Part shown: one piece after another, positions 1-64,000 of the stretch | How the letters are laid out: each line of letters begins with the position of its first letter | Position numbering within the stretch: position 1 is the first letter of the stretch | Virus record (IMG/VR): IMGVR_UViG_3300027759_004177 | Coordinates: 1-64,000 of that record | Direction: 5' to 3' (one strand) | DNA length: 64,000 nt | The notes under the pieces: generated by a model | Told to the model about the DNA's origin: nothing | Database searches by the model: none | Seen by the model: only the letters and a program-made list of their open reading frames with translations | Made by a program: the position numbers and the translations under genes

Positions 1-545
1 TTGTTGGCAGCAATGATACCAATATAAGCCACCCCAGATACAGGCTGGTGATGATGACTGCACATACTACGCAATTCACTTCTAACAACCAACATTCCTT
101 CATATCGATCCTCACTATCGTTGGGAAAAGCTGTGGCATCGGGTCTTGGTTCATATCTACCTGCCATGATTTCGTTGAAATACATCTTGGCCAATCTACG
201 TGCTGTGCCATGGCTGTTGGGATCTGTCGCACGATCAATCAACAGGGTGTCTAAAACTCGTTCAAAAGCTTCTGTAGCTTCATCGATTAGTCGTTCTTTG
301 TCGCCTTCGTGCAAGTAATCGCTGATGTTGTCACCGGCCCAGAAACGTTTCTTGTCACGCTTCATGTTGAATCGAATAGCATCGGCTAGATACTTGCCTT
401 CTTCGTAACCTTTATCGCTCATATGCATTACAGCATCTTCGTATCCGGGATGATACGGTGCTTCATTTACGTATTGTGTAGCTTTGATTGCATCAAATAG
501 TAGATCTTTATCTTTATTTTTATCTTTATTTTTATTTTTGGACAT
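1..545 (-). CDS. folE: GTP cyclohydrolase I (5' part; runs off the window edge)
   Basis: Manual translation (absent from ORF track): MSKNKNKDK...DPNSHGTARRLAKMYFNEIMAGRY...SMCSHHHQPVSGVAYIGI; CxHH zinc motif and TxxRxAKMY are FolE hallmarks; GGAG RBS upstream. Confidence 0.93.
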   Translation of the reverse strand, partial: MSKNKNKDKNKDKDLLFDAIKATQYVNEAPYHPGYEDAVMHMSDKGYEEGKYLADAIRFNMKRDKKRFWAGDNISDYLHEGDKERLIDEATEAFERVLDTLLIDRATDPNSHGTARRLAKMYFNEIMAGRYEPRPDATAFPNDSEDRYEGMLVVRSELRSMCSHHHQPVSGVAYIGIIAAN

Positions 546-582
546 GTATTCTCCGAGTTAGTGTCGTGGATGACTTTGTATT

Positions 583-611
583 ATTGTATGATATTTAGAT
601 TGCAAAGTCAA
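583..611 (-). promoter_or_regulatory. sigma70-like promoter with embedded TAAATA, upstream of folE
   Basis: Minus strand TTGACT-17 nt-TACAAT with TAAATA in the spacer. Confidence 0.65.
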
Positions 612-1176
612 TGGTTCTCAAGTCTGAATATTGGATATATTTAGGTTTTTCGTCCACTAATGGTAATTTTTGTGATCCCAGTTCGCATACTTCTAACGTG
701 GGACAATAGTGATATCCTTGTTCAAATACTTTTTGTTCGGTCCAGGGCAATATGGATAAATCTCTACCATCACTACGCATACGACTCAGTGTTTGGTAAT
801 CTTGTTTGTTGTCTAACAAGATAGCACCTGCTCTACCTAACTGTAAGGGTTTGCCGTTACCGAAACTTAAACATTGTTTATGGCCTGCACGGTACATTGC
901 TCGTTCAAGTCTGCGAGCACTATCCCAGATATTGGTATGCCCAAATTGATATTCGCCTTGCCACGCCTGGTCTTTTAATTCGTAATGTATACCCAATTGA
1001 CGAATCATTTGCGGAACACTAAGATAGGTATATGCTGTAAACTCTGTGTAAGTGACTCGGTCTAACCTAAAACACAATTCCATTGCGTGTGTGCAACTGT
1101 CGGTGACAACCACATAAGGGGCACCGGTATACTCTGCCAGTGCGTGTTCAAAGTCAAACAGTCTTTTAAAACTCAT
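595..1176 (-). CDS. DegT/DnrJ/EryC1/StrS-like PLP-dependent aminotransferase (short form)
   Basis: FEHALAEYTGAPYVVVTDSCTHA, DSAR, CLSFGNGKPL (PLP Lys), GRAGAIL. Confidence 0.75.
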   Translation of the reverse strand: MSFKRLFDFEHALAEYTGAPYVVVTDSCTHAMELCFRLDRVTYTEFTAYTYLSVPQMIRQLGIHYELKDQAWQGEYQFGHTNIWDSARRLERAMYRAGHKQCLSFGNGKPLQLGRAGAILLDNKQDYQTLSRMRSDGRDLSILPWTEQKVFEQGYHYCPTLEVCELGSQKLPLVDEKPKYIQYSDLRTIDFAI

Positions 1177-1248
1177 ATATTCAAATTGCCTTTAGTGGAA
1201 CACTATTATAATATAAATACCATATCAAATCAAATTTAATTTAATCAA

Positions 1249-2334
1249 ATGAAACGTGCTGTTATCTGTGTTGCCAATCCTTGGGAATATATACCGCTAT
1301 ACGATAAAAATTATAGCATTATGGTATTGAATCCTGCAGCGCCTGCTGATCGAAATCAATACTTGTTGAACAATTCAGACTGGAGCCTATTGGTCACGGC
1401 CGACAACATACAAGAAAGAGACGGTGCCGATTATCCTGGAGAAAAAGTTTACTGGTATACATCGGGCACCACCGGCGACAGTAAATTTTACAGTTTTACC
1501 GAACAACAAGTCGATTATGTGTGTCGTCAAATAATCAAATCCTACGATCTTACTGCCAATGATCGATATGTTGGTGTAATGAGTCTATGGCATGCACACG
1601 GACAAATGATGTATTGGATGAGCCGCATGACTGGCATGGAAACAACATTTTTGCCCATTGGACGATTACAAGAAGTTTCCAAACACAGTCCCACATTCAT
1701 CACCGGCATTCCAGACATATTAAAAGCCTTGATGAAGCAACAGTTTGATAGTTTACGATTTGTTCGTAGTGCCAGTTCTGCTTTGCCTCCACAACTGTAT
1801 TCTGCCATGAAAGAACGTTTTGCTGTACCTATCGTGGAAAGTTTTGGTATGACAGAATCGTGTAGTCACTGTCTGACTAATCCCTTGGAAGGTGAACAAC
1901 GCATAGGCACAGTGGGTTTACCGGATGGAGTAGAAGCACGTATTGAGCAAAATAAACTACTGATTAGAGGGCCGGCTGTGGCCGATTCGGATTGGCTCGA
2001 CACCGGCGATTTGGCCGAGCAAGATGAAGCAGGGTACTTTCGAATTCTAGGACGTAGTGTGGATCGTATCAATGTGCGTGGTTACAAATTGGATCCCTTG
2101 AGCCTGGAAAACAAACTATATGCGGCCTTTCCTGACCTTAAAGATCTAGCAATATTTGGTACCGACTCTGTAAAATGCATATACAATGGACCGTACGATA
2201 AAACGCAAATCAAGGCAGTATTGGTATCTATGGGACAATCGTGTTATCCAACCATACTTGAAGAAGTTGATTCAGTACCTAAAAATGCCGCGGGCAAGGT
2301 GTCAAGGACCATGCTCAATGACCTATTCGCTTAG
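1249..2334 (+). CDS. ANL-superfamily adenylate-forming enzyme (acyl-CoA synthetase-like, compact)
   Basis: YTSGTTGDSK, FGMTE, TGD, GRxxDxINVRG, PKNAAGKV core motifs. Confidence 0.85.
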   Translation: MKRAVICVANPWEYIPLYDKNYSIMVLNPAAPADRNQYLLNNSDWSLLVTADNIQERDGADYPGEKVYWYTSGTTGDSKFYSFTEQQVDYVCRQIIKSYDLTANDRYVGVMSLWHAHGQMMYWMSRMTGMETTFLPIGRLQEVSKHSPTFITGIPDILKALMKQQFDSLRFVRSASSALPPQLYSAMKERFAVPIVESFGMTESCSHCLTNPLEGEQRIGTVGLPDGVEARIEQNKLLIRGPAVADSDWLDTGDLAEQDEAGYFRILGRSVDRINVRGYKLDPLSLENKLYAAFPDLKDLAIFGTDSVKCIYNGPYDKTQIKAVLVSMGQSCYPTILEEVDSVPKNAAGKVSRTMLNDLFA

Positions 2335-2685
2335 GTGATCTTTTTTAATCTCACGTACTGCACACTCTAGTCGTTCAGCAATAGCGTTTTTAATGGCAAT
2401 ACGTTTGTTGTTGTGATCTCTAATGGCAATGGCACGTCGACCAATTTCTTCTAGCCCTAGTTCTTGTTCACGCCCAGTTTTAAGCAAGGACTCTAGTTCC
2501 CATATCTCGTTGTGTATGCCCACAAGATTCATATATAAATCTTCAATTTTTTCTATGTCGTGTGCTATCGCTTGATTCATGTACCAAGTGAGTTCTTCAG
2601 CATTGGCTCCTCCGGTGCGTTTAAACTTAACGTCGGCGATGGCCAGGCGATCAAATAATTCAATAACAGGAAATGTAGGAGTCAT
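2323..2685 (-). CDS. hypothetical helical protein
   Basis: 120 aa ORF, ATGA-coupled to upstream radical SAM gene. Confidence 0.7.
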   Translation of the reverse strand: MTPTFPVIELFDRLAIADVKFKRTGGANAEELTWYMNQAIAHDIEKIEDLYMNLVGIHNEIWELESLLKTGREQELGLEEIGRRAIAIRDHNNKRIAIKNAIAERLECAVREIKKDHLSE

Positions 2686-3710
2686 AGGTATAAGGTCTCT
2701 ATTTTTTTGGGGTTATCTAAAATGTTTTGTATCTGTATATTGCTTATGTTAGGACGACATGGAGCACAAAACTCCACACGAGTTCGATTGTATATTTCGT
2801 AATGACGAGCATTCAACCAACTATCACGGAAGTCTCCTGAGTCCCAATTGGCCAATTCAAACTGTGGATTACCCTTGCCTTCACAACAGATGTATATTTT
2901 ACCATCGGCACAGAATACAGGAAAGTGGAACATCTGGTGACACTTCTTGTAGTTACGTGGCAGAGTTTTGTTTTGATTGGCCCAGTATGGTAACCTGTAC
3001 AACTGACTGTACTTTTCTAGTCTAGCAATGGTCTCTGGGGTAATTGGGTATGCTTGATTGTCAATGATAACAGGACGGAAGTAAATCATACGACCACCCA
3101 ACTTGGCTACCAAGCGAAACAGATCATTCATTGCTTCTTCGGTGTCGTTCAATGGGTTTATCAATGCTTTAAAGTCAACATTGACCCCGGCTTGGATCAG
3201 GCCACGAGCATTGTCACATACCTTGGTAAACAAACTACGAGCAGTTAGGCTACGACGTATTTCTTCATACAAACTTTCTGTGCCGGCATCAATGTCAATA
3301 CCAATCCAGGCCATCTTGCGTAGTTTATCCACGTGAACAGTATCCAGCAGGGTGTCCAGGTTACTGCCGTTTGTGGTCAAACTGGTCAGGAATCCAAGGT
3401 CCAGGGTATGTTCAATGACCTTCTCGTAACTGACCAATACAGTGGGTTCTCCACCGCCGGGATAGGTAATAGTATGAGTTGTGCCGTAACTGCGGGGAGT
3501 GTGTGCTCGCCATCCTGCTAACTTGTCTAGTAATGCAATGTATTCTGTGTATTTCTTTTGTACAGGCTTTTCTGCACGGAAGTCGGCAGAATTGCAGTAG
3601 TAACAGTCTTGATTACACACATTGGTCAGATCTATGTCTACCTGAGCAGGCAAGATCTTCATGGTGTCTTGATTTCTCATCCAATGGACAAGTTCTGCGT
3701 ATTGATACAT
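2682..3710 (-). CDS. radical SAM protein with C-terminal SPASM/twitch-like Cys region
   Basis: CNQDCYYC, GGGEP, TTNG; C-terminal CHQ..ADGKIYICC..CAPC. Confidence 0.88.
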   Translation of the reverse strand: MYQYAELVHWMRNQDTMKILPAQVDIDLTNVCNQDCYYCNSADFRAEKPVQKKYTEYIALLDKLAGWRAHTPRSYGTTHTITYPGGGEPTVLVSYEKVIEHTLDLGFLTSLTTNGSNLDTLLDTVHVDKLRKMAWIGIDIDAGTESLYEEIRRSLTARSLFTKVCDNARGLIQAGVNVDFKALINPLNDTEEAMNDLFRLVAKLGGRMIYFRPVIIDNQAYPITPETIARLEKYSQLYRLPYWANQNKTLPRNYKKCHQMFHFPVFCADGKIYICCEGKGNPQFELANWDSGDFRDSWLNARHYEIYNRTRVEFCAPCRPNISNIQIQNILDNPKKIETLYL

Positions 3711-3736
3711 TATGGGCCCGGGGAATTAGATCCAAG

Positions 3737-4732
3737 TTACGGATAGGTAAGCGATCGTAGATACCACTTATAAGCTGAGTCTATAATAGTACTTATGTCG
3801 CTGTATTCGGCAGTCCAATTTAACCATTCGTGTGCTCGGTCTACCTGTGCCACCAACTCTGCTGGATCTCCTAGTCTAGGAGCAGATACAACAGTACGGA
3901 AATCGGTGTCGTAGTGTTGTTTGACATAGTTGACAATTTCTTGATTGCTGATACCACCACCTGTGCCAAGATTGATCTGCTGTGCACCAACCCATCCATG
4001 AGCTTCGCCGGCGCGATCAGCGGCCATCACATGTGCCTGTGCTAGATCCCATACGTGTATGTAGTCTCTGACGCAAGTACCATCACGTGTTTTATAATCT
4101 GTGCCGTTTAATCCAAATTCTTCTTTACGCAACATAGATTCTAACACTCGTGCCACAATATGTGTGGCATTGGGCTCTTGGCCAAGGTCGTAGTTGAAAG
4201 GTTCAGCACCAGCCGCATTGAAAAATCTAAAACATACGCTTGGGATAGCATGAGCCAAGTAATAGTCTTTTAATATGCGTTCACAAGTGGCTTTGGTATT
4301 GCCATACGGACTGATTGGATCGACACGATGACCTTCAGGAATAGGCAAACGTTCAGGCTCGCCGTACACACTGGCACTTGAACTAAACAAGATCAACGGA
4401 CGTTTGGGCAAAGTTTTTACCACGTCCAAGAACTTTACAAATTTTACCACATTGTTGTCCCAGTACTCGCCGGGATTTGTCATGCTAGGGCCAACAAGAC
4501 TGGTACCAGCACAATGTACAACAACGTCAGGGTTGGCATGTATTAACACACTCAACGCACCATCGCTGACAAAGTCTCCGATAAAATACCCGTCAATGTC
4601 TCGGAGTGTGTGTTCACGTCGGACTTGATCCACTATAGTAACGTGGTAGCCGTGTTGTTTGAATGCCCGTGCCACGTGACTACCAATGTAGCCACACCCA
4701 CCGGTTACAACAACTCGTTTCGTGCTAGTCAT
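3737..4732 (-). CDS. galE: UDP-glucose 4-epimerase (extended SDR)
   Basis: TGGCGYIGSH, FSSSASVYG, YGNTK, RFFNAAGA, DGTCVRDYIHVWDLA. Confidence 0.9.
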   Translation of the reverse strand: MTSTKRVVVTGGCGYIGSHVARAFKQHGYHVTIVDQVRREHTLRDIDGYFIGDFVSDGALSVLIHANPDVVVHCAGTSLVGPSMTNPGEYWDNNVVKFVKFLDVVKTLPKRPLILFSSSASVYGEPERLPIPEGHRVDPISPYGNTKATCERILKDYYLAHAIPSVCFRFFNAAGAEPFNYDLGQEPNATHIVARVLESMLRKEEFGLNGTDYKTRDGTCVRDYIHVWDLAQAHVMAADRAGEAHGWVGAQQINLGTGGGISNQEIVNYVKQHYDTDFRTVVSAPRLGDPAELVAQVDRAHEWLNWTAEYSDISTIIDSAYKWYLRSLTYP

Positions 4733-4905
4733 TCAGCCCGTCCGGTAGTACAACTATCACTCCAAAGTTCTTGTGCTTGTTGGCGGTATTGATCCAGTTC
4801 ATATTCGTCTAGTTTAACACGATATGCTTCTTCTGTCAAGGCATGCCAGCCACAACATTTACCTGTTGGGCTACGTCCACACCCGCATTTGGCTTGTTCG
4901 GTCAT
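4729..4905 (-). CDS. small CDGSH-like iron-sulfur protein
   Basis: Manual translation MTEQAKCGCGRSPTGKCCGWHALTEEAY... (58 aa); resembles CxCxxSxxxxCDGSH; ATGA overlaps at both ends. Confidence 0.6.
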   Translation of the reverse strand: MTEQAKCGCGRSPTGKCCGWHALTEEAYRVKLDEYELDQYRQQAQELWSDSCTTGRAE

Positions 4906-5105
4906 TCTGGAATCCTAACTTTTAATCCACGCCATTGGTCGATTTGTATCTCGCCCCACCCTTTTTCTTTAGTCCAGTCTGCACGATGCGTCCAGGGCCA
5001 TGCTGTACTCATCACTTCATATTCGCCTTCGTGTACAGGATCTAAATCAAATGGAAACCATTCGGTTTTTAGACTTTCAATGTCATCAGTGGTAAAGGTT
5101 GTCAT
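4902..5105 (-). CDS. hypothetical protein
   Basis: 67 aa ORF, translationally coupled. Confidence 0.65.
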   Translation of the reverse strand: MTTFTTDDIESLKTEWFPFDLDPVHEGEYEVMSTAWPWTHRADWTKEKGWGEIQIDQWRGLKVRIPE

Positions 5106-5245
5106 TCTTTTCTTGCCTTGTGTTTAGCTAAAGCATCTGCACTACGCTGTTGGAAATCTACCATTGAGTGATACCCCATTTGATAGCAAGGACAATGGTT
5201 GCCTAAAATCTTACGGGCCAACCAGATTCTAAATTTTTTGGTCAT
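5102..5245 (-). CDS. hypothetical protein (47 aa)
   Basis: Manual translation MTKKFRIWLARKILGNHCPCYQMG...; GGAG RBS, stop overlaps next ATG. Confidence 0.55.
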   Translation of the reverse strand: MTKKFRIWLARKILGNHCPCYQMGYHSMVDFQQRSADALAKHKARKE

Positions 5246-5405
5246 GGATAAGATCTCCTGTTACGGCATTGACCTTCATACCGGATTCGTTAATATAATA
5301 AGGTTGGCACATTTTAGTGCCATCCCATCGTTGTCCGCACCAGCACTCACCTTCTGCATTAATGATGCAATTGCCTGAACCGCAACAGCGTGGATCAGTC
5401 ATCAT
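5229..5405 (-). CDS. small Cys-rich hypothetical protein
   Basis: RCCGSGNCII...CWCGQRWDG..MC. Confidence 0.5.
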   Translation of the reverse strand: MMTDPRCCGSGNCIINAEGECWCGQRWDGTKMCQPYYINESGMKVNAVTGDLIHDQKI

Positions 5406-6072
5406 TACGCCCTCCAAACAACTGCAACAGGCTGATAAAAATATTGATAAAGTTTAGGTATAGGCTAAGTGCTCCTAACACTTCTTCGCGACCAGTATCA
5501 CTATCATGTGACACTATTTGGCGAATATTTTGTGTGTCGTATGCAGTTAGTCCCAAAAACACAACAATAGCAATAGCACTGATGACCATTTGCAACACTG
5601 AGCTGCCAACAAAGATATTGACAATGCTGGCAATCACAATGGCAATCAAGCCCACAAACATGAATGATCCTACACTGGTCAAATCTTTTTTGGTAAAGTA
5701 ACCATAAATGCTCATGGTGCCAAACAGCACAGCGCCACCCATAAAGGCTGTAAAGATACTGCCCATGGAATAGATCACAAAGATTGTGGCAAAGCTCAGG
5801 CCCATAAGAGCACTGAACGCATACAAGAATAATTGTAGTCCAGTCTTGCTAAATCTTTCAGACGCAAATGTCATTGCTAGAATACACACCAACGGAGCAA
5901 AGATTACGATCCATTTTGTTAGTCCTGTAAAAAAGACTCGCACTAGCTCTGGACTGGATCCTACAAAATAGCTCACAAACATACTGATAACCACAGCAAG
6001 ACTCATGTGACCATACACACGACCCATTGCTTCATTAATTCCTGCGGCACTACGGTATACTGCTGTATTCAT
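5395..6072 (-). CDS. Bax inhibitor-1/YccA family membrane protein
   Basis: Seven hydrophobic segments; AYDTQ and GALSLYLNFINIF motifs. Confidence 0.9.
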   Translation of the reverse strand: MNTAVYRSAAGINEAMGRVYGHMSLAVVISMFVSYFVGSSPELVRVFFTGLTKWIVIFAPLVCILAMTFASERFSKTGLQLFLYAFSALMGLSFATIFVIYSMGSIFTAFMGGAVLFGTMSIYGYFTKKDLTSVGSFMFVGLIAIVIASIVNIFVGSSVLQMVISAIAIVVFLGLTAYDTQNIRQIVSHDSDTGREEVLGALSLYLNFINIFISLLQLFGGRNDD

Positions 6073-6087
6073 ACGTTTCTCCTTAAA

Positions 6088-7296
6088 TTAAAATGGCCAT
6101 TTGGCTTTTGTTGCAACGTCCTCGGGCACAGATGCTACAATACGATCCATTGCAATTGCCGGATCCCATTCCCGGCAGAACTTTGCACGATTGGCACGGC
6201 CTTCCTTGGTGTCGGGATCATAATCAATCCAACTAAAGTCTGTGCCATTGCAGTCGGGGCAATGATCGTTGTATTCTTCATCTTCTACACGGTCTTCACT
6301 CTTACCTATCCATCCACACTCTTTGTTATCGCAAATGACATTGGGTGGCTCGGGTGGTTGATTGACCCATGAGCTTGTGTCCCAGTTGTAACCTGACCAT
6401 GACACAACGCCATCCTGTCTAACTGGATTAAATTTTCCGTATTCCCAGTCACCAAACTCCTTGCCATCCCAATACAGGCTACCATAGGTGCTGCCTCCAC
6501 CATAGTTGCAACTATAGTATCCTGGAATTGTGGGTTTTTGTTTCTTGAACTTGAATGTCTCTGAACGTTCCCACTCACTTGGACTGGTTCCGAATTCGGG
6601 ATGACCCCAATCTTTTTCTTCGGGTTCATAGCGTTCCCAGTTGCCTTCATCGTCGGTGATCCGTGCCATGGTAAAGTCTGAACTCTTACCATCGGTGCTG
6701 CCACCAAAGTTATCAATGTCTTCACCGTTATATGTTAGACCAGTAACAATATCTTCGCCATCGAACTCTTCGTAGTGCAGTTCCAGTTTGGTGATATCAA
6801 ACGGTTCAGTAAGTTCGATCTCGCCTTCAAAGAAGGTGCCTTTTTCATTGCTAGTTCCAACAAATACGATCTCGCCCTTCTTGCGGCTTCCAATCCAAAC
6901 TTCGTCGTCGCAACACCACTCTGGGCTGTCTTCGGATGCACCATCACAGTCATCAAATGACTTTTGAAACACAGTTTCGCCCGTTTCATCTTCAATCTGA
7001 ATTGTACCAGCATCGCGACTTACACCATTGGTGTGTCCCATATCATCGCACTCGTACCAGGATCCTGGTGGGAATGGCAACAGGTCTTCGTCTAGATCCA
7101 TGTCTTCACAGGCATCATAGTTCCAGGCGATGTCACTGAGATCAACTTGCTTATTGTTACAATAATCCCAGACTTCCTGGGTGGTTGTGCCCATAACACG
7201 TTCGCCACCGTAGCCCCACATGCTAACCTTATAGGTGCGTGGTGTAAACTTAAGAACAGCTACTAGTTCTTCTGCTGTAATATCTTTGGTTGTCAT
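6088..7296 (-). CDS. acidic hypothetical protein with C-terminal zinc-ribbon-like motif
   Basis: Long Asp/Glu-rich ORF; CDNKEC...CPDC. Confidence 0.7.
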   Translation of the reverse strand: MTTKDITAEELVAVLKFTPRTYKVSMWGYGGERVMGTTTQEVWDYCNNKQVDLSDIAWNYDACEDMDLDEDLLPFPPGSWYECDDMGHTNGVSRDAGTIQIEDETGETVFQKSFDDCDGASEDSPEWCCDDEVWIGSRKKGEIVFVGTSNEKGTFFEGEIELTEPFDITKLELHYEEFDGEDIVTGLTYNGEDIDNFGGSTDGKSSDFTMARITDDEGNWERYEPEEKDWGHPEFGTSPSEWERSETFKFKKQKPTIPGYYSCNYGGGSTYGSLYWDGKEFGDWEYGKFNPVRQDGVVSWSGYNWDTSSWVNQPPEPPNVICDNKECGWIGKSEDRVEDEEYNDHCPDCNGTDFSWIDYDPDTKEGRANRAKFCREWDPAIAMDRIVASVPEDVATKAKWPF

Positions 7297-7297
7297 T

Positions 7298-8476
7298 TTA
7301 GTATTTGCTTTCATGAGTGTGTTTACGATAATCAGTGCTCATACGGCGCCACTGCTCTCCTTTACCTTCTAAAATATCTACAATGCGATCAATACAACCG
7401 TCGGTCCAATCACTAATACGTCCTTGGTTAGGATGGGGATCAGCCAACAAATTGACCAGTTTGGTTTCGGCATCATCTAACGACCAAGGAATGTAAAGTC
7501 GTTCAGGATCGTTAGCAAAAGTTTCAGGGAAACTACGATAAGCAGGATAAAGCACGTTGGCTCCCAGAGTGTCTGCTTCTGAAACGGTGTTTGATACCCA
7601 GTCTTGCAGAGCACAATTAAACAACACACGAGTATCGTTAAGTAGATGATAGTAATCATTTTTTTCCAAATCCTCATATACTGTTAGCCAACCGCGAGCC
7701 TGTAGGTCTCTAGTACGAGCCATGTAGCTGTCATTGTTTGACTTTAGTTTAGCACCACTGAAAATAGCAAACTCCACTGGAAAGTTGTTGTGATTACGAT
7801 GCCATTGTTCAATTAAATCCATAAAGAAGTCTGGTTGCTTTTCCTGATCCCAACGTGCTGCAAATCCCACGCGATATGCACGATCCTGGAATGGTTTTAG
7901 TTCGCCCTCGATGCGACCACGCACTTCCGATTTGCCAAATGCCAAGCCCGAAATGTTATAGATGTTGCCTTCCCAACCGGCCACCTTCATGTGCATGACC
8001 ATTTCTTCATTTGATGCTAGAATAATGTCCGCAAAACTATCCACCATTTTTTCATAAAGCCCCATCCACTTCTGCATACCCCACACATGAACGAAATCAT
8101 CAGGGTCAATACTTTGTGCAAGGCAACGAACGGCAATGCGAGGACGATGAGCAGGATCGATTTGATCCATAATATAAGGTAAGCTCTCGATACCGGGTTG
8201 AAACATGTCTTCAAAATAGATAACATCTTCATTTGTAACTTCTCCCTGTTTCATCTTGCGTACAAGATTCATTAGTTGGCTCATACCAAAGTAAGTACGG
8301 CCATGTGCATCTAGCACTTGTCCTGTGACAATGGCTTGATCATTGCTGAGTGTTTCACCTGTAACAAGTTCGTACGTGATGCCACGACGTTTAAACACAG
8401 ATTCATTCCAGTCTTGTAACTGTAATGTGTATCTTGCTTTGTAGGGCTCTAGGCCCATGTACCATAGTTTACGCAT
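7298..8476 (-). CDS. GT-B fold glycosyltransferase
   Basis: FAARWDQEKQP, DWVSNTVSEA, LYPAYRSFPE resemble the GT4-like C-terminal domain; start MRKLWYMG follows RBS. Confidence 0.7.
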   Translation of the reverse strand: MRKLWYMGLEPYKARYTLQLQDWNESVFKRRGITYELVTGETLSNDQAIVTGQVLDAHGRTYFGMSQLMNLVRKMKQGEVTNEDVIYFEDMFQPGIESLPYIMDQIDPAHRPRIAVRCLAQSIDPDDFVHVWGMQKWMGLYEKMVDSFADIILASNEEMVMHMKVAGWEGNIYNISGLAFGKSEVRGRIEGELKPFQDRAYRVGFAARWDQEKQPDFFMDLIEQWHRNHNNFPVEFAIFSGAKLKSNNDSYMARTRDLQARGWLTVYEDLEKNDYYHLLNDTRVLFNCALQDWVSNTVSEADTLGANVLYPAYRSFPETFANDPERLYIPWSLDDAETKLVNLLADPHPNQGRISDWTDGCIDRIVDILEGKGEQWRRMSTDYRKHTHESKY

Positions 8477-8490
8477 CTTATAAAGCCTCA

Positions 8491-8751
8491 TTAGTCTCTG
8501 GGTTTCCAATTCGTATCACGTGGTTTAAACGTGGTACGATCACGCTTGGGAGTACGCCACTGGTCCCATGGTTCACGCCCACGTACCATTTTCATGTATT
8601 CACCGTAGGGTGTGCGTTCGTTGTAAAGATTTTTCTCATCAAACGGATAACCATAGTCTCGACAAAAACGCTCATAGCGTTCTAGGTCTTCAAAGATAGC
8701 GACCACTTCGGGTTTGAAACGAAGATACTTCTTTAGCCATTCTTGGGCCAT
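8491..8751 (-). CDS. hypothetical protein
   Basis: 86 aa ORF with AGGAG RBS. Confidence 0.7.
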   Translation of the reverse strand: MAQEWLKKYLRFKPEVVAIFEDLERYERFCRDYGYPFDEKNLYNERTPYGEYMKMVRGREPWDQWRTPKRDRTTFKPRDTNWKPRD

Positions 8752-8762
8752 GTTACTACTCC

Positions 8763-9212
8763 TTAAATTACAATTGATTGGGAAGGGCGAGTGAGGTTAT
8801 AATGAATCAAGCAACCGTTCTCGCCATCTTCGGCCACTTGAATTGAAATATTACGATTGGGATATCGATCTGCAATCTGTATGTAAAGATCGTCAGCGAT
8901 CATTTCACACGATTTGAAATCCAGTTCTAAAACGGTATTCTGACCGTTATACAGCGACTCGAGCCATCGTTTGAACTGGATGAACTCGATGTCCCGGTCA
9001 TTGTGGAACACATCGATTGACACCCGGAAATGAAATATATGGCGATGAGGATTAGCAAGGAACGCGACATCATACTCTCCTGCTGTATTTAGCCGGGGAT
9101 CAGTGGCCGCCGCTGGGTAGCAATGGATACCTTCTTTGCGGAAGGTGACCCAGATTCTGCGCCGGGCAGCTGTTTTAACTCTTTCAATTACTGCTCTTTG
9201 TTCTTGATTCAT
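8763..9212 (-). CDS. QueD-like T-fold protein, DpdL-type (candidate 7-carboxy-7-deazaguanine decarboxylase)
   Basis: LANPHRHIF matches the LxxxHRHxF signature I recall for DpdL; IEFIQFK, SCEMIA and EDGENG echo the QueD fold; near DpdA-like gene and folE. Confidence 0.7.
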   Translation of the reverse strand: MNQEQRAVIERVKTAARRRIWVTFRKEGIHCYPAAATDPRLNTAGEYDVAFLANPHRHIFHFRVSIDVFHNDRDIEFIQFKRWLESLYNGQNTVLELDFKSCEMIADDLYIQIADRYPNRNISIQVAEDGENGCLIHYNLTRPSQSIVI

Positions 9213-9213
9213 T

Positions 9214-10314
9214 TTATGCCTTGAGCATGTTAATAAGATTAGGGAAAGTTTTTGTAAAATCTAAATTTCTGCGTTTATCTATTGTGTTTAACGAGTATAC
9301 AACATTGTCTATATTTTTGTCAAATGGTTTGGTAAGAAATTCTGCACAATTATGTAAACTGTTGCCAAATGTTGTGTTTGGATTATATCTATTTAGATCG
9401 CTGATTAAATCACCTAAAATTTTATCACCAAAATTTCTAGCGTCCAAATATTTTGGTTGTGTCAAGTAATGTACTGCTGTGCGATCAATATCTACGCCCA
9501 AATCAATAAGATATTCCCCAGTTTCAACAATGTTGGTAGAGAGCAAGAAATAATTCATTGTTACACCAATTTTCTCCTGGGGCCATTGTTGAATCAATTG
9601 TCGAAGGTTCGTTTCAAACTCCGACCATACTCCTGGATGCCTGATATACTCAAATTGAGCACCTGTGGCTTCAACACTGATTTCCCATTGCACATTGTTA
9701 AACTGTTTTATTTTAGAATAAATTCCAGTTTTTAAATTTGAAAGATTAGTGGTGATGCGTACCAAGCAATCAGGATTGGCCGCATATAATCGATCCAACA
9801 GTTCGCCATTTTCTTTAATCATCAACGGTTCGCCGCCGGCCAAGTATACTTCTTGAAGTCCCGCCAGTTTATCGTGTGTGTAATCTTTCAATTGATCAAA
9901 TGTGGAACAATCGGCATTGACAGTTTGTCCCATTTCAGCCGCCCACAAACTGCTAAAGTATGGACCACAATAAACACAGGCATAGTTACAGACGTTTGAC
10001 CAGCGTAGATCCAGTTGTGTCAGTTTATGCGTACCATCGTAATCAATGTCAACGTCCTTGTGTAATTTGAGCTGGTATGCTCGATTACTAAACTCAGGAT
10101 CTACAGTTTCTCTTTGCTCGCATAGCTGACAGCTTTTGGGCCAGTGACCTGATTTTAAACTGTTTCTTATTTGTTGATTTTGTGTGTTGTCTAATATTAC
10201 AGCAATTGGTGAAGATTTTAAGTTGCCCAGGGTTTCTTGGCTCATGGCACAATTTCTAACAGAACCATCGGGATTAACAGCGACGCCAGTCCACGGAAGC
10301 GGACAAGCGATCAT
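9214..10314 (-). CDS. radical SAM protein with N-terminal twitch/SPASM-like domain
   Basis: CPLPW..PDGSVRNC, CQLC, then CNYACVYC, GGEP, TTN. Confidence 0.85.
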   Translation of the reverse strand: MIACPLPWTGVAVNPDGSVRNCAMSQETLGNLKSSPIAVILDNTQNQQIRNSLKSGHWPKSCQLCEQRETVDPEFSNRAYQLKLHKDVDIDYDGTHKLTQLDLRWSNVCNYACVYCGPYFSSLWAAEMGQTVNADCSTFDQLKDYTHDKLAGLQEVYLAGGEPLMIKENGELLDRLYAANPDCLVRITTNLSNLKTGIYSKIKQFNNVQWEISVEATGAQFEYIRHPGVWSEFETNLRQLIQQWPQEKIGVTMNYFLLSTNIVETGEYLIDLGVDIDRTAVHYLTQPKYLDARNFGDKILGDLISDLNRYNPNTTFGNSLHNCAEFLTKPFDKNIDNVVYSLNTIDKRRNLDFTKTFPNLINMLKA

Positions 10315-10826
10315 TTTATAACTTCGTCTTGTGTGTATTTGGACCAATCCGTAAACTTAGTACGATCCTTTAAGTCATGTAACTGGTGACACCATACTCC
10401 GGGATTGGTTGCTGCAAAGTCTTTGTCATCCAGCTTTATTGTGGCGTTGTATCCCAAAAGTTGCAGATATGGTAGTTTAACACTGATCATTGGGATGAAA
10501 TTGTTGTACTCGATCAAACAGCCCTGGGCTAGACCTTCTGCACTAGACACATCCAAGTCCAAAGTACACAATAGACCTCGTTGTAAACATGAGGTGATCA
10601 TGCCTTCCCATTCACGCCAAGTATCGCCATCGTCGACGTCAGGATTGGGAAAACTTTGGTTGGCACCAAAATAAACATGGTTGCAATTATTGTCCATGAC
10701 CATATTGATAATAACGCCGGCGTCTTGTACACCAACCACAAATAAAGTTTTATGTCCAAATGCCGGGCTATGCTCTACTTCCCGGCCAACAAAGAAATTT
10801 ACTTGTTCGTGTCCTGCTCTGTTCAT
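10311..10826 (-). CDS. hypothetical protein coupled to the DpdA-like gene
   Basis: 171 aa ORF whose ATG overlaps the stop of the TGT-fold gene. Confidence 0.75.
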   Translation of the reverse strand: MNRAGHEQVNFFVGREVEHSPAFGHKTLFVVGVQDAGVIINMVMDNNCNHVYFGANQSFPNPDVDDGDTWREWEGMITSCLQRGLLCTLDLDVSSAEGLAQGCLIEYNNFIPMISVKLPYLQLLGYNATIKLDDKDFAATNPGVWCHQLHDLKDRTKFTDWSKYTQDEVIK

Positions 10827-12385
10827 TCTGCCTCCAGTGCGTCTAGTTTAGTTTGATCAAATTCTTGTTCTGTTGTTTCTTCTACAATTTCTACATCATC
10901 TTCAAAATAAAACAATTTACTAAAATTGGCACTACCGTTAACAGCTTTCTTGCCTTTGAATCCTCTAGTACCAACAATTTCACACCAATACCCGGTATCT
11001 CCTTTATACATATCAATGATCTCCATCGATGTTGCTTTATCTGGGGCAGCAAAGATTGCTTCTACGATGTCTTCAAAATATTCACCACCCGGGCCTGAGC
11101 TACGCATCATGGCAGGATGAGCACCGGCATCAAATCTACGATTGGCTTCTTGTACCGCTGTCAAATGCATCCATACATTATGACCCATTAACAATGCGTA
11201 ACTAAAACTATCCCATGACGTTTTGCCTTCTTTGCCATTCTTGTTTACATCGCCTGGTTTGTAGTAGCAAATGTCTTTCATTTTAAACAAGTTACTAAGT
11301 GGACTGTCTTCCCAACGTGGATACTTGCCATCCGCTACCACTCCGTCACTCCACTTGCGTGTGTCTGTTGCGTACTTTTTGTCATCTGCACTAGGAGCCA
11401 TCCTGTATGACCACTTGCCGTTGTCGGGAAACACATTTTCAAAGTATACCTGTCCGTTGGCAGTTGCCAAGAATGGACTAGCACAATCAAAGCTGATAGT
11501 GAAACTAGGATTTACATATTTTCTAACGTTTCGTTGTATTACAGTTAACAGTACTGCCCACTCTAGTTTGCTTGTGCCCAAGAAGTGCATCCAATCGTGA
11601 ACACCTTCTTGTAACAAGTTATCATGACGTAGAGTAACTAAACGTCTGAGAATCAACTCTACGTCACACATGTTTTGTCCACCCATGGCCCATCCGTTAA
11701 AGTGTGTGTCTGGATGTTGCACAGGATCACAATAGTGTTTCATGGTTTCGTACCAATCGTCGGCCTCAATGTGGTTGGCACCTTGTAATACATTTAAGAT
11801 CTTAACACCACCGTTCTTGATACCTTTACGATTGGTCATAAAGTAATCATTGTTGTATTTGGTAGCATCAACAGCTTCCTGGTGCGTACTGATACCACAT
11901 TTCTTACCTGCTTCTTTATCTAGTGCAACCCAGGTTGGAATATCAAGGGTCATACCGTAGTCAGCAATGCCATCAAGCCAAGCCAAAACCTGTTCTCGTT
12001 TTTTCTGTGCTTTGGGACATCCTGAATTGGCCTTCCAATCGCCTTCCCATAATCCTTTGGCAATCTGGAATCCACCAGAGTCGCCTAAGATCAGTGTGTT
12101 GGGATCACGATTGCGTACCATATCCTCTGACCAGTCCTGTTTGGCAAGGTCGAGGTTTGCGTGGCCACCGGAGTAAAGAGACCACTTGTAAGGAAACAAC
12201 GCTTTTTGATCATTCAACCAGTTGAGTTGTTCCATGTCTGTTATGCCTTGCGGAAAACGTGTAGGATCCACATAAGGTCCGGCAGGATCACGTTGCTTGC
12301 CTATGAACGTGGCATAGAAACCACTGATGGCTGGAAGGAACACAGCATAGTCTGATTGTTTGGCAGTTAAGTTATCTTGGCTCAT
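10823..12385 (-). CDS. TGT-fold transglycosylase, DpdA-like (inserts 7-deazaguanine derivative into DNA)
   Basis: GDSGGFQ, MTLD, VLQG, GWAMGG, HFLG, SFDCAS align with TGT substrate-binding/catalytic motifs; no CxCxxC zinc site. Confidence 0.75.
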   Translation of the reverse strand: MSQDNLTAKQSDYAVFLPAISGFYATFIGKQRDPAGPYVDPTRFPQGITDMEQLNWLNDQKALFPYKWSLYSGGHANLDLAKQDWSEDMVRNRDPNTLILGDSGGFQIAKGLWEGDWKANSGCPKAQKKREQVLAWLDGIADYGMTLDIPTWVALDKEAGKKCGISTHQEAVDATKYNNDYFMTNRKGIKNGGVKILNVLQGANHIEADDWYETMKHYCDPVQHPDTHFNGWAMGGQNMCDVELILRRLVTLRHDNLLQEGVHDWMHFLGTSKLEWAVLLTVIQRNVRKYVNPSFTISFDCASPFLATANGQVYFENVFPDNGKWSYRMAPSADDKKYATDTRKWSDGVVADGKYPRWEDSPLSNLFKMKDICYYKPGDVNKNGKEGKTSWDSFSYALLMGHNVWMHLTAVQEANRRFDAGAHPAMMRSSGPGGEYFEDIVEAIFAAPDKATSMEIIDMYKGDTGYWCEIVGTRGFKGKKAVNGSANFSKLFYFEDDVEIVEETTEQEFDQTKLDALEAE

Positions 12386-13010
12386 AGTAAAATTGTGTTT
12401 GATTGATAAAATTGTAGTCCTCTTGGAATCTAGCAACTACTTTGGCTTTTAATGTAAAATCGTCCAGTATCCTATTTTTTATAAATTTAGTTACGACTTG
12501 TTGATCGTAATGATCTTCGGAAACATTTGACTCAACCGGGGCTACGGTGAAAGGTTGTGAGATGCAAGCACCCATATTGTCAATCACACACCGATCTAGT
12601 TTAAAATATGTAACAGGTACGCCTGGCAATAGTTGGTCGAGTTGTTTGATAAATCTAATCTGCGGTGTGGTATGATCATCAACGATCAAGGTTTCAAACA
12701 ACAGCCGTTCAGATAAATTATTATAGTGTTCAATAAAGTGATCACTTCCATACCCCGGTCCCAATATCCAACTGCTAATATATGTACCAACTCCACTGAC
12801 CCAACGATCAACAGGGTCTTTTAGCACAACCATTGCGTGTTCAATTCGATCACTGTCGTCACCTAATGTATGATAGTGCCATCCATTGGCCAGTAGTGTG
12901 TTAGACAGATACGTACTGGCGTTTTTAGGAATATTTAGATAAAAGTTTTTTTTATCTGGACTACGCAATCCGCCACCTGCTAAGTATCCGCGTCTAACTG
13001 CTTCTTTCAT
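12372..13010 (-). CDS. sulfotransferase-like protein
   Basis: YLNIPKNASTYL (PAPS 5' loop-like) and KDPVDRWVSG. Confidence 0.6.
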   Translation of the reverse strand: MKEAVRRGYLAGGGLRSPDKKNFYLNIPKNASTYLSNTLLANGWHYHTLGDDSDRIEHAMVVLKDPVDRWVSGVGTYISSWILGPGYGSDHFIEHYNNLSERLLFETLIVDDHTTPQIRFIKQLDQLLPGVPVTYFKLDRCVIDNMGACISQPFTVAPVESNVSEDHYDQQVVTKFIKNRILDDFTLKAKVVARFQEDYNFINQTQFYYEPR

Positions 13011-13744
13011 TACTTGGTTTGTGCTGGCAACATGTATTTGTAAACAGCCAAACCTGAATCCACAGTGATTTCAGCAACACCTTCATCACTGATCTTGAAT
13101 GTTTTATCTCCGGGCAAGCTCAAAATACTATTGACAACTGCCACAGGCCAATTCAATTGTTTACTTAAACTGCCCGGTGTTGCGGCAAATGTAAATGATC
13201 CTGCATGGCTGCTGGCTTCGCCAAAGAAAAACTTTAGTTCGCCATTTTCTGTTTTGCTGGAGAATGTGGTAGCATCTGAGTGTGCCATTGCTTGAAACTT
13301 CAACTTCTGAATGCTCAGTGCTGTGGGAACAACTTCAACACCCCACTTGACTGGTTTCATCTTAACGTTCTTGAGTTGATCATTAATGACAGCAGTGGTC
13401 ATAAATCGATATGAATTTTTAAAGTCTCCGCCTTTGTTTTCAAAGTTGATGCTGGCAGGAACATCTGTGCCGTCCGAATCTTTCTGTGTTGCTACAGCAA
13501 GTTTGGCACCTTCCTTGTATTCAGGAATGTTAAGGATGGTGTTTAAACGATCCAAGTTTGGCATACCAAACACGCCTTGGAATTCGGCAATGGGTGCTTT
13601 GAATTCGGCATTCAGAACTACTGTTTTGGTAGCTTGGTCAAAAGCATTAATGGCTGTGCCGTTGGCATCGCCTGTGACCTTGATCATGCTAATAACGCCC
13701 AAGCCATAAGTGTGTTGTACAATATCTTTTAAGTGATCAAACAT
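13010..13744 (-). CDS. putative DNA polymerase sliding clamp
   Basis: ~245 aa beta-rich two-domain pattern ending YKYMLPA; near polB; clamp loader present in window; start MFDHLK after GGAG. Confidence 0.55.
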   Translation of the reverse strand: MFDHLKDIVQHTYGLGVISMIKVTGDANGTAINAFDQATKTVVLNAEFKAPIAEFQGVFGMPNLDRLNTILNIPEYKEGAKLAVATQKDSDGTDVPASINFENKGGDFKNSYRFMTTAVINDQLKNVKMKPVKWGVEVVPTALSIQKLKFQAMAHSDATTFSSKTENGELKFFFGEASSHAGSFTFAATPGSLSKQLNWPVAVVNSILSLPGDKTFKISDEGVAEITVDSGLAVYKYMLPAQTK

Positions 13745-13769
13745 TTTTTTATTCTCCGTAAGTGTAGTA

Positions 13770-13798
13770 ATTGTATAATAGTATTTAGAAAAAGTCAA
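13770..13798 (-). promoter_or_regulatory. sigma70-like promoter with embedded TAAATA
   Basis: TTGACT-17-TACAAT with TAAATA in spacer; same architecture as folE promoter. Confidence 0.65.
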
Positions 13799-14745
13799 TG
13801 GTCTCGTCTTTTTATTTCGCCTAATACCTGATGTGCTTTGACCGTTTCCAGTGTGCCAGGCCGTTTGAGTTCGATCCAACTGACTGTGGTTCCTTGACCA
13901 TGTACGTCTTTGATGTAATATACCTCAAAACCCAAACTCTCACACATGGGTATCAACATGCTTTTTGGCATATAACTCATCCAAAAACTTTCTGCATAGT
14001 TGGCACCGTCGACTAAGTCGCCGTTGTTATAACTAAACATAAAAATGCCACCCGGACGTAACAGTCCCTTGACCGATTTTAAATATTCTTTTATAGTATC
14101 GAGACTGCGATAGTTTAGGAAATTCCAACAAAATACAAATCCAAATTGTCCCTGAGGCAATGCATCAAAATTGGTATCTTTGACAAGATATAGTCTTAGT
14201 CTGCGTTGATACTCATCTGGAAACTGACTGACTGTAGATTGTAAAAAATCTCTGTAGTGATCAGTGACATATAACGGATCAGCAGCCACAATGTGTTTGG
14301 TCCACTCACCATCCCGGCATCCAATTTCTAGTGCTGGATATTTCCAATTGGTATTTAATTGTATGCGATTATGAATTTCTGTTTGTAAAGATTCAGATAA
14401 CTCCATCACCCGTAATTTTCGTATGTTGCTCACTGCCTCTTCTTCGACACGCAATTCTAATTCGTAGTTATTGGTAAACAAGTGAGCCGCTTCCACGTGT
14501 ATCTGTTGATTTATTTTGTCGATGATGAGATCGAATCGAGACTGACTAAATTGTAAATCCTGGTGTAGTCTAGCAAAATCTCCAGTCAATTGATGGATTT
14601 CTGTTTGTACATCTGCCAATGGCGTTTCGTTGGCAATAGCACCAATGCGATTTTCTAAACTGTTAATACCCAAGGTAATGTCGTGAGTCGTGTACTCTGA
14701 TTTTAACAGCTCTCGGATTCGAACAAGTTCAGTTAATTTTTTCAT
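13795..14745 (-). CDS. class I SAM-dependent methyltransferase with N-terminal coiled coil
   Basis: ALEIGCRDG motif I; FGFVF; LLRPGGIFMF. Confidence 0.75.
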   Translation of the reverse strand: MKKLTELVRIRELLKSEYTTHDITLGINSLENRIGAIANETPLADVQTEIHQLTGDFARLHQDLQFSQSRFDLIIDKINQQIHVEAAHLFTNNYELELRVEEEAVSNIRKLRVMELSESLQTEIHNRIQLNTNWKYPALEIGCRDGEWTKHIVAADPLYVTDHYRDFLQSTVSQFPDEYQRRLRLYLVKDTNFDALPQGQFGFVFCWNFLNYRSLDTIKEYLKSVKGLLRPGGIFMFSYNNGDLVDGANYAESFWMSYMPKSMLIPMCESLGFEVYYIKDVHGQGTTVSWIELKRPGTLETVKAHQVLGEIKRRDH

Positions 14746-17405
14746 TATTCAAAACTAAACAAATCATCAAAGGTTGTTTTAATATCTGTTGATTCAGCAA
14801 TACGCCACTCTAGCACACCCAACAAGTTCTCTACCTTTTGATCCACAATGGTTGATTCCATTGTGCTATCATCGAATGGCAAGTCTTTGAACCACTGCGG
14901 TATATGAGTTTCGTCTGTGGGATAGCCCACAGACGTATATCCCACTGGATTGTCTTTGAGTTTACACACGATGGTTTTCATACCGTCTACGATGGTTGTT
15001 GAATAGTTGTCGCCATGCATACGCTTTAGGTTGTTCCAGTTCATTGCGGCTCTAACGTGTCCGGGCATGTTGGCTTTGCCCAGACGTGCTTCTTCTGCTG
15101 CATACTTGGTCAAGTTGTTCACACGCTTGGGCGTGCCTTTTTCCCAGGCTGGTCTGGTAGCAAACAATAACTTGAATTCTTTGACTTTTTCAATAACAGC
15201 TTCTCGGCCGGCACCTGTTAACACATCCATGAGTAGCTCACTCAAGAAGTCTTGTACTACCTTGGGTGTATCTGATCGCTTGAGATCCAAGCCCATGGCC
15301 TTCATCTTGCCTGGCTTGCCGTGTGTGTCTAGTCGCACACCTTCCATGTCAAAGATCAACACGCCATAACGTTTCTTTTTGATAAACAAGCCCTTACTTG
15401 CAATAAGTTCACGACCGGCTGCAATAATGGCACCCATCTCTCTAGGACAATGACAAGCACGTTCCATGAATGTTGGGAAACTGGCATTTACTGAGTCGGC
15501 AATGGTATCATATAACTGCACACAGATTTCTCTGTTCCATTCCATGCGACCTGCGGCTACTTCCTCTTTGATTTGCGGCCAGGCTGAGAAATAGACCGAG
15601 TCCGTGTCGCCGTAGATGATACTTGCGCCAACGTGGTCATACTGGCCGGTAATAGCTTCATTGACGTGTGCGTCCATGTGCTTTGCAATGATCCGGCCCG
15701 TAAGCGTCGTAGATTGGCCAATCCTTTGATCAAAGAAGCGGCAACCCGGGTTAAGGATCGCCCCGTAAAGTGAGTTAAGGTTAATTTTTTTAACGAGTTG
15801 CCGCTTGTCCCAGAACGCTTGATCTTCCTTAGATGTTGCGGTTTTCTTCTTATCTTGCATTTCCTTACGTTCAGCATACCATCTCTCCAATAGGCCAGGG
15901 ATAATACCCTTGACATCATATTTAAATATTGTGCCATTGGCACTCAAAGTCCATGGCTGACGACTGTCAAATATCAAGCGCCATACATCTGCGGCACTCA
16001 TTACATCCGAACCACCCTGTTCCCAGTCTACAGTAATCTCAGTGCCTGGTTCCATGTTCATCACTGCTTGATACTCTAGGGTACCAAACATGTTTTCCCA
16101 GGCATCAGCAAAGCTCGATCCACTCGCCAGCTTTTCTTGGATGTAGTGGTCGGTCATTACAGTTCTTAACTGACCAACGACCGTTTCTGGTCCCATGTTA
16201 AGAGCACGGATCGCTGACGGGTAGAGACTGTTAAGGTCGATCGCTCCGATGTATTCGTGCATACCTTTTTTGGGGTAAGCAACGTAGGCACCTGCCGCTT
16301 GTGTGTCACCTTGATCATCTCTGCTTCTCCTGTTAGGTACTACTAGCCCACGGCTGTGAGCCTCATTGATAATGGCTTGTTCGGTAACTGCCACAGCACC
16401 CATGGTGGTTTGCAGTAGCACAGTATTGTCATGTGCTAGTTCATTAGCCAAGTCTAAGAAGCGTAGTTTCTTATCTAACTTGGCAAGAATCATTGTGTCT
16501 TGGCGATTGTAGTCAATGAACTTGGGAAAGTCTTTGTTGTACAGTTGATCCAAGGTGCCTTCGTACTGTGTCTTGCGGTCACCCAGTTCGTATTCGGCAA
16601 TGGCATCCAGGCTATAACTGTGACGTTCTTCATAAGTGTATTTGCGATACAGTTGCATGTAGTCTAAGTGAACACGACCCAGCAAGTCAAAGGTCAAGTT
16701 CTCTGCACCAAAGCGTTCAAACACACGTTGCTTGGGCAGTTGCCCCCACAAGCATAGTCTACGTGTGTCGTCCTTGCTGAGAACTCTAGTGATACGCATT
16801 GTGGTATAAGGAATATCGAAGCCCTCACTGTTCCATCCCGACAAGATATCTGCATCTTCAATCAGGTCAAGGAATGTGTTGAGCATGTCCTCTTCTCGTT
16901 CAAACAAAAAACAGTTGTCATATTGAGCACAAATTTCTTCAGCAGTTTGCCAACTGTAACTCTTGGGCGGAACCACCAGCGTGACCATTTTGTCCATCCA
17001 GTCCATGTAGACTGAGACAGCAGTGATAGCGTTAAAGGGATCTTCAGGTTTTGAATAGCCTCTAAGTGGATCAAAGTCCACCTCAATGTCAAAAAAGGCT
17101 GTTTGTAGTTTTGGCGAGTCTACGCCTAGATAATTTTCTTCAAGACAACGGAAGATGGGATTGATATCTGACTCCCATAGTCGCTTGTTACCGTTGATGC
17201 GTTGCTCTTTGTGGAACTCTTTGCCGTTTTTTGTGGCAAAGCGTGTGACAGGCGTGTCAAAGATTGTGCGGAATTTTCCTCTGGGGTCATCGTAGTAGAA
17301 CACATAGTTGGCCGGATACTCAGTATAAATTCGTTCTCCGTTCACACGTTCTACCACGTGTATGCGATCTTTGTCGCGATCAAACAATGCATCTATATAA
17401 CTCAT
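14745..17405 (-). CDS. DNA polymerase family B
   Basis: Exonuclease FDIE, WNSEGFDIPY, YNRQD; polymerase DLNSLYPS, KINLNSLYG, YGDTDS. Confidence 0.97.
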   Translation of the reverse strand: MSYIDALFDRDKDRIHVVERVNGERIYTEYPANYVFYYDDPRGKFRTIFDTPVTRFATKNGKEFHKEQRINGNKRLWESDINPIFRCLEENYLGVDSPKLQTAFFDIEVDFDPLRGYSKPEDPFNAITAVSVYMDWMDKMVTLVVPPKSYSWQTAEEICAQYDNCFLFEREEDMLNTFLDLIEDADILSGWNSEGFDIPYTTMRITRVLSKDDTRRLCLWGQLPKQRVFERFGAENLTFDLLGRVHLDYMQLYRKYTYEERHSYSLDAIAEYELGDRKTQYEGTLDQLYNKDFPKFIDYNRQDTMILAKLDKKLRFLDLANELAHDNTVLLQTTMGAVAVTEQAIINEAHSRGLVVPNRRSRDDQGDTQAAGAYVAYPKKGMHEYIGAIDLNSLYPSAIRALNMGPETVVGQLRTVMTDHYIQEKLASGSSFADAWENMFGTLEYQAVMNMEPGTEITVDWEQGGSDVMSAADVWRLIFDSRQPWTLSANGTIFKYDVKGIIPGLLERWYAERKEMQDKKKTATSKEDQAFWDKRQLVKKINLNSLYGAILNPGCRFFDQRIGQSTTLTGRIIAKHMDAHVNEAITGQYDHVGASIIYGDTDSVYFSAWPQIKEEVAAGRMEWNREICVQLYDTIADSVNASFPTFMERACHCPREMGAIIAAGRELIASKGLFIKKKRYGVLIFDMEGVRLDTHGKPGKMKAMGLDLKRSDTPKVVQDFLSELLMDVLTGAGREAVIEKVKEFKLLFATRPAWEKGTPKRVNNLTKYAAEEARLGKANMPGHVRAAMNWNNLKRMHGDNYSTTIVDGMKTIVCKLKDNPVGYTSVGYPTDETHIPQWFKDLPFDDSTMESTIVDQKVENLLGVLEWRIAESTDIKTTFDDLFSFE

Positions 17406-17474
17406 AACTCTCCAATGTGTGCCGCTTTGAGCCGACACTTGCTCTACATGCTGATTAAGTCAGCGACTCTGTAT

Positions 17475-17503
17475 ATTATACTATCTTACTTAGCGTTTAG
17501 CAA
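17475..17503 (-). promoter_or_regulatory. sigma70-like promoter for DNA polymerase
   Basis: TTGCTA-17-TATAAT. Confidence 0.6.
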
Positions 17504-18011
17504 GAGCAATATCAAAAGAAATTGCCCGTCGTGTGCCAACAAATTCACATTTTGGAACCGAATGTCTAATATGACTGGGCCATATTAAAAGCATGCCTGC
17601 TGTGGGATTTATGATATGTATTTTGGTATCATTGTGAAACTGTATAGGTCCAGATCCTGTGGGAATTTCTACATAGTAAGTACCGCTGAAATGGCATTCA
17701 TCGTGCTGATGTGGAGCATGACACAACTCAGCAGTCATAGCAAACGGCCAGATGCCAATCAGCACTGACCGTTGGGAAAAATTATTGTATTGTTGTTGTA
17801 AAAATATATTAACGTGGGTGTTGATAAAATTTACAAATGGATTATTTTGATACAGTTGATCAATTTGATCAATGTTGTTGGCATTTCTTAGACCACGTAG
17901 TTCGTTAGTCCAATTTAAATCTGCTGTGCCATTGAACCAAGACTGTGCATAGTTTACAAAATCTTGATCCTGACATTCGTACAACCAGTCATCAAACACC
18001 TGATGCAACAT
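17490..18011 (-). CDS. putative 2OG-Fe(II) oxygenase
   Basis: HQH..FSGTYYV, GMLLIWPSHIRHSV, RRAISFD. Confidence 0.75.
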   Translation of the reverse strand: MLHQVFDDWLYECQDQDFVNYAQSWFNGTADLNWTNELRGLRNANNIDQIDQLYQNNPFVNFINTHVNIFLQQQYNNFSQRSVLIGIWPFAMTAELCHAPHQHDECHFSGTYYVEIPTGSGPIQFHNDTKIHIINPTAGMLLIWPSHIRHSVPKCEFVGTRRAISFDIALAKR

Positions 18012-18316
18012 TAGGTGGTTTTAATAATAAATCTAATCAGTCCAATGGCATCTATAAAAATAAGAAATGCATAATTGGCCAATAGACCAAAACTGCCTCG
18101 TGTCCAGCAGGTCCAAGCTGCCGCTGCACAACCAGCAATAAAAATACTGTATAAGGGAATGACAGGAATTTCTGGAACACTTACAGCAAAGATAATGGCA
18201 CTGACTACACTACAGGCCCAACTAAAAACTTCAGCACAAAAACGCAAAGGCCACTCGTGGTAGTCTTTTTTTATGTAGTCCCAGGTAGCGTAGATCCAGT
18301 CGCCGAACGGAAACAT
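18011..18316 (-). CDS. small membrane protein
   Basis: Three hydrophobic segments. Confidence 0.7.
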   Translation of the reverse strand: MFPFGDWIYATWDYIKKDYHEWPLRFCAEVFSWACSVVSAIIFAVSVPEIPVIPLYSIFIAGCAAAAWTCWTRGSFGLLANYAFLIFIDAIGLIRFIIKTT

Positions 18317-18576
18317 TAAAGTGTTTTACCTACAGTTTCAAGAATTGTGTTTAATTCTTCGTGATCGTTGTTGGTTTCACCTAGTTTGGATTTTTGGGCA
18401 ATCTTGATAGCCTTCTTCAAGATAGCTGGTTTGATTTCCATTTCTTCAGCAATAGCTTTTACTGTGTCTGATAGACCGGCATTGAGGTCCTCAATTTCTT
18501 GTAGCACAGCCATACCTTCGTTGATGATTTGGGTTAATTTGGCTTTTTGCTCATTGCTAAACATACGTGTTGACAT
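18316..18576 (-). CDS. putative dsDNA-binding protein (T4 DsbA/GapR-like)
   Basis: Helical EIEDL..GLSDTVKAIAEEMEIKPAILKKAIKIA pattern. Confidence 0.55.
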   Translation of the reverse strand: MSTRMFSNEQKAKLTQIINEGMAVLQEIEDLNAGLSDTVKAIAEEMEIKPAILKKAIKIAQKSKLGETNNDHEELNTILETVGKTL

Positions 18577-18600
18577 TTGAATCTCCTAGTTGAAAAACAT

Positions 18601-18629
18601 ATTATATACTACTTATTTTGATAAAGCAA
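18601..18629 (-). promoter_or_regulatory. sigma70-like promoter
   Basis: TTGCTT-17-TATAAT. Confidence 0.6.
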
Positions 18630-18647
18630 GAGTGTTTTGGAAAAGTT

Positions 18648-18746
18648 GCTCACTTTAAACATACATTCCGGGGCACGACTCCCAAATATGTTAGCCCAGC
18701 AGCCGGGCATACACTAGTAACGCATAACGTCCTAAGGTAGTGTATT
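18648..18746 (-). ncRNA. candidate structured RNA with three adjacent hairpins
   Basis: Stems AUACACUA/UAGUGUAU, GCCCGG/CUGGGC, AACAUA..GGG/CCC..UAUGUU; not terminator-like. Confidence 0.5.
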
Positions 18747-19388
18747 CGGTTTAATTTCTGATTTTTCGTACATGACTGTGTCAGTGTCACCCAGGGCCCA
18801 TTTGGCGTCTGTTTCCACACTCCATCTACGAGTGGCCACACGAAAGTCTGGCTGTTTGAGTTCTCGAGGATTGCTACTGGGTTCTAATATGATTAGTCTG
18901 TTGTTGGGTTGTGCGGCAAACTGTCCGTTATCACAGCGTATGAAATTGTAGCTCTTGTGATCTTCCACATCCTCTGAGAAGCCAGTATCAAGTGTGTTAA
19001 AGTCTGGATGTGCTGAGTCCACAGTAAACATGTATTCGCCTGACATCCAGGCTCCATTCTTGAGTTTGAACTTGCAACGCATACTTTGTAGTTGTGCTTT
19101 TTTGATCACAGTGATATCGTAACTGAGACAGTCCCATAACTGTAGGTAATCCAACGGTAGTGGTTCGCCCTCTATGGGTTTCCAGCAGTAAGCATGTAAC
19201 GGTAACTTGTCATACAAAGCACCATACTGATTGAGATAGCTTTCAATACGGAATGCTTGACCTCTTAAACTTTTAATGCTAACCCACCACACAGGTTCTA
19301 ATTCACCGTGACCTTGCTCAAAATCATACAAAAACTCTCTACGAACAAAACATTTTACAGCGGGTAAGTTAGCTACTATGTGACTCAT
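18732..19388 (-). CDS. hypothetical protein
   Basis: 218 aa ORF, ATGA-coupled. Confidence 0.75.
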   Translation of the reverse strand: MSHIVANLPAVKCFVRREFLYDFEQGHGELEPVWWVSIKSLRGQAFRIESYLNQYGALYDKLPLHAYCWKPIEGEPLPLDYLQLWDCLSYDITVIKKAQLQSMRCKFKLKNGAWMSGEYMFTVDSAHPDFNTLDTGFSEDVEDHKSYNFIRCDNGQFAAQPNNRLIILEPSSNPRELKQPDFRVATRRWSVETDAKWALGDTDTVMYEKSEIKPNTLP

Positions 19389-20161
19389 TCACAGTTCCAA
19401 CGACGTCGTGCCTTGCAAATAGCTTTGTCTGGAGTTTTAGCACACGAAATGTTGTGCATGTTCATTTGACCCTTGCTACGTGAGCAATAGCTCTTACGAC
19501 GTTTTGAGGCTTTGCCGCCCTTCTTTAACTTACTAGGCTTGGTAGTCACAGCAGTCTTTAACTTTGAGCCTGGATTCTCTCTACGATAGGCTTTGACAGC
19601 TTTGCGACTCATACCGTCGGTCTTGTCTTTCTTGTTGGCTTTTTGCCAATCTTCCATTACAGGAGTTGTAGTTGCAAATACGTATAGTTCATCATCAGTT
19701 AAACTTTCTAGGTCTTCCCAGATCACTTCTGCATCTACTGAATTGCGTTCAGCAAGATCGTCGATGATTGATTCAATAAGATCAAATTCTTCATTTACTG
19801 TATCGACTATACCGTTTTCATGTTGACTAATCATATAGTCCATAACATTAACAATCATTCCTTTGGCTTGTGCTATTTTAGCTTGGCACCACTCTGGCAA
19901 ATTTTCATTATCTTGTATGGCTTTTTCTAAATGGGTACTAACTCTTTGAATAGTTTGTAGATCATTTTTAAACATGCCAGCTTCGTCGTTGTATTCTCTA
20001 TCAAAGTTTTCGGCCACACTTTCGGCTGGCACACAGTTGTTGACTCTAACTCCGCCCTTGACCTTGGTCTTGGGGTTGCCAATTTTTTTACCTGTCCAAC
20101 ACTTGGGATCCAAGCGTGTTTTAGTAGCTTTAGCTTCTGTTATAAATTCATTAGATTTCAT
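19385..20161 (-). CDS. modular putative capsid-internal protein
   Basis: N-terminus MKSNEFITE resembles T4 capsid-targeting sequence MKTYQEFIAE; modules CW..NCVP, LPEWCQAKI, basic RRKSYC..KARRRWNC separated by VAE/VNE/VME. Confidence 0.65.
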   Translation of the reverse strand: MKSNEFITEAKATKTRLDPKCWTGKKIGNPKTKVKGGVRVNNCVPAESVAENFDREYNDEAGMFKNDLQTIQRVSTHLEKAIQDNENLPEWCQAKIAQAKGMIVNVMDYMISQHENGIVDTVNEEFDLIESIIDDLAERNSVDAEVIWEDLESLTDDELYVFATTTPVMEDWQKANKKDKTDGMSRKAVKAYRRENPGSKLKTAVTTKPSKLKKGGKASKRRKSYCSRSKGQMNMHNISCAKTPDKAICKARRRWNCE

Positions 20162-21408
20162 TTTTTCTTTCCTGATTTCATGTTGGCACACCAGTGATAC
20201 ATTCGAGCACGTTCACCTGATGCATTCTTTGCTTTTTTACGTAAACTAGTCACACTTCCTGAACAACTGGCACCCGAACGTTTAACACGACCTGGACGAC
20301 TTTTGCCTTTGACCTTACCGTCGGCAAAGTTTTCCGCTATATCTTGCTTGGCTTTGTTTGCTTGAAATATTTTCTGTTCTTCTGGAGTGGGTTTTCTTAA
20401 CAAGTGCAGGTATTGATCTACCGGCAACGGTTTGACTTCTGTAGGAGTGATCTCTTTTACACCTGGGCGAGAATACCATTCAGCATCTGCTGCCCCACGA
20501 ACAAATAATGGTCGTCCTTGTTCATCTTTAGTTGGTAGTATGTGTAGATAGACATTTTCACCGTGTCTGATCTTGCCACCAAAAAATATTAGATGAGGAT
20601 CTTTCTTCCATCCAAAAGTACCAGTATTGGAACCACGCTCGGCCAAACTGTAAGCTATAGCAAAGTTAGGATCATCTGTGGCATAGATAGCATTTTTATT
20701 ACTTTTTTTAGCACCACCTATGTCATGGGCTTGCCTTGGAGTCAGCGGACCATTGATTTCTTGTGTGGAACCATGATACAAAACTTCTGGATATGATTCT
20801 GAACCTTCTGCTATACCCGACTTGGACTCACCGCCGTCACCACCTTCACCGGAACCGCTCCCACCGCCGTAGTAGCCATATCCTGGAAAAAAGTATCCAC
20901 CACCACCACCGCGAGACTTGCGTTTCTTTTTACGGGATTCGGACAGAAATGTGTCAGCAAAGCGTTTGCAAAGTTCTAGTATCTTGGCATTTTTTGTTTC
21001 TATGCTGGTATCAGGATCTTCTTCGGGGTTTTTATAGCCACAGTACACATGTTCAATACCAAAATCATCCAATAGTTGTTGACAATCTTCACCGTAGCGT
21101 TCACGATGGTCTGGAACACGAGCCGTGTTGCAAGGACTCAAGGTAGTCACAACAATACACTCTGGTCCTGGGTTGGGAGTTCTGTCCAAGGCCGCACGCT
21201 CTGCATGTACACGTAGACCATTTTTGGTTGCATGATTGATGCCAAATGTTCTGGTGCCGTCGGGACAGATCACACAAGCCGCTACCATGCCAAAATATTC
21301 AGAATCTTTTTGTTGGCCTGCAAGAACCATCTCGCACAGTTCTGCAAGTATGGCATCTAGTTCTGACTCGGGGTCAAACTGGGCTGTAAGGATTTCTTGG
21401 ATAATCAC
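20158..21408 (-). CDS. modular protein: Zn deaminase + ADP-ribosyltransferase-like domain + basic C-terminal module
   Basis: HAERAAL...TTLSPC...C; YHGS...IYAT...AIAYS...AEWY; GIAE/DIAE linkers. Confidence 0.7.
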   Translation of the reverse strand: MIIQEILTAQFDPESELDAILAELCEMVLAGQQKDSEYFGMVAACVICPDGTRTFGINHATKNGLRVHAERAALDRTPNPGPECIVVTTLSPCNTARVPDHRERYGEDCQQLLDDFGIEHVYCGYKNPEEDPDTSIETKNAKILELCKRFADTFLSESRKKKRKSRGGGGGYFFPGYGYYGGGSGSGEGGDGGESKSGIAEGSESYPEVLYHGSTQEINGPLTPRQAHDIGGAKKSNKNAIYATDDPNFAIAYSLAERGSNTGTFGWKKDPHLIFFGGKIRHGENVYLHILPTKDEQGRPLFVRGAADAEWYSRPGVKEITPTEVKPLPVDQYLHLLRKPTPEEQKIFQANKAKQDIAENFADGKVKGKSRPGRVKRSGASCSGSVTSLRKKAKNASGERARMYHWCANMKSGKKK

Positions 21409-21450
21409 TATCGTCGCCTTCGTTCTGTTCTGGATATACTGGATATTCGT

Positions 21451-22500
21451 TCATTTTGGTTTGTATGTTTGTGCGTCAGGGTCTGGTTTAGAATTTCTAA
21501 TGTCAATCTTGACAGCCGGTGTTGGGTTGATTTTTTTTGTACTGGGAGTTTTGGGTGGAGTATAAGTTTGTTGAACAGCAAGCTCAGCTGGCTTGTTGAC
21601 CTGAATAGCTTCTTCCATTCCAAAATATTCTGGATTGTCACTGGCAAAATCACGCATGATGATACCAGCATTGGCATTGGCTTCATTTTCTTCATCAGTG
21701 CCAGTGTTGCCTGAATTGTCGTCTAATATACCAGCTAAGTTTTGTTTATGATGAGTAAGTTCGTGTGCTAAGGTACGCAACACATCAACAGGATGACGTC
21801 CAGCAGTGACCAAATACAAGCATTTGTTGTCGGCATCGTACGTGCCAAAACTGGTGTTCATTGGCCGGTCCAGTAGTTCTATCTTGGGCAGTTGTTTAAT
21901 ATCTAATTCTTTTTGTAGCCAAGGCAAGAACTTTTTTACAAATTTATTTGTCACGCTTTCGTTGATGCTTTCTCTGTAGACCGATCTGGCACGTTTGATA
22001 TAATTGCCTAACATTTGTACCTTGCGTTGTAAGAACACAAGATATTCGTCCATTTCTTGTTCTGTGGTGGGTGTAGGATAATCTAATTCTATGTCTGCTG
22101 CCAAACCGGGTGGTATGCCCATTCGTGTGCGTTCGGCTCGGTTGACCAATGTTGGTATGGTGTTCTGAACCAGTTCTATGATTTGATCCAATTTGGCACG
22201 TTCACGTTGTAGAGTCTTTAGATCTTTTTGTGTTTTGGGTTGGGCAACAGATGCGGGTTCAGTCATGGATGCCACGGGCGGTGTAGTCTGTGGTTGATTC
22301 AATTGACGTTTGATATCATACAACTGCGACAAGTTTTTGGCGGGTAACCCAAACTTGTGAGTGTCAATGGTTTCATTTTTTTTACGACCAGCACAATGAG
22401 CCCGTTGACTAAATCCTTTTGGATTAGCACAGTTGATAGAGCTTTTGTATTTCCGGCTCCACTTTTCATCTAGGGGCGAAAAAACTTCGTTAATTTTCAT
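21451..22500 (-). CDS. modular protein with zincin metallopeptidase domain
   Basis: RTLAHELTHHKQ and ENEANA; N-terminal MKINEV and KWSRKYK..C..C module. Confidence 0.7.
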   Translation of the reverse strand: MKINEVFSPLDEKWSRKYKSSINCANPKGFSQRAHCAGRKKNETIDTHKFGLPAKNLSQLYDIKRQLNQPQTTPPVASMTEPASVAQPKTQKDLKTLQRERAKLDQIIELVQNTIPTLVNRAERTRMGIPPGLAADIELDYPTPTTEQEMDEYLVFLQRKVQMLGNYIKRARSVYRESINESVTNKFVKKFLPWLQKELDIKQLPKIELLDRPMNTSFGTYDADNKCLYLVTAGRHPVDVLRTLAHELTHHKQNLAGILDDNSGNTGTDEENEANANAGIIMRDFASDNPEYFGMEEAIQVNKPAELAVQQTYTPPKTPSTKKINPTPAVKIDIRNSKPDPDAQTYKPK

Positions 22501-22934
22501 TTTGCTGTGGCACGTAGCATCCAACTATGTTTTCTATGAGCATCCATGCGTTCAGCAAGGAAATTACTGAAACCATGCTCGCCCGCTTGTTCAGCAACAT
22601 CATAAACTCGTTTCAGTAGTTTGACCATGTTGTCGCTATCTTGTAGTAATTCTTGTACCATGGCTTCGGCTGGAAGTATGCTGGTTTCATCTTCTATGCG
22701 GCTCAGCATGTTGAATCTGCTGCTGGAACCTGGTGCATAGGCACCCATAGCACGAATACGTTCAGCGAAGCCGTCTATGTTGCCGTAGACTTCTTCGTAG
22801 ATTTTTCCAAATAGATCATGCAGTTGGCCGAAGTCTGGACCTTCCACGTTCCAATGAAAGTAGTGTGCTTTTAGATAAAAAGTGTATTCGCTGGCAAAGC
22901 CAATCTTGGCCGCTTTGATTAATTGTTCGTTCAT
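22497..22934 (-). CDS. dps: Dps/ferritin-like protein
   Basis: HYFHWNVEGPDFGQLHDLF, DGFAERIR, KHSWML. Confidence 0.92.
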   Translation of the reverse strand: MNEQLIKAAKIGFASEYTFYLKAHYFHWNVEGPDFGQLHDLFGKIYEEVYGNIDGFAERIRAMGAYAPGSSSRFNMLSRIEDETSILPAEAMVQELLQDSDNMVKLLKRVYDVAEQAGEHGFSNFLAERMDAHRKHSWMLRATAK

Positions 22935-25183
22935 TTGATATCCTTGACGCTTTCTGTTAATTCACTGACCAGGCTGGCAATTTTTGTATTGCGTTCGTTC
23001 TGTAGTCGAGTCCAGTAGTTGGTAGTTTCGCCAAACTGCTCCAAGTCACGTTTCTCTTTGGCACGTTTTTTGGCGTAGTCAGTCTGTGGATTGCGTGGCA
23101 AGGGTTTGACAGGCTGACCAGCATTGACCTTACGCTCACGTTCACGACGCTTGAAAAAATCTGTTTGTGCTTCTTTAATATCTAGTCCGTATTTGTTTTT
23201 GTATAGATCCATCAGTTGTGGAATATACGCACGGGTAACACCGTAGTCGCTTTTCATTTTCATCTTACCCAATTCCATGGCATAAGCATCGTATGCGGCA
23301 TTGAGTACTTGGTCGTGTGTTGCTAACCCATCGGGCATACGTTCTAGTGCTCGTATTAGAATAGGATCTACACGATCGCCAGCTTCTGCTACACCTTCAC
23401 CTGCGTGTTTGAAGTATTGTACTTCACGTTCGTGTTTTTCTGCACCAGCTCGAGTTGGGAATGTGCCCAAGTTCTTGCCCTTACCACTGTACAAACGATA
23501 TTGACTACCAAGTTTACGAATGGTCTCATCTACAGCATTTTCATTCCAATAGTCATCTTTTGGATCTGTTTTGGCAGTTTCCTCGTCATACTCGATGTCA
23601 GCTAAATTCATACTATGCATACCATGGTTATATAAGTCTACAATAACAAAACGACCGCTTGGACTAAACTCAGACAGCCTGCCTGGTTTACCTTTAAATT
23701 CATTGGATCCTGTAACCTTAATAGGATCACCTACCTGTAAATCCGTATCGACTACCTTGGTGGTCACAGAGTATTGTTGTTCTACACTTTCTTTGGCCCA
23801 TTGGTCGTGTTCACTTGACCAACTATTTTGACCGTTGTGCCAACTATCTTCTTCCAGACCTTTGAAGTCAGGAGTGGGCAACTTATATTTTTTACTGAGT
23901 TGTTTGTCCAACAAGTAATAACTACGATCAGGGGCAGGGGCCTGGCTGATTTGAAAACGCTGTTGGTATTTGTGTGCAAAATCCTGACGCATGGTTGTTA
24001 TCATGGGATCGTTGGGGTTGGCATACACACGTTCTAAGAATATCAGAGCATCTGCATAGGCCTGATTGGTTGTTTTGTTGTCGGTCATTGGTACAACGTC
24101 ACCTTCACTGAACTGTAATGGCATTTGACTCAAATGTTGTGCTTTAAATTCTTTAAAATAATTGTGATCGGTAAACAACTGTTGCCATACTTGTGGACGT
24201 GTTTGTTCTGTATAGTCTGTGGCAATAGCACTAACAATTTGTTCAACTTCTTGGAATGTTAAATCTTCCCATTGTCCGTCGCCAAAGTATAATTTTGTAG
24301 ATTGGCTATGTGCCCATGCTTGTGAAAACGCTTGGTTATTATGTTGTGCAATGTTCTGCAAGTCAGCGGGACTAATTGCTTCTCTCATATTAACTCGTTG
24401 TTGATATGTGCCGGTATTAGCAGCATCCACTGGAAAACCAAGGCTGGATAATTGGTGCGAACGTTGTTGAGCTTCTGGATTACTAGGCATCTGCACAACA
24501 TTGGTGCCTGGTAATTCTTGTTGTGCAGGCGGGGCAGTTAATTGTTGCGCCATTTGTCCTATTGCATTGGATTGATTTTTTCCCTTGATTACTCTACCAG
24601 GCGGAGTAACTGCAGGTGCTAGTGTTGCTTGCGGAGCCGCAGGTTGTGTCTTGGCTGTTGCGGCACCTTGATCTTTGGCCTGTTGATAATTGGCCAATTG
24701 AGATACGCTGGCACCTGGACTAGGAGCAGCTACAGTCTTGGCGGGTTGGGTCGCTGTTTGTTTTGCAACTACATTTGAAATATCGGCAGGTTGATCTTTG
24801 TTTGTATCGTGTGAGGATTCAATGTCTTGCGCCATCTTGGCCGCTTGCTGTGGTGTCACGTTGGGCATGTTGGCTATTTGAGCATTTAGATCACGAAAGT
24901 CTTTTTCTTTACGACGCATGTCGTTCACTAGGTCATTGATCTGTTTGGTCTGTTGTTGATTTGTTTTGGTCTGTTGATCTAGTGCTTGATCTTGTTTTTG
25001 ATTCAAACTGTTTTGTATGTCAATGTACCCAAGTGCAGCTTCTTCAGGGCTTTTTGCAGCAGGCACAGCACGATACGCATTGTCAAGAGCATTTTTGACT
25101 CGTGCGTCTTGGCTGGTCCCGCCTACAAATCTGCCAGCGGCAGCATCTTGTTTTTTCTTTTCAAATAAATCAAATACAAACAT
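22931..25183 (-). CDS. large modular putative virion protein
   Basis: MFVFDLFE start, coiled coil, Q/A/P linker, KOW-like VGDPIKVTG, KGKNLGTFPTRAGAEKHE module; GVAE/IKE linkers. Confidence 0.65.
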   Translation of the reverse strand: MFVFDLFEKKKQDAAAGRFVGGTSQDARVKNALDNAYRAVPAAKSPEEAALGYIDIQNSLNQKQDQALDQQTKTNQQQTKQINDLVNDMRRKEKDFRDLNAQIANMPNVTPQQAAKMAQDIESSHDTNKDQPADISNVVAKQTATQPAKTVAAPSPGASVSQLANYQQAKDQGAATAKTQPAAPQATLAPAVTPPGRVIKGKNQSNAIGQMAQQLTAPPAQQELPGTNVVQMPSNPEAQQRSHQLSSLGFPVDAANTGTYQQRVNMREAISPADLQNIAQHNNQAFSQAWAHSQSTKLYFGDGQWEDLTFQEVEQIVSAIATDYTEQTRPQVWQQLFTDHNYFKEFKAQHLSQMPLQFSEGDVVPMTDNKTTNQAYADALIFLERVYANPNDPMITTMRQDFAHKYQQRFQISQAPAPDRSYYLLDKQLSKKYKLPTPDFKGLEEDSWHNGQNSWSSEHDQWAKESVEQQYSVTTKVVDTDLQVGDPIKVTGSNEFKGKPGRLSEFSPSGRFVIVDLYNHGMHSMNLADIEYDEETAKTDPKDDYWNENAVDETIRKLGSQYRLYSGKGKNLGTFPTRAGAEKHEREVQYFKHAGEGVAEAGDRVDPILIRALERMPDGLATHDQVLNAAYDAYAMELGKMKMKSDYGVTRAYIPQLMDLYKNKYGLDIKEAQTDFFKRRERERKVNAGQPVKPLPRNPQTDYAKKRAKEKRDLEQFGETTNYWTRLQNERNTKIASLVSELTESVKDIK

Positions 25184-25185
25184 TC

Positions 25186-26280
25186 TTATACTCCGCCCTG
25201 TTGTTTAGCTAATTGTGCCGCTGCTTGATCTTTTTGCATGCCTTTACTGATCAGTTGTTGTAACTGTTGACCCAATTGGGGATCTTTGATCAAATTTGCC
25301 ACAGGATCTGCCAGAGCACTGGCTGCATCTTTATCTTGTGATGATAATGGATCACTGTCGTCGGCCTTGCTTAAGGCCGCAGTTGCTTTTTGTATATTAA
25401 GATCCGGAACTTTTGATTTTAAATTTTGTAAATTTTTTGTGATGGTGTCAATTTCTTGACCAGCTTGTGTGTTCGTATTTGTGTTGCCACCTGTGGCTGT
25501 GCCACCCGAAGTCATTCCATAGGTACCAACTAATTCGTTCATGTAGGCTTCGTATTCTTCATCTACGGGCACACAGTTAGGAACCATGCGGTTGCCTTTT
25601 TTCTTCATACCAACTTGCTTGTGAGTATCCCAACATTTTTCATCTAGTTTGGATTCATCGGTGCCAACCAGGCGTCCTGTAAAAGGATGTTCACCGGATT
25701 TTTTCTTGGTGGCCTTTTCTGTGCCACGCACCTGATCACCGGGACGTTGCTTGGGATTGGCAAAACTGAATTTGCCACCTTCTTTGATTAGTCCGGCACG
25801 ACGTGCCGCAAATTCAAGATCAAGACGACGTTGTTTATATTCTGGATAAAACTGAGCCATCTTTGGATTTTGTAACGCCTGATCAATTGCATCTAGTTTG
25901 GCATAGTAGTCGGACAGAGTATTCAACTTGTTGTGGCCACCACGATTGACCGAAGCATGTGCCTTGGGATCATCTACGTAACTACCATCATCGTCGGTGC
26001 TTTCATCAAATTCAACGTTGTAATCTTTCTGCAATTGATCAACAACACGATCAAAGATTGGTTCAAAATCGTCTTTGGCATGTAGTCCAGTGTCAATTAC
26101 TACTTCATCATAATAATTGTGAATAATTTCACTTACGTATTTTTCAACTTCATCTTTTGGATGTGCATACACATCGTAAATGTCGACTCGACCGTTAACA
26201 ATATCTTGAATCAATAAGTCAGCCTCGGACATCGATTCTTCAACTCGTTTGAGAGATTCTAAAATTTGGTAGATATCCAT
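25186..26280 (-). CDS. modular putative virion protein
   Basis: MDIYQILE start; KCWDTHKQVGMKKKGNRMVPNCVP module shared with 19385..20161. Confidence 0.65.
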   Translation of the reverse strand: MDIYQILESLKRVEESMSEADLLIQDIVNGRVDIYDVYAHPKDEVEKYVSEIIHNYYDEVVIDTGLHAKDDFEPIFDRVVDQLQKDYNVEFDESTDDDGSYVDDPKAHASVNRGGHNKLNTLSDYYAKLDAIDQALQNPKMAQFYPEYKQRRLDLEFAARRAGLIKEGGKFSFANPKQRPGDQVRGTEKATKKKSGEHPFTGRLVGTDESKLDEKCWDTHKQVGMKKKGNRMVPNCVPVDEEYEAYMNELVGTYGMTSGGTATGGNTNTNTQAGQEIDTITKNLQNLKSKVPDLNIQKATAALSKADDSDPLSSQDKDAASALADPVANLIKDPQLGQQLQQLISKGMQKDQAAAQLAKQQGGV

Positions 26281-26465
26281 TACTTGACCTTTTTAACCTT
26301 GACTGTGCCGCCTGGAGTTTTTTGATTGCTGTAGGACTTTTGACGCTTAATAAGATCTGTAGTAGCCCCGCCTAGCCCTGTAGAGACAGTGGCCACGCTA
26401 GACGAGCCTGTAGCGCCACCAGATGCATTTTCTTTTAGAGTTTTAATAAATTCAGAGCTTTTCAT
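26280..26465 (-). CDS. small putative capsid-internal peptide
   Basis: MKSSEFIKTLKE-NASGG; CTS-like N-terminus. Confidence 0.6.
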   Translation of the reverse strand: MKSSEFIKTLKENASGGATGSSSVATVSTGLGGATTDLIKRQKSYSNQKTPGGTVKVKKVK

Positions 26466-26491
26466 TGTATTTTTTTCCGTGTTAAGTATAT

Positions 26492-26764
26492 TTATTCTGT
26501 TGTAGTGAACTCGGGCTTAGAAGCTACCCCGTCCACTGTTATATCTTTAATCTGTATCTTGCCGTTGTTACCTATTTGTTCTATACGCAGTTGATGAACT
26601 CCGGGTTTGAGATCAACCACGATGTTTTCTCTAATAAAAACTTCATGCCCGGGCCATCCAAAGTCGCGTTCGGTCAGCAAATCACCGTCTACATACACCC
26701 TGTAGCTCGGGCTAACCTCACCCCAGTGGGCATACACATCGGCGGTTATTAGGTGTTGTTTCAT
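26492..26764 (-). CDS. hypothetical beta-rich protein
   Basis: 90 aa ORF, ATGA-coupled. Confidence 0.65.
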   Translation of the reverse strand: MKQHLITADVYAHWGEVSPSYRVYVDGDLLTERDFGWPGHEVFIRENIVVDLKPGVHQLRIEQIGNNGKIQIKDITVDGVASKPEFTTTE

Positions 26765-27963
26765 TTGGGATCAAACATCAATTTGGCACGTTCTGCTTCA
26801 AGATCGGCAATTTTTTGCTTTAGTTTAGCCACATAATCAGCGGGTAGCTTTTCTGTAGCAATACGCTCTTTGATGGAATCAATATCTTGATTGATATACT
26901 TGATATGTGTCAAAATTAAATTGTCAACTTCGCTTTCGCTTAATCTATTTCTTGCCCAAGCAATATCTTCTTCGGCCAAGTTAAAAGCACGTAGATTTTT
27001 GCCTGGTGTGCCAGGACCAACATCCACTGTCATGCTGGTGCTGTAACGTGGATCACGGGCTTGCTTTTTATTTTTAGCTACTACACCTACTCCAGCAGCT
27101 TCTTCTTTGACAGTTTTTAATCTGTTTACAAAATCATGTAGTTCTTGTTTTTCTTTGGCGCTCAATGAACCGGGATTTTTTTTGTAACGATATGCCAATA
27201 GTTTATAGTAACCATGTTCGCTGTTGGGCTTGCTGGGCACAAAATGACTGACTGCTTCTGCAACAGGTTCTTCTTTGGGTACTGTGACTTTTTGTAGTTT
27301 GGTTTTGTTGGGCAATGGTGCAGGAGCCACATCAACAGCCGGTAAAAGATTATTGTTCATAATCTTTTCTGCTTCGTGTGTGTACTTGCCGTATAAATCT
27401 TTGATTATTTGCTGGCGTTGTGCATTATTGGCTTTGCTGTATAAATCTCTAATGCTGGTAGCACCTGTAATGGATTGCCCCAGTATTTCAAATGGCTCTA
27501 CATTGACCACTTGAATATATGCGTGTTTGTCTGCACTTTCAACTCGACTCAGATCATCGGGTAATGGTTGCAGTTTTGCTGGTGAACCGTCTTTGTTAGT
27601 GCCTTTGGCAAACAAGCTGGGTTTTTCGTCTACATCTTTTTGGCTAACAGGGAAGATCATGACAGTATTGCCGAGATCTTGTATGCCCAAGGCTTGAGCA
27701 GCTACCGCAGGGTTGTAATTGTTTGACAGTTGTAGTATGCGGTCAGATGGAATTCCCATCAAATTCATAAAATAAATTCGATCGGAAAGTTTAAAAGGGC
27801 TTTTTGGGGGGTCTACTTTGCCGCTAGTACCAATATAAACGTTGTTACGTCCATATGTACTGACTAGATTATTATAGACTATTGCGTGGCCACGATGGAA
27901 AGGCTGGAATCTTCCACAAAAAATAACAACAACACGGCGTTCTGCTAGTTCATTAAGAAACAT
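26761..27963 (-). CDS. HxGH nucleotidyltransferase (cytidylyltransferase-like) with modular C-terminus
   Basis: GRFQPFHRGH, SPF...DR, GATSIRD. Confidence 0.75.
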   Translation of the reverse strand: MFLNELAERRVVVIFCGRFQPFHRGHAIVYNNLVSTYGRNNVYIGTSGKVDPPKSPFKLSDRIYFMNLMGIPSDRILQLSNNYNPAVAAQALGIQDLGNTVMIFPVSQKDVDEKPSLFAKGTNKDGSPAKLQPLPDDLSRVESADKHAYIQVVNVEPFEILGQSITGATSIRDLYSKANNAQRQQIIKDLYGKYTHEAEKIMNNNLLPAVDVAPAPLPNKTKLQKVTVPKEEPVAEAVSHFVPSKPNSEHGYYKLLAYRYKKNPGSLSAKEKQELHDFVNRLKTVKEEAAGVGVVAKNKKQARDPRYSTSMTVDVGPGTPGKNLRAFNLAEEDIAWARNRLSESEVDNLILTHIKYINQDIDSIKERIATEKLPADYVAKLKQKIADLEAERAKLMFDPK

Positions 27964-27993
27964 AGTAATAGTCTTTCTATTACTATATTTATC

Positions 27994-28434
27994 TTAGATG
28001 TTTTCAAGCAACCAAAAGTAGAAAGGGCTTTCAAATGCCAGGATCCAAGCACCGTTCCAGCCTAGGTCTTGACATTTATCCAACACAGGACGCTCAGGGT
28101 CGTCACCAACAAATTGAGTTTTTGTATAGATCAAATTGCCCAAGTTGATCTCATCAATTTCAACGCTACGAATATTCAACAGCATGTCTTTGAGGATAGC
28201 TGTTTTGTCTTCGTTTTGTACAGTATCGGCCCAGTCCTTGTTTTCTAATCTGATCTTTAGAGTGCAAGGACCTTCTTCTACTTCAGCATCAAACTCTACA
28301 TAAAATGTTTCTTCACTAGCTACAGCAATGGTGCCCGCATTGTATACAATATCATTGATTAAAATACTGTACTCGGGTTGTTTTGCCCAGTATGTGCCAG
28401 CAAGACCAATTTTAAAATGTAGAGTTTCTGTCAT
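27994..28434 (-). CDS. hypothetical beta-rich protein
   Basis: 146 aa ORF; PxYxIxI pattern like 26492..26764. Confidence 0.65.
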   Translation of the reverse strand: MTETLHFKIGLAGTYWAKQPEYSILINDIVYNAGTIAVASEETFYVEFDAEVEEGPCTLKIRLENKDWADTVQNEDKTAILKDMLLNIRSVEIDEINLGNLIYTKTQFVGDDPERPVLDKCQDLGWNGAWILAFESPFYFWLLENI

Positions 28435-28437
28435 TGA

Positions 28438-29316
28438 TCAAGCGCCTGGGGCTGTTTCCATGGGTTTGATTTCTGGTTTGGCACCTTGTTGTGCCAGTGT
28501 ATCTTCGATGATGCCCATGCTACCACGCTTGCCAATGGCAATCTTGTCAAGGTCTCCGGCATACTCATAGTGTCCCACGTGGTTAAGCAACACTTTGCTG
28601 TGTGCCCAAATTTCGCCACCCAGCTTTTGCCAGCGTCGGCAGAACAGCCAATCTTCACTTAGATAGTGGCCACGCTCGTCAATTTCGCAATCAAAGATCG
28701 AATACATCATGGGCTCGTACTGCTTGCCAAGGCCCACATCATCCACGTATTTGCACTCGGGGTGTGCAGCAATTAGTTTTTTGTATACATCACGTTTGAA
28801 CAACAAGAAACCTGTGCCCATTGTGTCCACGGTGAAGATATCACCTTGGATCTTGGTTTCATTTTTCAAGTTGATAACATAACTCACAGGTAGGGCCTTT
28901 TTAGGATACAAGCCGCCAATGACTTCTTTGTCATACGCAATCATGCTCAGGATTGATTCTGGTTGGAAACGAATGTCTGCATCAATAAACATAAAATGAG
29001 TGGCTTCTGGATTGGTCATCATTTTGGCCATCAAGTTGTTTCTAGCACGAGTTACCAGACTTTCGTTAACCATTGTGTCCAGGCTCCAATTCAATCCAGC
29101 CTGCCCAGCCAGCAAGGTAAAACGCAAGAAACTGGTCATAGTTGGCTCACTTACCATACCACCGTAACAAGGGATTCCAATATGTAGGTGTACCTTTTTA
29201 AAATCAAATGGTGTGCCGGCCTGTTGCTGTGGCTCCGCTTGTTGTTGCTTTTGTTTGGCTGCTGCGGCTTTGATTAAGGCCACAGCATCATCTTGACTGA
29301 TTTTCTTGTCGCTCAT
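28438..29316 (-). CDS. GT-A-like glycosyltransferase
   Basis: IPCYGG, RARN, FIDADI (DxD), GTGFLL, SEDWLFC. Confidence 0.7.
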   Translation of the reverse strand: MSDKKISQDDAVALIKAAAAKQKQQQAEPQQQAGTPFDFKKVHLHIGIPCYGGMVSEPTMTSFLRFTLLAGQAGLNWSLDTMVNESLVTRARNNLMAKMMTNPEATHFMFIDADIRFQPESILSMIAYDKEVIGGLYPKKALPVSYVINLKNETKIQGDIFTVDTMGTGFLLFKRDVYKKLIAAHPECKYVDDVGLGKQYEPMMYSIFDCEIDERGHYLSEDWLFCRRWQKLGGEIWAHSKVLLNHVGHYEYAGDLDKIAIGKRGSMGIIEDTLAQQGAKPEIKPMETAPGA

Positions 29317-29342
29317 TGATATACTCTCTTTAGGTTAATTGA

Positions 29343-29507
29343 TTAGGCTTTTTGGATTTCAACAAGTGCACCTGCACCCGCCAATTCTGTTACCACTGCT
29401 TCTAAACTTGCAGTCACATCGTCGGTTAAAACAGTGGACTCTACATCTGTATCTTTTAGTAATTTGGTCACTGTAATCACTACAGTTTCGGTTTGCATCT
29501 TTGCCAT
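29343..29507 (-). CDS. hypothetical protein (54 aa)
   Basis: Manual translation MAKMQTETVVITVTKLLKD...; AAGGAG RBS. Confidence 0.65.
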   Translation of the reverse strand: MAKMQTETVVITVTKLLKDTDVESTVLTDDVTASLEAVVTELAGAGALVEIQKA

Positions 29508-29531
29508 CACGGGCTCCTTGATAATATGCTA

Positions 29532-30263
29532 TTATTTATTAGACAATACTACCAGCTCATGATAATTTGAAACTATGCCCGGGCTTATCAAGTTAAGGAA
29601 TGTGATCATGTTGACATCGTTGGAGTAAAAATACAAGTTCCAGATAAATCCTGTGCTTTTGAACAGCATGTCTCTGGCACTTCGTGGTATTTGAACCTGT
29701 TCCGTACCCTGGTTTTCTAAATAGTTTAGTAAATTTTGTTTGATTTCGGGAGTATATCTACCATCTTTTAAGATTATCTTGTACCGGTACCCGTTGTTTT
29801 CTTTGCGTATGATAGCTCCAGCATTTAATACCGATTCGGCTGCCTGGTCGGCAGGTCCGGAGATTGATCGTACGTACTGTTTTTGGTTGGCAGCAAAATG
29901 AGTATTGACAAAGGTTTGCAATGCTGAATCGGAATCGGCGTAAACTTGAATCATGGGTTCTTCTATCCGCAATTTTATTCCCAGACCACGGTCGTGCCTG
30001 ACTTCTCTCAACATGGTCAAAAACTCAACATCGGCATTTTCTAAATCTCTATGATTTCTATTTCCCCACCAACCGCCATAATTGACGTTCTTTGCCATGA
30101 CTCGGCGATGTTCAAGTGCCGCATCCATTGGTCCTTTGGCATCGATCAAGCGACCTGCAGGACAGTATACAACTAACTTGTATAAGAATTTACCATAAAA
30201 CTTTTTGACGGTATGGTCTACAGTAATTTTAGGATTGCACTGAATCCAGAACGATATATCCAT
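29532..30263 (-). CDS. hypothetical protein
   Basis: 243 aa ORF. Confidence 0.7.
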   Translation of the reverse strand: MDISFWIQCNPKITVDHTVKKFYGKFLYKLVVYCPAGRLIDAKGPMDAALEHRRVMAKNVNYGGWWGNRNHRDLENADVEFLTMLREVRHDRGLGIKLRIEEPMIQVYADSDSALQTFVNTHFAANQKQYVRSISGPADQAAESVLNAGAIIRKENNGYRYKIILKDGRYTPEIKQNLLNYLENQGTEQVQIPRSARDMLFKSTGFIWNLYFYSNDVNMITFLNLISPGIVSNYHELVVLSNK

Positions 30264-32523
30264 TAGAGTCTATTATAGGTGCTGTTGGGGTAAATTGTCC
30301 CAATACATTAAATTCAAACTTGTCTTCAATCCAGTCTACTTCAATCACAGTATTGGCTGGAATGTTTTCAAACAAGATCTTTTTACTCAGGGGCACTTTG
30401 ATCAAGTCGCTAATCTTACGTCCCAAGGGTCTAGCACCCATCTTGCTGTCGTAGCCAACTTCAACCAGGTGCTCCACTGCTGTTTCTGTAAGGCGTATTT
30501 TGATACTTTTCTCACTCAACAACTCATTGACTTCGTTGATAAACTTGGCCACAATCTTCTTGATGCTTACTGTGTCTAGTTTATTAAACTTGCAAATACC
30601 ATCCAAACGATTGCGGAACTCGGGCTTAAAGAAGTCTTTGACTGCTCGGTCATCTTCGGTTGATTTAGCAAGCTCACGTCCAAATCCAATGTTGTTCTTT
30701 TCATTGTCTGCGGCACCCAAGTTACTGGTAAGGATAACAATAGCGTTGCGAGCATCTGCTTTCTTACCATTGCTTGAAGTGATAGTGCCTTCGTCCATCA
30801 ACTGCAACAAAATATTAGTCACATCTGGGTGTGCCTTTTCTACTTCGTCAAACAGTATAATACAGTTGGGATTTTTTTCAATGTCGCTGATCAACATGCC
30901 GCCACCTAGGTTTGAGTCGTCGTAGCCCACATAACCCGGGGGAGCACCAATCAACTTGGCCAGTGCATGTTTCTCTTGATACTCACTCATGTCGTAGCGT
31001 AGCAGTTTCATTCCCATACCTTCAGCCAACAGTTTGGCAAGTTCTGTCTTACCTGTACCTGTGGGTCCTAAAAATAAGAAGTTGCCGATAGGCTTATTCA
31101 TTGCTTTGAGTCCAGCACGGGCAACATAGATCTTTTCTAGCACAGTTTCAACCACTTGATCCTGTCCGTACAGTTTGCCTTTAACTGTTTGTTCTAGGTC
31201 CACCAGAGTCTTGGTGCTTTCGCTACCAATTTGTTCTGCTGGAATTTTTGTAAACTTGCTGATAATATCTACGATGTGGTTTTTACGCACAGTCCAGGCC
31301 AGGGCATTGATTTTTAAACGTGCGGCAGCTGTGTCTATTAGATCGATGGCTTTGTCTGGTAGCTTTTTGTCTGGTTGGTAGCGTACACTGAGTTCTACTG
31401 CGGCATCAATGGCTTCGTCGCTGATACTGCCACCGTGGAACTTTTCAAAGTATTCACGCAGGCCACGCAGGATTTCTTTGGCCACAGGGATAGTGGGCTC
31501 TTCAATGGTCATCCTGCAGAAGCGACGCATCAAGGCACGATCTTTTTCAAAGCTCTGTGTGTATTCTTCCCAGGTTGTACTAGCAATAACCTTTAGTTGC
31601 CCTTTGCTTAATGCAGGTTTGATCATGTTGGCAAAGTCCACTGAGCTGTTACTGCCAGAACCGGCGCCACGCATTTGATGTGCTTCGTCAATGAACAGGA
31701 TACATTTGCCCTTGGCCTGCAATGCACCAATCACATCTTTGAACTTTTCTTCAAACTCGCCACGGTACTTGGATCCTGCTAGCAAACTGGCAATGTCAAG
31801 GTTGTAAACAACATAATCTTTAAGGTATTCGGGCACACGTCCATCATTGATGTTACGTGCTAGTCCTTCAGCAATGGCAGTTTTACCTACACCTGCATCA
31901 CCCACCATCAACACATTACTCTTGTTGCGTTTGGCAAGCACCTGTGCAATTTCTTCTAGCTCAAACTCACGTCCTACCACAGGATCAATCTTGCCTTCCT
32001 TGGCAGCCACGTTTAAGTTTTCACAATATTCTTTGAGAATTTCATCTGATCGCACATTGGGACTTACACGACGTCCTTTGGTTTCCACATAGTTTTCGTT
32101 GTAGAAGTCTACTATATGGCCTCGTTCTAACCCATACTTGATAAAGAAGTAACTGGCATGACTGTTTGATTCGGATGCAATGCTTAAGAAGATGTCAATG
32201 ACCTGTACATGGTTACGACCACTGAACAGGACCTGTGTGAATGCACGATTAAACACACGCTCTAAAGCATGTGTTTTTTTAGGATCTTTGGCAGATTCTA
32301 AATCACCACTGGCGATGTATGTTTGTTTGCCGAGATATTCTTCAAGGTCGGCCAACAAAGAATCAACATCGGCACCATAAGCAACCAGTAGATCATTGAA
32401 TGGTTTAAAACTGACCAAACCATGTGCCAAGTGCTCTAATGTTACGTATTCGTGATTGTATCTTTTTGCGGTATCAGTTGCGTTGGCAATAACGATTTCA
32501 ATTTCGGGATTGTGTTGTATCAT
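30229..32523 (-). CDS. clpA: ClpA-type AAA+ unfoldase
   Basis: Clp N domain, Walker A GDAGVGKT and GPTGTGKT, no middle domain, IGF loop (NNIGFG). Confidence 0.9.
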   Translation of the reverse strand: MIQHNPEIEIVIANATDTAKRYNHEYVTLEHLAHGLVSFKPFNDLLVAYGADVDSLLADLEEYLGKQTYIASGDLESAKDPKKTHALERVFNRAFTQVLFSGRNHVQVIDIFLSIASESNSHASYFFIKYGLERGHIVDFYNENYVETKGRRVSPNVRSDEILKEYCENLNVAAKEGKIDPVVGREFELEEIAQVLAKRNKSNVLMVGDAGVGKTAIAEGLARNINDGRVPEYLKDYVVYNLDIASLLAGSKYRGEFEEKFKDVIGALQAKGKCILFIDEAHQMRGAGSGSNSSVDFANMIKPALSKGQLKVIASTTWEEYTQSFEKDRALMRRFCRMTIEEPTIPVAKEILRGLREYFEKFHGGSISDEAIDAAVELSVRYQPDKKLPDKAIDLIDTAAARLKINALAWTVRKNHIVDIISKFTKIPAEQIGSESTKTLVDLEQTVKGKLYGQDQVVETVLEKIYVARAGLKAMNKPIGNFLFLGPTGTGKTELAKLLAEGMGMKLLRYDMSEYQEKHALAKLIGAPPGYVGYDDSNLGGGMLISDIEKNPNCIILFDEVEKAHPDVTNILLQLMDEGTITSSNGKKADARNAIVILTSNLGAADNEKNNIGFGRELAKSTEDDRAVKDFFKPEFRNRLDGICKFNKLDTVSIKKIVAKFINEVNELLSEKSIKIRLTETAVEHLVEVGYDSKMGARPLGRKISDLIKVPLSKKILFENIPANTVIEVDWIEDKFEFNVLGQFTPTAPIIDSNGYIVLDSVQS

Positions 32524-32531
32524 AAAAATAT

Positions 32532-33374
32532 TTATTGAGGGTTGAGTAAATTGCGTACAATTTCTAGTTGTGGTTCAGATAAATCTTGTGGTACAGTTAT
32601 TACAACTTCAGCATAAAGATGTCCACGTGCTTCAGTATTCATTTGATATAAGCCTTGATTGTGTATTCTAAATCTTGTGTTTGGTTGTGTACCAGGCGGC
32701 ACAGTTAACTCAAATTCTCGACCATCTAATCCAGAGACTCGTACCAGGCCACCTGTTATTGCTAACAAACAGTTTACACTAACCGGGGTATATAAGTCAA
32801 TATTATTGACAATAAAATTTTCGGCTGGGTGTACATTAAATTGGACATATAGGTCTCCACGTGGAATGGTGTTAAATAGGTTATCTCCTAGTCCAGTGTA
32901 CTTGATATTGGTACCATTGGTTACACCTCTTGGTATGGTTACTTCTACTGTGCTTCGTTCTCCATTGGATGTGGCAACACTGATGGTCTTTGTCTGCTGT
33001 TCCAACGTGGTAACCAAAGGCACAGGTATTTCTATACGCAGATCTCGATTGCGACGTTGCTGTTGTCTAACTCCGCCAAACGGATCTCCAAAACCAAATT
33101 GTTTGAATATGGCGTCAATATCAGGGTGATTCATACCGGCAGAGGAAAAGTGCCATTGGTTAACACCGTTGCCACCAAATCCATTGCGTTGCATATCATA
33201 CTGTTGACGCCGATTATTATCGCTTAAGGTATCGTAGGCACTTTGTATTTCTTGAAATTTGGTTTTATCGCCACCTTTGTCGGGATGGTGTTGACTTGCA
33301 AGTTTACGATAAGCACGTTTAATCTCTTCCGCAGTGGCTTTTTCGGTAACTCCTAAAATATCGTAATAAGTCAT
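32532..33374 (-). CDS. DnaJ/CbpA-like co-chaperone (no zinc finger)
   Basis: J domain with HPD, G/F region, C-terminal DnaJ domain. Confidence 0.9.
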   Translation of the reverse strand: MTYYDILGVTEKATAEEIKRAYRKLASQHHPDKGGDKTKFQEIQSAYDTLSDNNRRQQYDMQRNGFGGNGVNQWHFSSAGMNHPDIDAIFKQFGFGDPFGGVRQQQRRNRDLRIEIPVPLVTTLEQQTKTISVATSNGERSTVEVTIPRGVTNGTNIKYTGLGDNLFNTIPRGDLYVQFNVHPAENFIVNNIDLYTPVSVNCLLAITGGLVRVSGLDGREFELTVPPGTQPNTRFRIHNQGLYQMNTEARGHLYAEVVITVPQDLSEPQLEIVRNLLNPQ

Positions 33375-33380
33375 TGTAGT

Positions 33381-33421
33381 ATTATAAATGAAAAAGCCGG
33401 CAGAGTCAACTTACCGGCCTT
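33381..33421 (-). terminator. hairpin terminator overlapping the dnaJ promoter
   Basis: GCCGG...CCGGC stem plus T run; TTGACT-17-TATAAT overlapping. Confidence 0.55.
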
Positions 33422-33437
33422 CGAAATAATAAAAAAA

Positions 33438-33641
33438 TTATTTCTTTTTCTTGTCGTCTTTTTTGGCAGGTGCCTTGGGTGCATCTGGAACTTTGGTTCC
33501 TTCAGCCTTTTTGTGCTTCTTGACTTTCTTTTCGGCCACTGGTTTTTTGTTGGCTGGCTTGTCGGCGGCCTGTGCTGGTACTGCCACAACCGCTACAAAC
33601 ACAGCAATCACTGTCCATACTGCAAAATTAATAATTTTCAT
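33438..33641 (-). CDS. small exported Lys/Ala/Pro-rich protein
   Basis: Signal peptide ending AQA, then K/A/P low-complexity tail. Confidence 0.7.
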   Translation of the reverse strand: MKIINFAVWTVIAVFVAVVAVPAQAADKPANKKPVAEKKVKKHKKAEGTKVPDAPKAPAKKDDKKKK

Positions 33642-33651
33642 TTTCTTTTCC

Positions 33652-34101
33652 TTATAGTGGCGGTTGATCATCTTGTGGTACTACCTTACCAAACTTACTT
33701 GCAGCAGGGGCTGGTGTGTTGTTAAATCCGCCACCGAAGCTTGATTGTACAGGAGCAGGTGCGGATGTTGCAACCGGTGTGCTACCAAAACTAGGAGCCG
33801 GTGTTGGCAATGTTGCACCAGCTTTGTCGTTCAACTTTTCTTGTGTGCGACCATATGCAGCAATACCAAGTATAGCACCCATGGCCATGTGGAACAGGCC
33901 GGCACCTTGTAGTGTGATTGGACTCCATTGCGTACGAACCTCGCCACCGCCTACCACTTGTACCAAGCTCCATAGTACTGGAAATAGCACAAAGTCAGTG
34001 GTACACACCAACATGTACATCCAACCCATGGCTGGACGCCATTTGGAATTCATCCAATCTTCGTTTTTCTTTGCACTTTCGCTTTTGATTTCTTCTGACA
34101 T
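33652..34101 (-). CDS. putative holin (3TM, GTA-holin-like)
   Basis: WRPAMGW, GAILGIAAYGRTQEK; in lysis cassette. Confidence 0.7.
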   Translation of the reverse strand: MSEEIKSESAKKNEDWMNSKWRPAMGWMYMLVCTTDFVLFPVLWSLVQVVGGGEVRTQWSPITLQGAGLFHMAMGAILGIAAYGRTQEKLNDKAGATLPTPAPSFGSTPVATSAPAPVQSSFGGGFNNTPAPAASKFGKVVPQDDQPPL

Positions 34102-34143
34102 GCTAGCTCCTTGTTGAACATTTTGTTCTTGTTATTTTTATAT

Positions 34144-34401
34144 TTATACTGCTGAGGCTATAGTAATTAAGCCAGTTATTAGCACATTGAGTTTTTCTTT
34201 GAATGCAAGATCGCTCATGTCCTGTAATATTGCCAGCTGACTTTGTGCATCACGCATGATTTCAGCTACTTCAGCGTTGCTCATCTGGCCTGCTTTGGCC
34301 TGTTCAACCACTTGATTGATCTGTTGTGCAAATATAGCAAATGTTTCGTCGCCTGAATTGGCAATTTCTGCCAGTTGTGATTGTATGTTATCTAAGTTCA
34401 T
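34144..34401 (-). CDS. hypothetical protein
   Basis: 85 aa ORF. Confidence 0.65.
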   Translation of the reverse strand: MNLDNIQSQLAEIANSGDETFAIFAQQINQVVEQAKAGQMSNAEVAEIMRDAQSQLAILQDMSDLAFKEKLNVLITGLITIASAV

Positions 34402-34799
34402 CTTGGTCTTTTCCCCACTACGTGTTGTATAGTTTGAGCCGAGTGCTCAACGCTTTCAAACTTCAACTTACAAAATACAGGGCTTACAGATCCTTTGGTG
34501 TAGGCGACCCGAAGTCCTTGTGCTATTTTGTTTAACTCTTTACTGGCATTGATACCGTTTTTATTACGTGGAATTTGTTCTTCGTAAAATTCAAACAGTT
34601 GTGTTTTGTCTGCAATTATGATAGCATTGGCCTCCGACATGTCTTTGTTGGAACAATGTTGCTTTGCATTGTAAGCATCTGTGCGAATTTCTGTAATGAT
34701 GCGATACTCGTTGGGATCGTATCCGGTCATCATATAAGCATCGTACAACGCACAACCGTTTAGTGCTACTATTGATAACGCAATTAAAAGACGCTTCAT
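34398..34799 (-). CDS. putative lipoprotein
   Basis: Lipobox LNGC. Confidence 0.7.
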   Translation of the reverse strand: MKRLLIALSIVALNGCALYDAYMMTGYDPNEYRIITEIRTDAYNAKQHCSNKDMSEANAIIIADKTQLFEFYEEQIPRNKNGINASKELNKIAQGLRVAYTKGSVSPVFCKLKFESVEHSAQTIQHVVGKRPR

Positions 34800-34865
34800 A
34801 ATTTCTCCTTATCTTACCTGACTAGAATTGGTCCGCTTCTGTGTCTGATGTATAGTTACGCTTCT

Positions 34866-35132
34866 TCATTTTACCTCCTCGAAAATAGATCTTTGAGTTT
34901 TGTACCACTCAATCCAAGCATCTATTTTGACTCGGCATTCATGATACTGCGTGTAGTTGTCAGTAACTACTCTTACAACTTCGCTTAACTTTGTAGTGTT
35001 GGGATCAACTTGTTCTAAGCTAGGACAAGCTATCTTTAATTCTTCCGGCACTTCGGGAAAGTGACGAGCAACAGGAGTGTTCAAACAACCTGTTAATAGC
35101 AAGGCCGAGACAAGGATTAATAATCTTTTCAT
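34866..35132 (-). CDS. putative o-spanin lipoprotein
   Basis: Lipobox LTGC, Pro-rich segment, Cys pair; follows i-spanin. Confidence 0.7.
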   Translation of the reverse strand: MKRLLILVSALLLTGCLNTPVARHFPEVPEELKIACPSLEQVDPNTTKLSEVVRVVTDNYTQYHECRVKIDAWIEWYKTQRSIFEEVK

Positions 35133-35593
35133 TTCTTAACCTTTTTGATGTCTCGTGCCGATTCGTTTAGGATTTCAACTGCTGCGGGATCTAATCGACA
35201 CTCTGCATCGATCTTGACCGCATCTTGTTTTAATCGAGACTGTACAACAACCTTGCTTTCTTGTATGGCCTGATTCTTTTCTTTAACTGCTGTAGATAAC
35301 TTGGCATTGGCGTCTTTGCTTTTGGCTTCAGACACAGCAATTTTTGCTTCTAGGTCAGCAATTCGATCACGCCATGCATCGTTGGTGGCTTCACCACCTT
35401 TGAAATACACACCGACAAGTAATAACACAATTCCAATGGGTTTCAATAATCTAGCATAGGCATCGAAGAACGGAATCCAACGTCCAACCCAACCAGCGGC
35501 CAGACCAATGACACCTGCCAACAGCATTGCATTAACGATCCAATGAGTCAATCCTGCTGGCAACATTGCCCACATTGTAGCAAATTGCCACAT
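35129..35593 (-). CDS. putative i-spanin
   Basis: N-terminal TM segments then coiled coil; follows endolysin. Confidence 0.65.
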   Translation of the reverse strand: MWQFATMWAMLPAGLTHWIVNAMLLAGVIGLAAGWVGRWIPFFDAYARLLKPIGIVLLLVGVYFKGGEATNDAWRDRIADLEAKIAVSEAKSKDANAKLSTAVKEKNQAIQESKVVVQSRLKQDAVKIDAECRLDPAAVEILNESARDIKKVKK

Positions 35594-35596
35594 GCG

Positions 35597-36232
35597 TTAG
35601 GCTCCAAATACGTGTAGTGCGTGTTCGTAATGTTTCTTACGATCTTCCAACCCAATTGTTCCGCCGTTGATGCGTTTGGTCATTGTTAGAATATCACCCG
35701 AGTCAGCGTATTGATTGAGATTGTTTGATTCCCAGAACCATGCAGCACTTTGTATAGCACCTTCAAATGTTGACAGGAACTCGCTGGCTTCTTCTACAGG
35801 AATGTCTAAACTTTCAGCAAACTTGGTGTAGTTTTGTTTACCAGTGAGTTGTATCAAGCCACGACCGCAGTAACGGAACCCATCGCCTGATGCTTCATCT
35901 CCGTTGCCCATGCGGTTGGCATACACACGATTGGCAATGGCTTCTTGCTTGTTAGGTAGTCCGGCATATTGATTGGCAATATCATCAGTTGGAAAGTATT
36001 TGGGAAATATCTTGCGTAGAGTTTCTGCACGATAGTTTAGATTTTCTTTTAATGCACGGAAGCCGCCTGACTCGTGAGCACACTGAGCCAGGAAAGCGGC
36101 CACACGTTGTGGTGTGTTGATTTCATAGTCAGGCAGGATTTGGCATAAGGCTTCGTACCAATGATCCAGGTATGGATTGCCTGGTAGTAGTTGTGCTAGT
36201 TGTTCTTGTGTAAAATCAAAATTGAAAGACAT
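35597..36232 (-). CDS. glycoside hydrolase family 19 endolysin
   Basis: AFLAQCAHESGG, ENLNY, GRGLIQLTG, TKRINGG. Confidence 0.92.
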   Translation of the reverse strand: MSFNFDFTQEQLAQLLPGNPYLDHWYEALCQILPDYEINTPQRVAAFLAQCAHESGGFRALKENLNYRAETLRKIFPKYFPTDDIANQYAGLPNKQEAIANRVYANRMGNGDEASGDGFRYCGRGLIQLTGKQNYTKFAESLDIPVEEASEFLSTFEGAIQSAAWFWESNNLNQYADSGDILTMTKRINGGTIGLEDRKKHYEHALHVFGA

Positions 36233-36245
36233 AGTTTATAACCTT

Positions 36246-36362
36246 TTATTTTTTGCTAAACATTCCTAACATTTTAGCTTGAATTGCTTTGGCCCAAAAT
36301 GGCTGTGGGAAATTCCAACCTACAAATGCTCCTACTGCTACCCATAATAATGTATCTAACAT
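36246..36362 (-). CDS. small membrane peptide (38 aa)
   Basis: Manual translation MLDTLLWVAVGAFVGWNFPQPFWAK...; AAGGAG RBS. Confidence 0.6.
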   Translation of the reverse strand: MLDTLLWVAVGAFVGWNFPQPFWAKAIQAKMLGMFSKK

Positions 36363-36384
36363 GTTTGTTCTCCTTGTTATAATG

Positions 36385-36945
36385 TTATCTAATAATGCCG
36401 GCTAGGTTTCTCAGACTTTCGGTGAAATCATTCTTTGGCGCCCGGGTATCAACATCAAGCCCGGCGGCTGTTTTCAATTGATCAATCGCTTCTTGTCCGT
36501 ACATGGATTCGTATTTTTCGGGTGTATTGGGAATTAGATTTTGTAATGCTTCTAAACTTAGTTGTGTTTCTTTGTGACTCTTGTAATAGCGTACACGCCA
36601 TTCATCTGTGGCTTGGTCAGTCAAGTTCATTAGGTCGTCCATTAAGGCCATAACATTGTCGGCCAGCTGTTCATTGCGGTCCATTTCAACAAACACGATG
36701 TAACTGCCGTCGTCCATTTCGCCTGAACTGACATCGGCATCAACTACCCAGTTGTATCCCTTTTCAATAAAGGCCACTAGATCGTTGGCAGGTTCTTTGC
36801 TGTCTACTTTAAAACTTAGCACAACAATATCAGCGTCGTCGCCCAGTTTGCTTTTGAATTCATCAATATGTAGTTCAGGGTGGATCAATCGGGCTAGATC
36901 TCCGGCTTCCAAACCTTCAAAGAGATTATTGTTGTGGTTGATCAT
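36385..36945 (-). CDS. hypothetical protein
   Basis: 186 aa acidic ORF. Confidence 0.7.
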   Translation of the reverse strand: MINHNNNLFEGLEAGDLARLIHPELHIDEFKSKLGDDADIVVLSFKVDSKEPANDLVAFIEKGYNWVVDADVSSGEMDDGSYIVFVEMDRNEQLADNVMALMDDLMNLTDQATDEWRVRYYKSHKETQLSLEALQNLIPNTPEKYESMYGQEAIDQLKTAAGLDVDTRAPKNDFTESLRNLAGIIR

Positions 36946-37456
36946 TGATTTTATCCTGTTGATCTACGGTGTCATTGTCAGCACCAGTTTCGTATGCTGC
37001 ATCAATGTCTTCCATGTCAATTGTGCCTGATTCTAGTTCCAAAGCACCTTGTTGTATATCGCTCATGAGCTTTTTAGGCATGACAATTTCAACCAGCCAT
37101 ATGGGGCTCTGTTTCATTTTAGGTACTCGGGTACCGGGTTTAAAATCGTTGGGAGTTTTGACCGTGTCTGGATGCTCAAAGAAATCTTGCTTGTATTGTA
37201 CATCACATTCGTATTCGGCCAAACGTGCAGCACCCTTAGGGTCCGGCATTTTTTTGTATGGCCACATGAATGTGCAAGTTACAAAGTATTTTTGATATGT
37301 GGGGCCTTCTACCAATTCGCCCTGTTTCCAGTTGGCAAACGCATACAGATCCAACTCATCAAGTACTCGTTCAAAGTCAAGCAGAGTGTTAACAGCGGAA
37401 TCTGTTACAAAAATTTCTTTGGTGTTGTCTAGTAGTTCTCTAATATTTGCTGGCAT
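36926..37456 (-). CDS. hypothetical protein
   Basis: Start MPANIRE just downstream of TAAATA. Confidence 0.7.
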   Translation of the reverse strand: MPANIRELLDNTKEIFVTDSAVNTLLDFERVLDELDLYAFANWKQGELVEGPTYQKYFVTCTFMWPYKKMPDPKGAARLAEYECDVQYKQDFFEHPDTVKTPNDFKPGTRVPKMKQSPIWLVEIVMPKKLMSDIQQGALELESGTIDMEDIDAAYETGADNDTVDQQDKINDQPQQ

Positions 37457-37645
37457 AGTACAGTTATTTATCTGAATTTGTACTGATACCGGGTTGAATT
37501 TAATTATGTGGGTATTTATTGTTATGTTGGGTCGTCTAATACTTATGCGTTTTTTAAAGTCAAAAACACACAGTTTAAACTTTTGCCCGTGGACACCTAA
37601 ATATCTTAGTAGACAGCACGACACTACCACTTCAAGGAGGCAACT

Positions 37646-38407
37646 TTGTCCAAAAGGCAACAACGCAGAGCAGAGGCTCTAGTAGTAAATGATCACAACC
37701 CCAACAGTTTCAAAGGCAACAACACCGTAAGAATGGACCTGTACCAGAAGCAACAACATCGTCCTATTACGTTAATCCCAAAGAGTTTAACACAAGAAAA
37801 ATACATTGATTTATTAACCGATCCTGAGCGGCTCATAGTATTTGCTACAGGACCAGCTGGTACAGGTAAAACCATGCTGGCTGTACTGGCTGCTCTGAAA
37901 GCATTCAGATCCGGGGAAATCGATCGTATTGTAGTGACCAGACCCGCAGTCGGGGTCGACGATGAAGAACATGGATTTTTACCTGGGGATCTAAATGAAA
38001 AAATGGCTCCTTGGACCAGGCCCATATTCGACATCATTGGTGATTATTATCGCCAAAGTGAAATTGCACGTATGCTAGATGACAACCAAATAGAGATCTC
38101 TCCCCTGGCATACATGAGAGGTAGAACATTTAAAAATTCGTGGATCATTGCAGACGAAATGCAAAACGCGACACCAAGTCAGATGAAAATGTTACTCACG
38201 CGATTAGGAGAAGGTAGTAAAATGGTAGTAACTGGTGACACTCGACAAGCGGATCGCCGGGAAGACGACAACGGTCTTCTCAATTTCCAACGGTTAGTAG
38301 ATGACTACCGCAGTTGTAAATACGTTTCCGGTATAGAATTTGATCACCGAGACATACAACGCCACCCGGCTGTGCTTGAAATACTTAAAATTTACAAGGA
38401 GGTCTGA
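37646..38407 (+). CDS. phoH: PhoH-like ATPase
   Basis: GPAGTGKT, GFLPG, YMRGRT, DEMQN, TRLG, GDTRQ; AAGGAGG RBS before TTG. Confidence 0.95.
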   Translation: MSKRQQRRAEALVVNDHNPNSFKGNNTVRMDLYQKQQHRPITLIPKSLTQEKYIDLLTDPERLIVFATGPAGTGKTMLAVLAALKAFRSGEIDRIVVTRPAVGVDDEEHGFLPGDLNEKMAPWTRPIFDIIGDYYRQSEIARMLDDNQIEISPLAYMRGRTFKNSWIIADEMQNATPSQMKMLLTRLGEGSKMVVTGDTRQADRREDDNGLLNFQRLVDDYRSCKYVSGIEFDHRDIQRHPAVLEILKIYKEV

Positions 38408-38985
38408 GTTACGATACGGTAAACTTCTTCCCAGTTTTTAACTGTACGAACATGGTCGTGATAGTGATGCATATTATGACCATGTTCCATTAACAAACTG
38501 TTGAGACCTAACTTGGCACCTAGTTCGGCATTGGCGATTTTGTCTTCAATCCACCAGCATCCTGTATCTCTGTACGGATATAGTGCCGCATCTTTGTCTG
38601 CCCCAGTATCCAAACACACAATCTTTTGAAATACAGTTTCTCCAAACAATTTACGCAGATTCATTTCACGCAATTTAACAGCATTGGGATCTACACTCAC
38701 ACTGGTGATGCAATGGAATACATATCCGTGTTCTTTGTGTAGTTTTTCCACATAGTACATGGCGTCTCGCAGGGGCGGAAGGAATCCAATACTGGCACTT
38801 TCGTTAAACAACTTGATCAATCTAACTGTCTGTTCTCTACTGATGCCATAACGCTTGCCAATGTCGTAGTCTAAGTTACCGCCGGGTATTTGTTCAAAAC
38901 CATGCTGTTCCATCCAGATTTCAAACGCATATTCCCAGTTAAGGAGTACACCATCGGCATCAACTAATATTACACTTTCTTTCAT
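38392..38985 (-). CDS. HAD-superfamily 5'(3')-nucleotidase-like protein
   Basis: DADGVL, ITS, IEDK. Confidence 0.75.
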   Translation of the reverse strand: MKESVILVDADGVLLNWEYAFEIWMEQHGFEQIPGGNLDYDIGKRYGISREQTVRLIKLFNESASIGFLPPLRDAMYYVEKLHKEHGYVFHCITSVSVDPNAVKLREMNLRKLFGETVFQKIVCLDTGADKDAALYPYRDTGCWWIEDKIANAELGAKLGLNSLLMEHGHNMHHYHDHVRTVKNWEEVYRIVTQTSL

Positions 38986-39647
38986 ACGACCTTTACATAA
39001 TTTAATGTTGTGACACAGGCATCGCCACGATATCCATCTCGTTTGTGCGTTTTAACACGCCCTTGTATTTGTCCTGCCTGCACTATTTTCTTTTGTTCTC
39101 TAGCCCAATAAAATATTAAATTGCCTTCGGCATCATGTCCGTACACAGCATAACAGTCCATACTCTTGATATATCTACTGTCGATCAGGGTAAACTCTGT
39201 GATAATTTTATCGCCCATTTGCCCAATATAACGACTGGCATATTCGAATCGAGCACTGAGTTCACGAACATGATCTTTCTTTTGATAGTCACTGGCCAAT
39301 TTTGGTGCCCAGGCCATTAAACCAAAATCTTTGGCAGTTACAGATGGCTGTGACAGCAGATTGTTTATTTGCCCCAAAAACTTATCGTCACGACTGGACA
39401 GGGTCTGCATGATTCCGGTTTGTTGTAGATATTGCACAATGCCTTCAGCATGCTTTCGATCATGATCTGATACTGTCGGTAAGTTGGCACGGTTGCCTTC
39501 AAGATACTCACGTATCAGTTGACGATTGGGGGCAATAGTACGACCGTCGTCTGTAGTGATTGCATCACGTTCAACACGATCCTGGTTGTGTGCAAATGCG
39601 GCTATGGCTGTGGCCAACGCTTCTAAAGTGGGGAATTTTTGCTTCAT
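38982..39647 (-). CDS. hypothetical protein
   Basis: 221 aa ORF downstream of consensus promoter. Confidence 0.7.
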   Translation of the reverse strand: MKQKFPTLEALATAIAAFAHNQDRVERDAITTDDGRTIAPNRQLIREYLEGNRANLPTVSDHDRKHAEGIVQYLQQTGIMQTLSSRDDKFLGQINNLLSQPSVTAKDFGLMAWAPKLASDYQKKDHVRELSARFEYASRYIGQMGDKIITEFTLIDSRYIKSMDCYAVYGHDAEGNLIFYWAREQKKIVQAGQIQGRVKTHKRDGYRGDACVTTLNYVKVV

Positions 39648-39679
39648 TTGGGTCGCTTATTATCCATTTTCATACTGTA

Positions 39680-39708
39680 ATTATAGCATAAATGGATTTA
39701 TTTGTCAA
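39680..39708 (-). promoter_or_regulatory. consensus sigma70 promoter
   Basis: TTGACA-17-TATAAT. Confidence 0.8.
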
Positions 39709-39734
39709 CTAACAAATTTACTGTAAATAACTGC

Positions 39735-40631
39735 ATGATTCGACTATATTTAAACGGTGGACACGCCATGGGTGATACACTTATGGCCATGTGTTTGTTT
39801 AACAGCCTGAATCAGCCGGTTCATATAACTACAGGCATAGATTCTTGGTACACCACTTGGAAACGTATTTTTAACATTGGCAATCAAATTAACCTTGATC
39901 CTGTTATAAATTCTGTTGTCTGGATCGATCCGCCACATCCGACTCATTTAGAAAGTTTTAAAATATTCAGTAGGTACGATCAATTTGATCATGTGAACGT
40001 GTTTGGGCAATCTTTACCCGTTGGACGCCGTGGAAAAAAATTAGCGGCAGTACTAATCAACGATGGTAACTATGTAAAAGATTTTGAATTTTTTTCCAAT
40101 ATCAAAGACCATAGTGATCCTTATCCATTTATAAAATTTCATACCAAAAAAACATACAACGCAATCTTAGATTTAATACAAGCAGCCGGCTATGATCCTG
40201 TGATCATTGACAGCCGCAATATATCAATTGAACATAAAGTGTTTGTACTCAATGAACTGTGTGATTTTGTTATAGGGTATGAAGGCGGTATATGCCATTT
40301 GGCACACTCATTAAAAATACCTGCTGTTATATTACCCTGGCGTGTTGTCCCAGGAGAAACGCATCAAACTGATTTTTTACACCTTGATCGAAGAACATAT
40401 TTTGTTCGAGATGTGGATGAAATTTTGTCCTGGTCTGTGGGACATTTTAAAACGTTAATTGATGGATTACATTGCGAAACAGGATACAATAATCAGTGGA
40501 TGACAGAATCCACATTTCCCAATCCTACTAAATTTGTTGATTATTTTAAAGCAGGTTCTACCGATAGCTTTAATGTGCAGATAGATTGGGCACTACAGTA
40601 TATAGATAATCCAACTCTAGGCGGATATTAA
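39735..40631 (+). CDS. GT9 (heptosyltransferase)-like glycosyltransferase
   Basis: AMGDTL, FVIGYEGGICHLAHSLKIP. Confidence 0.6.
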   Translation: MIRLYLNGGHAMGDTLMAMCLFNSLNQPVHITTGIDSWYTTWKRIFNIGNQINLDPVINSVVWIDPPHPTHLESFKIFSRYDQFDHVNVFGQSLPVGRRGKKLAAVLINDGNYVKDFEFFSNIKDHSDPYPFIKFHTKKTYNAILDLIQAAGYDPVIIDSRNISIEHKVFVLNELCDFVIGYEGGICHLAHSLKIPAVILPWRVVPGETHQTDFLHLDRRTYFVRDVDEILSWSVGHFKTLIDGLHCETGYNNQWMTESTFPNPTKFVDYFKAGSTDSFNVQIDWALQYIDNPTLGGY

Positions 40632-40870
40632 CCTTTTTTAAATCTAGCTACGTATTGGTGTAGGCTATTGAGATAAGCAGTTTGGTTGGTCAATTTGGAT
40701 TCTAAACGGTCTAATCGACCTTTTAACTCATGATTCTGTTGCTGTAATTGTTCCACTGTGACAGTGGCTTCTTTGAGACGTTTTTCGTGGTTAAGCAAAT
40801 TGGGACGTGGCGGAGCATTGGGATCCACAGCCCGTTTCTTTTTGACCTTGTACATATCAAGTAAGCTCAT
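40628..40870 (-). CDS. coiled-coil hypothetical protein
   Basis: 80 aa ORF. Confidence 0.65.
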   Translation of the reverse strand: MSLLDMYKVKKKRAVDPNAPPRPNLLNHEKRLKEATVTVEQLQQQNHELKGRLDRLESKLTNQTAYLNSLHQYVARFKKG

Positions 40871-41190
40871 ATGTAATATTTATCTGCGGGTAAGGAAGGT
40901 AATTTTATCGCTACAACTTCAGTATCTTCAAGATAGTGTGCGTGGTAATGTTCGCCTGGTTCACTGACATAGATATCCCCAGGTCCAAATTCTTCTCCGT
41001 TGATTATCATGCGACCTTTTGTGATCAATTGTAATTCTGTGATTACTTTGTGATAGTGCGGGATATCTACTGCACCGGCCGGATTGCCTTGCCAACATAC
41101 TTCAAATTCTTTTGTGCGTATTACGGCCTTGGGGAAATCTCCTACAAACCAGCCACGGTCACCGCTGTCACTGAGCCGGTACTTCTTCAT
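40867..41190 (-). CDS. cupin domain protein
   Basis: HYH...E...G...PGEHYH. Confidence 0.75.
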   Translation of the reverse strand: MKKYRLSDSGDRGWFVGDFPKAVIRTKEFEVCWQGNPAGAVDIPHYHKVITELQLITKGRMIINGEEFGPGDIYVSEPGEHYHAHYLEDTEVVAIKLPSLPADKYYI

Positions 41191-41533
41191 CTTTGGTTTC
41201 TTCTTTGGGAATAAACTGTTCCAAGTAGGGCATGTCCAACTGTGCCATCACATTGATCACATACTTGGGATAGGCTTCTAAGAAATACTTGAACAGGCCA
41301 TCAAAATCTCGTTGTTCACTATTGTATCTGTTTTGTACCACAGTTTTTTCACTGAGGTTTAATACTATGCCTGCATACTGACTATCTTTGCTGGTCAGTC
41401 CTTTGGTAAATTCAATACGTTCGTCGTACTGATAGTTGTCGGGGTTTTTATTCCATCCGGCAATCTGTGTTTGCACACCGGGGCGAGGTTTTTGTACATA
41501 AAATGCCACTAGGTGTAGGTCTTTGATTTTCAT
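41168..41533 (-). CDS. hypothetical protein
   Basis: 121 aa ORF. Confidence 0.7.
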   Translation of the reverse strand: MKIKDLHLVAFYVQKPRPGVQTQIAGWNKNPDNYQYDERIEFTKGLTSKDSQYAGIVLNLSEKTVVQNRYNSEQRDFDGLFKYFLEAYPKYVINVMAQLDMPYLEQFIPKEETKDEEVPAQ

Positions 41534-42447
41534 AGTTGTGTAAGTTCAATAAGTGTTGCGGATAAGTTAATCTCTGGATCAGAACACATGGTATGATTGA
41601 CTAGTCCTTTGCGTATGGCCAAAATTGCTTCGTCTTGTTTGGCTGGATCCTTTGACCATAACTCTAAGTTGTCGTACATCCAACGAAAAATTTCATCCAT
41701 GTCTTCACCAGCAGCTTGACTGCAAATACTTTTACGTGCTTCTGTAATCTTACCTGCTTTGAACAAAGTAACAGCATCCAGTTTCCAATCTTTGATACCG
41801 CGATCGTTTTCACCTGGTGTAGTCAATGTGCCTGTGGTTGAGTTTGCTTGTAACAAGTTCAGGCACTTGCGTAAGTCTGGGTATGTGGCCTTGACATAGC
41901 TGTCTAGGGTATCTAGATCAAACTCTACTGCTTCAGTAACCAATACTGTGGCAGTACGAGCAGTAAACTCTGTTACATCACTTTTATCAATATGAAAACC
42001 CTGGCAACGACTGTGCAAGGCTGGGATAATCTTGTGTGGCAAGTTGCAAGTAAGGATAAAGCGAGCTGACTCCTGATAGGTTTCCATGAGTCCACGCATG
42101 ATGGCCTGTGCATTGTGCGTCAAGTAGTCGGCTTCGTCCAAGAGTACCACTTTGAACGGACCAAATGGCATTGTACTAACAAAGCCTTCCACTCGGGTTT
42201 TAATAAAGTCGACTCCATTATCTCTTGAAGCGTTGATGTGTAGGGTGTCGTAGTCTTCGATTCCGAGTTCATTGATTAGTACCTTGGCTAGTGTGGTTTT
42301 ACCTGTGCCTGGACTACCACTTAACAGTATATGCGGAATGGCACCTTCCCGGATCCACGAATCAACCTGTGTACGTTGATTGGCATCAGTGAACACATAG
42401 TCACCAACTGTTTTGGGTCTGTATTTTTCTGTCCAGAGTTCTTTCAT
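41530..42447 (-). CDS. clamp loader AAA+ subunit (RFC/gp44-like)
   Basis: WTEKYRP, GSPGTGKT, NAS, LDEAD, SRC. Confidence 0.93.
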   Translation of the reverse strand: MKELWTEKYRPKTVGDYVFTDANQRTQVDSWIREGAIPHILLSGSPGTGKTTLAKVLINELGIEDYDTLHINASRDNGVDFIKTRVEGFVSTMPFGPFKVVLLDEADYLTHNAQAIMRGLMETYQESARFILTCNLPHKIIPALHSRCQGFHIDKSDVTEFTARTATVLVTEAVEFDLDTLDSYVKATYPDLRKCLNLLQANSTTGTLTTPGENDRGIKDWKLDAVTLFKAGKITEARKSICSQAAGEDMDEIFRWMYDNLELWSKDPAKQDEAILAIRKGLVNHTMCSDPEINLSATLIELTQL

Positions 42448-42635
42448 TTTTTTACCTGATTGATTATTGATTTTGCTATTGTGTTGGCACGGTCGTCTTG
42501 AATTGAGTAGACATGTAATTGGTCCGCCATGTTGCGAATACGTTGGCTTAGTGCGCCATTGCCAATTTCTGATTCAACTAAATGAGCAATATTGTGTAAT
42601 TGAATAACAGCATCAACTAGCTTGATATTTCTCAT
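42444..42635 (-). CDS. hypothetical protein
   Basis: 63 aa ORF, coupled. Confidence 0.6.
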   Translation of the reverse strand: MRNIKLVDAVIQLHNIAHLVESEIGNGALSQRIRNMADQLHVYSIQDDRANTIAKSIINQVKK

Positions 42636-42772
42636 ACTAGTTCTTCGGCAATGCCCAGTAATTCTGCTGTTATTAACAAACCAGCAGCAATTTGTAAATC
42701 ATAATATGCTAAAAAATAGCAGGCGGCGATACGCAATGCACTCTTGACGAGGCTGATATTTCTGTGATTCAT
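42632..42772 (-). CDS. small membrane protein (46 aa)
   Basis: Manual translation MNHRNISLVKSALRIAACY...AELLGIAEELV. Confidence 0.6.
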   Translation of the reverse strand: MNHRNISLVKSALRIAACYFLAYYDLQIAAGLLITAELLGIAEELV

Positions 42773-42978
42773 TTTTTACCTTTGAAAAATTTAATTAAAT
42801 TATAAAAACGTGTTTTGTATGGACTAGCCAAAATCTGGTTAACTATACTTGGATGATGCGGACAACGCCCTTGCATGTAATCGCAGGCAGGAGTGTACTG
42901 TTGTTTACATAAACTACAACGTGGTGGTTTGCTGCTTACTTGTTTTTGAGTATGTCTACTACTCGTTCCTGTTCCCAT
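42769..42978 (-). CDS. small Cys/His hypothetical protein
   Basis: CSLC...CDYMQGRCPHH. Confidence 0.5.
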   Translation of the reverse strand: MGTGTSSRHTQKQVSSKPPRCSLCKQQYTPACDYMQGRCPHHPSIVNQILASPYKTRFYNLIKFFKGKK

Positions 42979-43160
42979 AGTTCTTCCCCGACAAATTTTG
43001 GTAACCGATTATATTCTTCTTCTAGCCAACATTTTAACATATACAGTTCGTGTTTGCAAGAACTACTTGTCCATCCGTCATTGTAAGGACTGTGTATTTC
43101 GCCCAAACTGGTACGTATAGCAGAGTATGCTGATTCTATATCAGGTTTGCGGAATCCCAT
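42936..43160 (-). CDS. hypothetical protein
   Basis: 74 aa ORF. Confidence 0.6.
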   Translation of the reverse strand: MGFRKPDIESAYSAIRTSLGEIHSPYNDGWTSSSCKHELYMLKCWLEEEYNRLPKFVGEELWEQERVVDILKNK

Positions 43161-43309
43161 TAACTTGGAATAATATGTGGAATGTAAGGAACGTTTCTAG
43201 GGCCGTGGCGTTGTTCCAACAACATTCTGGCCTCTGCTAAATCTCGAGCCCACACACGATCCTTTTTCTCGCCTTCGGGTGTGCGTACAGTGGTTTCGTA
43301 CATGGGCAT
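43160..43309 (-). CDS. hypothetical protein (49 aa)
   Basis: Manual translation MPMYETTVRTPEGEKKDRVWA...; fills gap between genes exactly. Confidence 0.55.
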   Translation of the reverse strand: MPMYETTVRTPEGEKKDRVWARDLAEARMLLEQRHGPRNVPYIPHIIPS

Positions 43310-43310
43310 A

Positions 43311-43685
43311 TTACCAACGATCCACTTTGTCTTTTAATACAGCATCGCTTAGGCTATCGTCCCCGGTAGGTTCAGAATCTGAAACCAGTAAAATGTCGTT
43401 TGGGTCAACTCGGCGAATAGTTACTTCTCCTGCGGTGTCTTCGATGGTGACACCACGAGTCCAACGACCATGACTTACCAGGATCCATTGTCCAATTCGG
43501 ATATCTTGTTGATCTGGACCAGTGGCATATACCCTGGCCCAGCGTGGTCTGATACCAGCGGTACGGGCATCATCGTTTAGCAAATAGATGCCACTGCTTA
43601 ATTGACGTTCTTTGAAATTCATGTCAGCTACCAGCACATGATCATTTAATGCCTTGATTGATGTTACTTTGATAGGTTTAAACAT
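43311..43685 (-). CDS. GroES-like co-chaperonin
   Basis: KALNDHVLV, SSGIYL, VYATGP, IGQWILV. Confidence 0.75.
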   Translation of the reverse strand: MFKPIKVTSIKALNDHVLVADMNFKERQLSSGIYLLNDDARTAGIRPRWARVYATGPDQQDIRIGQWILVSHGRWTRGVTIEDTAGEVTIRRVDPNDILLVSDSEPTGDDSLSDAVLKDKVDRW

Positions 43686-43687
43686 AA

Positions 43688-44143
43688 TTAGATTCTTGTG
43701 GGCCCGTTTGATGTCTTGGAATTTGGCATAGGTTCTTGTTTGACCACCGTGGTTTTTGCCACACTACCAGCCAACGTACCACGTGCCGGTGGAGCGACAG
43801 GTTCTGTAGATTCTACAGGTTCGATTGAAGTCGGTTGTACTAGATTGGTCGCCAAATCATGCAATTCCTTGGCTCGGTTACTTTCAATCAATGATTGTTG
43901 TTGAGCATACACCTCTGGATCGTTAGGGCTATATCCGCCTGTGCGTTTAGTAGGTGCAGGATTTACAGCATAGACCTGATCCATCACTTGATTGCGTCCA
44001 GCAATAACTTTGCCGCCAACACCAAGTCGGTCTCCGCGAGCATTAACTTTCATGTTGCCCACGGCATTGACTGTTTCGTTGGCCAGTTTGACCTTGTCCA
44101 TGTCAATGGTTTTACCGCGAGCTGTTTTGTATACTTTTGTCAT
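43688..44143 (-). CDS. hypothetical protein
   Basis: 151 aa ORF with RBS and TAAATA upstream. Confidence 0.7.
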   Translation of the reverse strand: MTKVYKTARGKTIDMDKVKLANETVNAVGNMKVNARGDRLGVGGKVIAGRNQVMDQVYAVNPAPTKRTGGYSPNDPEVYAQQQSLIESNRAKELHDLATNLVQPTSIEPVESTEPVAPPARGTLAGSVAKTTVVKQEPMPNSKTSNGPTRI

Positions 44144-44182
44144 TGTGCTTCTCCTATATGCATTATTTATAAACTGGGTAGT

Positions 44183-44707
44183 TTATTTTAAAAATTCTTC
44201 GATCGGAAGATCATAATACAAACTGTTAATTTTGTGTACACCCAACAGATATAAAATGTAACTTGCTGTGCTAGATCCACGTCCCAATCCCCACACTACA
44301 CCATTCTTACGCATGGTATCAACAAAATATTTTAAATAACGCAACAGGTTAAACAAGTCACGTTCTTGATACAGCAATAGTTCTTGACCCACTCGTTGCA
44401 GTTCTTCCTGCGTAGTACACAAACTTAAAACGTGCTGGGCTATATCTAATTCCAAATACTCTAGGGGCATGTGCCATGTGGATTGCTGAATGTGATCAAA
44501 TAGTTCTTGCGGAACCGGCTCTTTGTAATCCAGCGGCAAGTATCTTTTTAATAAAGGAAAGTCTAAATGTAATTTCTGTACCGAATGATTATAGGACTCA
44601 GGATCTGTGATACTAAAATTTTCAATCCGGAGATCAGGATTGCGATACAACTCATCCACCAACTCACTGCTTGAGATAACCAATTGTCCGTAGGGATCAA
44701 ACTTCAT
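44183..44707 (-). CDS. DNA polymerase III alpha (DnaE)-like fragment
   Basis: RVGQEL, GLGRGSSTASYILYLLGVHKINSLYYDLPIEEFL; ends before the catalytic PDxD motif. Confidence 0.8.
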   Translation of the reverse strand: MKFDPYGQLVISSSELVDELYRNPDLRIENFSITDPESYNHSVQKLHLDFPLLKRYLPLDYKEPVPQELFDHIQQSTWHMPLEYLELDIAQHVLSLCTTQEELQRVGQELLLYQERDLFNLLRYLKYFVDTMRKNGVVWGLGRGSSTASYILYLLGVHKINSLYYDLPIEEFLK

Positions 44708-44940
44708 TGAATGTCTATAATGTTTTTAAATTGTTTGGATTGTTTTTCCATGTCCTGTAGCGCCTTGGCATTACGAACTTGTATTTCTGCCTGGTAGTCT
44801 TGCATCAGCATCTGTAATTGCTGAACCATGGCTGGTTGTCCAATTTGATAAGCATAGGTAATACGTTTGAGCAAATCCCCGTATTTGTTATTAAGCTCAT
44901 CTAAGGTTAATTTAGATAGGTCTGGTAATAATGGATGCAT
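44704..44940 (-). CDS. hypothetical protein
   Basis: 78 aa ORF. Confidence 0.7.
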   Translation of the reverse strand: MHPLLPDLSKLTLDELNNKYGDLLKRITYAYQIGQPAMVQQLQMLMQDYQAEIQVRNAKALQDMEKQSKQFKNIIDIQ

Positions 44941-44947
44941 AATAAAC

Positions 44948-44989
44948 GACTCCTTGTATAATTATATAGCAATTATCGCAAGGAGTCAA
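44948..44989 (-). promoter_or_regulatory. sigma70-like promoter inside an inverted repeat that includes the RBS
   Basis: TTGACT-17-TATAAT; GACTCCTTG...CAAGGAGTC arms. Confidence 0.6.
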
Positions 44990-45007
44990 CGGATATTTTT
45001 GGATGTA

Positions 45008-46243
45008 TTACCAAGCTGCTAAGTTAGCTCGTTTCCAATTGTTGGCGCCCAAGCAGATATAAACATAACTGGTATCGTAACTGATTTGGCCAGTTGCACC
45101 AATGCTGTTTGCAAAACTTGGCACATAGGTGTTGCTCACAAATAAATTGGCATTGGCCACAATACCTGCGGTATTGATAGTAAGTTTTTTGACTGCTGTG
45201 GTTGTTTTAGTATTGGTAGTATAGAATTCTAGTCGGCTACCAATGTTGGCCACTGTTTGATTTTCATCGGCCAGCATGTCAATACGGGTGGTAGTGATAG
45301 TGGGCCAACCACTGTTGACTGCGGTGTTGGCATGATAAGGAGTTGCACCAAAACGTGCTACGATATCTCCACTGTTAACAGCACTAGGAACACCTACATT
45401 ACCATTGAAACGACGACCCACAAAGGCCGCATAGTGACTATGCCCGGCAGCAGATGAATTTCCTTGTGCGTCTAGGTAAAAACGACCAGGGTAATTTTCT
45501 TGCCCAGTAATATGCAGCATAACACCACTGTTCTGTGGCAATAAAATAGCACCAGCGGCATTGCCAGTGATCGTAACACTACTACGAGAACTAACAGTAC
45601 TATCAATAACAGTTAAATTTCCGGTAACTTGTGTGTTACCACGAAGCGTACTACGGTTACGCATGGAGTCAGCGATAAAATATGTTGATCCGCCGTCAAT
45701 ACTGCTAAAATCAAAAATGTAGTTGCCATTGGCATCAAATGTGATAGCACTAGTAGCACTAGAGTATCCACTGATATCACTTACACCAATACTGACTGAC
45801 GCGGGCAATGTCAGTGTTTGTGTGGTATAGTCGGATATCACAATCCACACACGCACAGCACCGTAACCGCCGGCTGTGCCTACAGAAGGCCAGCCACTCA
45901 AGGCCAGGGTTACTGCACCACTGGCAGTGATCTTTTGAAAATTGCCCACTGTGAAATTTACAGTGGCAGTACCACTGATACTGCCCAGGTCTACCAGAGC
46001 CTGTGTCCATGCTTTGAGCTGTGGACGAATAAGTTGTGTGCCGGCCATGTCATTGTTGAGTGTAGACCCATCCAATGCCGCGGTTAAAATAGCTTTGCTC
46101 TGCAGATCAGTAATCTCATTGCGAGCAAATGTAAAGTTGTTTTTGGTGTTGGTAAAGTTGTCGCGAAATCCCTGACTGGAGTTGTCCTGTCCGGCTACGG
46201 GAAATGTACCGTCGATGTTGGTTGGAACGATTCTTGATGCCAT
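45008..46243 (-). CDS. tail/baseplate-associated fibre protein
   Basis: N-terminal NIDGTFPVAGQDNSSQGFRDNF shared with next gene; G/S/T/N beta-rich body; C-terminal YVYIC...WKRA. Confidence 0.65.
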   Translation of the reverse strand: MASRIVPTNIDGTFPVAGQDNSSQGFRDNFTNTKNNFTFARNEITDLQSKAILTAALDGSTLNNDMAGTQLIRPQLKAWTQALVDLGSISGTATVNFTVGNFQKITASGAVTLALSGWPSVGTAGGYGAVRVWIVISDYTTQTLTLPASVSIGVSDISGYSSATSAITFDANGNYIFDFSSIDGGSTYFIADSMRNRSTLRGNTQVTGNLTVIDSTVSSRSSVTITGNAAGAILLPQNSGVMLHITGQENYPGRFYLDAQGNSSAAGHSHYAAFVGRRFNGNVGVPSAVNSGDIVARFGATPYHANTAVNSGWPTITTTRIDMLADENQTVANIGSRLEFYTTNTKTTTAVKKLTINTAGIVANANLFVSNTYVPSFANSIGATGQISYDTSYVYICLGANNWKRANLAAW

Positions 46244-46280
46244 TTATCTTATCCTAATTATTGTATATTTATGAAGCCGT

Positions 46281-46601
46281 TTACCAGGTGCTTACATTTG
46301 CTCGGACCCAGGAATTGGTCGCAATACACACATACAAATGCTGACTGGTCCAGGCTATTTGTCCCACTGTACCGGAACTGCTGGCACTGGCGGGATAGCT
46401 GACGTTGCCCACGTTACCGGTAATGTAAGTAACTTTTGGTGTTAGTGCTACGTCGTCTTGCAAATCCGTAATTTCAAGTCTTGCGGTGTTTAGATTATTT
46501 TTAATATTTCTAAAATTATCTCTAAAACCCTGTGTGTCATTGTCTTGCCCGGCTATTGGGTAAGTAATGTCAATGTTGTTTGAGTTTATAGTTGATGCCA
46601 T
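46281..46601 (-). CDS. short paralog of the adjacent fibre protein
   Basis: Same N-terminal (YPIAGQDNDTQGFRDNF) and C-terminal (LYVC...WVRA) motifs. Confidence 0.65.
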   Translation of the reverse strand: MASTINSNNIDITYPIAGQDNDTQGFRDNFRNIKNNLNTARLEITDLQDDVALTPKVTYITGNVGNVSYPASASSSGTVGQIAWTSQHLYVCIATNSWVRANVSTW

Positions 46602-49600
46602 TTAAGTAAACACTCCATATTGTGGGAATTTAACATATTTATCCTCACTTCCGGGCTCGTAGTACTGATCTCTGAAAGTGAAGAATTTGGTAGTATCGTT
46701 GTTAAATGTTGTTCGGATTCTCAGTGCTGGGTTGCTTATAAACACTTTGTAAAATGGTACTGTTTGTCCTGGTGCCAAATCCAGGCTATAGGTCAATATG
46801 GCGCTTGATAAGGTTTTACCAAACAGTATTCGTACACGTTCGTACACAGTGATTTCTTGCACAAATGTCAAATTGACTATGCCATTGGTAATATCGATTC
46901 TCCATATTCCGCCACGACGATTAACAGTTGATGTGCCCTGGCTTTTTTCTAAAAATCCAGGTACAACTGTGTAGGTATCATATGATCCTGAGTCGTAACC
47001 TTCTACTACTGTGGTTTCAGTGTTGTCACCGATGTACGAAGCTGAATAATCTACCCATCCGTCGTAGGGCCCAGCATCTTCAAATTGTTCTTGTTTAGAA
47101 AATATTATAGTTTCGCCGTCGGCAAAATTGTCAATGCCGTCAATGCCGCCAATGGCTCGAACATATTCAACTGGTCGACCATTGATTTGGCTGTATGGCA
47201 CACTAACTGCATAAGTCACCGAAGCCACAATGGTACCAACGTTGACATTTTGATCGCTGTCAAAAGTGGTTTCTCTGTCTTTAATATATGCTCCTGTGCT
47301 GATATCGTAATTAGAACTATAATAATTATCAACCTGATAACGATCTACGGTAAACTCAATTTGATTGAAATCAAAATTTGATTTACGAATCTTGTAAGCA
47401 ATTTTTTCTCCCTCGCCGGGCTCGGCGTGGGCAATCACAACAGCTTTGGTATAGCCTAATGGAATAGTAAATCCTGTGGCAGTGGTAGCATCGGGTTGAT
47501 TACTGGTCATCCAGGGTGGCAAACTACTTTGATCCTGGTAACCAATGATTTGTTCCATTCTACGTGTCATATTATCCGAGCTGTTGGGATAGATAATGTT
47601 ATATGCGATTCCGTCTTGGCTGATGTAGGGGTTATCAATCACTGTGCTTAAATCTGTGGATTGAGCAGGACCAATGCCTTGATCATTTTCGCCCGGATCT
47701 ATTACCTCTACATAAACAACTTCATATTTAATTCCGTATGTGGCGTCTAGCACGTAAGCTACCTTTACATCACCAAACGTGTATGTTTTGGTAAAATGAT
47801 TTTCCGCCATGGCAGTTTGATATTCGGTCAACTCGCTAGGACTCAACCCCGGCAAAAACAACATTGTTAAATCTTTTTGTACACCAAAATTTGGATCATT
47901 GAGTCTATAGATTGAACTTTCATTGAATATATTAGAATCAGAAATCAATGCGTTATACATTTGTCTTTTGCTCACCGGGGGCATGGCTTTTAAATAAAGA
48001 TTTTCGTATGGTTCAGTGTCTATAAGATTTAATTTTAATGTAAATGTTCTAGTACTTGATGCACTTCCATCAACTGTTTCGGCTCGGACTCTAAATGTAA
48101 CGGTTCTGTCAATGACCAATAATTCATTATCAAATGTGGTAGTATAGTCATCGACGCTGAAAGATTCAAACGTGGCTCGTCCAGCAATTTCTCCAGTTGG
48201 CAACAACGTTAGTCCTTGTGGCAATCTGCAAGATACTCCTCGTTCATCAACTAAACTATATGTAATTTTGGCACCAATAGCACTTACAGCCTCAACACGT
48301 AATTCGCTGATAGTACCATTGTCAATGGTGCCCAGGTCCAGCGGACTTGTCCAAGTAATAATACTGTTGGGATCTCCAACCACCGGCAAAGTAAAATATG
48401 TAGGCCTACTACAGTATTCTACCTGATAAAAACTAGAATTTGTTACTGTTGCACTTAGCGACGATGAGTTACTGACCCAGAGACTGTTGTCCAATAAGGT
48501 CACATTTCCTGAGACCGGGGTCACATAAATTGTTGAGGATGTGACATTGGCCAACACAGACAAATTAGCTGCTGCAACGCTGTTGGCAAATCTTTGTGTG
48601 ACGAACTGAGTGGTGTTTACTGTAATGTTAGCATTGATTGATAATCTAATGTTACTGGTGGTTCCATATCCTACAGTTTTACATACTTCGATACCAAAAT
48701 CAAATTCTTCATAGGCCGATGTTTGAGGATTAATTTTTCCAAAAATCCACCCCGAGTCGCTGTCTAATAACACCCCGGGCAAGTTTGATACTGTGGTACT
48801 GACAAAGTCAAAACTACCTGGTAAACCGTTGTTGAGATCGTCTCGATTGAGTGGATCAAACGGACTACCATCATAGGTACCTGCGGTGTTGACAATTCGA
48901 TATGTTAAATTTTCAGTGCCTACATCAAAATCGTAGCCGTCAATTTTAGCAGCATAATATGCATCTTGTCTGCCCGCAGGCAGTATGGTGGAAGTATTGC
49001 GTATCACAGGAATATACACATTTCCCGAGTCAACTGTTAGATACACATCATCTATACTTAAACTACTATCAGCAGTATAGTTAGGCCGACTGACCACATT
49101 GATCACATAGGTTTGCAAGTCATAGTTTGCGCCATCGAATGCTTGTACAGTAAAAGTATATGCTACGTTTTGACTCAGTTGGTTAAATTGATATGGGCCG
49201 GTATCGTATTCTTGTTGCGACACAGAAATACCATTAACAGTTTCTTCACCATCGTACCCACTTGGACCGTATTGTCCAACTAACTCCACAGGCTCTAGAT
49301 ATCCAGTGATTGCTCCGGTGCTGTTTAAGGTCAGACCAGGTGGTAGTCGACCACTGGTCACAGCCCAGTTGATTTCAACTGCAGGATTCAATTGTATTAC
49401 TTCTAGCTGTTGATCGAAGAAGTCACCATCAAAATAACTACCAAGGAACGTGGTTTCTGGCTCAATGATCGGACCATAAATGTTGGTCACATTTAAACTA
49501 AAAGCACGATCGGTAATGCGATTTAAACTGTTGGTAGCACGAACAGTAAATCTATAACTTCGTGATTCATTGACTTTGATAGGATCAAGTATAGTCGGTA

Positions 49601-50312
49601 CACCTTGTAACAGTCCTGGACTGTAAAAATCTATAGTATCTCCTGTTGTGACAGCACTGGTAGTGGCAACGGTCAATGTAACGATATTGGTCGCGGTGTT
49701 GATGTCAGCCACACGAGTGTTGGCAGCAATTTTTGACCCAAACACATAGTCATTGACACTTATTGTTTGAGTGTTTGATACTTTTACAGTGGTGCTGGTA
49801 GAAAATTGTGTAGCTGTTATGGTCTTGGTCACACGGTGACTAATAAGTTGCATGCCCGGGGGCAACTCTCCTGACACTAAACTGTAGATAATACCTAAAC
49901 CAGCAGAACTTTGGGCTTGTATAGTCAGAGAATAAAAATTACCATTGGGTACTGTTCCAAGAATGCCCTCGGGTGTTGTCCATTGAAAATCTTGATTGAC
50001 AGTATTGGTAATGATTATGATAAATTTACCGTCTAATACTTGGCCGTCGCTGCTGATCACTCTAACTATGAACTCATAGTCTAAAGAAATAAAATAATTG
50101 TTTGATGAAGTAACATACTGCGGAGTTCCAGAAATAATTCCTGTGGTGCTTAAAGTTAGTCCAGGTGGCAAATCTCCGCTGATTTTAGAATAAGTTAATG
50201 TGGCTCCAGTGTTGCTGGTATCGGCTACCACTAACTTGGTAGTAGATGGACTGCCGATTGGAAAATTAGCAATGGATCCTGGTGGTGTTACCCAAGTTAA
50301 ACTATCTGCCAT
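46602..50312 (-). CDS. large structural protein with Ig-like repeats (baseplate wedge-like)
   Basis: Repeated W.TP.G.L and G.LPPGL.L..G.I.G units. Confidence 0.7.
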   Translation of the reverse strand: MADSLTWVTPPGSIANFPIGSPSTTKLVVADTSNTGATLTYSKISGDLPPGLTLSTTGIISGTPQYVTSSNNYFISLDYEFIVRVISSDGQVLDGKFIIIITNTVNQDFQWTTPEGILGTVPNGNFYSLTIQAQSSAGLGIIYSLVSGELPPGMQLISHRVTKTITATQFSTSTTVKVSNTQTISVNDYVFGSKIAANTRVADINTATNIVTLTVATTSAVTTGDTIDFYSPGLLQGVPTILDPIKVNESRSYRFTVRATNSLNRITDRAFSLNVTNIYGPIIEPETTFLGSYFDGDFFDQQLEVIQLNPAVEINWAVTSGRLPPGLTLNSTGAITGYLEPVELVGQYGPSGYDGEETVNGISVSQQEYDTGPYQFNQLSQNVAYTFTVQAFDGANYDLQTYVINVVSRPNYTADSSLSIDDVYLTVDSGNVYIPVIRNTSTILPAGRQDAYYAAKIDGYDFDVGTENLTYRIVNTAGTYDGSPFDPLNRDDLNNGLPGSFDFVSTTVSNLPGVLLDSDSGWIFGKINPQTSAYEEFDFGIEVCKTVGYGTTSNIRLSINANITVNTTQFVTQRFANSVAAANLSVLANVTSSTIYVTPVSGNVTLLDNSLWVSNSSSLSATVTNSSFYQVEYCSRPTYFTLPVVGDPNSIITWTSPLDLGTIDNGTISELRVEAVSAIGAKITYSLVDERGVSCRLPQGLTLLPTGEIAGRATFESFSVDDYTTTFDNELLVIDRTVTFRVRAETVDGSASSTRTFTLKLNLIDTEPYENLYLKAMPPVSKRQMYNALISDSNIFNESSIYRLNDPNFGVQKDLTMLFLPGLSPSELTEYQTAMAENHFTKTYTFGDVKVAYVLDATYGIKYEVVYVEVIDPGENDQGIGPAQSTDLSTVIDNPYISQDGIAYNIIYPNSSDNMTRRMEQIIGYQDQSSLPPWMTSNQPDATTATGFTIPLGYTKAVVIAHAEPGEGEKIAYKIRKSNFDFNQIEFTVDRYQVDNYYSSNYDISTGAYIKDRETTFDSDQNVNVGTIVASVTYAVSVPYSQINGRPVEYVRAIGGIDGIDNFADGETIIFSKQEQFEDAGPYDGWVDYSASYIGDNTETTVVEGYDSGSYDTYTVVPGFLEKSQGTSTVNRRGGIWRIDITNGIVNLTFVQEITVYERVRILFGKTLSSAILTYSLDLAPGQTVPFYKVFISNPALRIRTTFNNDTTKFFTFRDQYYEPGSEDKYVKFPQYGVFT

Positions 50313-50313
50313 A

Positions 50314-53300
50314 TTAGAGAATTACCGCTGTAATTATTTTTACACCCGGCTCTTGATTATCTTCTAAACTCTTAGCAAATACTGCCAAGGGGTGATCTTT
50401 ACTCTTTCCTACGCTGACAGCGTGTCCAGGATTAGCACCAGCAGTAACTAATAAATCTCCTTTGGAAACAGGACCAATGACTTTGAGAGGAATACGTCCA
50501 CGGAGGGCCACTGGCAAACCTTCTTCCATTGCATTCATTAAATAAGCAGGTTCTGTGGAAATAGCGCCAGCAACACTGACGTCAGCAAACGTATTGGTTG
50601 TTGTAATTTCGTGTGTGCCACCAAAGACAACAACAGTACCCGGTTCATACTGTGCATCACTTGTATATCGTTCTGCCAAGTCAGCATACTTGGCTTGTGT
50701 ACTTACACCAAAGAATGTGTTAAACCATGTTGTAGTACTACCAATGTTGCTGGTGAGATTGCCGCCTGGTATAATATTACCGCCAACATATATTGTGCCA
50801 CCAACACCCACACCGCCTACGACCTGCAAGGCGCCTGTGGTAGTACTGGTACTGGCAGTTGAGTTGGCAACCATGGCACTACCAACCATCAAATTACCAT
50901 TGCTTGCTTGTGACCAATCCACAGTGGTTGTTGGTATACTAGTTACACCGTCAAACAATCTCCAACCGCCTGTAGTGGCCTGACGAACAAGTCCGGTAAA
51001 CACGTTGGCTGCTCTTCTGTATCGGCCAACTGTGCCAATGTCAAAAGTATTGGCATTGTTGGCATTGGCCAAGAATATGATTGGATTTTCAACAGTCAAT
51101 GTTGATGTGCTTACACTGGTTCCGTTACCACCAAATGTCAAATTACCAATGATGCTGACGTTACCGGCAACGTTTAAGTTACCTTGTATACCCACTCCAC
51201 CTTGTACACGCAACGCACCTGTTGTGGTACTGACACTAGTTGTTGGTATATAAATTTCTACACCGGCAGGATCTCCTGGGCGATCCTGACCGATAATACG
51301 CATACGTTCGTTGCCAGAGGAGAATCCATTGGTACTGAACACAATGTCGTTTTTGGTGCCATTGCCACTGGTGCTGAGGTACATGCTACCATTACCAGTT
51401 GTTCCAACAGGAGCACTCATAAAGACATAACCATCATGTGGACCAGTTACACCATAGGTAGCATCAGCAAAAGACTCGCTGGTAATACCCATATCAATCC
51501 AGCCCGAATCATTGTCGCCGTTTGAGCTGTAGGCAATCAAATCTGTTGATGCACTAGAACCTGCACTATGATTACGCATGGCCAATTGTACAAATGAGTT
51601 TGTATTACCTACAAAAATACCTGAGGCATTGGTTAGTCCAGCATATCCGGGGAAGAAGTAGTTGTCTATTTCGAGTGTTTTGGCACCTTCGCCTTGATAA
51701 ATGGTTCCTGTGGTTGCAACCAAGTTACCAGTCAAGTACAGACCATCGCCAGTTTTAAAGCGACCTTGTTCTGTGCCTGACACAAATCCGTTGGCGGCAA
51801 ACACAATGTCGCCACGTGAGCCATCGGCTGTGGCAAGAACTAGATTACCACCTGTGCCGGCAGGAGCACTTACAAAAATGTATCCGTCGCCGGCTTTGGT
51901 AATACCAAATGCAGGATCATTGAACCCTGAACTGGTAATACCCATGTCAATGTAACCTTGATTATTGTTACCGTTGTTGGCATAGGCAATATAGTCGGTT
52001 GATGCACTGGTGCCTGAACTGCGATTGGTCAACGCACTTTGAACAAATGAATTGGCCGACTTGCTGGCCGTTAATAAACTGTTTGTCAATCCGCCTGACG
52101 TAACAAAAGCTACCGCTGTGGCGTCAGTGCTGACAGTCAGGTTACCGCCAGTGATGTGTATGTTTCCTGCAGAATTTAATTTTGCAACCACGGCTGTGGT
52201 TGTAATTGAAATATTAGGGAATGCGACATTACCAACTACAGATAAGTTACCAGTAACAGTTAAGTTAGTAAGGTTACCAACTGTGGTAATGTTGGGCTGT
52301 GCGGCAGTACCAATGGTACCTACAATGTTGGCACCAGTGTTACCAATGGTGCCGGCATTGACTGTGGCCGCTGTCAATAACAACGTGGTGGTTTGTGTCT
52401 GGAATATGCCAGTGGTTGCGAGTAATCCAGTGATCGAACCCGATTCGGCTTGTAAACTGTTAGCGTTTATAGTGCCTAACACAATCAGATTTCCTAGACT
52501 ACCAACTGTGGTTATGTATGGTTGTACAGGATTTACAATATTACCGTAGTAATTACCGACATAGCCGCCGGCAGTGATGTTACCAGCCACACCTACACCA
52601 CCAAGTACTACTATAGCACCGGTATTGGTTGATACGGAAGGAGTAGTGGTTGCAAATATAGTATTACCAGCAAACAAACTACTAGTTCCGTTGTAGATAG
52701 GATATCCTGCTTCTGCCACATCGGCAGTATTTAATACACGATAGCCACGTTGATAGATATTACCTGCGGCCCAGATATCGTTGCTGGTACCAATACCACC
52801 AGTGGCAATTAATGCACCGGTGATATTGCTAGTTGCTGGAGTAGCATTACTTAAATATAACGCACCAAATTGAACATTACCATAAACACCATCATAAATT
52901 ACACTATTACCTACAGTGGCAGCATTATTAGGAGTAATCTTGTAAACAAAATTATTACTGGTTGCCTGATAACCAAAGAACGCATACATGTTACTGCTGA
53001 AGTGGTTGCTGACGTTACCAATGATACCAACGTCTTTGACATCGCTAGGTGTGGTATTGGCGTGAACAATTAACAGACCTGAGTCACTGGATGTGGTAAT
53101 CTGTGTGGTTGATATAGTTGCCACAACGTAAAGATTTGCAAACGGTCTGTCCGGACTACCAAGATTGTATGTACCATATGCAGTTGGCACAATATTACCA
53201 GCCACATTGATATTTCCATATATGTTGGTACCATTGACTGCGGCATTGGTGTATGGACCGTTGATATTGGTTATTACTACGTTACCTACATTACCCTGGG

Positions 53301-53502
53301 AGATATTGGCAGTGGTAATTGCAAGTGTGCTAAATGCTGGTCCAGTGGCATAGTCTCCGCCACCATTGAAAAAACTGGTTATGTTGCTGAAATTTTCATC
53401 AACTTTGAAAAATGCGTTGCGAATACTATCGCCGGTACCGTCATTAGCGGTGGTACCTTCGTTGATATCTTTAATAGAAGTGGGTTGCCAGGTCAATGCC
53501 AT
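50314..53502 (-). CDS. tail fibre protein
   Basis: N-terminal ANDGTGDSIRNAFFKV (gp9/gp10-like), G/N/T repeats, C-terminal YADLAERY...PVALRGR chaperone-like domain. Confidence 0.75.
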   Translation of the reverse strand: MALTWQPTSIKDINEGTTANDGTGDSIRNAFFKVDENFSNITSFFNGGGDYATGPAFSTLAITTANISQGNVGNVVITNINGPYTNAAVNGTNIYGNINVAGNIVPTAYGTYNLGSPDRPFANLYVVATISTTQITTSSDSGLLIVHANTTPSDVKDVGIIGNVSNHFSSNMYAFFGYQATSNNFVYKITPNNAATVGNSVIYDGVYGNVQFGALYLSNATPATSNITGALIATGGIGTSNDIWAAGNIYQRGYRVLNTADVAEAGYPIYNGTSSLFAGNTIFATTTPSVSTNTGAIVVLGGVGVAGNITAGGYVGNYYGNIVNPVQPYITTVGSLGNLIVLGTINANSLQAESGSITGLLATTGIFQTQTTTLLLTAATVNAGTIGNTGANIVGTIGTAAQPNITTVGNLTNLTVTGNLSVVGNVAFPNISITTTAVVAKLNSAGNIHITGGNLTVSTDATAVAFVTSGGLTNSLLTASKSANSFVQSALTNRSSGTSASTDYIAYANNGNNNQGYIDMGITSSGFNDPAFGITKAGDGYIFVSAPAGTGGNLVLATADGSRGDIVFAANGFVSGTEQGRFKTGDGLYLTGNLVATTGTIYQGEGAKTLEIDNYFFPGYAGLTNASGIFVGNTNSFVQLAMRNHSAGSSASTDLIAYSSNGDNDSGWIDMGITSESFADATYGVTGPHDGYVFMSAPVGTTGNGSMYLSTSGNGTKNDIVFSTNGFSSGNERMRIIGQDRPGDPAGVEIYIPTTSVSTTTGALRVQGGVGIQGNLNVAGNVSIIGNLTFGGNGTSVSTSTLTVENPIIFLANANNANTFDIGTVGRYRRAANVFTGLVRQATTGGWRLFDGVTSIPTTTVDWSQASNGNLMVGSAMVANSTASTSTTTGALQVVGGVGVGGTIYVGGNIIPGGNLTSNIGSTTTWFNTFFGVSTQAKYADLAERYTSDAQYEPGTVVVFGGTHEITTTNTFADVSVAGAISTEPAYLMNAMEEGLPVALRGRIPLKVIGPVSKGDLLVTAGANPGHAVSVGKSKDHPLAVFAKSLEDNQEPGVKIITAVIL

Positions 53503-53569
53503 ATATTAAATCCTTATATAGCATTATTTATCGGATTTGGCTCGAGCTGGGCCGTTGGCTAGTTGTGTG

Positions 53570-53896
53570 TTATGTTGGGCTAAAACTGCTTCCGCAACCG
53601 CAAGTAGTAACTGCGTTGGGGTTTTTGATGGCAAACGTACTGCCGTATTGATCTTCTCGGTAGTCTATTTCTGCACCTTGCAAATATCCACCGCTCATGC
53701 TGTCTACTAGAACCTGTACACCGCTGATGTCTAACTCCCAATCATCTTCTGCTTGAGTATCATCTAGGGTGAAACCGTAGCTCATGCCGCTACAGCCACC
53801 GCCTTGTACAAAAACTCTGAGTTTTAAACTGGGGTTATTTTCCTCGGCCAAAATTTCTTGTAATTTTGCCACTGCTGATTCAGTTATTGTGATCAT
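53570..53896 (-). CDS. erpA: A-type Fe-S carrier (ErpA/IscA)
   Basis: [20 protein letters not shown]. Confidence 0.88.
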
Positions 53897-54435
53897 AATC
53901 TGCGATTGATGGCGTCCCAATCCATGATACGCCATAAGTTGTCTAGGTATTTTTCTTTGTTGGTTCCATAATCTATGGTCCATGCATGTTCCCACCAATC
54001 CACTAGCAGAGCTATGTCTGTGCGTTTTTGATGATTATGTATAGTTTTAATGGTTCCTGATTTGCTAAGATAAATCCAATTGGATCCTTGCAGTTTCATG
54101 GCTTCTTCTTTGAAACGTTTTTTAAAATCCACAAAATTTTTATGATTGCGTTCGATAATACTCAGTATCACGCCATGTGGTTTGCGAGTACCGGGGCGAG
54201 CAAATTGACTGAACCAGATACTGTGCAAGTAAGCACCGGCTTCGTTAAATGTACGATCTCCCTCTTTCTTATTGAAACGGTCAACATAGCCTTTGTACAA
54301 TTTACCGTAATGATTGTCTATGGTGGCCGCACTGGTCACAGGTGCCAGGGCAGTACGAGCATAGGGCAGTTTGATCTGCTCTAGGTCAACTTGGCTTTTT
54401 GCTTCTAGGAGGTCTAAGGTTTCGCGGAGGTCCAT
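53893..54435 (-). CDS. Fe/Mn superoxide dismutase
   Basis: LPY..L.P, H(YGK), H(SIW), DWWEHA metal ligands. Confidence 0.85.
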
Positions 54436-54439
54436 GCTA

Positions 54440-54664
54440 CTATTTAGCACGATACACCACACGTCCTCGCGTTAAGTCGTATGGGCTCATTTCTACGTCT
54501 ACACGATCGCCTAATAGTACTCGGATATTGTTTTGTCTAAGCCTGCCGCCGATTGTGGCAGTGATTTTTGATTGTTGCTCGTTGTCTAATATGATTCTAA
54601 ACATGGCATTGGGCAATACTTCGTCCACTACTCCGGACATTTTAATGATATCTTCTTTACTCAC
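54440..54664 (-). CDS. infA: translation initiation factor IF-1
   Basis: KED.I...[31 protein letters not shown]. Confidence 0.93.
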
Positions 54665-54698
54665 GTTGGGCCGATTCTCCTTTATATGCTAGTATTAT

Positions 54699-55088
54699 TT
54701 ACCTACGCATCTTGGAGATGTCCACAGCTTCTTCGTCACTGAAAATAGGTACTGCGTTGCTCTTGTGCATGGTGCCAATGCCTTTGACCTTGGTACCGGT
54801 GTACTCTTGATTGGCGGGAGTGGTGCAAGCCACCCAACCGGTGTCGCGGCTGGCGATATAGGGTGTTTCACGTCCCGGAGGTATTGTTACTTTGAGAGTG
54901 AGTGAATCTGTAGACAAAGTACGTCGCTTACGTTTGGTTTCTTGTTCTATGCCCAATTCCTTGAGCTTGGCTTTCCACATGGTGTCTAGCTGTTCGGCCT
55001 TGCGTTTGGCTTCGGCACTGGCCCATTTTTTGGGTCCACGTTTTTTACCGGTAGTAGTTAGCCACGGTCCTTCGAGGTGCATTGTCAT
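54699..55088 (-). CDS. basic hypothetical protein
   Basis: 129 aa ORF ending GIGTMHKSNAVPIF...MRR. Confidence 0.7.
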   Translation of the reverse strand: MTMHLEGPWLTTTGKKRGPKKWASAEAKRKAEQLDTMWKAKLKELGIEQETKRKRRTLSTDSLTLKVTIPPGRETPYIASRDTGWVACTTPANQEYTGTKVKGIGTMHKSNAVPIFSDEEAVDISKMRR

Positions 55089-55094
55089 AGTAGT

Positions 55095-55123
55095 ATTATA
55101 CTATTTTAGGATTTATCGGACAA
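55095..55123 (-). promoter_or_regulatory. sigma70-like promoter
   Basis: TTGTCC-17-TATAAT. Confidence 0.6.
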
Positions 55124-55465
55124 CCGTGCAGGAACAGGTTCCCAGTTGTGTTTTGCACTGATCAGGTGATTTGATTCTTCGAAATAGAATATATGTTCCG
55201 GGAATCGATTTTTAATAACATCAATGATTTCTTCTGTGGTTTGACCCTGTGCTAAAAACTTGCGATTATCTCGATCATACCAATAATAAACATCGCCTTG
55301 TTGTTCGACTTCAACACGATGCACAATTTCATCTATTCGTTTTCGTATCTTGTCTGTTAGTTCAGTGTCCACTTCTCGAAAAGCATCCATGATACCTAGA
55401 ATAATGTTGGCTATAAACCAAGTGGTGGCCAACCAAAGTAAACCTATTGTGATATCTTCGAACAT
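55106..55465 (-). CDS. membrane-anchored hypothetical protein
   Basis: N-terminal TM segment. Confidence 0.65.
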   Translation of the reverse strand: MFEDITIGLLWLATTWFIANIILGIMDAFREVDTELTDKIRKRIDEIVHRVEVEQQGDVYYWYDRDNRKFLAQGQTTEEIIDVIKNRFPEHIFYFEESNHLISAKHNWEPVPARLSDKS

Positions 55466-55468
55466 ATA

Positions 55469-56146
55469 TTAGTCCCAAAGTGCTTCAAAATATTTACCGA
55501 ATAACCGCAAACCGTTGGCTTTGCGGAACTGCCAGGCACGATGTCCGGCTTCATCATACTTGGTTTTGCTGACTGAGTTGTTGATGTCATCTATCCATGC
55601 CCGTCTTTGATCACGATCTGTAATGTCGTATGCGGAATGATCAAAGAACTGGCCTTCAGCATCATCTGCGACCTTTTGTTCAAAAGCCCAGATCATTTCT
55701 GCCAGGATCCAATCCCAACGCTGGAAGTGCAAGCTGTCAGTGTCCCACTCGTTTTCCTTGGGTTCCGCTACTGTGCTACGCAAGTGTTCGGGGACATCTT
55801 CGTCATCTACAAAAGGTGCACCATGTTTGGTGGCCTGCAACTGTTTCAGCATGGGCAAGATAATATCGCTTAAGGTATGATCCATGCTCCAGGTATCATA
55901 CGGATCAATGCGGATGATGTTGACCTGTGGGTGAACTAGATCCAGCACCCACTTGATGGCCCGACACGCAGGCTCGATATACTTTGTGGCCTGTTCTACC
56001 CAGGCCGGATGGTCAACATAATCTCGATCTTCGATAATGCCACGGTTTCGACCACACTTTGACCATGCAGTCCAGAAGAACACATACTCTAACACAGTAT
56101 ATGGACTGATCCAATGATCTCTGTAGTTGCTTTTGTAAATTTTCAT
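55469..56146 (-). CDS. hypothetical protein
   Basis: 225 aa ORF, coupled. Confidence 0.7.
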   Translation of the reverse strand: MKIYKSNYRDHWISPYTVLEYVFFWTAWSKCGRNRGIIEDRDYVDHPAWVEQATKYIEPACRAIKWVLDLVHPQVNIIRIDPYDTWSMDHTLSDIILPMLKQLQATKHGAPFVDDEDVPEHLRSTVAEPKENEWDTDSLHFQRWDWILAEMIWAFEQKVADDAEGQFFDHSAYDITDRDQRRAWIDDINNSVSKTKYDEAGHRAWQFRKANGLRLFGKYFEALWD

Positions 56147-56382
56147 TTATTGAATTTTTTCAAATCTTCGCTGAGATTTTTGACATGCTCTTCGTACTCC
56201 AAACGGTCCAACAAAAGTTTATACATGGAATAAAATAATGCTACCATACATAAACCAGCAAAGGTGTACAAGGTGTACTGATCGCCCACCAAACGATTGT
56301 AAAAAGCAAATGCCAAACCCACGCTCACTGCCATGGTTGTCATTGCAACAATTTGTAAAACTGCTTTGATTTTTAAGTTCAT
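56143..56382 (-). CDS. small 2-TM protein
   Basis: Two hydrophobic segments. Confidence 0.6.
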   Translation of the reverse strand: MNLKIKAVLQIVAMTTMAVSVGLAFAFYNRLVGDQYTLYTFAGLCMVALFYSMYKLLLDRLEYEEHVKNLSEDLKKFNK

Positions 56383-56431
56383 AATACTCTCACTTTCCGA
56401 AGTTATTGATTAAATTTATCACTACACTTAC

Positions 56432-56460
56432 ATTATACATTAAAAGGATTTATTGGTCAA
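56432..56460 (-). promoter_or_regulatory. sigma70-like promoter
   Basis: TTGACC-17-TATAAT. Confidence 0.7.
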
Positions 56461-56677
56461 GCTGATCTTGCGGTAGATTTTTAACGGTTTCTATGGCTTT
56501 ACGAGCATATTTTTTGATATGTTCTTCGCAACTCATGCGTTCTATATCCTCTAGTGCTGTCATCATAATTTCTGCTTCTTCAGCCATTTTATACACACGG
56601 TTGCGTAGATTACTGGAATCTATCCATGACCCAACAGCACTGACAAGACGAGCAATTAACCAACTCCAATTGATCAT
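56450..56677 (-). CDS. hypothetical protein
   Basis: 75 aa ORF, coupled. Confidence 0.55.
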   Translation of the reverse strand: MINWSWLIARLVSAVGSWIDSSNLRNRVYKMAEEAEIMMTALEDIERMSCEEHIKKYARKAIETVKNLPQDQLDQ

Positions 56678-56901
56678 AGCCAGCGAGCCGCAAACACAGT
56701 GGCATCCTCGGCCCGTTCAAATCTAAATGCAAATCCTTCTGTGCTTTGCCAACCGTGCAAGTGATAGCGACCACCGGGCTGTTGTTCAACCCAGCTCAGT
56801 ATGTTTAACGGTTTTCTAAATGTTCTTGGTACCAGCATTTCATCCCAAGGTATGACGACTTCAGTCCATTCTGGCGGCGGCCAACTTTTATCTTGTATCA
56901 T
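56674..56901 (-). CDS. small paralog-family protein
   Basis: C-terminal FRFERAEDATVFAARW. Confidence 0.65.
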   Translation of the reverse strand: MIQDKSWPPPEWTEVVIPWDEMLVPRTFRKPLNILSWVEQQPGGRYHLHGWQSTEGFAFRFERAEDATVFAARWL

Positions 56902-57143
56902 TTAAACTTTAAACTAAACAAGGTAGCATCTCGTGCTTCTGTAAAGTAAAAGGCAGCAACTTCGTCAAACATAGCACTGACATCTGAAGTTTCCACCAAC
57001 TCTGTCCAAAGCAAACTTAGGTTCTGTTCTTTGCACCAACGTTTCATTTTCCACATCACAAATGCAGGATCTCCAATTAACACTCGATGACATTGATCAA
57101 GTACCGCTTGCGGCGGAGTAAGGTCGGCCTTGTTTATATACAT
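56898..57143 (-). CDS. small paralog-family protein
   Basis: WC...FYFTEARDATLFSLKF. Confidence 0.65.
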   Translation of the reverse strand: MYINKADLTPPQAVLDQCHRVLIGDPAFVMWKMKRWCKEQNLSLLWTELVETSDVSAMFDEVAAFYFTEARDATLFSLKFK

Positions 57144-58720
57144 TATCGGTTGATGTGTTTGATCAATTCCCAGTGTGTTGGTACTAGGTCTAGCACACCA
57201 CGGGCCATTTCATCACGGTGTTTATAGAACAACCGAGCACGTGGTAACAGGGCTTCCGTGATTGGACGTGTTGGACAATCCGCAAATGCCCTCATGGTGG
57301 TGATAGTCTGTGCCCAGTCGTACTTGTTATAACGTGTATGGTCGAAGTCTTTCTCACGTCTGTAGATATCGCTAAAATGACGACCAAACCAGCCGTGTAC
57401 CATATCAACAGCTTCCTCACGTTTGGCGGCTTGCTCACGCCAAAACTCTGTGTCTGAGCGTTCTGTCAAGGCATAGTGTGCCCACAGGAAGTCTCCAGTA
57501 ATTTTAACTTCTCTGCTCATTAAACGACTTAGTACACGATCCTCGCCGTCGTTCCAATGGCCATCGTGCTTCTTAAGTACTGCCACTACTAGTTCATTGA
57601 TAAGTGTAGTAAAGCTAATGCTAGTAGCTTCCAAAGGTTCTAGGAAGTTTGAGCTCAATCCACAGGCGATCACGTTGCGATGAGCACTACGATCCAAGAT
57701 ACCATTATCAAACTTTAATGTAACTTTGTGATCCCAAGTCATTCCTAGATTCTGCCAGTAAGCACCTAGCTCTTCTACAGCTTGTTCTGTGGTAGTGTAA
57801 CGTGTATCATAAACGTAACCCGAACCCATGTCGTCACGCAAGGGAACTCGCCACGACCAGCCATGCTTGAATGCTGTGGCGTGTAGGTTGGGTACGCAGA
57901 ATTCTTCTTGTTTGCCTTGATAGTTTACACGTCCGCCAACGGCGTTTTTACAAGGTAGTCGATCTTCGTAACTGACCCATTTGGCCACGGGTCCAATTAG
58001 TAAACGCTTAAAACCTGTGCAGTCAATGTACAAGTCTGCGGTGTGAGTTTCTCCGCTATCGTCAACAATGCCAGTGACTTCTTCACGTTCGTTACGATCA
58101 ACTCGTACAATATGACGCTCTAAGGTACGAACACCGTTGGGAACGGCCACTTTGTCTCGAATAGTCTGTCCAACTTTGAATGCGTTGATGTTGTAAGCAT
58201 AGCCCGGCACACGACTTGAATACTGATGTCCCGCTAGATCTCTATGAGCACGACGATTTTGTACTAAATGATATGTGTCTGACGCATACTGATAGTAATC
58301 CGCTTCTGTAATGATGCCACGTTTAAGCATTTCAATCCAGTAGTCAGCTATGAGTACAGAGTCATCCTTGGCACAACTAACACGCTTGCCAAATTCATCT
58401 ATACTGTGGTTAATACCCTTTTCTGTAACAAAGTCGCCAAACCCGTGCCAGCGAGTGTCTGAACCTGTGCGCCACCCATCAAAGGTGACTCCGTATTTGA
58501 ATGTACTGCCCGATTCACGCATCCACACATCTTCTGATAATCCCATTTTTTCTAAATGATTACGGAACTGTGGTACTGTGGTTTCGCCTACACCAATGAT
58601 GGGAACTTCTTTACTGTGTATTACAGTAACTTCTATTCCAGGCAGTTGACTACTTAAAAAGCCAGCACTAAGCCAGCCCGCGGTTCCGCCGCCTACGACT
58701 ATGATTTTTTTAACTTGCAT
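57143..58720 (-). CDS. flavin-dependent tryptophan halogenase-like protein
   Basis: GGGTAGW, IGVGE, TFK, DCTGF, GWSWRVP, FLEPLEATSI. Confidence 0.88.
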   Translation of the reverse strand: MQVKKIIVVGGGTAGWLSAGFLSSQLPGIEVTVIHSKEVPIIGVGETTVPQFRNHLEKMGLSEDVWMRESGSTFKYGVTFDGWRTGSDTRWHGFGDFVTEKGINHSIDEFGKRVSCAKDDSVLIADYWIEMLKRGIITEADYYQYASDTYHLVQNRRAHRDLAGHQYSSRVPGYAYNINAFKVGQTIRDKVAVPNGVRTLERHIVRVDRNEREEVTGIVDDSGETHTADLYIDCTGFKRLLIGPVAKWVSYEDRLPCKNAVGGRVNYQGKQEEFCVPNLHATAFKHGWSWRVPLRDDMGSGYVYDTRYTTTEQAVEELGAYWQNLGMTWDHKVTLKFDNGILDRSAHRNVIACGLSSNFLEPLEATSISFTTLINELVVAVLKKHDGHWNDGEDRVLSRLMSREVKITGDFLWAHYALTERSDTEFWREQAAKREEAVDMVHGWFGRHFSDIYRREKDFDHTRYNKYDWAQTITTMRAFADCPTRPITEALLPRARLFYKHRDEMARGVLDLVPTHWELIKHINR

Positions 58721-58750
58721 TTGGGATCTCTTTAGTTGAACAAGTATTTA

Positions 58751-59062
58751 TCATGACCATTTAAGCGTAAACCAAATACGTTGTTCTTCATTATCGAAAT
58801 GTATGACCATGCCAGCACAATGATCTTCTCCACGTGGCAAGTTTTTTTGCATCCATTCTGTGACATCATAATGATTAACATGCCACCAGGCATAGTCCTC
58901 AATGATCAACAGGTAATCACCATCTATAGGACCGCGGGCAGGTATAAATCTGTTTTTACTATCCATTTGTATAGTCCCGTTAAGGAACTTTAGTGTTTCG
59001 CCATTGTGCTTGACTTCTATTAAGTTCAATTGCTCGGTGATTTTGGTCACATGTTTTGTCAC
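58751..59062 (-). CDS. small paralog-family protein
   Basis: C-terminal IHFDNEEQRIWFTLKW. Confidence 0.6.
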   Translation of the reverse strand: MTKHVTKITEQLNLIEVKHNGETLKFLNGTIQMDSKNRFIPARGPIDGDYLLIIEDYAWWHVNHYDVTEWMQKNLPRGEDHCAGMVIHFDNEEQRIWFTLKWS

Positions 59063-59346
59063 AGAGATGCAATGTCTTTACAAATAAGTTTGAGCCATAC
59101 CAGCTCTCGATCGCCAACACGGCCCCAACTGGTATCATTGACAGGTGCTTTGACCAAGGTAACACCATTGGCATTTTCCAACCATACTCGACTGCTGTTC
59201 TTTACAGCTTCGTCGTGGAAGTGCCTCCACCCACCCAACGGAGATGATTGGATTTGGCCAGGCTTGACGTCAAAGTGTGCTAGATATTTTTCTCTATATC
59301 CAAACACAGTAACATCATCTTGTATTTCGTAATAATAGTTGATCAT
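59059..59346 (-). CDS. hypothetical protein
   Basis: Start MINYY overlaps upstream stop. Confidence 0.55.
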   Translation of the reverse strand: MINYYYEIQDDVTVFGYREKYLAHFDVKPGQIQSSPLGGWRHFHDEAVKNSSRVWLENANGVTLVKAPVNDTSWGRVGDRELVWLKLICKDIASL

Positions 59347-59573
59347 TTCTCTACCCATGATTCGCATCGTGCTCGTGCTGTAGGTTCCCATTCTTCGTAG
59401 AATAAATGTGCTGCACCTTGGCTACCATGGTCACCACTACGTTCCATGATGTCACGTATGTCAGGAAAATAGTTTAAGAACGCTTGGCCAAACCTGTAGT
59501 CTGGCGCTTTAAGTCTGGTCCATGCCAAGTGTTTAAGGAACTCATCATATTCAGCGGCGGTGATTTTCTGCAC
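59343..59573 (-). CDS. hypothetical protein
   Basis: YRFGQAFLNYF, 76 aa. Confidence 0.6.
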   Translation of the reverse strand: MQKITAAEYDEFLKHLAWTRLKAPDYRFGQAFLNYFPDIRDIMERSGDHGSQGAAHLFYEEWEPTARARCESWVEK

Positions 59574-59817
59574 AGTTGCCCCATTTTAATTTAAAAAAAG
59601 TATAGTCCTTTTCTTCTAGTTCGCCTGTGATTGACACTTTATATCCCAGCTGACCGGGATCAGGATCACACCAAAACACAGGTTCTCCCACAGCATGTTC
59701 CATGACCCACCGACCATGCTCGGTCTTTTGCCATTCGCTTATGGGAAATCCTGCATATAAGTAAGGATCTTCTACATCGCCCATGCGAAAAGTATGAAAG
59801 ATTGCCTTAACCACCAT
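59551..59817 (-). CDS. small paralog-family protein
   Basis: GDVEDP; C-terminal LEEKDYTFFKLKWG. Confidence 0.6.
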   Translation of the reverse strand: MVVKAIFHTFRMGDVEDPYLYAGFPISEWQKTEHGRWVMEHAVGEPVFWCDPDPGQLGYKVSITGELEEKDYTFFKLKWGNCAENHRR

Positions 59818-60058
59818 TCACATATACTCCCGCTGCTTGTTCTTGTTGATCCCGGCGTTGGCCAGCTGTTTTGAGTTGGAACATCATGGCATCCGTTTCT
59901 GTGTAAAAATGAAAGTCCATCCAGTCGGCATTGGGATGATAACGCCAGGTTGAATCTCCAGGCAAGCCGTAGGTTTCGCAGGTCCATGCCAGTAGCTCGT
60001 TCCACATAAAATCCTTATTGTAAGGATCTTGCCAAGGAACACGTATTGTTATTGCCAT
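59807..60058 (-). CDS. small paralog-family protein
   Basis: W..ETYGLPG; FHFYTETDAMMFQLK. Confidence 0.65.
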   Translation of the reverse strand: MAITIRVPWQDPYNKDFMWNELLAWTCETYGLPGDSTWRYHPNADWMDFHFYTETDAMMFQLKTAGQRRDQQEQAAGVYVNGG

Positions 60059-60225
60059 CTTAACCTAAAATGAGTTGCCTGCTCGTCGGTTTCAAATGTA
60101 AACGTGTATCTATAACTGGGAAATTGGCTGGCCCAATTCCAACAATCCATTCCAAAATGTGAATCGCACCAGTCGATGATGTTGAACACGTTTTTGTCTT
60201 TACAATCTAAGGTTACAGTAGTCAT
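60049..60225 (-). CDS. small paralog-family protein (58 aa)
   Basis: Manual translation MTTVTLDCKD...DWCDSHFG...FTFETDEQATHFRLRWQ. Confidence 0.65.
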   Translation of the reverse strand: MTTVTLDCKDKNVFNIIDWCDSHFGMDCWNWASQFPSYRYTFTFETDEQATHFRLRWQ

Positions 60226-60230
60226 ACCTT

Positions 60231-60259
60231 ATTATACATTAAAAAGATTTACTGGTCAG
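60231..60259 (-). promoter_or_regulatory. sigma70-like promoter
   Basis: CTGACC-17-TATAAT; spacer nearly identical to 56432..56460. Confidence 0.6.
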
Positions 60260-60674
60260 TTTTTTTGAGTGTTTCCCACATCTTCTTTTGTTCCAAAAAC
60301 TTTTGTTCGAGTTTGTGATAGTGTTTGGCTGCTGCCTTGAGTTCTGCAAACTCTTGTTCAAGTTCGATATTTCGGTTGATGCGTGTGGGAATCATCAGTT
60401 CGTTCTTGACGGCCAGCATGGTTTCCTTGAGACTTAGGCCATCGATCACCAGGTCCTGTTCGGTAATCTCAACTTTGGGTCGTTTTGTATAATATGAATC
60501 TACTACCCAGGTAGGGTTAGTGGTAGCAGCAGTGGTGTAGGTAATTCCGGCACTACCACCTGTAATAGTTATATTAGAGTAATTGCTACCCGAATAAGCG
60601 GTTGAATAGGTGGGACTTAAAGTATACCCGCCGGTTGATATTTTTACTGAATTTTGTTTTTTTGTTTTTGCCAT
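60249..60674 (-). CDS. hypothetical protein
   Basis: S/T-rich N-terminus, coiled-coil C-terminus. Confidence 0.65.
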   Translation of the reverse strand: MAKTKKQNSVKISTGGYTLSPTYSTAYSGSNYSNITITGGSAGITYTTAATTNPTWVVDSYYTKRPKVEITEQDLVIDGLSLKETMLAVKNELMIPTRINRNIELEQEFAELKAAAKHYHKLEQKFLEQKKMWETLKKTDQ

Positions 60675-60675
60675 A

Positions 60676-60721
60676 AAAAAGCCCTATACCGTAGTATAAG
60701 GCCTTTTAGTTACAATGTCAA
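60676..60721 (-). terminator. porin terminator overlapping a sigma70-like promoter
   Basis: Hairpin GCC..TATAC/GTATA..GGC with T tail; TTGACA-17-TATACT. Confidence 0.5.
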
Positions 60722-60725
60722 ACTA

Positions 60726-61877
60726 TTAGAATGAATGTTTCATTCCAACTGACAATGACTTATTATCTACTCCTGAAGTCATTGCAGCTGCGGATCCGTA
60801 AACAGCAGTCATTTTGGATACACCGCTGTTATCGGTCGTGGCCAACATGCTGTACAAACTGGTACGCTTGCTTAGATCATAGTTGACAGCCAAACCGGTT
60901 GTGCTACTCTTGTTGGCAGTGGTATACTTGTCTTGTGCGACTGTATACTCAACACCAACCCACATAGGAGCAGTCACTTGATATTTGACGCCAGCTGTGG
61001 TAATGTCAAGATCGTTTCCTACTCGAGTAGTGAACAGGTTGTTATCAAATCTACTCATGGTTTTGGCAGCACTGATTTTGAATTTGTCAAATTGGTAACT
61101 GGCACCAAACACAGAATTACGTAGTGCTGTGGCACCAGTAGTGTTGGCCACAGTACCATATCCAGCAGATGCTGTAAATCCACCTTGAACGTATCTTAGT
61201 GTGGCTTCCCGCATGATTCCAGCATTGATTGTGGTGGCACTACCAGATCCTGGTGATGTAAACAAACTTGCTGTCAATCCTTTGAACGCAGGAGATGTGT
61301 AGCCGATACCGTTGCTGAAAATTTGTGGTGTTGTGCCGCTGGTACTGGCTCCGCCGATGTTGGTTCCTGCATCCTGACCTGTGATCACATTGGTACCATT
61401 CAAACGACTACCAAGTACCCAGTAGTTGATCAAGCCCATACCATTTACTCCCAATGCGTCGTTGCCGACTACTACAGCGTACAATGGATTGATTTGACGA
61501 CCAATTTTTATTTCACCCAATGAATTTTTTGCACTGATGTTGGCGGCACGGTTAAACACTTCGGCTGTGCCTGTGGTACTTTGTGCAGCTCCAGTGGTGC
61601 TTGATCCAACTGCGCCGGTGCCCAGTGACACCTGTGATTCCAAGTTGAAACCAATGGCCAAACCACCACCTGCATCTTCAGTTCCGCGAATACCAAACCT
61701 ACTGGTACTCCAACCATGAGAATTTAAACCTGATTGATTTGCTGTGGAACCGCTTGCTTGTTGTATTGCGTAATAACTTTGGTCTAGATTTCCATAGACA
61801 TTCACGCTGGATGCCTGTGCTTGAACTGTGGTACTAAACACGCCAGCCAGAAGAGCCGACAGTAGTAATTTTTTCAT
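60726..61877 (-). CDS. Gram-negative trimeric porin, Burkholderiales/Neisseriales type
   Basis: Signal peptide; SSVNVYG, SRFGIRGTED.GGGL, FNLE, GRQ, YDLSKRT, C-terminal GMKHSF. Confidence 0.9.
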   Translation of the reverse strand: MKKLLLSALLAGVFSTTVQAQASSVNVYGNLDQSYYAIQQASGSTANQSGLNSHGWSTSRFGIRGTEDAGGGLAIGFNLESQVSLGTGAVGSSTTGAAQSTTGTAEVFNRAANISAKNSLGEIKIGRQINPLYAVVVGNDALGVNGMGLINYWVLGSRLNGTNVITGQDAGTNIGGASTSGTTPQIFSNGIGYTSPAFKGLTASLFTSPGSGSATTINAGIMREATLRYVQGGFTASAGYGTVANTTGATALRNSVFGASYQFDKFKISAAKTMSRFDNNLFTTRVGNDLDITTAGVKYQVTAPMWVGVEYTVAQDKYTTANKSSTTGLAVNYDLSKRTSLYSMLATTDNSGVSKMTAVYGSAAAMTSGVDNKSLSVGMKHSF

Positions 61878-62015
61878 GTTTTTCCTTTTTGATTTTAAAT
61901 ATGAAGTTTTGTGAAACTTGCTAGTGTTATTTACTAGAAGTGAGTTGACCTGCAAAAATAATTATCCCAATCATGCTTGGGTATTATATGCTACTATTAT
62001 GATATTGTTGGCTAT

Positions 62016-62390
62016 TTAGTTTGGGAGATCAAAATAGCGACGAGTTGTCAACAACCATCCAATTTGGTTAAAGTCCGACTCTACTTCTTCTGTCACATAG
62101 CTTTCTTCAACAAAGCCGGTAAAGTCTGTGCCTTGAAATCCGGTGCCTGAGCAGTACCAATCTATGTAACTGTCGTCTTCTCGGATGTCAGCTACAATGC
62201 TGGCCGCATAACGCCAGGTGCAGTCCCAATGTATATTTTTAAGTATACCCCAGACATCTTCAGGAACATATTCATTGTTGCAAAGTGCGGCATATAAATT
62301 TTGGGCATAGATTTCTTGCTGTCGTACTTTGGATATGATCCAATCTGTACTACGGATATCACGCTCAAGATTAAAAACTCTGCGACCCAT
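62016..62390 (-). CDS. hypothetical protein
   Basis: 124 aa; YAQNLYAALCNN, YIDWYCSG. Confidence 0.7.
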   Translation of the reverse strand: MGRRVFNLERDIRSTDWIISKVRQQEIYAQNLYAALCNNEYVPEDVWGILKNIHWDCTWRYAASIVADIREDDSYIDWYCSGTGFQGTDFTGFVEESYVTEEVESDFNQIGWLLTTRRYFDLPN

Positions 62391-62410
62391 AAAGTATTTA
62401 ATTGGCTCAT

Positions 62411-62440
62411 AAAAAAAGCACCGCGAACGGTGCTTTTTTT
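62411..62440. terminator. intrinsic terminator (symmetric A/T tails)
   Basis: A7-GCACCG-CGAA-CGGTGC-T7. Confidence 0.85.
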
Positions 62441-62458
62441 GACAGTTTTGTTACAGTA

Positions 62459-62725
62459 TTACACTAAACCAGCTGCCAATGCTTTGTAACCAGCAGCAAC
62501 CAAACGACGGCTTGGTTTGCCATGACGATATTCAGTTACAGCAACACCGTTGCCTGCCACACGCTTGTTGCCATAGATAGCAAAACCAGCATGACGAATG
62601 TCGCTGATTGTAGCGGTTGGGTTCTTGATGGAGAAACGCTTGGCGATTTGGCTCGCTGTCAAAGTTTCACCCTTTAATACTAGTGCGTTAAACAACTTAC
62701 CTTGTTTTGTTGAAAGATCAAACAT
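62459..62725 (-). CDS. winged-helix DNA-binding protein
   Basis: GETLTASQIAKRFSIKNPTATISDIRHAG. Confidence 0.7.
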   Translation of the reverse strand: MFDLSTKQGKLFNALVLKGETLTASQIAKRFSIKNPTATISDIRHAGFAIYGNKRVAGNGVAVTEYRHGKPSRRLVAAGYKALAAGLV

Positions 62726-62936
62726 GTTAATTTCCTTTTAAGTTAAACGCTGTTAATCAACAGCATGAATGTATTATGCACTATTTTTTTGGATCTTGCA
62801 ACAACTAATTTTACCAAACTGTCAATTTTACCATTGTTTGGCGTATTTGTAAACCAAGTGTACCGGGCCAGCGTTAAATACATTATCCAGGGTCATAACC
62901 TTGGGTATTTCAATTAACCTTATGAGGAAATATAAA

Positions 62937-63077
62937 ATGAAATCATTAATCACTTTAATCGCAACCGCTTTTGCTGTAACCGCTTTTGCTCAGGCACCAG
63001 CCAAAAAAGAAGAGCCAAAGAAAGATGCCCCAAAAGCTGAAGCTAAGAAAGAAGAGAAAAAAGACGCTAAGAAGTAA
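62937..63077 (+). CDS. small exported Lys/Glu/Ala-rich peptide (46 aa)
   Basis: Manual translation MKSLITLIATAFAVTAFA-QAPAKKEEPKKDAPKAEAKKEEKKDAKK; GAGGA RBS; TAAATA upstream; terminator downstream. Confidence 0.75.
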   Translation: MKSLITLIATAFAVTAFAQAPAKKEEPKKDAPKAEAKKEEKKDAKK

Positions 63078-63090
63078 TTCTTGCTGTCTT

Positions 63091-63117
63091 AAAAAAACCG
63101 CCTTCGGGCGGTTTTTT
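63091..63117. terminator. bidirectional intrinsic terminator with UUCG loop
   Basis: A7-CCGCC-TTCG-GGCGG-T6 between convergent genes. Confidence 0.88.
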
Positions 63118-63129
63118 ATTGTCTGCTGT

Positions 63130-63930
63130 TTATTTGTAAAGTATTTCGTCTGGTACCGAATTAATAAAAGATACTTGAAAGTTGGTTCTGGTATCCGTCA
63201 TATGATCAATGCCATGAAGAATTCTAGTATTGACCAGGCACCAACAACGTTTGAGTTCTTCGTCTGTGCTACGGTAAGCATCAACCACAGTCAATTTGGA
63301 GTTATCAAAACGTCTAACTCCGCGGTCACGGATCAGCGGCTCTCCATGCTCTTGCCAGTAGTATAAAGTGGTATCGGGGCCACCTTTTCTAAAACAGTAA
63401 ATCAACACAAAATCTCTTGTTAGATCAGCATGTGCTCCAACTGTGGGCTGTTCCGGTGTTCCTTTGGCAAAAAACAAACCTGTGTTTAAAAAGTTATCGG
63501 TTAGATTTTCTTTGACCCAAACACTAAATTCATCCTCGGCTGGCAGATCTTCCTTGGCCATGCCAGGATTTACCAATTGGCTAAAACTCACTCGAGCTTG
63601 ATGTGCGGCTCTAAAAGTACGCCCGTCCCAACTTAGTTCGTCTGTGTCTTTGCCAATAACACGGCCATTTATACCGCTGAATAGCCCGCTCCATTCGGGA
63701 TTGGGTGCCGCCAATGCACGATCAATCATGTGTTGTGGGGGAATAGGCAAATGATCCAGCAGTTTGTAACCCCAAGTTGGTATTACAGCGTTGGGATCGG
63801 TAGTTGCACCATAAGCATACACGCCACGCTTGGTACTTTTTTTACTTTCTTCTACCTGGGTATCAAGGTACAGTATTTCCGTGTTTTTGTAGTCTTCTGC
63901 GGTGACAACTTCTGTGTCTTTGTATTCCAT
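63130..63930 (-). CDS. hypothetical protein, possible HxD...H oxygenase/cupin fold
   Basis: HAD...LVNTRILHGI...R. Confidence 0.55.
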   Translation of the reverse strand: MEYKDTEVVTAEDYKNTEILYLDTQVEESKKSTKRGVYAYGATTDPNAVIPTWGYKLLDHLPIPPQHMIDRALAAPNPEWSGLFSGINGRVIGKDTDELSWDGRTFRAAHQARVSFSQLVNPGMAKEDLPAEDEFSVWVKENLTDNFLNTGLFFAKGTPEQPTVGAHADLTRDFVLIYCFRKGGPDTTLYYWQEHGEPLIRDRGVRRFDNSKLTVVDAYRSTDEELKRCWCLVNTRILHGIDHMTDTRTNFQVSFINSVPDEILYK

Positions 63931-64000
63931 GTTTTACTCCTGAAAATATATAGAACTATATATATTTACTTATGCAATCTGAAGTAAAATGCAAATACAA

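What the first reader, a model, noticed from the sequence alone, without database searches (positions are those of the whole stretch)
1..12385. Extended 7-deazaguanine DNA-modification locus: DpdA-like + DpdL-like + glycosyltransferase + GalE + tailoring enzymes
Seen: a TGT-fold protein lacking the tRNA-TGT zinc cysteines (10823-12385), a T-fold protein with LxxxHRHxF (8763-9212), folE, and in the same minus-strand run a GT-B glycosyltransferase two genes after the DpdL-like gene, GalE, two radical SAMs and a DegT-like aminotransferase. Established: FolE/QueD/QueE make CDG, DpdA swaps deazaguanines into DNA, and DpdL-type proteins are linked to unsubstituted 7-deazaguanine. Inference: a sugar-nucleotide enzyme and GT inside the locus suggest a further, possibly glycosylated, G hypermodification beyond known dPreQ0/dPreQ1/dG+/dADG/dDG. 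queD/queE are not in this window and may lie beyond folE.
Basis: partly seen in the sequence, partly recalled or inferred. Interest (0 to 1): 0.8.

Follow-up and report, generated by a model that had tools for sequence, protein, structure and literature searches.

The report
Phage deazaguanine DNA-modification locus with glycosyltransferase
A freshwater jumbo phage carries genes that probably swap guanine in its DNA for a 7-deazaguanine base. A dedicated sugar-adding enzyme sits beside these genes in seven separate phage lineages, which predicts, but does not prove, a sugar-decorated G modification not yet described.

Summary
On the minus strand, 10823-12388 encodes a 521-aa protein with no Pfam, NCBIfam or PHROG hit. 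Its AlphaFold model matches only tRNA-guanine transglycosylases in the PDB. Its profile aligns with the DpdA of phages ACP17, BUDD and BUCT-ZZ01 (hhalign 97%). It keeps the DSGG and FDC aspartates and has no zinc cysteines. 8763-9212 is a true DpdL homologue (LANPHRHIF). 7298-8509 is a GT4-type GT-B glycosyltransferase. 3737-4732 passes the GalE cut-off. folE is cut by the window start.

Among 50,697 phage genomes, this glycosyltransferase subfamily occurs in 23 records. Eighteen of them (six lineages, plus this clade) have it within 3.5 kb of DpdL, usually touching it. Seven DpdL lineages lack it, including phiST, the only one with measured dDG.

GalE is conserved only within this clade. The radical SAMs, the AMP ligase and the half-length DegT-like gene are variable accessories.

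Best reading: a DpdA/DpdL 7-deazaguanine DNA system with an optional glycosylation step. The sugar, its acceptor, and whether it ends up in DNA are all unknown. This is a new variant of a known kind, and it can be tested in the cultured phages PA5oct, ACP17 and BUCT-ZZ01.

The parts
10823..12388 (-). DpdA-like TGT-fold transglycosylase (521 aa from the ATG; the ORF extends to 12436 from a TTG)
   Evidence: AF2 pLDDT 87.9. Foldseek top 10 in the PDB are all TGT, ArcTGT or QTRT. BFVD hits include Motura TGT, an uncharacterised nt-1 protein and a phiST protein. hhalign against the ACP17/ZZ01/BUDD DpdA gives 97.2%, E 3.5e-11. D103 (DSGG), D149, H268 and D301 (FDC) are invariant or nearly so. No zinc Cys motif. 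36% identical to PA5oct gp0316.
10311..10826 (-). 171-aa protein of unknown function, a recurrent partner of DpdA
   Evidence: Homologue of ACP17 ASD50402, which lies directly upstream of the ACP17 DpdA (E 1e-16). Present in 39 of 80 relatives. No family or Atlas lead.
9214..10347 (-). Twitch/SPASM-domain radical SAM protein (accessory)
   Evidence: NF033640, 4e-71. Only weak QueE similarity. A homologue is found in only 6 of 80 relatives.
8763..9212 (-). DpdL (QueD-like T-fold; proposed 7-carboxy-7-deazaguanine decarboxylase)
   Evidence: LANPHRHIF at residues 52-60. Homologues in 29 phage records, including ACP17 and phiST DpdL. phrog_17812, 1.8e-34. Aligns with QueD but lacks the catalytic Cys.
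8491..8751 (-). 86-aa protein of unknown function between DpdL and the glycosyltransferase
   Evidence: Present in 73-75 of 80 relatives. No homologue found outside the clade.
7298..8509 (-). GT4-like (GT-B, retaining type) glycosyltransferase; likely ATG at 8476
   Evidence: AF2 pLDDT 80. Foldseek top hits are BshA, glycogen synthase, MshA and PimA, TM 0.6-0.7. Four of five family members hit PF00534. Homologues lie next to DpdL or DpdA in PA5oct, ACP17, BUDD/X1, BUCT-ZZ01, Phosso and BCSR5.
6088..7314 (-). 408-aa acidic protein with a C-terminal Cys cluster, function unknown (accessory)
   Evidence: No family hit. Found in 7 of 80 relatives. Atlas gave no usable lead.
3737..4732 (-). UDP-glucose 4-epimerase GalE
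   Evidence: TIGR01179 at 289.6 bits, above the 262.3 cut-off. GGCGYIG and YGNTK motifs. A homologue is in 57-58 of 80 relatives. Not found next to DpdL outside the clade, apart from a short epimerase-like protein in PA5oct.
2682..3710 (-). Radical SAM protein, 342 aa (accessory cassette)
   Evidence: PF04055, 2.7e-11. Sub-threshold viperin-like match. Found in 4 of 80 relatives, always with the 120-aa gene.
2323..2685 (-). 120-aa protein of unknown function (accessory cassette)
   Evidence: No family hit. Found in 4 of 80 relatives.
1249..2334 (+). AMP-binding (ANL) adenylate-forming ligase, short form (accessory cassette)
   Evidence: PF00501, 2e-30. All acyl-CoA ligase NCBIfam matches are below cut-off. 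Found in 6 of 80 relatives.
595..1176 (-). Half-length DegT/DnrJ/EryC1-like protein (193 aa)
   Evidence: PF01041, 1.2e-10, covering only profile positions 28-86. SFGNGK motif. 165-222 aa in 24 relatives, so it is a conserved short form and not a fresh truncation.
1..544 (-). GTP cyclohydrolase I FolE, C-terminal part missing at the window edge
   Evidence: Read directly. FolE HMM, 6e-63. The full-length 278-aa copy in L006 matches NCBIfam FolE at 6e-39.
13010..13879 (-). Sliding-clamp-like replication protein (context: the module sits inside the replication genes)
   Evidence: 33% identical to the Phosso protein annotated 'DNA polymerase III sliding clamp beta' and 32% to PA5oct gp0314.
14745..17438 (-). 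Family B DNA polymerase (context)
   Evidence: PF00136 and PF03104. 48-51% identical to the PA5oct and Phosso polymerases.

Best explanation
The locus is a phage DNA guanine-modification module built into the replication gene block. The order is PolB, clamp, DpdA-like, DpdL, glycosyltransferase.

FolE raises the flow of GTP into the 7-deazapurine pathway. QueD and QueE are not in the window, so CPH4 and CDG must come from the host or from elsewhere in the 220-360 kb genome (inferred).

DpdL, a QueD paralogue without the catalytic cysteine, converts CDG into the base to be inserted. The literature proposes plain 7-deazaguanine, but this has not been demonstrated.

The 521-aa TGT-fold enzyme is a divergent DpdA. 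It exchanges guanine in double-stranded phage DNA for that base after replication (inferred from fold, catalytic residues and context).

The GT4-type glycosyltransferase travels with DpdL in seven lineages. It adds a sugar from a UDP-hexose, either to the deazapurine before insertion or to the modified base in DNA. In this clade GalE supplies the 4-epimer of the donor (inferred).

The radical SAM, AMP-ligase and DegT-like genes are strain-variable add-ons. They may tailor the sugar further, or they may be unrelated.

The expected result is phage DNA that resists G-dependent restriction.
For: DpdA assignment. The fold is closest to TGT. Among BFVD viral models the hits include a phage-annotated TGT, an nt-1 protein and a phiST protein. 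The profile aligns with the ACP17-type DpdA over the catalytic core. The Asp residues of DSGG and FDC are invariant in 45 homologues. In Vibrio phage 2.275.O the same family sits beside QueF, a YhhQ-like transporter, QueC, an amidotransferase, FolE and QueE. The homologue in PA5oct (36% identity) belongs to a phage whose DNA resists G-containing restriction sites (PMC12191111).

DpdL. It carries the motif and is homologous to the proteins named DpdL in PMC10516641.

Glycosyltransferase. The fold is GT-B/GT4 and the family hits PF00534. R219, E223, K224 and E311 are invariant.

Linkage. Of 23 phage records with this glycosyltransferase subfamily, 18 also hold DpdL. The chance expectation is about 0.01 records. 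The two genes are 0-2.7 kb apart in PA5oct-like phages, ACP17, BUDD/X1, BUCT-ZZ01, Phosso, BCSR5 and this clade, despite different gene orders and different DpdA types. BUCT-ZZ01 has a second glycosyltransferase on the other side of DpdA.

Optional step. On the DpdL tree, lineages with and without the glycosyltransferase are interleaved, as expected for an add-on step.

GalE passes its equivalog cut-off. It is kept in the locus in most of 80 relatives.

ACP17 dpdA plus dpdL alone gave no dDG in E. coli, and the authors suggested that other enzymes may be needed (PMC10516641).
Against: No chemistry was measured.

Plain 7-deazaguanine has no obvious hydroxyl to glycosylate, so either DpdL's product or the acceptor differs from what is assumed.

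The closest structural relatives of the glycosyltransferase (BshA, MshA) act on small molecules, not on DNA.

The window protein itself does not reach any Pfam glycosyltransferase threshold; its best match is 0.041.

GalE is not linked to DpdL outside this clade.

The DpdA-like family also occurs alone, without DpdL, a glycosyltransferase or FolE nearby. In Phosso it lies about 170 kb from DpdL and the glycosyltransferase.

queD and queE are missing from the window.

Window, PA5oct and Phosso share 48-51% identical polymerases, so these three are not fully independent lineages.
Confidence: 0.5

Rival explanations
1. This is a plain 7-deazaguanine (dDG-type) or other non-glycosylated deazaguanine system. 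The glycosyltransferase and GalE serve something else, such as glycosylation of a virion protein or of the host envelope, and are neighbours only because of genome organisation.
For: phiST makes dDG with DpdL and no glycosyltransferase (PMC10516641). GalE and the other sugar-type genes are linked only within this clade. One glycosyltransferase-bearing lineage (PhiXhv/Ep032) has no DpdL within 10 kb of it or in the DpdL search. It sits with GlmS-like and deacetylase genes.
Against: The glycosyltransferase touches DpdL or DpdA in seven lineages whose gene orders and DpdA types differ. The subfamily is almost absent from the other roughly 50,000 phage genomes. It is translationally packed inside the PolB-to-glycosyltransferase array, with no intergenic gap over 15 nt.
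Confidence: 0.2
2. The glycosyltransferase works on a free small molecule made by FolE and the T-fold protein: a deazapurine or pterin intermediate. The pterin case would resemble the pteridine glycosides of cyanobacteria and Chlorobium. The sugar may then be a transient handle or a separate metabolite and never reach DNA.
For: The closest structures are small-molecule GT4 enzymes, BshA and MshA. Pteridine glycosyltransferases are placed by CAZy in a GT-1- and AviGT-4-like family and act downstream of GTP cyclohydrolase I and a PTPS-type T-fold enzyme (PMC5683033, and own knowledge of the pathway). The host of BUCT-ZZ01 is Synechococcus elongatus PCC 7942. A short epimerase/SDR-like protein sits in the PA5oct cluster.
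Against: DpdL lacks the catalytic Cys that QueD and PTPS need. The glycosyltransferase always travels with QueE or DpdA-type deazapurine genes. Most hosts (Pseudomonas, Acidovorax, Xanthomonas, Burkholderia, Sinorhizobium) are not known for pteridine glycosides (own knowledge). I could not compare the protein directly with a pteridine glycosyltransferase.
Confidence: 0.15
3. The modified base enters DNA during replication as a nucleotide. The purine phosphoribosyltransferase next to the cluster would convert the free deazapurine into a nucleotide for the phage PolB. The TGT-fold protein would then have a different or auxiliary role.
For: A xanthine/guanine-PRT-like gene recurs beside the cluster in the near-identical contig L006, in BUCT-ZZ01 and in PA5oct. 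The module lies beside PolB and the clamp.
Against: All phages known to carry deazaguanine DNA encode a DpdA, and the modification is held to be post-replicative (PMC10516641). The PRT could equally salvage the guanine that base exchange releases (inference). It is in only 17 of 80 relatives. No dedicated kinase or reductase was seen.
Confidence: 0.07
4. The TGT-fold protein modifies tRNA (host or phage) rather than DNA.
For: The fold is that of tRNA-guanine transglycosylases.
Against: The zinc subdomain motif of tRNA TGTs is absent. No tRNA genes lie in the 64 kb. The gene sits among replication genes. The PA5oct relative has restriction-resistant DNA.
Confidence: 0.03

Closest known systems
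Cellulophaga phage phiST DpdA3 / DpdL system (2'-deoxy-7-deazaguanine, dDG; Hutinet et al. 2023, PMC10516641)
   Same: It has FolE, a QueD-like DpdL with the LxxxHRHxF motif, and a divergent zinc-less TGT-fold enzyme. It has no QueC. The genes are embedded among replication genes.
   Different: phiST has no glycosyltransferase or GalE near DpdL. Its DpdA3 is 259 aa and only weakly related to the window protein (hhalign 72%). phiST encodes QueD and QueE next to DpdL; the window does not.
Acidovorax phage ACP17 cluster (QueD, FolE, 132-aa, DpdA, 342-aa, DpdL, QueE)
   Same: The 132-aa, 342-aa and DpdL proteins are homologous to the window's 171-aa, glycosyltransferase and DpdL proteins. Its DpdA is the closest characterised-by-name relative of the window's TGT-fold protein.
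   Different: The window's DpdA-like protein is about 100 aa longer and only remotely similar (BLAST E 0.24). Gene order differs. ACP17 has QueD and QueE and no GalE. The ACP17 DNA base is not reported: dpdA plus dpdL gave no dDG in E. coli.
Pseudomonas jumbo phage PA5oct (Wroclawvirus): modified G inferred from restriction resistance (END-nuclease preprint, PMC12191111)
   Same: The same DpdA-like family (36% identity). The order is DpdA-like, glycosyltransferase, DpdL downstream of PolB and a clamp-like protein. The polymerase is related (48%). It has a PRT-like gene.
   Different: PA5oct has a QueE in the cluster. Its DpdL reads PHFHYF instead of PHRHxF. It has only a 172-aa epimerase-family N-terminal fragment rather than a full GalE. 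It has none of the radical SAM / AMP-ligase cassette.
T4 alpha- and beta-glucosyltransferases acting on 5-hydroxymethylcytosine in DNA (own knowledge)
   Same: These are GT-B fold enzymes that use UDP-sugar to decorate a pre-modified base in phage DNA, as an extra layer of anti-restriction.
   Different: They act on a different base with a defined acceptor hydroxyl. No sequence or close structural relation was seen: the top 50 Foldseek hits were GT4/GT5/GT20 enzymes and not T4 glucosyltransferases.
tRNA-queuosine mannosyltransferase QTMAN/GTDC1 (PF12038 plus GT4)
   Same: It is a GT4-type enzyme that glycosylates a 7-deazaguanine derivative within a nucleic acid. It appeared among the language-model look-alikes of the window glycosyltransferase (rank 34, score 0.97).
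   Different: It acts on the cyclopentenediol of queuosine in tRNA. No member of the phage glycosyltransferase family hit PF12038. This is a lead only.
Bacterial and archaeal tRNA-guanine transglycosylases (Pfam PF01702)
   Same: TIM-barrel fold. The DSGG aspartate and a second catalytic-position aspartate are kept.
   Different: No significant PF01702 match. No CxCxxC...H zinc site. TM scores are only 0.38-0.54. About 180 C-terminal residues are specific to this family.

Membership tests
DpdA (DNA 7-deazaguanine transglycosylase, TGT superfamily) | TGT-type TIM-barrel fold | tested here: met
   AF2 model pLDDT 87.9. The ten best PDB matches are all TGT, ArcTGT or QTRT, probability 1.00. BFVD hits include a phage-annotated TGT and nt-1 and phiST proteins.
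DpdA (DNA 7-deazaguanine transglycosylase, TGT superfamily) | Conserved catalytic aspartates (DSGG Asp and the nucleophile-position Asp) | tested here: met
   D103 (DSGG) and D301 (FDC) are invariant in 45 homologues of 27-60% identity. Both motifs align with DSGGLQ and SYDS of the ACP17-type DpdA. Their equivalence to TGT D102 and D280 is inferred from the motifs.
DpdA (DNA 7-deazaguanine transglycosylase, TGT superfamily) | Detectable sequence homology to a protein already assigned as DpdA | tested here: met
   hhalign against the ACP17/BUCT-ZZ01/BUDD DpdA: 97.2%, E 3.5e-11, 187 columns. Against phiST DpdA3: 72%, E 3.3e-5. The subfamily (DpdA1-4) was not resolved.
DpdA (DNA 7-deazaguanine transglycosylase, TGT superfamily) | Match to curated TGT/DpdA models (Pfam PF01702, NCBIfam) | tested here: not met
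   No hit for the window protein. Only 2 of 45 homologues touch PF01702, at E 0.043. The ACP17-type and phiST DpdAs also fail this test.
DpdA (DNA 7-deazaguanine transglycosylase, TGT superfamily) | Encoded with 7-deazaguanine biosynthesis genes | tested here: met
   FolE and DpdL in the window. QueF, QueC, FolE and QueE beside the family member in Vibrio phage 2.275.O. QueE in PA5oct. Some family members stand alone.
DpdA (DNA 7-deazaguanine transglycosylase, TGT superfamily) | Exchanges guanine in DNA (not tRNA) for a 7-deazaguanine base | not testable with these tools
   Needs an enzyme assay or nucleoside mass spectrometry.
DpdL (proposed CDG decarboxylase, QueD-like T-fold) | Signature LxxxHRHxF replacing the QueD motif CxxxHGH | tested here: met
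   LANPHRHIF at residues 52-60. The definition is in PMC10516641.
DpdL (proposed CDG decarboxylase, QueD-like T-fold) | Homology to phiST and ACP17 DpdL | tested here: met
   tblastn 6e-37 (ACP17, 52%) and 4e-9 (phiST, 33%). On the tree it falls inside the DpdL group, apart from QueD.
DpdL (proposed CDG decarboxylase, QueD-like T-fold) | Co-encoded with DpdA and FolE, without QueC | tested here: met
   No QueC or QueF homologue in 64 kb (tblastn). The DpdA-like gene and FolE are present. The QueD and QueE that accompany DpdL in the described phages are missing here.
DpdL (proposed CDG decarboxylase, QueD-like T-fold) | Decarboxylates CDG to 7-deazaguanine | not testable with these tools
   This has never been shown experimentally, even for phiST or ACP17.
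GT4-type retaining GT-B glycosyltransferase | Two-Rossmann-domain GT-B fold | tested here: met
   AF2 pLDDT 80, pTM 0.80. 359 PDB matches at E<=1e-3, led by BshA, glycogen synthase, MshA, GlgM and PimA at TM 0.6-0.7.
GT4-type retaining GT-B glycosyltransferase | Match to Pfam Glycos_transf_1 (PF00534) or related models | tested here: inconclusive
   The window protein matches only PF13524 at E 0.041. Four of its five family members hit PF00534, best 6.8e-12. Homology within the family is E 3e-15 to 6e-10.
GT4-type retaining GT-B glycosyltransferase | Transfers a sugar from an NDP-sugar; identity of donor and acceptor | not testable with these tools
   Invariant R219, E223, K224 and E311 are consistent with a live donor site. 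This is inference only.
UDP-glucose 4-epimerase GalE | Score above the curated equivalog cut-off, plus the GxxGxxG and YxxxK motifs | tested here: met
   TIGR01179 at 289.6 bits, above 262.3. GGCGYIG at residue 11 and YGNTK at residue 143.

The most novel reading that the evidence does not exclude
Phages of at least seven lineages may carry a glycosylated 7-deazaguanine derivative in their DNA. These include the cultured phages PA5oct, ACP17, BUCT-ZZ01, BUDD/X1, Phosso and BCSR5, and an abundant freshwater jumbo-phage clade. The base would be made by DpdL plus a dedicated GT4 glycosyltransferase. In this clade it would be installed by a large DpdA subfamily (913 clusters at 50% identity) that Pfam, NCBIfam and PHROGs do not recognise. 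This would be the first sugar-bearing purine hypermodification of DNA. It could also explain why ACP17 dpdA plus dpdL alone gave no product in E. coli.
Probability: 0.4. Interest if true: 0.8.

Novelty: new variant of a known kind. Interest (0 to 1): 0.62.

Why it matters
Eight 7-deazaguanine DNA modifications are described in the literature read here, and none carries a sugar. A glycosyltransferase tied to DpdL and DpdA points to a further chemical layer on G, comparable to the glucosylation of 5hmC in T-even phages. Such a layer would affect restriction evasion, recognition by type IV, END and glycosylase defences, and sequencing of these genomes.

The analysis also puts a name on a very large family of hypothetical proteins. 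It has more than 7,000 clusters at 90% identity, mostly on jumbo-phage contigs. It is the best candidate for the enzyme behind the unexplained G modification of PA5oct, a jumbo phage studied for use against P. aeruginosa.

The prediction is directly testable in several cultured phages.

Tried and rejected
- Megablast of 8000-13000 against 50,697 phage genomes found no match.
- Pfam, NCBIfam and PHROGs on the TGT-fold protein gave nothing. Sequence and profile searches of PDB sequences gave only noise.
- Pfam on the ACP17-type and phiST DpdAs also gave nothing, so a missing PF01702 hit does not discriminate.
- Atlas searches on the 171-aa and 408-aa proteins gave only chance-level look-alikes.
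- The 86-aa protein is not similar to the 86-aa PA5oct gp0319.
- The N-terminal part of the Bakedbeans DpdL fusion is not similar to phiST DpdA3.
- The BCSR5 446-aa gene next to its glycosyltransferase could not be shown to be a DpdA (hhalign 11%).
- I asked whether DpdL sequences split by presence of the glycosyltransferase. They do not, so I dropped the idea of a glycosyltransferase-specific DpdL subtype.
- I asked whether the 2OG-Fe(II) oxygenase at 17490-18011 could provide an acceptor hydroxyl. It is absent from the other lineages and from 79 of 80 relatives, so I dropped that idea too.
- Promoter-like and terminator-like sites occur at chance frequency. There are no Rfam families and no tRNAs.
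- The supplementary tables of PMC10516641 are not held. I could not see whether PA5oct or 2.275.O were listed there, or which DpdA subfamily ACP17 was given.
I left those two sequences out and ran the job with the remaining rows.
- I could not compare the glycosyltransferase with a pteridine glycosyltransferase, because no sequence was at hand.

Full report
WHAT THE WINDOW IS. The 64 kb have about 42% G+C, no tRNA genes and no Rfam families. Almost all genes are on the minus strand. The genes are those of a large tailed phage: a family B polymerase, tail-fibre-like giants and a Clp-type protease. No cultured phage matches at the DNA level. The proteins have thousands of 75-90% identical relatives in metagenomes, on contigs of up to 370 kb. 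IMG/VR contig IMGVR_UViG_3300032287_003113 (219,879 bp, locus L006) is nearly identical. The polymerase is 48-51% identical to those of the Pseudomonas jumbo phage PA5oct and the 469-kb Sinorhizobium phage Phosso. So this is an uncultured jumbo phage distantly related to those two.

THE OBSERVATION. In minus-strand order the layout is:
- PolB, 14745-17438
- a methyltransferase-domain protein
- a clamp-like protein, 13010-13879
- a 212-aa protein
- the TGT-fold protein, 10823-12388
- a 171-aa protein
- a twitch-domain radical SAM, 9214-10347
- DpdL, 8763-9212
- an 86-aa protein
- the glycosyltransferase, 7298-8509
- a 408-aa protein
- a Bax1-I/YccA-like membrane protein
- a 660-bp gap
- GalE, 3737-4732
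- a second radical SAM, 2682-3710
- a 120-aa protein
- an AMP-binding ligase on the plus strand, 1249-2334
- a 193-aa DegT-like protein, 595-1176
- folE, 1-544, cut by the window edge

From PolB to the 408-aa gene, the reading frames overlap or are at most 15 nt apart.

THE TGT-FOLD PROTEIN. Pfam, NCBIfam, PHROGs and PDB sequence searches all fail. An exhaustive HMMER search finds 913 representative clusters at 50% identity. I aligned 45 members of 27-60% identity. The invariant residues are D103-S104-G106 (DSGG), H268 (HFLG) and D301 (FDC); D149 (LDIPT) is nearly invariant.

The AlphaFold model is confident (pLDDT 87.9, pTM 0.87). Its ten best PDB matches are all bacterial TGT, archaeosine TGT or mouse QTRT (E 2e-7 to 1e-3; TM 0.33-0.54 by target). 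Among predicted viral structures it matches Achromobacter phage Motura 'tRNA guanine transglycosylase', an uncharacterised protein of Vibrio phage nt-1, and the 259-aa protein of phiST.

A profile-profile comparison with the DpdA of ACP17, BUCT-ZZ01 and BUDD gives 97.2% probability (E 3.5e-11). It covers DSGGxQ, the LD/FDEIP strand, QG, HxLG and the (I)S(F/Y)D strand. Against phiST DpdA3 it gives 72%.

There is no CxCxxC or CxxC motif and no conserved cysteine cluster.

Context adds independent support. In Vibrio phage 2.275.O, a member of this family is followed by QueF, a YhhQ-type transporter, QueC, an amidotransferase, FolE and QueE. In PA5oct it lies next to a glycosyltransferase, DpdL and QueE. 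[quoted passage not shown]

Other members of the family stand alone: in a 33-kb phage, and in a 272-kb phage beside PolB and a clamp-like gene. This fits a DpdA that can also draw on host-made bases (inference).

I therefore file the protein as a DpdA-like enzyme of unresolved subfamily. Base exchange in DNA itself is inferred, not shown.

DpdL. The 149-aa protein carries LANPHRHIF, exactly the LxxxHRHxF signature that Hutinet et al. use to separate DpdL from QueD (PMC10516641). It is 52% identical to ACP17 DpdL and 33% to phiST DpdL. On a tree it groups with DpdL, away from QueD. Its proposed activity, CDG decarboxylation, has never been demonstrated.

THE GLYCOSYLTRANSFERASE AND THE CO-OCCURRENCE TEST. 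The 403-aa protein has no significant Pfam hit of its own. It is homologous to the unnamed proteins that lie between DpdA and DpdL in ACP17 (E 3e-15) and PA5oct (E 6e-10). Four of five family members hit Glycos_transf_1 (best 6.8e-12). The model (pLDDT 80) is a GT-B fold. It is closest to the retaining GT4/GT5 enzymes BshA, glycogen synthase, MshA, GlgM and PimA (TM 0.6-0.7).

In the collection of 50,697 phage genomes, DpdL occurs in 29 records, which I group into 13 lineages of cultured phages. The glycosyltransferase subfamily, searched with the ACP17 member, occurs in 23 records. Eighteen records carry both, where chance would give about 0.01.

HMM scans of the DpdL neighbourhoods show the following arrangements:
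- The glycosyltransferase abuts DpdL in PA5oct-like phages, ACP17, BUCT-ZZ01 and Phosso.
- One gene (DpdA) separates them in BUDD/X1.
- One small gene separates them in this window.
- They are 2.7 kb apart in BCSR5.

The gene orders differ. The DpdA types differ: ACP17-type in ACP17, BUDD and ZZ01, and PA5oct-type here. In Phosso the DpdA-like gene is about 170 kb away while the glycosyltransferase stays with DpdL.

BUCT-ZZ01 has a second glycosyltransferase on the other side of DpdA. The window's glycosyltransferase is 63% identical to the BUCT-ZZ01 one, although that phage is a T4-like cyanophage.

Seven DpdL lineages have no such glycosyltransferase within 12 kb or in the genome-wide tblastn: phiST-like phages, RHph_I1_18, Bakedbeans, Ahp1, D479, MA9V-3 and Roos. 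phiST is the only phage with measured dDG.

One lineage has the glycosyltransferase but no DpdL within 10 kb of it or in the DpdL search. These are the PhiXhv/Ep032 phages (25% identity, partial coverage), where it sits with GlmS-like and deacetylase genes.

On the DpdL tree, lineages with and without the glycosyltransferase are interleaved. The glycosyltransferase therefore behaves as an optional add-on to DpdL systems.

GalE AND THE 'TAILORING' GENES. GalE passes the curated equivalog threshold and has its motifs. Across 80 IMG/VR relatives (74-100% glycosyltransferase identity), the constant order is PolB, clamp, DpdA-like, (171-aa), DpdL, 86-aa, glycosyltransferase, GalE, folE, with other genes interspersed.

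The remaining genes are variable:

| Gene | Loci out of 80 |
|---|---|
| twitch radical SAM | 6 |
| radical SAM 342 plus 120-aa | 4 |
| AMP ligase | 6 |
| 408-aa protein | 7 |
| Bax1-I-like | 15 |
| DegT-like | 24 |

These relatives are one clade, so the conservation of GalE there may simply be inheritance. Outside the clade, no GalE lies near DpdL. PA5oct has only a 172-aa epimerase-family N-terminal fragment.

The DegT-like protein is half-length in all 24 relatives (165-222 aa). It keeps an SFxxxK motif, so it is a conserved short form of unknown competence.

Linking the radical SAM, ligase and DegT-like genes to the DNA base is speculation. One chemically sensible idea is that an adenylate-forming ligase activates the CDG carboxylate for coupling to an amino sugar. 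This is inference only.

WHAT IS MISSING. No queD, queE, queC or queF is found in the 64 kb by tblastn or HMM. L006 reaches 2.7 kb beyond the window start. It shows the full folE, then a 141-aa EndoIII-like protein, two small membrane proteins and a 181-aa xanthine/guanine phosphoribosyltransferase-like protein. It shows no queD or queE. The PRT recurs in the clusters of BUCT-ZZ01 and PA5oct. It might salvage the guanine released by base exchange (inference). Less likely, it makes a deazapurine nucleotide.

MECHANISM.
- Shown here: folds, motifs, homologies and gene linkage.
- Taken from the literature: FolE, QueD and QueE make CDG; DpdA enzymes swap deazaguanines into DNA after replication; DpdL is the proposed route to 7-deazaguanine (PMC10516641).
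- Inferred: this DpdA-like enzyme inserts the DpdL product into phage DNA, and the glycosyltransferase adds a UDP-hexose-derived sugar to that base or its precursor, with GalE providing the epimer.

The weak point is the acceptor. Plain 7-deazaguanine has no hydroxyl. Either DpdL's product differs from what is assumed when the glycosyltransferase is present, or the sugar goes onto a carboxyl or amino group or onto a precursor. The ACP17 result (dpdA plus dpdL, no dDG in E. coli) is compatible with a missing partner such as the glycosyltransferase or the 171-aa homologue.

RIVALS.
(a) Ordinary dDG-type modification with an unrelated glycosyltransferase: 0.2.
(b) The glycosyltransferase acts on a free deazapurine or pterin, as in pteridine glycoside synthesis (PMC5683033), and the sugar does not reach DNA: 0.15.
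(c) Nucleotide-level incorporation through the PRT: 0.07.
(d) tRNA modification: 0.03.

COMPARISON AND NOVELTY. The system works like the phiST/ACP17 DpdA-DpdL systems and belongs to that kind. Three things are new relative to the papers I could read.
1. A very large, unannotated DpdA-like subfamily is recognised.
2. A GT4 glycosyltransferase is tightly linked to DpdL in seven lineages.
3. It follows that these phages, PA5oct included, may carry a sugar-bearing deazaguanine.

None of the held papers mentions a glycosyltransferase in this role. I rate this a new variant of a known kind, with interest 0.62. The chemistry is unproven, but the prediction is specific and can be tested in cultured phages.

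Noticed in passing
L006:20173-20718 (2.7 kb beyond the window start); also L004:5093-5554 and L001:15946-16380: A xanthine/guanine phosphoribosyltransferase-like gene recurs beside the deazaguanine cluster in this clade (17 of 80 loci), in BUCT-ZZ01 and in PA5oct. It could salvage guanine released by base exchange, or it could make a deazapurine nucleotide.
   Followed up: partly
L006:19341-19766: A 141-aa endonuclease III-like (HhH) protein lies directly after folE. It is present in only 3 of 80 relatives.
   Followed up: no
L004:7010-8353 (Synechococcus phage BUCT-ZZ01): A second glycosyltransferase (PF13692, 3.4e-5) flanks DpdA on the side opposite the DpdL-linked glycosyltransferase. This hints at more than one sugar transfer in that phage.
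   Followed up: partly
L100:8905-18290 (Vibrio phage 2.275.O): A 596-aa member of the same TGT-fold family heads a full preQ-type cluster: QueF, a YhhQ-like transporter, QueC, an amidotransferase, FolE and QueE. The record annotates it as a hypothetical protein.
   Followed up: partly
L088:11254-12405 (Vibrio phage Bakedbeans) and L092:11491-12372 (Chryseobacterium phage MA9V-3): DpdL is the C-terminal domain of longer ORFs (383 and 293 aa). The N-terminal part of the Bakedbeans protein is not similar to phiST DpdA3.
   Followed up: partly
window 5395-6072 (-): A Bax1-I / YccA-like (FtsH modulator family) membrane protein sits between the glycosyltransferase block and GalE. It is in 15 of 80 relatives, at varying positions. 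It is probably a host-interaction gene unrelated to DNA modification.
   Followed up: no
window 12372-13010 (-) and 13795-14745 (-): A 212-aa protein with a weak sulfotransferase-like PHROG match (E 8e-4) and a 316-aa SAM-methyltransferase-domain protein lie between PolB and the DpdA-like gene. Each is in about 22 of 80 relatives.
   Followed up: no
window 17490-18011, 20158-21408, 22497-22934 (-): Upstream of PolB lie a small 2OG-Fe(II) oxygenase, a 416-aa protein with a cytidine/dCMP deaminase domain, and a ferritin-like protein. The oxygenase is not linked to the cluster in other phages.
   Followed up: partly
window 30229-32523 (-) and 57143-58720 (-): There is a 764-aa ATP-dependent protease-like AAA+ protein (phrog_4871, E 9e-241) and a 525-aa tryptophan-halogenase-like flavoenzyme (phrog_2928, E 2e-91). 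Both are unusual auxiliary genes for a phage.
   Followed up: no
L095 and L096 (ENA contigs of about 33 kb): A 443-aa member of the DpdA-like family sits in a small phage with capsid, portal and integrase genes. It has no deazaguanine synthesis genes within 10 kb, which suggests dependence on host-made bases.
   Followed up: partly
window 7298-8509 versus L004:10001-11167: The glycosyltransferase is 63% identical between this PA5oct-like jumbo phage and a T4-like cyanophage. Their DpdLs are only 40% identical and their DpdAs are of different types. This suggests horizontal exchange of the glycosyltransferase among freshwater phages.
   Followed up: no

What the first reader, a model, noticed from the sequence alone, without database searches (positions are those of the whole stretch)
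18648..18746. Candidate novel structured ncRNA at the end of the internal-protein operon
On the minus strand three hairpins abut with almost no spacers: P1 AUACACUA/UAGUGUAU enclosing CCUUAGG and a small ACG/CGU helix; P2 GCCCGG-CUG-CUGGGC; P3 AACAUA../..UAUGUU enclosing GGG-AGUCGUG-CCC; then a tail AAAGUGAGC. Loop-loop GAC/GUC pairing is possible. It is GC-rich among AT-rich intergenics, lacks a U-tail after a stem, contains the upstream gene's UAG and matches no tRNA, riboswitch or ribozyme I recognise.
Basis: partly seen in the sequence, partly recalled or inferred. Interest (0 to 1): 0.7.

Follow-up and report, generated by a model that had tools for sequence, protein, structure and literature searches.

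The report
Phage RNA with loops complementary to rRNA
The three hairpins are one copy of a previously unnamed, strongly conserved structured RNA found once per genome in a large group of uncultured freshwater jumbo phages, and its invariant unpaired segments are complementary to highly conserved stretches of bacterial ribosomal RNA, which suggests but does not prove that it acts on the host ribosome.

Summary
P1, P2 and P3 lie at window 18646-18747 on the minus strand. The single sequence does not fold better than shuffles (z = -0.98). Covariation carries the case instead. Two non-overlapping sets of 97 and 98 distinct homologues keep 94% and 88% of cells paired, against 73% and 64% in shuffles. 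Their covariation score is 0.47, against 0.11-0.14 in shuffles (0 of 500 shuffles reach it).

There is no Rfam, tRNA or cultured-phage match. All but one of the bacterial-genome hits are chance matches.

The element is single-copy in 6 of 6 large phage records (289-357 kb). It sits after a variable upstream gene, just before the promoter of an 86-aa gene at the head of the DNA-polymerase block.

The invariant parts are the P1 junction CCUUAGG, the P2 tip CGGCUGCUG and the tail AGUGAGC.
- The junction region is antisense to 23S rRNA 1920-1933, with 11-13 contiguous nucleotides in most members.
- The P2 tip is antisense to 16S 519-527.
- In sister classes the P3 loop is antisense to 23S 1929-1937, 1968-1976 or 1971-1979.

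The best reading is an rRNA-pairing RNA (confidence about 0.4). The function is untested. The window's own P3 loop shows no significant rRNA match.

The parts
18646..18747 (-). Whole element as placed by covariance model R1 (102 nt, 102.1 bits)
18738..18745 (-). P1 5' strand (AUACACUA)
   Evidence: All 5 modelled P1 pairs show changes on both sides. Examples: ACACC/GGUGU, CUUCAC/GUGAAG.
18729..18737 (-). J1, the conserved unpaired block CCUUAGGAC in the P1 junction. It is a perfect antisense of E. coli 23S 1922-1930. With the preceding CUA the match is 13 nt, to 1921-1933. The stop codon UAG of the upstream ORF (18732-18734) falls inside it, in this genome only.
18717..18729 (-). P1a inner hairpin (CG-UUAUG-CG) plus junction UUAC. 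It is absent from the 75-80-nt short forms. Its stem covaries. In some members it is nearly the exact antisense of 23S helix 69.
18709..18716 (-). P1 3' strand (UAGUGUAU). It abuts P2 with no linker.
18694..18708 (-). P2: three covarying outer pairs (100% paired, up to 4 pair types) around the invariant CGGCUGCUG (18697-18705). The core is a perfect antisense of 16S 519-527. It can also pair with 23S 1902-1910 through 7 Watson-Crick and 2 G.U pairs.
18658..18692 (-). P3: covarying outer stem (18687-18692 with 18658-18663), the class-1 apical block GGGAGUCGUGCCC (18671-18683) and the 3' internal loop CGGAAUG (18664-18670).
18648..18656 (-). Conserved single-stranded tail AAAGUGAGC. The core AGUGAGC is kept in all classes, including in a scan where it was not used as an anchor.
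18601..18629 (-). Sigma-70-like promoter of the next gene: TTGCTT (18624-18629), a 17-nt spacer, then TATAAT (18601-18606). It is not part of the RNA fold, but it marks the element as the end of the preceding transcription unit.
   Evidence: RNA-library contigs of the 86-aa gene end at 18575-18579.
18316..18576 (-). 86-aa gene (phrog_12534 / phrog_639). It is the conserved downstream neighbour, present in 144 of 205 element loci at a median of 71 nt.
18732..19388 (-). Upstream 218-aa gene (phrog_3704). This neighbour is variable: 74 other relatives of the gene have no element within 3 kb.

Best explanation
SHOWN. The element is a real, conserved RNA structure and a new family. It is transcribed in the sense of the flanking genes and occurs once per genome in a large group of uncultured freshwater jumbo phages that carry a T4-type DNA polymerase. 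It sits at the end of the transcription unit that precedes the block of the 86-aa gene and the DNA polymerase.

Three covarying hairpins act as a scaffold that displays invariant unpaired blocks. These blocks are Watson-Crick complementary to highly conserved rRNA segments:
- The P1 junction, with the inner hairpin P1a, matches 23S 1908-1933. That is the 3' strand of helix 69 and the junction after it.
- The P2 tip matches 16S 519-527 in the 530 loop. It can also pair with 23S 1902-1910 through two G.U pairs.
- The P3 loop in sister classes matches 23S 1929-1937, 1968-1976 or 1971-1979.

INFERRED. The RNA works by base-pairing with host rRNA, most probably with 23S domain IV (helices 69-71, the intersubunit-bridge region), while that region is not yet folded or is transiently open. 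It could do this as part of the mRNA 3' end or after processing. The outcome might be interference with 50S maturation or subunit joining, or tethering of ribosomes. That outcome is not known.
For: Structure:
- Set A2 (97 sequences): 93.9% of cells paired against 72.6% in shuffles. There are 362 double-change cells against 111. The covariation score is 0.473 against 0.114 (0 of 500 shuffles reach it), and slid controls stay at or below 0.13.
- Set A3 is independent (98 sequences, mostly other classes): 87.6% paired against 63.8%, and a covariation score of 0.474 against 0.138.

Strand:
- The gene-sense strand folds better in 87 of 96 sequences.
- The variable P3 arms alone favour it 68 to 26, p = 1.5e-8, with many G.U pairs.
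- P1a carries UUCG-type loops in the gene sense.

Copy number and position: one copy in 6 of 6 records of 289-357 kb, and conserved synteny.

rRNA complementarity, tested against the real E. coli rrnH operon (locus L202):
- Perfect antisense matches of J1 and the P2 core.
- At least 2 of the 4 blocks matching by chance: p about 0.003.
- The P1 region aligns to the antisense of 23S 1908-1933 with up to 22 of 23 identities. The mean score is 29.4, against 10.4 for shuffles.
- Within 23S 1870-1985 the shuffle p-values are 0.0003 for J1, 0.0026 for P3-loop class 2, 0.0012 for class 4 and 0.0048 for class 5.
- J1 is identical to the 23S antisense over 11-13 contiguous nt in most members. Extension over CUAC (1930-1933) occurs in 58 of 96 class-1 sequences. 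It occurs in only 12 of 71 class-2 sequences, whose P3 loop already covers 1929-1937.

The same genome carries other genes for translation components: ribosomal protein bS21, a permuted tmRNA and 11 tRNAs.
Against: - There is no functional data of any kind.
- The complementarity was noticed post hoc.
- The window's own class-1 P3 loop has only a 6-nt match (p = 0.15). Class 3 and the tail are also not significant.
- 8-nt matches somewhere in rRNA are common by chance, in 120 of 170 shuffled P3 regions.
- The classes are clades, so the counts are not independent events.
- The target segments are base-paired or buried in mature ribosomes.
- Some J1 variants would weaken pairing: the A of GGAC can change to C or U, and CCUAGG lacks one U.
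- The inner part of the P2 tip may itself be paired (C-G, G.U, G-C) rather than free.
- The phage encodes no RNase III, no RluD-type pseudouridine synthase and no RNA ligase that such a guide could serve.
- RNA-library contigs show the element only at depth 2-3 and joined to its flanks. They give no strand information.
Confidence: 0.4

Rival explanations
1. It is a cis-acting element at the end of a transcription unit, or between cistrons. In this reading it is a processing site, an mRNA 3' stabiliser, or an unusual terminator or insulator. A phage or host protein would recognise its invariant loops, and the rRNA complementarity would be incidental or a relic.
For: - The element starts 0-6 nt after the stop codon of whatever gene lies upstream, across 28 gene clusters.
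- It is nearly always followed by a promoter for the next gene. This is either sigma-70-like (TTGC...TATAAT) or a T4-late-like ATAAATA 8-12 nt before the ATG.
- It lies on the sense strand of a transcribed region.
- In some loci the next ATG is only 4-20 nt after the tail.
Against: - Generic terminators or processing sites would occur many times per genome. This element occurs once.
- No U-tract follows a stem. One search reports only one weak terminator-like hit, and it lies inside P3.
- RNA-library contigs of relatives run 44-63 nt past the tail.
- This reading does not explain why three different P3-loop classes each match 23S next to the J1 target.
Confidence: 0.3
2. It works as single-stranded DNA. 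In this reading it is part of a replication origin or a primosome or primase loading site, with hairpins extruded on the gene-sense strand next to an AT-rich, promoter-bearing spacer.
For: - One copy per genome.
- It is fixed next to the DNA-polymerase block.
- A 26% GC spacer with a strong promoter follows it.
- The P2 tip contains GCT triplets. From my own knowledge, T4-type primase starts at GTT or GCT.
Against: - There is no GC-skew inflection at 18-19 kb. The extremes are at about 3 and 303 kb.
- The abundant G.U pairs and UUCG-type loops fit RNA better than DNA.
- The rRNA complementarity is left unexplained.
Confidence: 0.08
3. It is a self-cleaving ribozyme of a new class, with the invariant junction, loop and tail nucleotides forming the active site.
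For: - Conserved nucleotides concentrate in unpaired regions held by covarying stems.
- From my own knowledge, small ribozymes are common in phage intergenic regions.
- One RNA-library contig ends inside J1. This is very weak evidence: depth 2.6, and the end could be an assembly break.
Against: - No match to any Rfam ribozyme family.
- The architecture is three hairpins in series, with no closing helix or supported pseudoknot.
- The P3 loop is swapped wholesale between classes, which is unusual for a catalytic core.
Confidence: 0.07
4. The functional RNA is the opposite (window plus) strand. It would be a small RNA that mimics rRNA pieces in the sense orientation (a helix-69-like hairpin, GGUCCUAAGG and the 530-loop sequence) and acts as a decoy for an rRNA-directed protein or toxin. 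P1 plus a U-run would serve as its terminator.
For: - Plus-strand promoter-like sites lie at 18577-18605 and 18590-18619.
- On the plus strand P1 is followed by a U-rich run, because the upstream ORFs end in A-rich codons.
- The sense identity to rRNA is as good as the antisense identity of the other strand.
Against: - The plus strand folds worse in 87 of 96 sequences. The G.U pairs of P3 become A.C mismatches.
- All neighbouring genes are on the minus strand.
- In loci where the next ORF starts 4-20 nt after the tail there is no room for a plus-strand promoter.
Confidence: 0.05

Closest known systems
Orphan structured-RNA motifs found by comparative genomics of phage and metagenome sequence (Weinberg et al. 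2010, PMC2864571; Fremin et al. 2023, PMC10690425: 8,495 unnamed candidates from IMG/VR)
   Same: A short (75-118 nt) intergenic motif defined by covariation. It is known only from uncultured viral contigs and has no assigned function.
   Different: It matches no Rfam 15 family. I could not check whether it is among the unnamed 2023 candidates, because their supplements are not held. The main text of that paper mentions rRNA only in connection with predicting rRNAs using Barrnap, none of which overlapped a candidate.
Eukaryotic and archaeal guide or chaperone RNAs that pair with (pre-)rRNA at several short sites (C/D and H/ACA snoRNAs, U3). Comparison from my own knowledge.
   Same: A structured scaffold presents several short (6-13 nt) single-stranded segments complementary to conserved rRNA. 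The P1 junction and the P3 loop can cover adjacent rRNA stretches.
   Different: I saw no C/D or H/ACA boxes by inspection. No partner enzyme is encoded by the phage. No such RNAs are known in bacteria or phages.
Viral translation elements that pair with rRNA (calicivirus TURBS with 18S h26; BYDV-type 3' cap-independent elements). Comparison from my own knowledge.
   Same: It is virus-encoded, lies next to a stop codon or in a 3' region, and has loops complementary to rRNA.
   Different: Those elements pair with small-subunit rRNA of eukaryotes, and TURBS lies upstream of the stop-restart site. Here the main target is 23S domain IV. The next gene usually has its own promoter.
PeSL cassettes (promoter-early plus stem-loop) of T4-type phages (Arbiol et al. 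2010). Comparison from my own knowledge.
   Same: A stem-loop followed by an early-type promoter, at the border between variable and conserved genes.
   Different: As I recall, PeSLs are multi-copy simple stem-loops. This element is single-copy, has three hairpins and carries invariant loop sequences.
Lambda nut and HK022 put antitermination RNAs. Comparison from my own knowledge.
   Same: One or two copies per genome, placed just after an ORF. They combine a universally conserved block with phage-class-specific hairpin loops.
   Different: There is no boxA or boxB similarity on the sense strand, and no N-like gene was identified. This comparison was not tested beyond inspection.

Membership tests
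Any Rfam 15 family (riboswitches, ribozymes, sRNAs, leaders) | Covariance-model score at or above the family's gathering threshold | tested here: not met
   There is no hit overlapping the element even at E <= 10. No hit reaches gathering score in four loci of other classes.
tRNA / tmRNA | Cloverleaf with an acceptor stem, detectable by ARAGORN | tested here: not met
   ARAGORN finds 0 genes in the window. No helix closes the three hairpins. The phage's own tRNA-Leu(UAG) anticodon loop reads CUUAGAA and the tRNA shows no 6-nt or longer match to J1.
Intrinsic (Rho-independent) terminator | GC-rich hairpin immediately followed by a U-tract | tested here: not met
   The tail AAAGUGAGC separates P3 from any U-run. 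The only scan hit is a weak one inside P3. RNA-library contigs of relatives continue 44-63 nt past the tail.
Riboswitch / cis-regulatory 5' leader | Lies within the 5' UTR of the regulated gene, downstream of its promoter | tested here: not met
   A promoter lies between the element and the next gene in the window and in most loci. The upstream genes are variable.
Known self-cleaving ribozyme classes | Class-specific core and fold; site-specific self-cleavage | tested here: inconclusive
   The Rfam models do not match. Cleavage activity cannot be tested with these tools.
snoRNA-like rRNA guide | Short antisense elements to rRNA | tested here: met
   J1 9-13 nt, P2 core 9 nt, and P3-loop classes 2, 4 and 5 at 8-10 nt.
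snoRNA-like rRNA guide | Box C/D or H/ACA motifs and a partner modification enzyme | tested here: not met
   No such boxes were seen in the alignments. The phage genome has no PseudoU_synth_2 gene.
PeSL cassette of T4-type phages | Many copies per genome flanking hyperplastic-region genes | tested here: not met
   One copy in each of 6 large records.
Structured RNA in general | Base pairs maintained by compensatory changes beyond what relatedness gives | tested here: met
   0 of 500 shuffles reach the observed covariation score, and the slid controls are 4-10 times lower.

The most novel reading that the evidence does not exclude
A jumbo-phage RNA that binds host ribosomal RNA by multi-site base pairing. 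It would clamp 23S domain IV (helices 69-71) and/or the 16S 530 loop through its junction and hairpin loops, and so remodel, block or capture host ribosomes or their assembly intermediates. To my knowledge this would be the first natural trans-acting anti-rRNA RNA described in bacteria or their viruses. Interchangeable P3 loops would retarget neighbouring rRNA stretches.
Probability: 0.35. Interest if true: 0.92.

Novelty: new member of a known kind. Interest (0 to 1): 0.8.

Why it matters
Large phages are known to carry tRNAs, tmRNAs and ribosomal proteins. How they take over translation is still largely open. This element is a very well supported, single-copy RNA gene-like feature found in hundreds of uncultured jumbo-phage contigs. 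Its only invariant nucleotides read as the complement of two of the most conserved functional sites of the ribosome.

If the pairing is real, it would be a new way for a virus to act on the ribosome. It would also be easy to test, because the proposed target sequence is matched exactly in the E. coli rRNA used here. Even if the rRNA link is wrong, the family is a clean new structured RNA. It has modular, swappable loops and marks the start of the replication module.

Tried and rejected
1. The P3 loop changes class without any change in J1, and the A of GGAC is free to vary.
2. Pairing of the tail with J1 (CUUA with UGAG). The GUGCGC variant in L390 and the CCUAGG variants are not compensated.
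3. Mimicry of the tRNA-Leu(UAG) anticodon loop. The junction loop is 9 nt. The phage tRNA-Leu loop reads CUUAGAA, which differs from J1.
4. Homologues in bacteria. Of 112 pattern hits, 111 are chance matches in high-GC genomes. The one true copy (L246) is on a 14.5-kb, 42% GC contig binned in a MAG.
5. Cultured phages. No hit in 50,697 records.
6. Targets inside the phage genome. There are no complementary sites beyond chance.
7. A splint for RNA repair, or a guide for a phage enzyme. The genome has no Rnl1, Rnl2 or RtcB ligase, no RluD-type synthase and no RNase III.
8. The opposite-strand sRNA. It is disfavoured by folding energy and wobble pairs.
9. A replication origin. There is no skew inflection at the element.
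10. Metatranscriptome support. Only assembled contigs were available, at depth 2-3 and without strand or end information.
11. Further short matches: the tail with 23S 1099-1105, and the class-1 loop with 16S 337-342 or 23S 1964-1969. I treat these as chance, because 6-8-nt matches are expected.
12. Literature. Three searches found no description of such an RNA.

Full report
**1. What is in the window**

- P1 pairs 18738-18745 with 18709-18716. It encloses an unpaired CCUUAGGA, a small inner hairpin (P1a) and UUAC.
- P2 is 18694-18708.
- P3 pairs 18687-18692 with 18658-18663. It encloses GGG-AGUCGUG-CCC.
- The tail AAAGUGAGC is 18648-18656.

The element lies between a 218-aa gene (18732-19388) and an 86-aa gene (18316-18576). 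The 218-aa gene matches phrog_3704 and has no Pfam hit. The 86-aa gene has its own sigma-70-like promoter: TTGCTT at 18624-18629, a 17-nt spacer, then TATAAT at 18601-18606.

The window is the first 64 kb of a 356,865-bp IMG/VR phage record. A T4-type DNA polymerase gene lies at 14745-17438. The 'internal-protein operon' label has no support.

**2. Is it more than chance?**

By thermodynamics alone it is not. The MFE is -30.7 kcal/mol with z = -0.98. By comparison with relatives it clearly is.

Relatives of the upstream gene gave four distinct copies, at 90%, 79% and 70% identity. They show compensatory changes in every helix. These gave 96 distinct sequences.

I built a covariance model (R1) and realigned 97 sequences (A2).
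- 93.9% of cells are paired, against 72.6% in shuffles.
- There are 362 double-change cells, against 111.
- The covariation score is 0.473 against 0.114. 0 of 500 shuffles reach it, and slid controls stay at or below 0.13.

A second set came from scans with other anchors. It has 98 distinct sequences, mostly with different P3 loops. It gives 87.6% paired against 63.8%, and a score of 0.474 against 0.138. The pairs that close the P3 loop covary as well.

P2 and P3 are the best supported helices. P1 covaries, but it is aligned less cleanly (65-78% paired).

**3. Strand**

The gene-sense strand folds better in 87 of 96 sequences. The variable P3 arms alone favour it 68 to 26 (p = 1.5e-8), with many G.U pairs. 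P1a carries UUCG-type loops in this sense. All neighbouring genes are on this strand.

**4. Known families**

- Rfam 15 gives nothing at E <= 10, and nothing for other classes.
- ARAGORN finds no tRNA or tmRNA.
- There is no hit in 50,697 cultured-phage records.
- A scan of bacterial genomes gave 112 hits. Of these, 111 are chance matches in high-GC genomes. The one full copy sits on a short 42% GC contig binned in a MAG.
- Three literature searches found no description.
- A 2023 survey lists 8,495 unnamed IMG/VR candidates, which I could not inspect.

**5. Anatomy of the family**

Three blocks are invariant or nearly so:
- the junction core CCU(U)AGG;
- the P2 tip CGGCUGCUG, which was 96 of 96 in a scan where it was not an anchor;
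- the tail core AGUGAGC, which was kept in a scan where it was not an anchor.

P1a is optional, and short forms are 75-80 nt. The P3 apical loop falls into classes:
- class 1, GGAGUCGUGCC (the window's class);
- class 2, AUUCGCUAC(C), the most common in the second scan;
- class 3, CCGGGAAUCC;
- class 4, ACGCCAUUC;
- class 5, UUACGCCA.

**6. Context**

The element is single-copy in this genome and in five other records of 289-354 kb. One of those has terminal repeats.

Of 205 loci, 144 have the 86-aa gene downstream (median 71 nt). 113 have the DNA polymerase within 3 kb.

Upstream genes fall into 28 clusters, each ending 0-6 nt before P1. 74 other relatives of the window's upstream gene lack the element nearby.

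After the tail there is usually a promoter, either sigma-70-like or a T4-late-like ATAAATA close to the ATG. In some loci other genes are inserted there, for example a 508-aa radical-SAM protein in L004 and L009. So the element marks the end of a transcription unit at the head of the replication block.

Metatranscriptome contigs cover the 86-aa gene exactly (18308-18579). Relatives' elements appear in RNA libraries only at depth 2-3 and joined to both flanks. This shows neither a discrete small RNA nor termination.

**7. The clue to function**

I checked the blocks against a real rRNA operon, E. coli rrnH (locus L202).
- CCUUAGGAC is the perfect antisense of 23S 1922-1930. With the CUA that precedes it in the window, the match is 13 nt (1921-1933).
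- CGGCUGCUG is the perfect antisense of 16S 519-527. It can also pair with 23S 1902-1910 through two G.U pairs.
- At least two of the four blocks matching by chance has p of about 0.003.
- The whole P1 region aligns to the antisense of 23S 1908-1933 with up to 22 of 23 identities. The mean score is 29.4, against 10.4 for shuffles (maximum 25).

The P3 loops of three other classes are also antisense to the same neighbourhood of 23S:
- class 2 to 1929-1937;
- class 4 to 1968-1976;
- class 5 to 1971-1979.

Within 1870-1985 the shuffle p-values are 0.0026, 0.0012 and 0.0048.

J1 is identical to the antisense over 11-13 contiguous nt in most members. Its extension over 1930-1933 is frequent in class 1 (58 of 96). 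It is rare in class 2 (12 of 71), where the P3 loop already covers those bases.

**8. Caveats**

- The complementarity was noticed after the fact.
- 8-nt matches somewhere in 4.5 kb of rRNA are expected by chance.
- The classes are clades, so the counts are not independent events.
- The window's own class-1 loop (6 nt, p = 0.15), class 3 and the tail are not significant.
- Some J1 variants would weaken pairing.
- The targets are structured in mature ribosomes.
- The phage has no obvious partner enzyme.
- It does carry bS21, a permuted tmRNA and 11 tRNAs, so it has other genes for translation components.

**9. Verdict**

The existence of a new structured RNA family is, in my judgement, near certain. 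I rate an rRNA-pairing mode of action at about 0.4. A protein-recognised cis element at the end of the transcription unit is at about 0.3. The single-stranded-DNA origin, ribozyme and opposite-strand decoy readings are each below 0.1. None of the functional readings has been tested.

Noticed in passing
own genome G000:C1:71983-72379 (-), outside the window: ARAGORN calls a permuted (two-piece) tmRNA gene with tag peptide ANDEQFALAA. It also tRNA genes at 183.7-202.0 kb.
   Followed up: partly
own genome G000:C1:120879-121037 (-), locus L473: The phage encodes a ribosomal protein bS21 homologue (Pfam PF01165, 61.7 bits).
   Followed up: partly
L004:3785-5311 (+) and the equivalent place in L009: In two close relatives a 508-aa radical-SAM-domain gene sits between the element and the 86-aa gene's promoter. 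The junction falls right after the tail of the element.
   Followed up: partly
window 18316-18576 (-): The 86-aa gene is the only part of 17400-19300 covered by exact contigs in two metatranscriptomes. The contigs end at 18575-18579, near the predicted start site. The family has more than 3,700 members, none with an informative name. There are weak helix-turn-helix-like matches to sigma-70 region 3.
   Followed up: partly
window 18732-18760 (-): In this genome the 218-aa ORF runs six codons further than in L004, L008 and L009. It ends at a UAG inside the conserved junction of the RNA.
   Followed up: yes
loci L316, L327, L332, L333, L344 and others, just after the tail: Many relatives have (N)ATAAATA, which resembles the T4-type late promoter, 8-12 nt before the next ATG. 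It often begins at the last base of the tail.
   Followed up: no
L246 (contig CAZHPL010000057.1, 14,572 bp): A full copy of the element lies on a short 42% GC contig binned in a MAG labelled Lishizhenia. This is probably a mis-binned phage contig, or possibly a hint to the host.
   Followed up: no
window 20158-21408, 21451-22524, 22497-22934 (-): The upstream neighbours include a 416-aa protein with a cytidine/dCMP-deaminase zinc-binding region, a putative metallopeptidase and a ferritin-like (Dps-type) protein.
   Followed up: no

Follow-up and report, generated by a model that had tools for sequence, protein, structure and literature searches.

The closest described counterparts of the locus presented here come from phage T4, whose internal proteins (IPs) are diverse and have the capsid-targeting sequence (CTS) as their only common feature. 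Residues 4 and 7 of the CTS are needed for targeting and residues 8 and 10 for processing, and the sequence is taken off by one single cleavage. T4 propeptides are also known from gp24 (MAKINELLRE) and Alt (MELITELFDE), and the core proteins of this phage are cut into peptides, which are then lost. The polyvalent proteins, as presented in the consulted sections of Iyer et al. 2017 (PMC5512222), carry 2-15 unrelated effector domains in a string, are predicted to be packaged together with the DNA and delivered alongside it, and are proposed to be autoprocessed by their own peptidases. In phages of the phiKZ type, propeptides are thought to serve as targeting signals. In this context, we describe an island of nine genes at 19385-27963 on the minus strand of the window, that is, the whole stretch of 64,000 nucleotides that was analysed. 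The island is of the T4 CTS and internal-protein type, in a new form, and we infer that its proteins are packaged, cleaved and injected. It is probably a hypervariable block of genes for capsid cargo, carried by a jumbo phage of the T4 superfamily, and its products would be processed by the prohead protease.

Gene content of the island

Seven of the nine genes (g1 to g9) start with leaders of 5-12 residues that end in hydrophobic-x-Glu. The genes and two of their linkers are as follows.

19385..20161, minus strand: g1, 258 aa; leader MKSNEFITE, basic two-Cys KCW..NCVP module, SVAE linker, acidic helical part, PVME linker and, at the C-terminus, a basic four-Cys DUF6321 module
20158..21408, minus strand: g2, 416 aa, GTG start; leader MIIQE, cytidine/dCMP-deaminase-like domain, basic Gly-rich spacer, GIAE linker, 158-aa YHGST..IYATDD domain, DIAE linker and a 57-aa basic two-Cys tail starting NFADG
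20806..20817, minus strand: GIAE linker of g2 (residues 198-201), which illustrates the internal cut sites that are predicted
21451..22500, minus strand: g3, 349 aa; leader MKINE/VFSPLDE, basic two-Cys KWS module, helical part, SINE linker, HExxH zincin-like metallopeptidase module (phrog_87 metallo-protease) and P/T/K-rich tail
22497..22934, minus strand: g4, Dps/ferritin-like, without leader; inside the island, conserved and not shuffled
22931..25183, minus strand: g5, 750 aa; leader MFVFDLFE, then at least seven modules
23384..23395, minus strand: GVAE linker of g5 (residues 597-600)
25186..26280, minus strand: g6, 364 aa; leader MDIYQILE, acidic part, helical module with LIKE at its end, basic part, KLDE linker, KCW..NCVP module and Q/T-rich tail
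26280..26465, minus strand: g7, 61 aa; leader MKSSEFIKTLKE, then NASGGATGSSSVATV, then a basic tail
26492..26764, minus strand: g8, 90 aa, conserved ORF without leader, whose place in the system is doubtful
26761..27963, minus strand: g9, 400 aa; leader MFLNELAE, NMN-adenylyltransferase-like nucleotidyltransferase (GRFQPFHRGH), PVAE linker, basic module and C-terminal module

All seven leaders named in the preliminary description were recovered from the ORF translations of the window, as was each of its linkers (SVAE, GIAE, DIAE, GVAE, PVAE, SINE, PVME, LIKE and KLDE), and the T4 leader to which it had likened them, MKTYQEFIAE, is indeed the T4 CTS. The enzymes and basic peptides that it expected among the fragments were likewise seen as enzyme-like domains and small basic peptides (pI 9.6-11.2), the latter adjoined by acidic helical spacers (pI 4.1-4.6). 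Both g1 and g3 start in reality at an internal ATG that overlaps the stop codon of the upstream gene. From its N-terminus g3 reads MKINEVFSPLDE, a leader resembling that of Atu_ph07 gp199, MKLTELFNPLTE. The GTG start of g2 comes with a Shine-Dalgarno-like AAGG box, and homologues conserve the N-terminus of this protein.

Among the domains, DUF6321 (PF19846) was matched by residues 178-255 of g1 with E = 7.9e-9 and 36.5 bits, above the Pfam gathering cut-off of 28.5. The deaminase-like domain of g2 is a weak match (E = 1e-6), and the NMNAT-like assignment of g9 scores below its curated cut-off. Together with the HExxH peptidase these make up the enzyme-like set of the window, and the relatives contribute ParB, amidoligase and nucleotidyltransferase domains. 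The middle domain of g2 (residues 202-359), with no sequence match in Pfam or PDB, was modelled with AF2 (pLDDT 76), and the best Foldseek matches of the model were the Arr rifampin ART (E = 0.1, probability 0.66), EcPltA and the CARDS toxin. Its residues His11, Tyr41 and Glu109, to be compared with the H-Y-E/D-type catalytic pattern of ARTs, are invariant. Judged from this model, the domain is weakly ART-like and may be an ADP-ribosyltransferase.

The island lies between a ClpA-like gene and a DNA polymerase gene, and its neighbours are replication and chaperone genes (DNA polymerase, ClpA-like, DnaJ), not the head module. This position, together with the absence of leaders from the Dps gene (22497-22934) and the 90-aa ORF g8 (26492-26764), is a counterpoint to the view of the island as cargo. 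Two ATAAATA motifs accompany the genes.

26489..26495, minus strand: ATAAATA, T4-late-promoter-like, 30 nt upstream of the g7 start codon
27986..27992, minus strand: ATAAATA, 29 nt upstream of the g9 start codon

Tail-fibre-like genes at 45008 and at 50314 are preceded by the same motif at the same spacing (27-36 nt upstream for g7, g9 and the tail-fibre-like genes), and it is also found upstream of structural genes in relatives. The exact T4 octamer TATAAATA was not enriched, and ATAAATA is called late-promoter-like by analogy with T4.

Module shuffling at Glu junctions

Within the window, [ILV]xE occurs in the first 12 residues of 7 of the 9 cluster genes versus 10 of the 79 remaining ORFs (Fisher p = 8.8e-5). 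The motif [ILVMF]xE by itself defines no site, because many of its copies sit inside folded domains; several of those in the cluster proteins do so rather than marking boundaries. Moreover, the density of [IVM]AE in the cluster is just about 3-fold that of the rest of the window, and the evidential weight thus falls on comparison across genomes and not on motif counts within the window.

Such a comparison had been proposed in the preliminary description, asking whether module gain and loss would map to the xxE linkers, and its outcome was clearly positive: the linkers that had been taken as separators proved to be true module boundaries. The same modules come back in six related loci in different genes and orders, and in 62 of 62 module instances a Glu directly precedes the module, with a nearly always hydrophobic P3. 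In the same line, 30 of 104 BLAST HSP starts lay within 2 residues of a motif (10.5 expected), as did 32 of 87 HSP ends (8.5 expected). The modules of g1 appear in other orders in loci L005 and L007. Those of g5, whose boundaries come after FSE, LEE, VDE, VAE, IKE and FGE, were moved, gained or lost in L003-L009. In g9, a module between two cut-like sites is missing in L007, and an extra module is found there in L004. The orthologues of g2 in L003, L004, L007 and L009 lack its middle domain, and the gap falls exactly between both linkers. This domain was found in 27 different architectures, preceded in 26 of them by xxE, either of a linker or of a leader end; in the lone exception, P0004, it stands behind a leader plus the five-residue stub NFADG.

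Leaders and internal linkers are also interchangeable, since the same module may stand behind a leader in one phage and behind a linker in another. Depending on the phage, DUF6321 stands behind a leader (MKSSDFVVE or MKVTEIITE) or behind a linker (PVME or LLSE), and the peptidase module is found behind the leader MKIFE in one phage and behind an internal SKIFE in another. The g7 module is preceded by TLKE in one phage and by SLNE in another. A recombination signal at the DNA level was considered for the linkers and is ruled out by synonymous variation in their codons, which indicates that selection acts on the protein.

A wider survey of 77 related islands extended these observations. Leaders were present in 286 of 517 island ORFs, compared with 158 of 917 upstream ORFs (p = 1e-49), and the 227 distinct leaders were most often 8-9 residues long, 87% of them having L or I at P3. 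The tetrapeptide GVAE occurred 146 times versus 4.1 expected (35-fold), with a median spacing of 72 aa. The linker consensus across the clade is QGVAE/G, and the P3 residue at the linkers is V, I, L or M.

The capsid maturation site and the proposed processing

The small protein g7 links the island to the major capsid protein (MCP). Sequence comparison revealed that its NASGGATGSSSVATV copies the MCP maturation site and the start of the mature N-terminal arm, and an HMM of the g7 family searched against 2054 proteins matched only capsid proteins (80 of 80 matches), and did so at the maturation site. The NASGGAT of g7 is identical to that in the MCP of a relative with island and head genes on one contig (IMGVR_UViG_3300047558_000137), which carries a leader-bearing island, an S77 protease and an MCP reading LAE/NASGGAT, and whose ClpA is 80% identical to that of the window. 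In 113 distinct MCPs of relatives a YLxE site is conserved, followed by [SAN]ATAGAT. Since T4-like RRxxP and GVQPM lie behind it, YLxE is placed like the T4 gp23 LTE/A maturation site, the two sites being equated by inspection of the sequences. Relatives in the clade encode a prohead protease of the T4 gp21 type (Peptidase_S77) in which the columns of T4 His85 and Ser140 are invariant; the 64-kb window itself contains neither a Peptidase_S77 gene nor the capsid gene. The head-module proteins of relatives have N-termini of the same kind as the island leaders.

These observations suggest the following mechanism. Most island proteins would carry an N-terminal propeptide of 8-12 residues and of the T4 CTS type, a tag that may dock them onto the prohead core. 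Behind it come strings of independent cassettes joined by [ILVM]-x-Glu linkers, some of them enzyme-like (deaminase-like, NMNAT-like nucleotidyltransferase, zincin-like peptidase and a possible ADP-ribosyltransferase) and others small basic Cys-containing peptides or acidic spacers. At head maturation, a gp21-type protease (Peptidase_S77) would cut after the linker Glu, taking off the tag and freeing the cassettes within the head, from which they would probably be injected afterwards. With a generic address tag and generic cut sites, any cassette recombined in frame would become cargo, which would explain the extreme shuffling.

Targeting and cutting would also be expected if the island proteins formed the prohead core or scaffold, with pieces mostly expelled like those of T4 gp22, gp67 and gp68 and a role in assembly or charge balance. 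The acidic helical spacers beside basic modules would fit such a role, as would the leaders of g3 and g9, which resemble those of a small core protein encoded beside the portal gene, and the T4 core proteins are likewise lost after cleavage. This reading is nevertheless unlikely, since neither hypervariability nor catalytic folds such as deaminase, nucleotidyltransferase, ParB, amidoligase and SOD would be expected of essential scaffold proteins, and the basic peptides of DNA-binding type resemble the T4 internal proteins that are retained.

As a counterpoint to cleavage by a prohead protease, the island's own metallopeptidase could be the processing enzyme. The corresponding alternative holds that the polyproteins are processed by this HExxH zincin-like enzyme or by a host protease and act in the producing cell's cytoplasm or after release, with no need of packaging. 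It finds some basis in the autoprocessing proposed for polyvalent proteins in the consulted part of PMC5512222, and in the peptidase module of g3, which recurs in all six closest loci. We regard it as quite unlikely, because the cut-like motif (hydrophobic P3, Glu at P1) matches the capsid-protein site, the T4 gp21 sites and the head-module N-termini, and because the peptidase module is present in under half of the 77 islands (25 and 30 occurrences of its marker tetrapeptides TLAH and AHEL). Moreover, no match to this module was reported when the QGVAE-rich proteins of L174/L175 were scanned, and to our knowledge zincins are not typically Glu-specific in their cleavage. Very unlikely is the absence of both cleavage and packaging, with leaders as translation or folding features and xxE/QGVAE as flexible linkers within cytoplasmic proteins of several domains in which shuffling is tolerated. 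Multidomain proteins often contain Gly/Ala-rich linkers and MK-rich N-termini favour expression, but such a reading leaves unexplained the invariant Glu with hydrophobic P3 at the 62 junctions, the exchange of leaders and internal linkers, the g7 copy of the capsid maturation site and the likeness of the leaders to the gp24 and Alt propeptides.

Beyond packaging and prohead-protease cleavage, the reading that we prefer, a broader proposal has a somewhat better than even chance of holding: that a very large environmental clade of T4-superfamily jumbo phages, whose capsid proteins form at least 8000 clusters at E <= 1e-100, keeps a dedicated plug-and-play island in which the tag and the QGVAE/G linker cause any in-frame cassette to be packaged, released and injected. 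If true, there would be a universal capsid address tag of 8-9 residues and a universal protease linker, delivering cassettes that act as effectors or DNA-condensing peptides, in a phage counterpart of the viral polyprotein and a modular effector-delivery system. Such a system would also contain a small protein imitating the site at which the capsid protein itself is matured, and its cargo may comprise NAD-related and nucleic-acid-modifying enzymes against host defences.

Comparison with known systems

The inner-body and ejection proteins of phiKZ, 201phi2-1 and SPN3US are, in many cases, cut after Glu by a gp21-related prohead protease. In that group the P3 residue of the motif is small (S/A/G-x-E or A-x-E) and propeptides of more than 100 aa are frequent, whereas the island has I, L, V or M at P3, as in T4, and leaders of 8-12 aa; with this hydrophobic P3 and these short leaders, the island does not belong to the phiKZ-type class.

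Polyvalent proteins share part of the domain vocabulary of the island (zincin-like peptidase, ART, ParB), and several unrelated conflict-type domains per polypeptide are found in the island as well, on partial evidence and with a weak ART assignment. As depicted in the consulted sections of PMC5512222, they are single giant proteins, and those sections describe neither a universal N-terminal capsid tag nor a conserved protease-site linker between every cassette.

T4 gp22, gp67 and gp68 have multiple gp21 sites and are cut into several pieces, as is predicted for the island proteins, which they also resemble in the style of their N-termini (MLKEQLIAE, MEGLIE and MLLIPE). Unlike the island proteins, they are conserved assembly proteins with fragments that mostly exit the head, and not hypervariable carriers of enzymes.

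The closest likeness is to the T4 CTS and internal proteins. The island leaders correspond to the T4 type of propeptide, which has about 10 residues, hydrophobic targeting positions and an (L/I)-x-Glu end, and in the relatives, though only there, the predicted cleavage motif was also found at the capsid maturation site. Both systems have a short N-terminal tag (MKTYQEFIAE in T4, MKSNEFITE in the island, MRAHEFIAE in a relative) and cleavage-type sites behind hydrophobic-x-Glu. In both, the cargo, which is putative for the island, consists of basic proteins and an enzyme, in sets that are very diverse among related phages with only the tag in common. The T4 internal proteins, however, have a single module and one cut, whereas a single island protein can comprise as many as about 10 cassettes, with linkers between them. 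Island cassettes move between genes, and the leaders have 8-9 aa and fall into two classes. A further difference is the position of the island, flanked by the ClpA-like gene and the DNA polymerase gene; for homologous modules in the cyanophages B23 and S-SM2, the flanking genes are the terminase genes g16 and g17.

Organization of the island

The island (19385-27963, minus strand) comprises nine co-oriented genes, g1 to g9, most of them coupled through overlapping stop and start codons. Sequence comparison supports a system of the type formed by the capsid-targeting sequence (CTS) and the internal proteins of T4, in variant form, and we infer that the island proteins are packaged, cleaved and injected. 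The preliminary description had pointed to seven short Glu-containing N-terminal leaders and to internal hydrophobic-x-Glu (xxE) linkers between modules; all seven leaders, which end in hydrophobic-x-Glu, and every quoted linker were found in the sequence, and the pattern recurs in relatives. Its interpretation of the products as capsid-targeted, protease-cut polyproteins gains support from the same comparison.

An [ILV]xE motif lies within the first 12 residues of 7/9 island genes versus 10/79 other ORFs (p = 8.8e-5). The GTG start of g2 has a Shine-Dalgarno-like box upstream, and its MIIQE N-terminus is conserved among homologues. Throughout 77 ClpA-adjacent islands, leaders were present in 286/517 ORFs of the variable region versus 158/917 upstream ORFs (p = 1e-49), with a sharp length peak at 8-9 residues and two classes, MK[ST][ST][ED]F[IV]xE and MF[IL]x[ED]L[FA]E. 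In this set GVAE was observed 146 times versus 4.1 expected, and the linkers, at a median spacing of 72 residues, are mostly followed by Gly at P1'. At the same genomic position, one relative has a gene for a protein of 718 aa in which about eleven linkers are of the QGVAE type (ten GVAE and one TVAE), together with a gene for a 71-aa protein beginning MRAHEFIAE/NASAGAT.

Modules of the island proteins (all minus strand)
19385-20161 (-), g1: DUF6321 module at its end
20158-21408 (-), g2: cytidine/dCMP-deaminase-like domain
21451-22500 (-), g3: HExxH metallopeptidase module
22497-22934 (-), g4: Dps/ferritin
26761-27963 (-), g9: N-terminal NMN-adenylyltransferase-like nucleotidyltransferase, a weak match below curated cut-offs
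19388-19651, 20009-20134, 20161-20331, 22258-22464 and 25558-25638 (-): short basic Cys cassettes (KCW..NCVP, KWS..C..HC, NFADG..SC..WC, DUF6321), two or four conserved Cys each

The remaining parts of these proteins are without family assignment, and most cassettes had no match in Pfam (E <= 1) or in a PDB sequence search; no paper on DUF6321 was found. Against NCBIfam, g9 gave NMNAT matches only, all of them sub-threshold, and its relation to a cytidylyltransferase that was detected in virions of cyanophage S-SM1 is a loose parallel only, because no direct sequence match was found in marine cyanophages. The 158-aa middle domain of g2, with an AF2 model of moderate quality (pLDDT 76), has its best fold matches, all weak, among ADP-ribosyltransferases (Arr at E = 0.1, then EcPltA and CARDS toxin); as a putative ADP-ribosyltransferase it would be a parallel to T4 Alt. 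The predicted fragments are of three kinds. Some are small and basic (pI 9.6-11.2), and many of these have exactly two or four conserved Cys; others are acidic helical spacers, and the third kind comprises enzyme-like domains. In g1 the predicted cuts fall after ITE-9, VAE-51 and VME-170, and in g2 after IAE-201 and IAE-359. The conserved Cys of the short basic cassettes could form Zn knuckles or disulfide staples.

The Dps/ferritin gene is leaderless and conserved, standing mid-way in a shuffled island; it is found in the islands of the window, of five of the six closest loci and also of L174/L175, L195 and L250, and none was seen in L006, a short contig. Outside the island, a Fe/Mn superoxide dismutase (53893-54435 (-); Pfam Sod_Fe_N, Sod_Fe_C) bears an 11-residue leader before the SOD fold and may be another head-targeted enzyme.

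Prohead protease, capsid site and expression timing

The window makes up the first 64 kb of IMG/VR contig IMGVR_UViG_3300027759_004177 (356,865 bp), and T4 queries did not find the contig's own capsid and protease genes in these 64 kb; the link between island and protease is suggested by the genes of relatives. In this clade the head module runs portal, 81-aa core protein, acidic scaffold-like protein, Peptidase_S77 protease, scaffold protein and gp23-like capsid protein. The clade proteases keep the columns of T4 gp21 His85 and Ser140, which we take to be the catalytic residues, and the head-module proteins all have leader-like N-termini (MSQLLNE, MLLNE, MKLAYLRE, MLDAFKQLVE). On a 374,314-bp contig, whose ClpA is 80% identical to that of the window, three features occur together: an island that has leaders and whose modules are shuffled, a homologue of gp21 (E = 8e-22 versus T4) and a capsid protein. 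Moreover, a 67-aa basic Cys-rich protein with the leader MRASEFITE or MRINELIFE adjoins the capsid gene in two relatives and lies within the island in a third. An alternative processing enzyme, in place of the prohead protease, would be the island's own metallopeptidase. Some of the fragments may also be expelled scaffold-like material and not injected cargo.

A YLxE site followed by [SAN]ATAGATS is common to 113 distinct capsid proteins, and by inspection it stands before the RRxxP and GVQPM motifs, as does the LTE/AEIGG maturation site of T4 gp23. The family of g7, a 61-aa protein (26280-26465 (-)), carries a copy of this maturation-type site, and the copy extends over the first ~16 residues of the mature N-terminal arm. 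Its HMM matched 80/2054 proteins, all 80 being capsid proteins, at residues ~38-57 (best E = 5e-5). A phmmer search with g7 alone gave no match because of compositional bias, and the capsid proteins were reached only with a homologue and with the family HMM. Between g7 (TLKE/NASGGAT) and the capsid protein of the 374,314-bp contig (..MLAE/NASGGAT..; L265 9763-10941), seven residues are identical. This copy could serve as a decoy or an anchor, or it could be a good cleavage site that was duplicated. One capsid protein of the clade, P0058, has an NCBI entry that assigns it, as a hypothetical protein, to a Synechococcaceae metagenome-assembled genome; either this reflects a binning artefact or it hints at freshwater picocyanobacteria as hosts.

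As for timing, the window has 14 copies of ATAAATA, of which 13 are on the coding strand. Eight copies precede a start codon by 27-36 nt, including those of g7, g9 and the tail-fibre-like genes at 43688, 45008 and 50314; a tryptophan-halogenase-like gene (57143-58720) is also preceded by it.

ATAAATA copies 27-32 nt upstream of start codons
26489-26495 (-)
27986-27992 (-)
44164-44170 (-)
46266-46272 (-)
53525-53531 (-)
58745-58751 (-)

In relatives the motif stands just upstream of structural genes. It includes the core segment of the late promoter of T4, TATAAATA; the exact octamer is not enriched, whereas the shorter motif is strongly positional. By analogy, ATAAATA is probably the late promoter of the clade.

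Exchange of modules at the linker sites

A scan with g5 provided six non-redundant related loci in which the flanking DNA polymerase and ClpA-like genes are 85-98% identical, whereas the island between them differs in the arrangement of its individual modules. The expectation that gains and losses would break at the xxE linkers was borne out: in a table of 17 module types, 62/62 instances start directly after Glu, with a hydrophobic P3 in all but about three, a count that holds some circularity since the anchors were picked where homology begins. An automated test agrees with this hand-anchored table, as BLAST HSPs start within two residues of a motif in 30/104 cases (null 10.5 ± 3.1) and end there in 32/87 (null 8.5 ± 2.8).

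A module that sits behind an N-terminal leader in one phage can sit behind an internal linker in another. DUF6321 stands behind the leader MKSSDFVVE or MKVTEIITE in L007, L009 and L005, whereas in the window, L004 and L006 it is preceded by the linker PVME or LLSE. In L007 the peptidase module comes after a leader of its own, MKIFE, and in L009 after an internal SKIFE, and the g7 module follows either TLKE (leader) or SLNE (internal). The basic tail NFHDGKVKGK.. comes after IAE, VSE, MAE, LKE or LEE, each preceded by unrelated sequence, and g9 precisely lacks one module in L007 and has an extra one in L004, both exactly between two xxE sites. The g2 middle domain recurs in 27 further proteins of very varied architectures (with ParB, DUF6321, deaminase or peptidase partners), whose N-termini read MRAHEFINE, MRAQEFIQE, MRAKEFIVE, MKAKEFVTE or MKINEILTE. 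In 26/27 it directly follows xxE, typically QGVAE/G; in P0027, one of these 26, the leader end MNLYNLFE/G itself precedes it. In P0004 a stub of five residues, NFADG, separates it from the leader MRAHEFINE. The codons of the linkers vary synonymously, and therefore it is the peptide rather than the DNA that is constrained, which rules out a DNA-level recombination signal. A generic tag and a generic linker would allow cargo modules to be exchanged freely between genes and between phages.

The islands of relatives hold further ParB-like, amidoligase and nucleotidyltransferase pieces and weak, sub-threshold GNAT-like ones, and their polyproteins may be read as a catalogue of modules, delimited by linkers, that are candidates for host takeover or anti-defence. 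Locus L174 (1089-6992) and the related proteins P0015 and P0022 are instances, with amidoligase, nucleotidyltransferase and ParB-like modules, a precomputed 'faint' Phage_T7_kinase match and weak, sub-threshold GNAT-like matches.

Phage affiliation, cultured carriers and known systems

The family-B DNA polymerase of the window shares 51% identity with its counterpart in Sinorhizobium phage Phosso, 47% with the one in Agrobacterium phage Atu_ph07 and ~42% with those in Rak2-like jumbo phages. The gene order DnaJ, ClpA-like, DNA polymerase is common to the window and Atu_ph07. In Atu_ph07 the island is missing from the syntenic ClpA-to-polymerase interval, where tail-fibre-like and other unrelated genes are found instead, and the published virion proteome of this phage is therefore not transferable to the island. 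Megablast of the island DNA against GenBank phages gave no match, and tblastn with g2 was likewise empty. Flanking the polymerase are a radical SAM/SPASM enzyme, a methyltransferase and a 2OG-Fe(II) oxygenase (9214-10314, 13795-14745 and 17490-18011 (-)), which may have a role in nucleic-acid or peptide modification. A phage-encoded Gram-negative porin with a signal peptide (60726-61877 (-); Porin_4, E = 1e-35) suggests a Gram-negative host and a possible alteration of its outer membrane.

Cassettes of the island also occur in cultured phages. T4-like cyanophages have a known hot spot between g16 and g17, and it harbours multi-module proteins with KWS, KCW and DUF6321 cassettes. Cyanophages B3 and S-SRM01 are further candidate carriers, and in S-SM2 the genes in question are SSM2_108 and SSM2_109.

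Cassette proteins of cultured phages
L260 3704-6255: Synechococcus phage S-SM2, between g16 and g17
L012 2497-3627: phage B23

The leader of SSM2_108 (S-SM2) is MKTLKQFLKE, and virion proteomics of S-SM2 and B23 could test the model. In Flavobacterium phage immuto, gp088 (L261 2246-4969; 907 aa, annotated NMNAT) combines a nucleotidyltransferase and an NMNAT-like domain with the same HExxH peptidase module, and so unites the g9 and g3 cassettes in one polypeptide.

If the model is true, nature has extended the one-tag, one-cut principle of T4 into a combinatorial polyprotein system, which would explain the hypervariable island seen in many related contigs. Leader and QGVAE-type linkers would then be a simple sequence rule to predict injected phage proteins in metagenomes, with hundreds of candidate anti-defence or host-takeover modules already bounded by cut sites. 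They would also provide natural minimal tags and linkers to load foreign proteins into large capsids, and the specificity of the S77 prohead protease would be directly testable on many natural substrates.

No description of this cassette, leader and linker system was found in the literature. The CTS of T4, MKTYQEFIAE, needs residues 4 and 7 for targeting and residues 8 and 10 for processing; a single cut removes it and the protein stays in the head. It is the sole common part of the diverse anti-restriction set of T-even internal proteins. In giant phiKZ-like phages, ejection proteins are processed at A/S/G-x-E, and polyvalent proteins are multi-domain effectors, predicted to be packaged, for which self-processing has been proposed (Iyer et al. 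2017, PMC5512222). The island clade resembles T4 in its tag-and-cut logic and protease family, and resembles polyvalent proteins in the idea of multiple effectors. Unlike T4 and the polyvalent proteins as described there, it has an island with regular cassette-and-linker polyproteins, cassettes that move freely from gene to gene, and a small protein that mimics the maturation site of the capsid protein.
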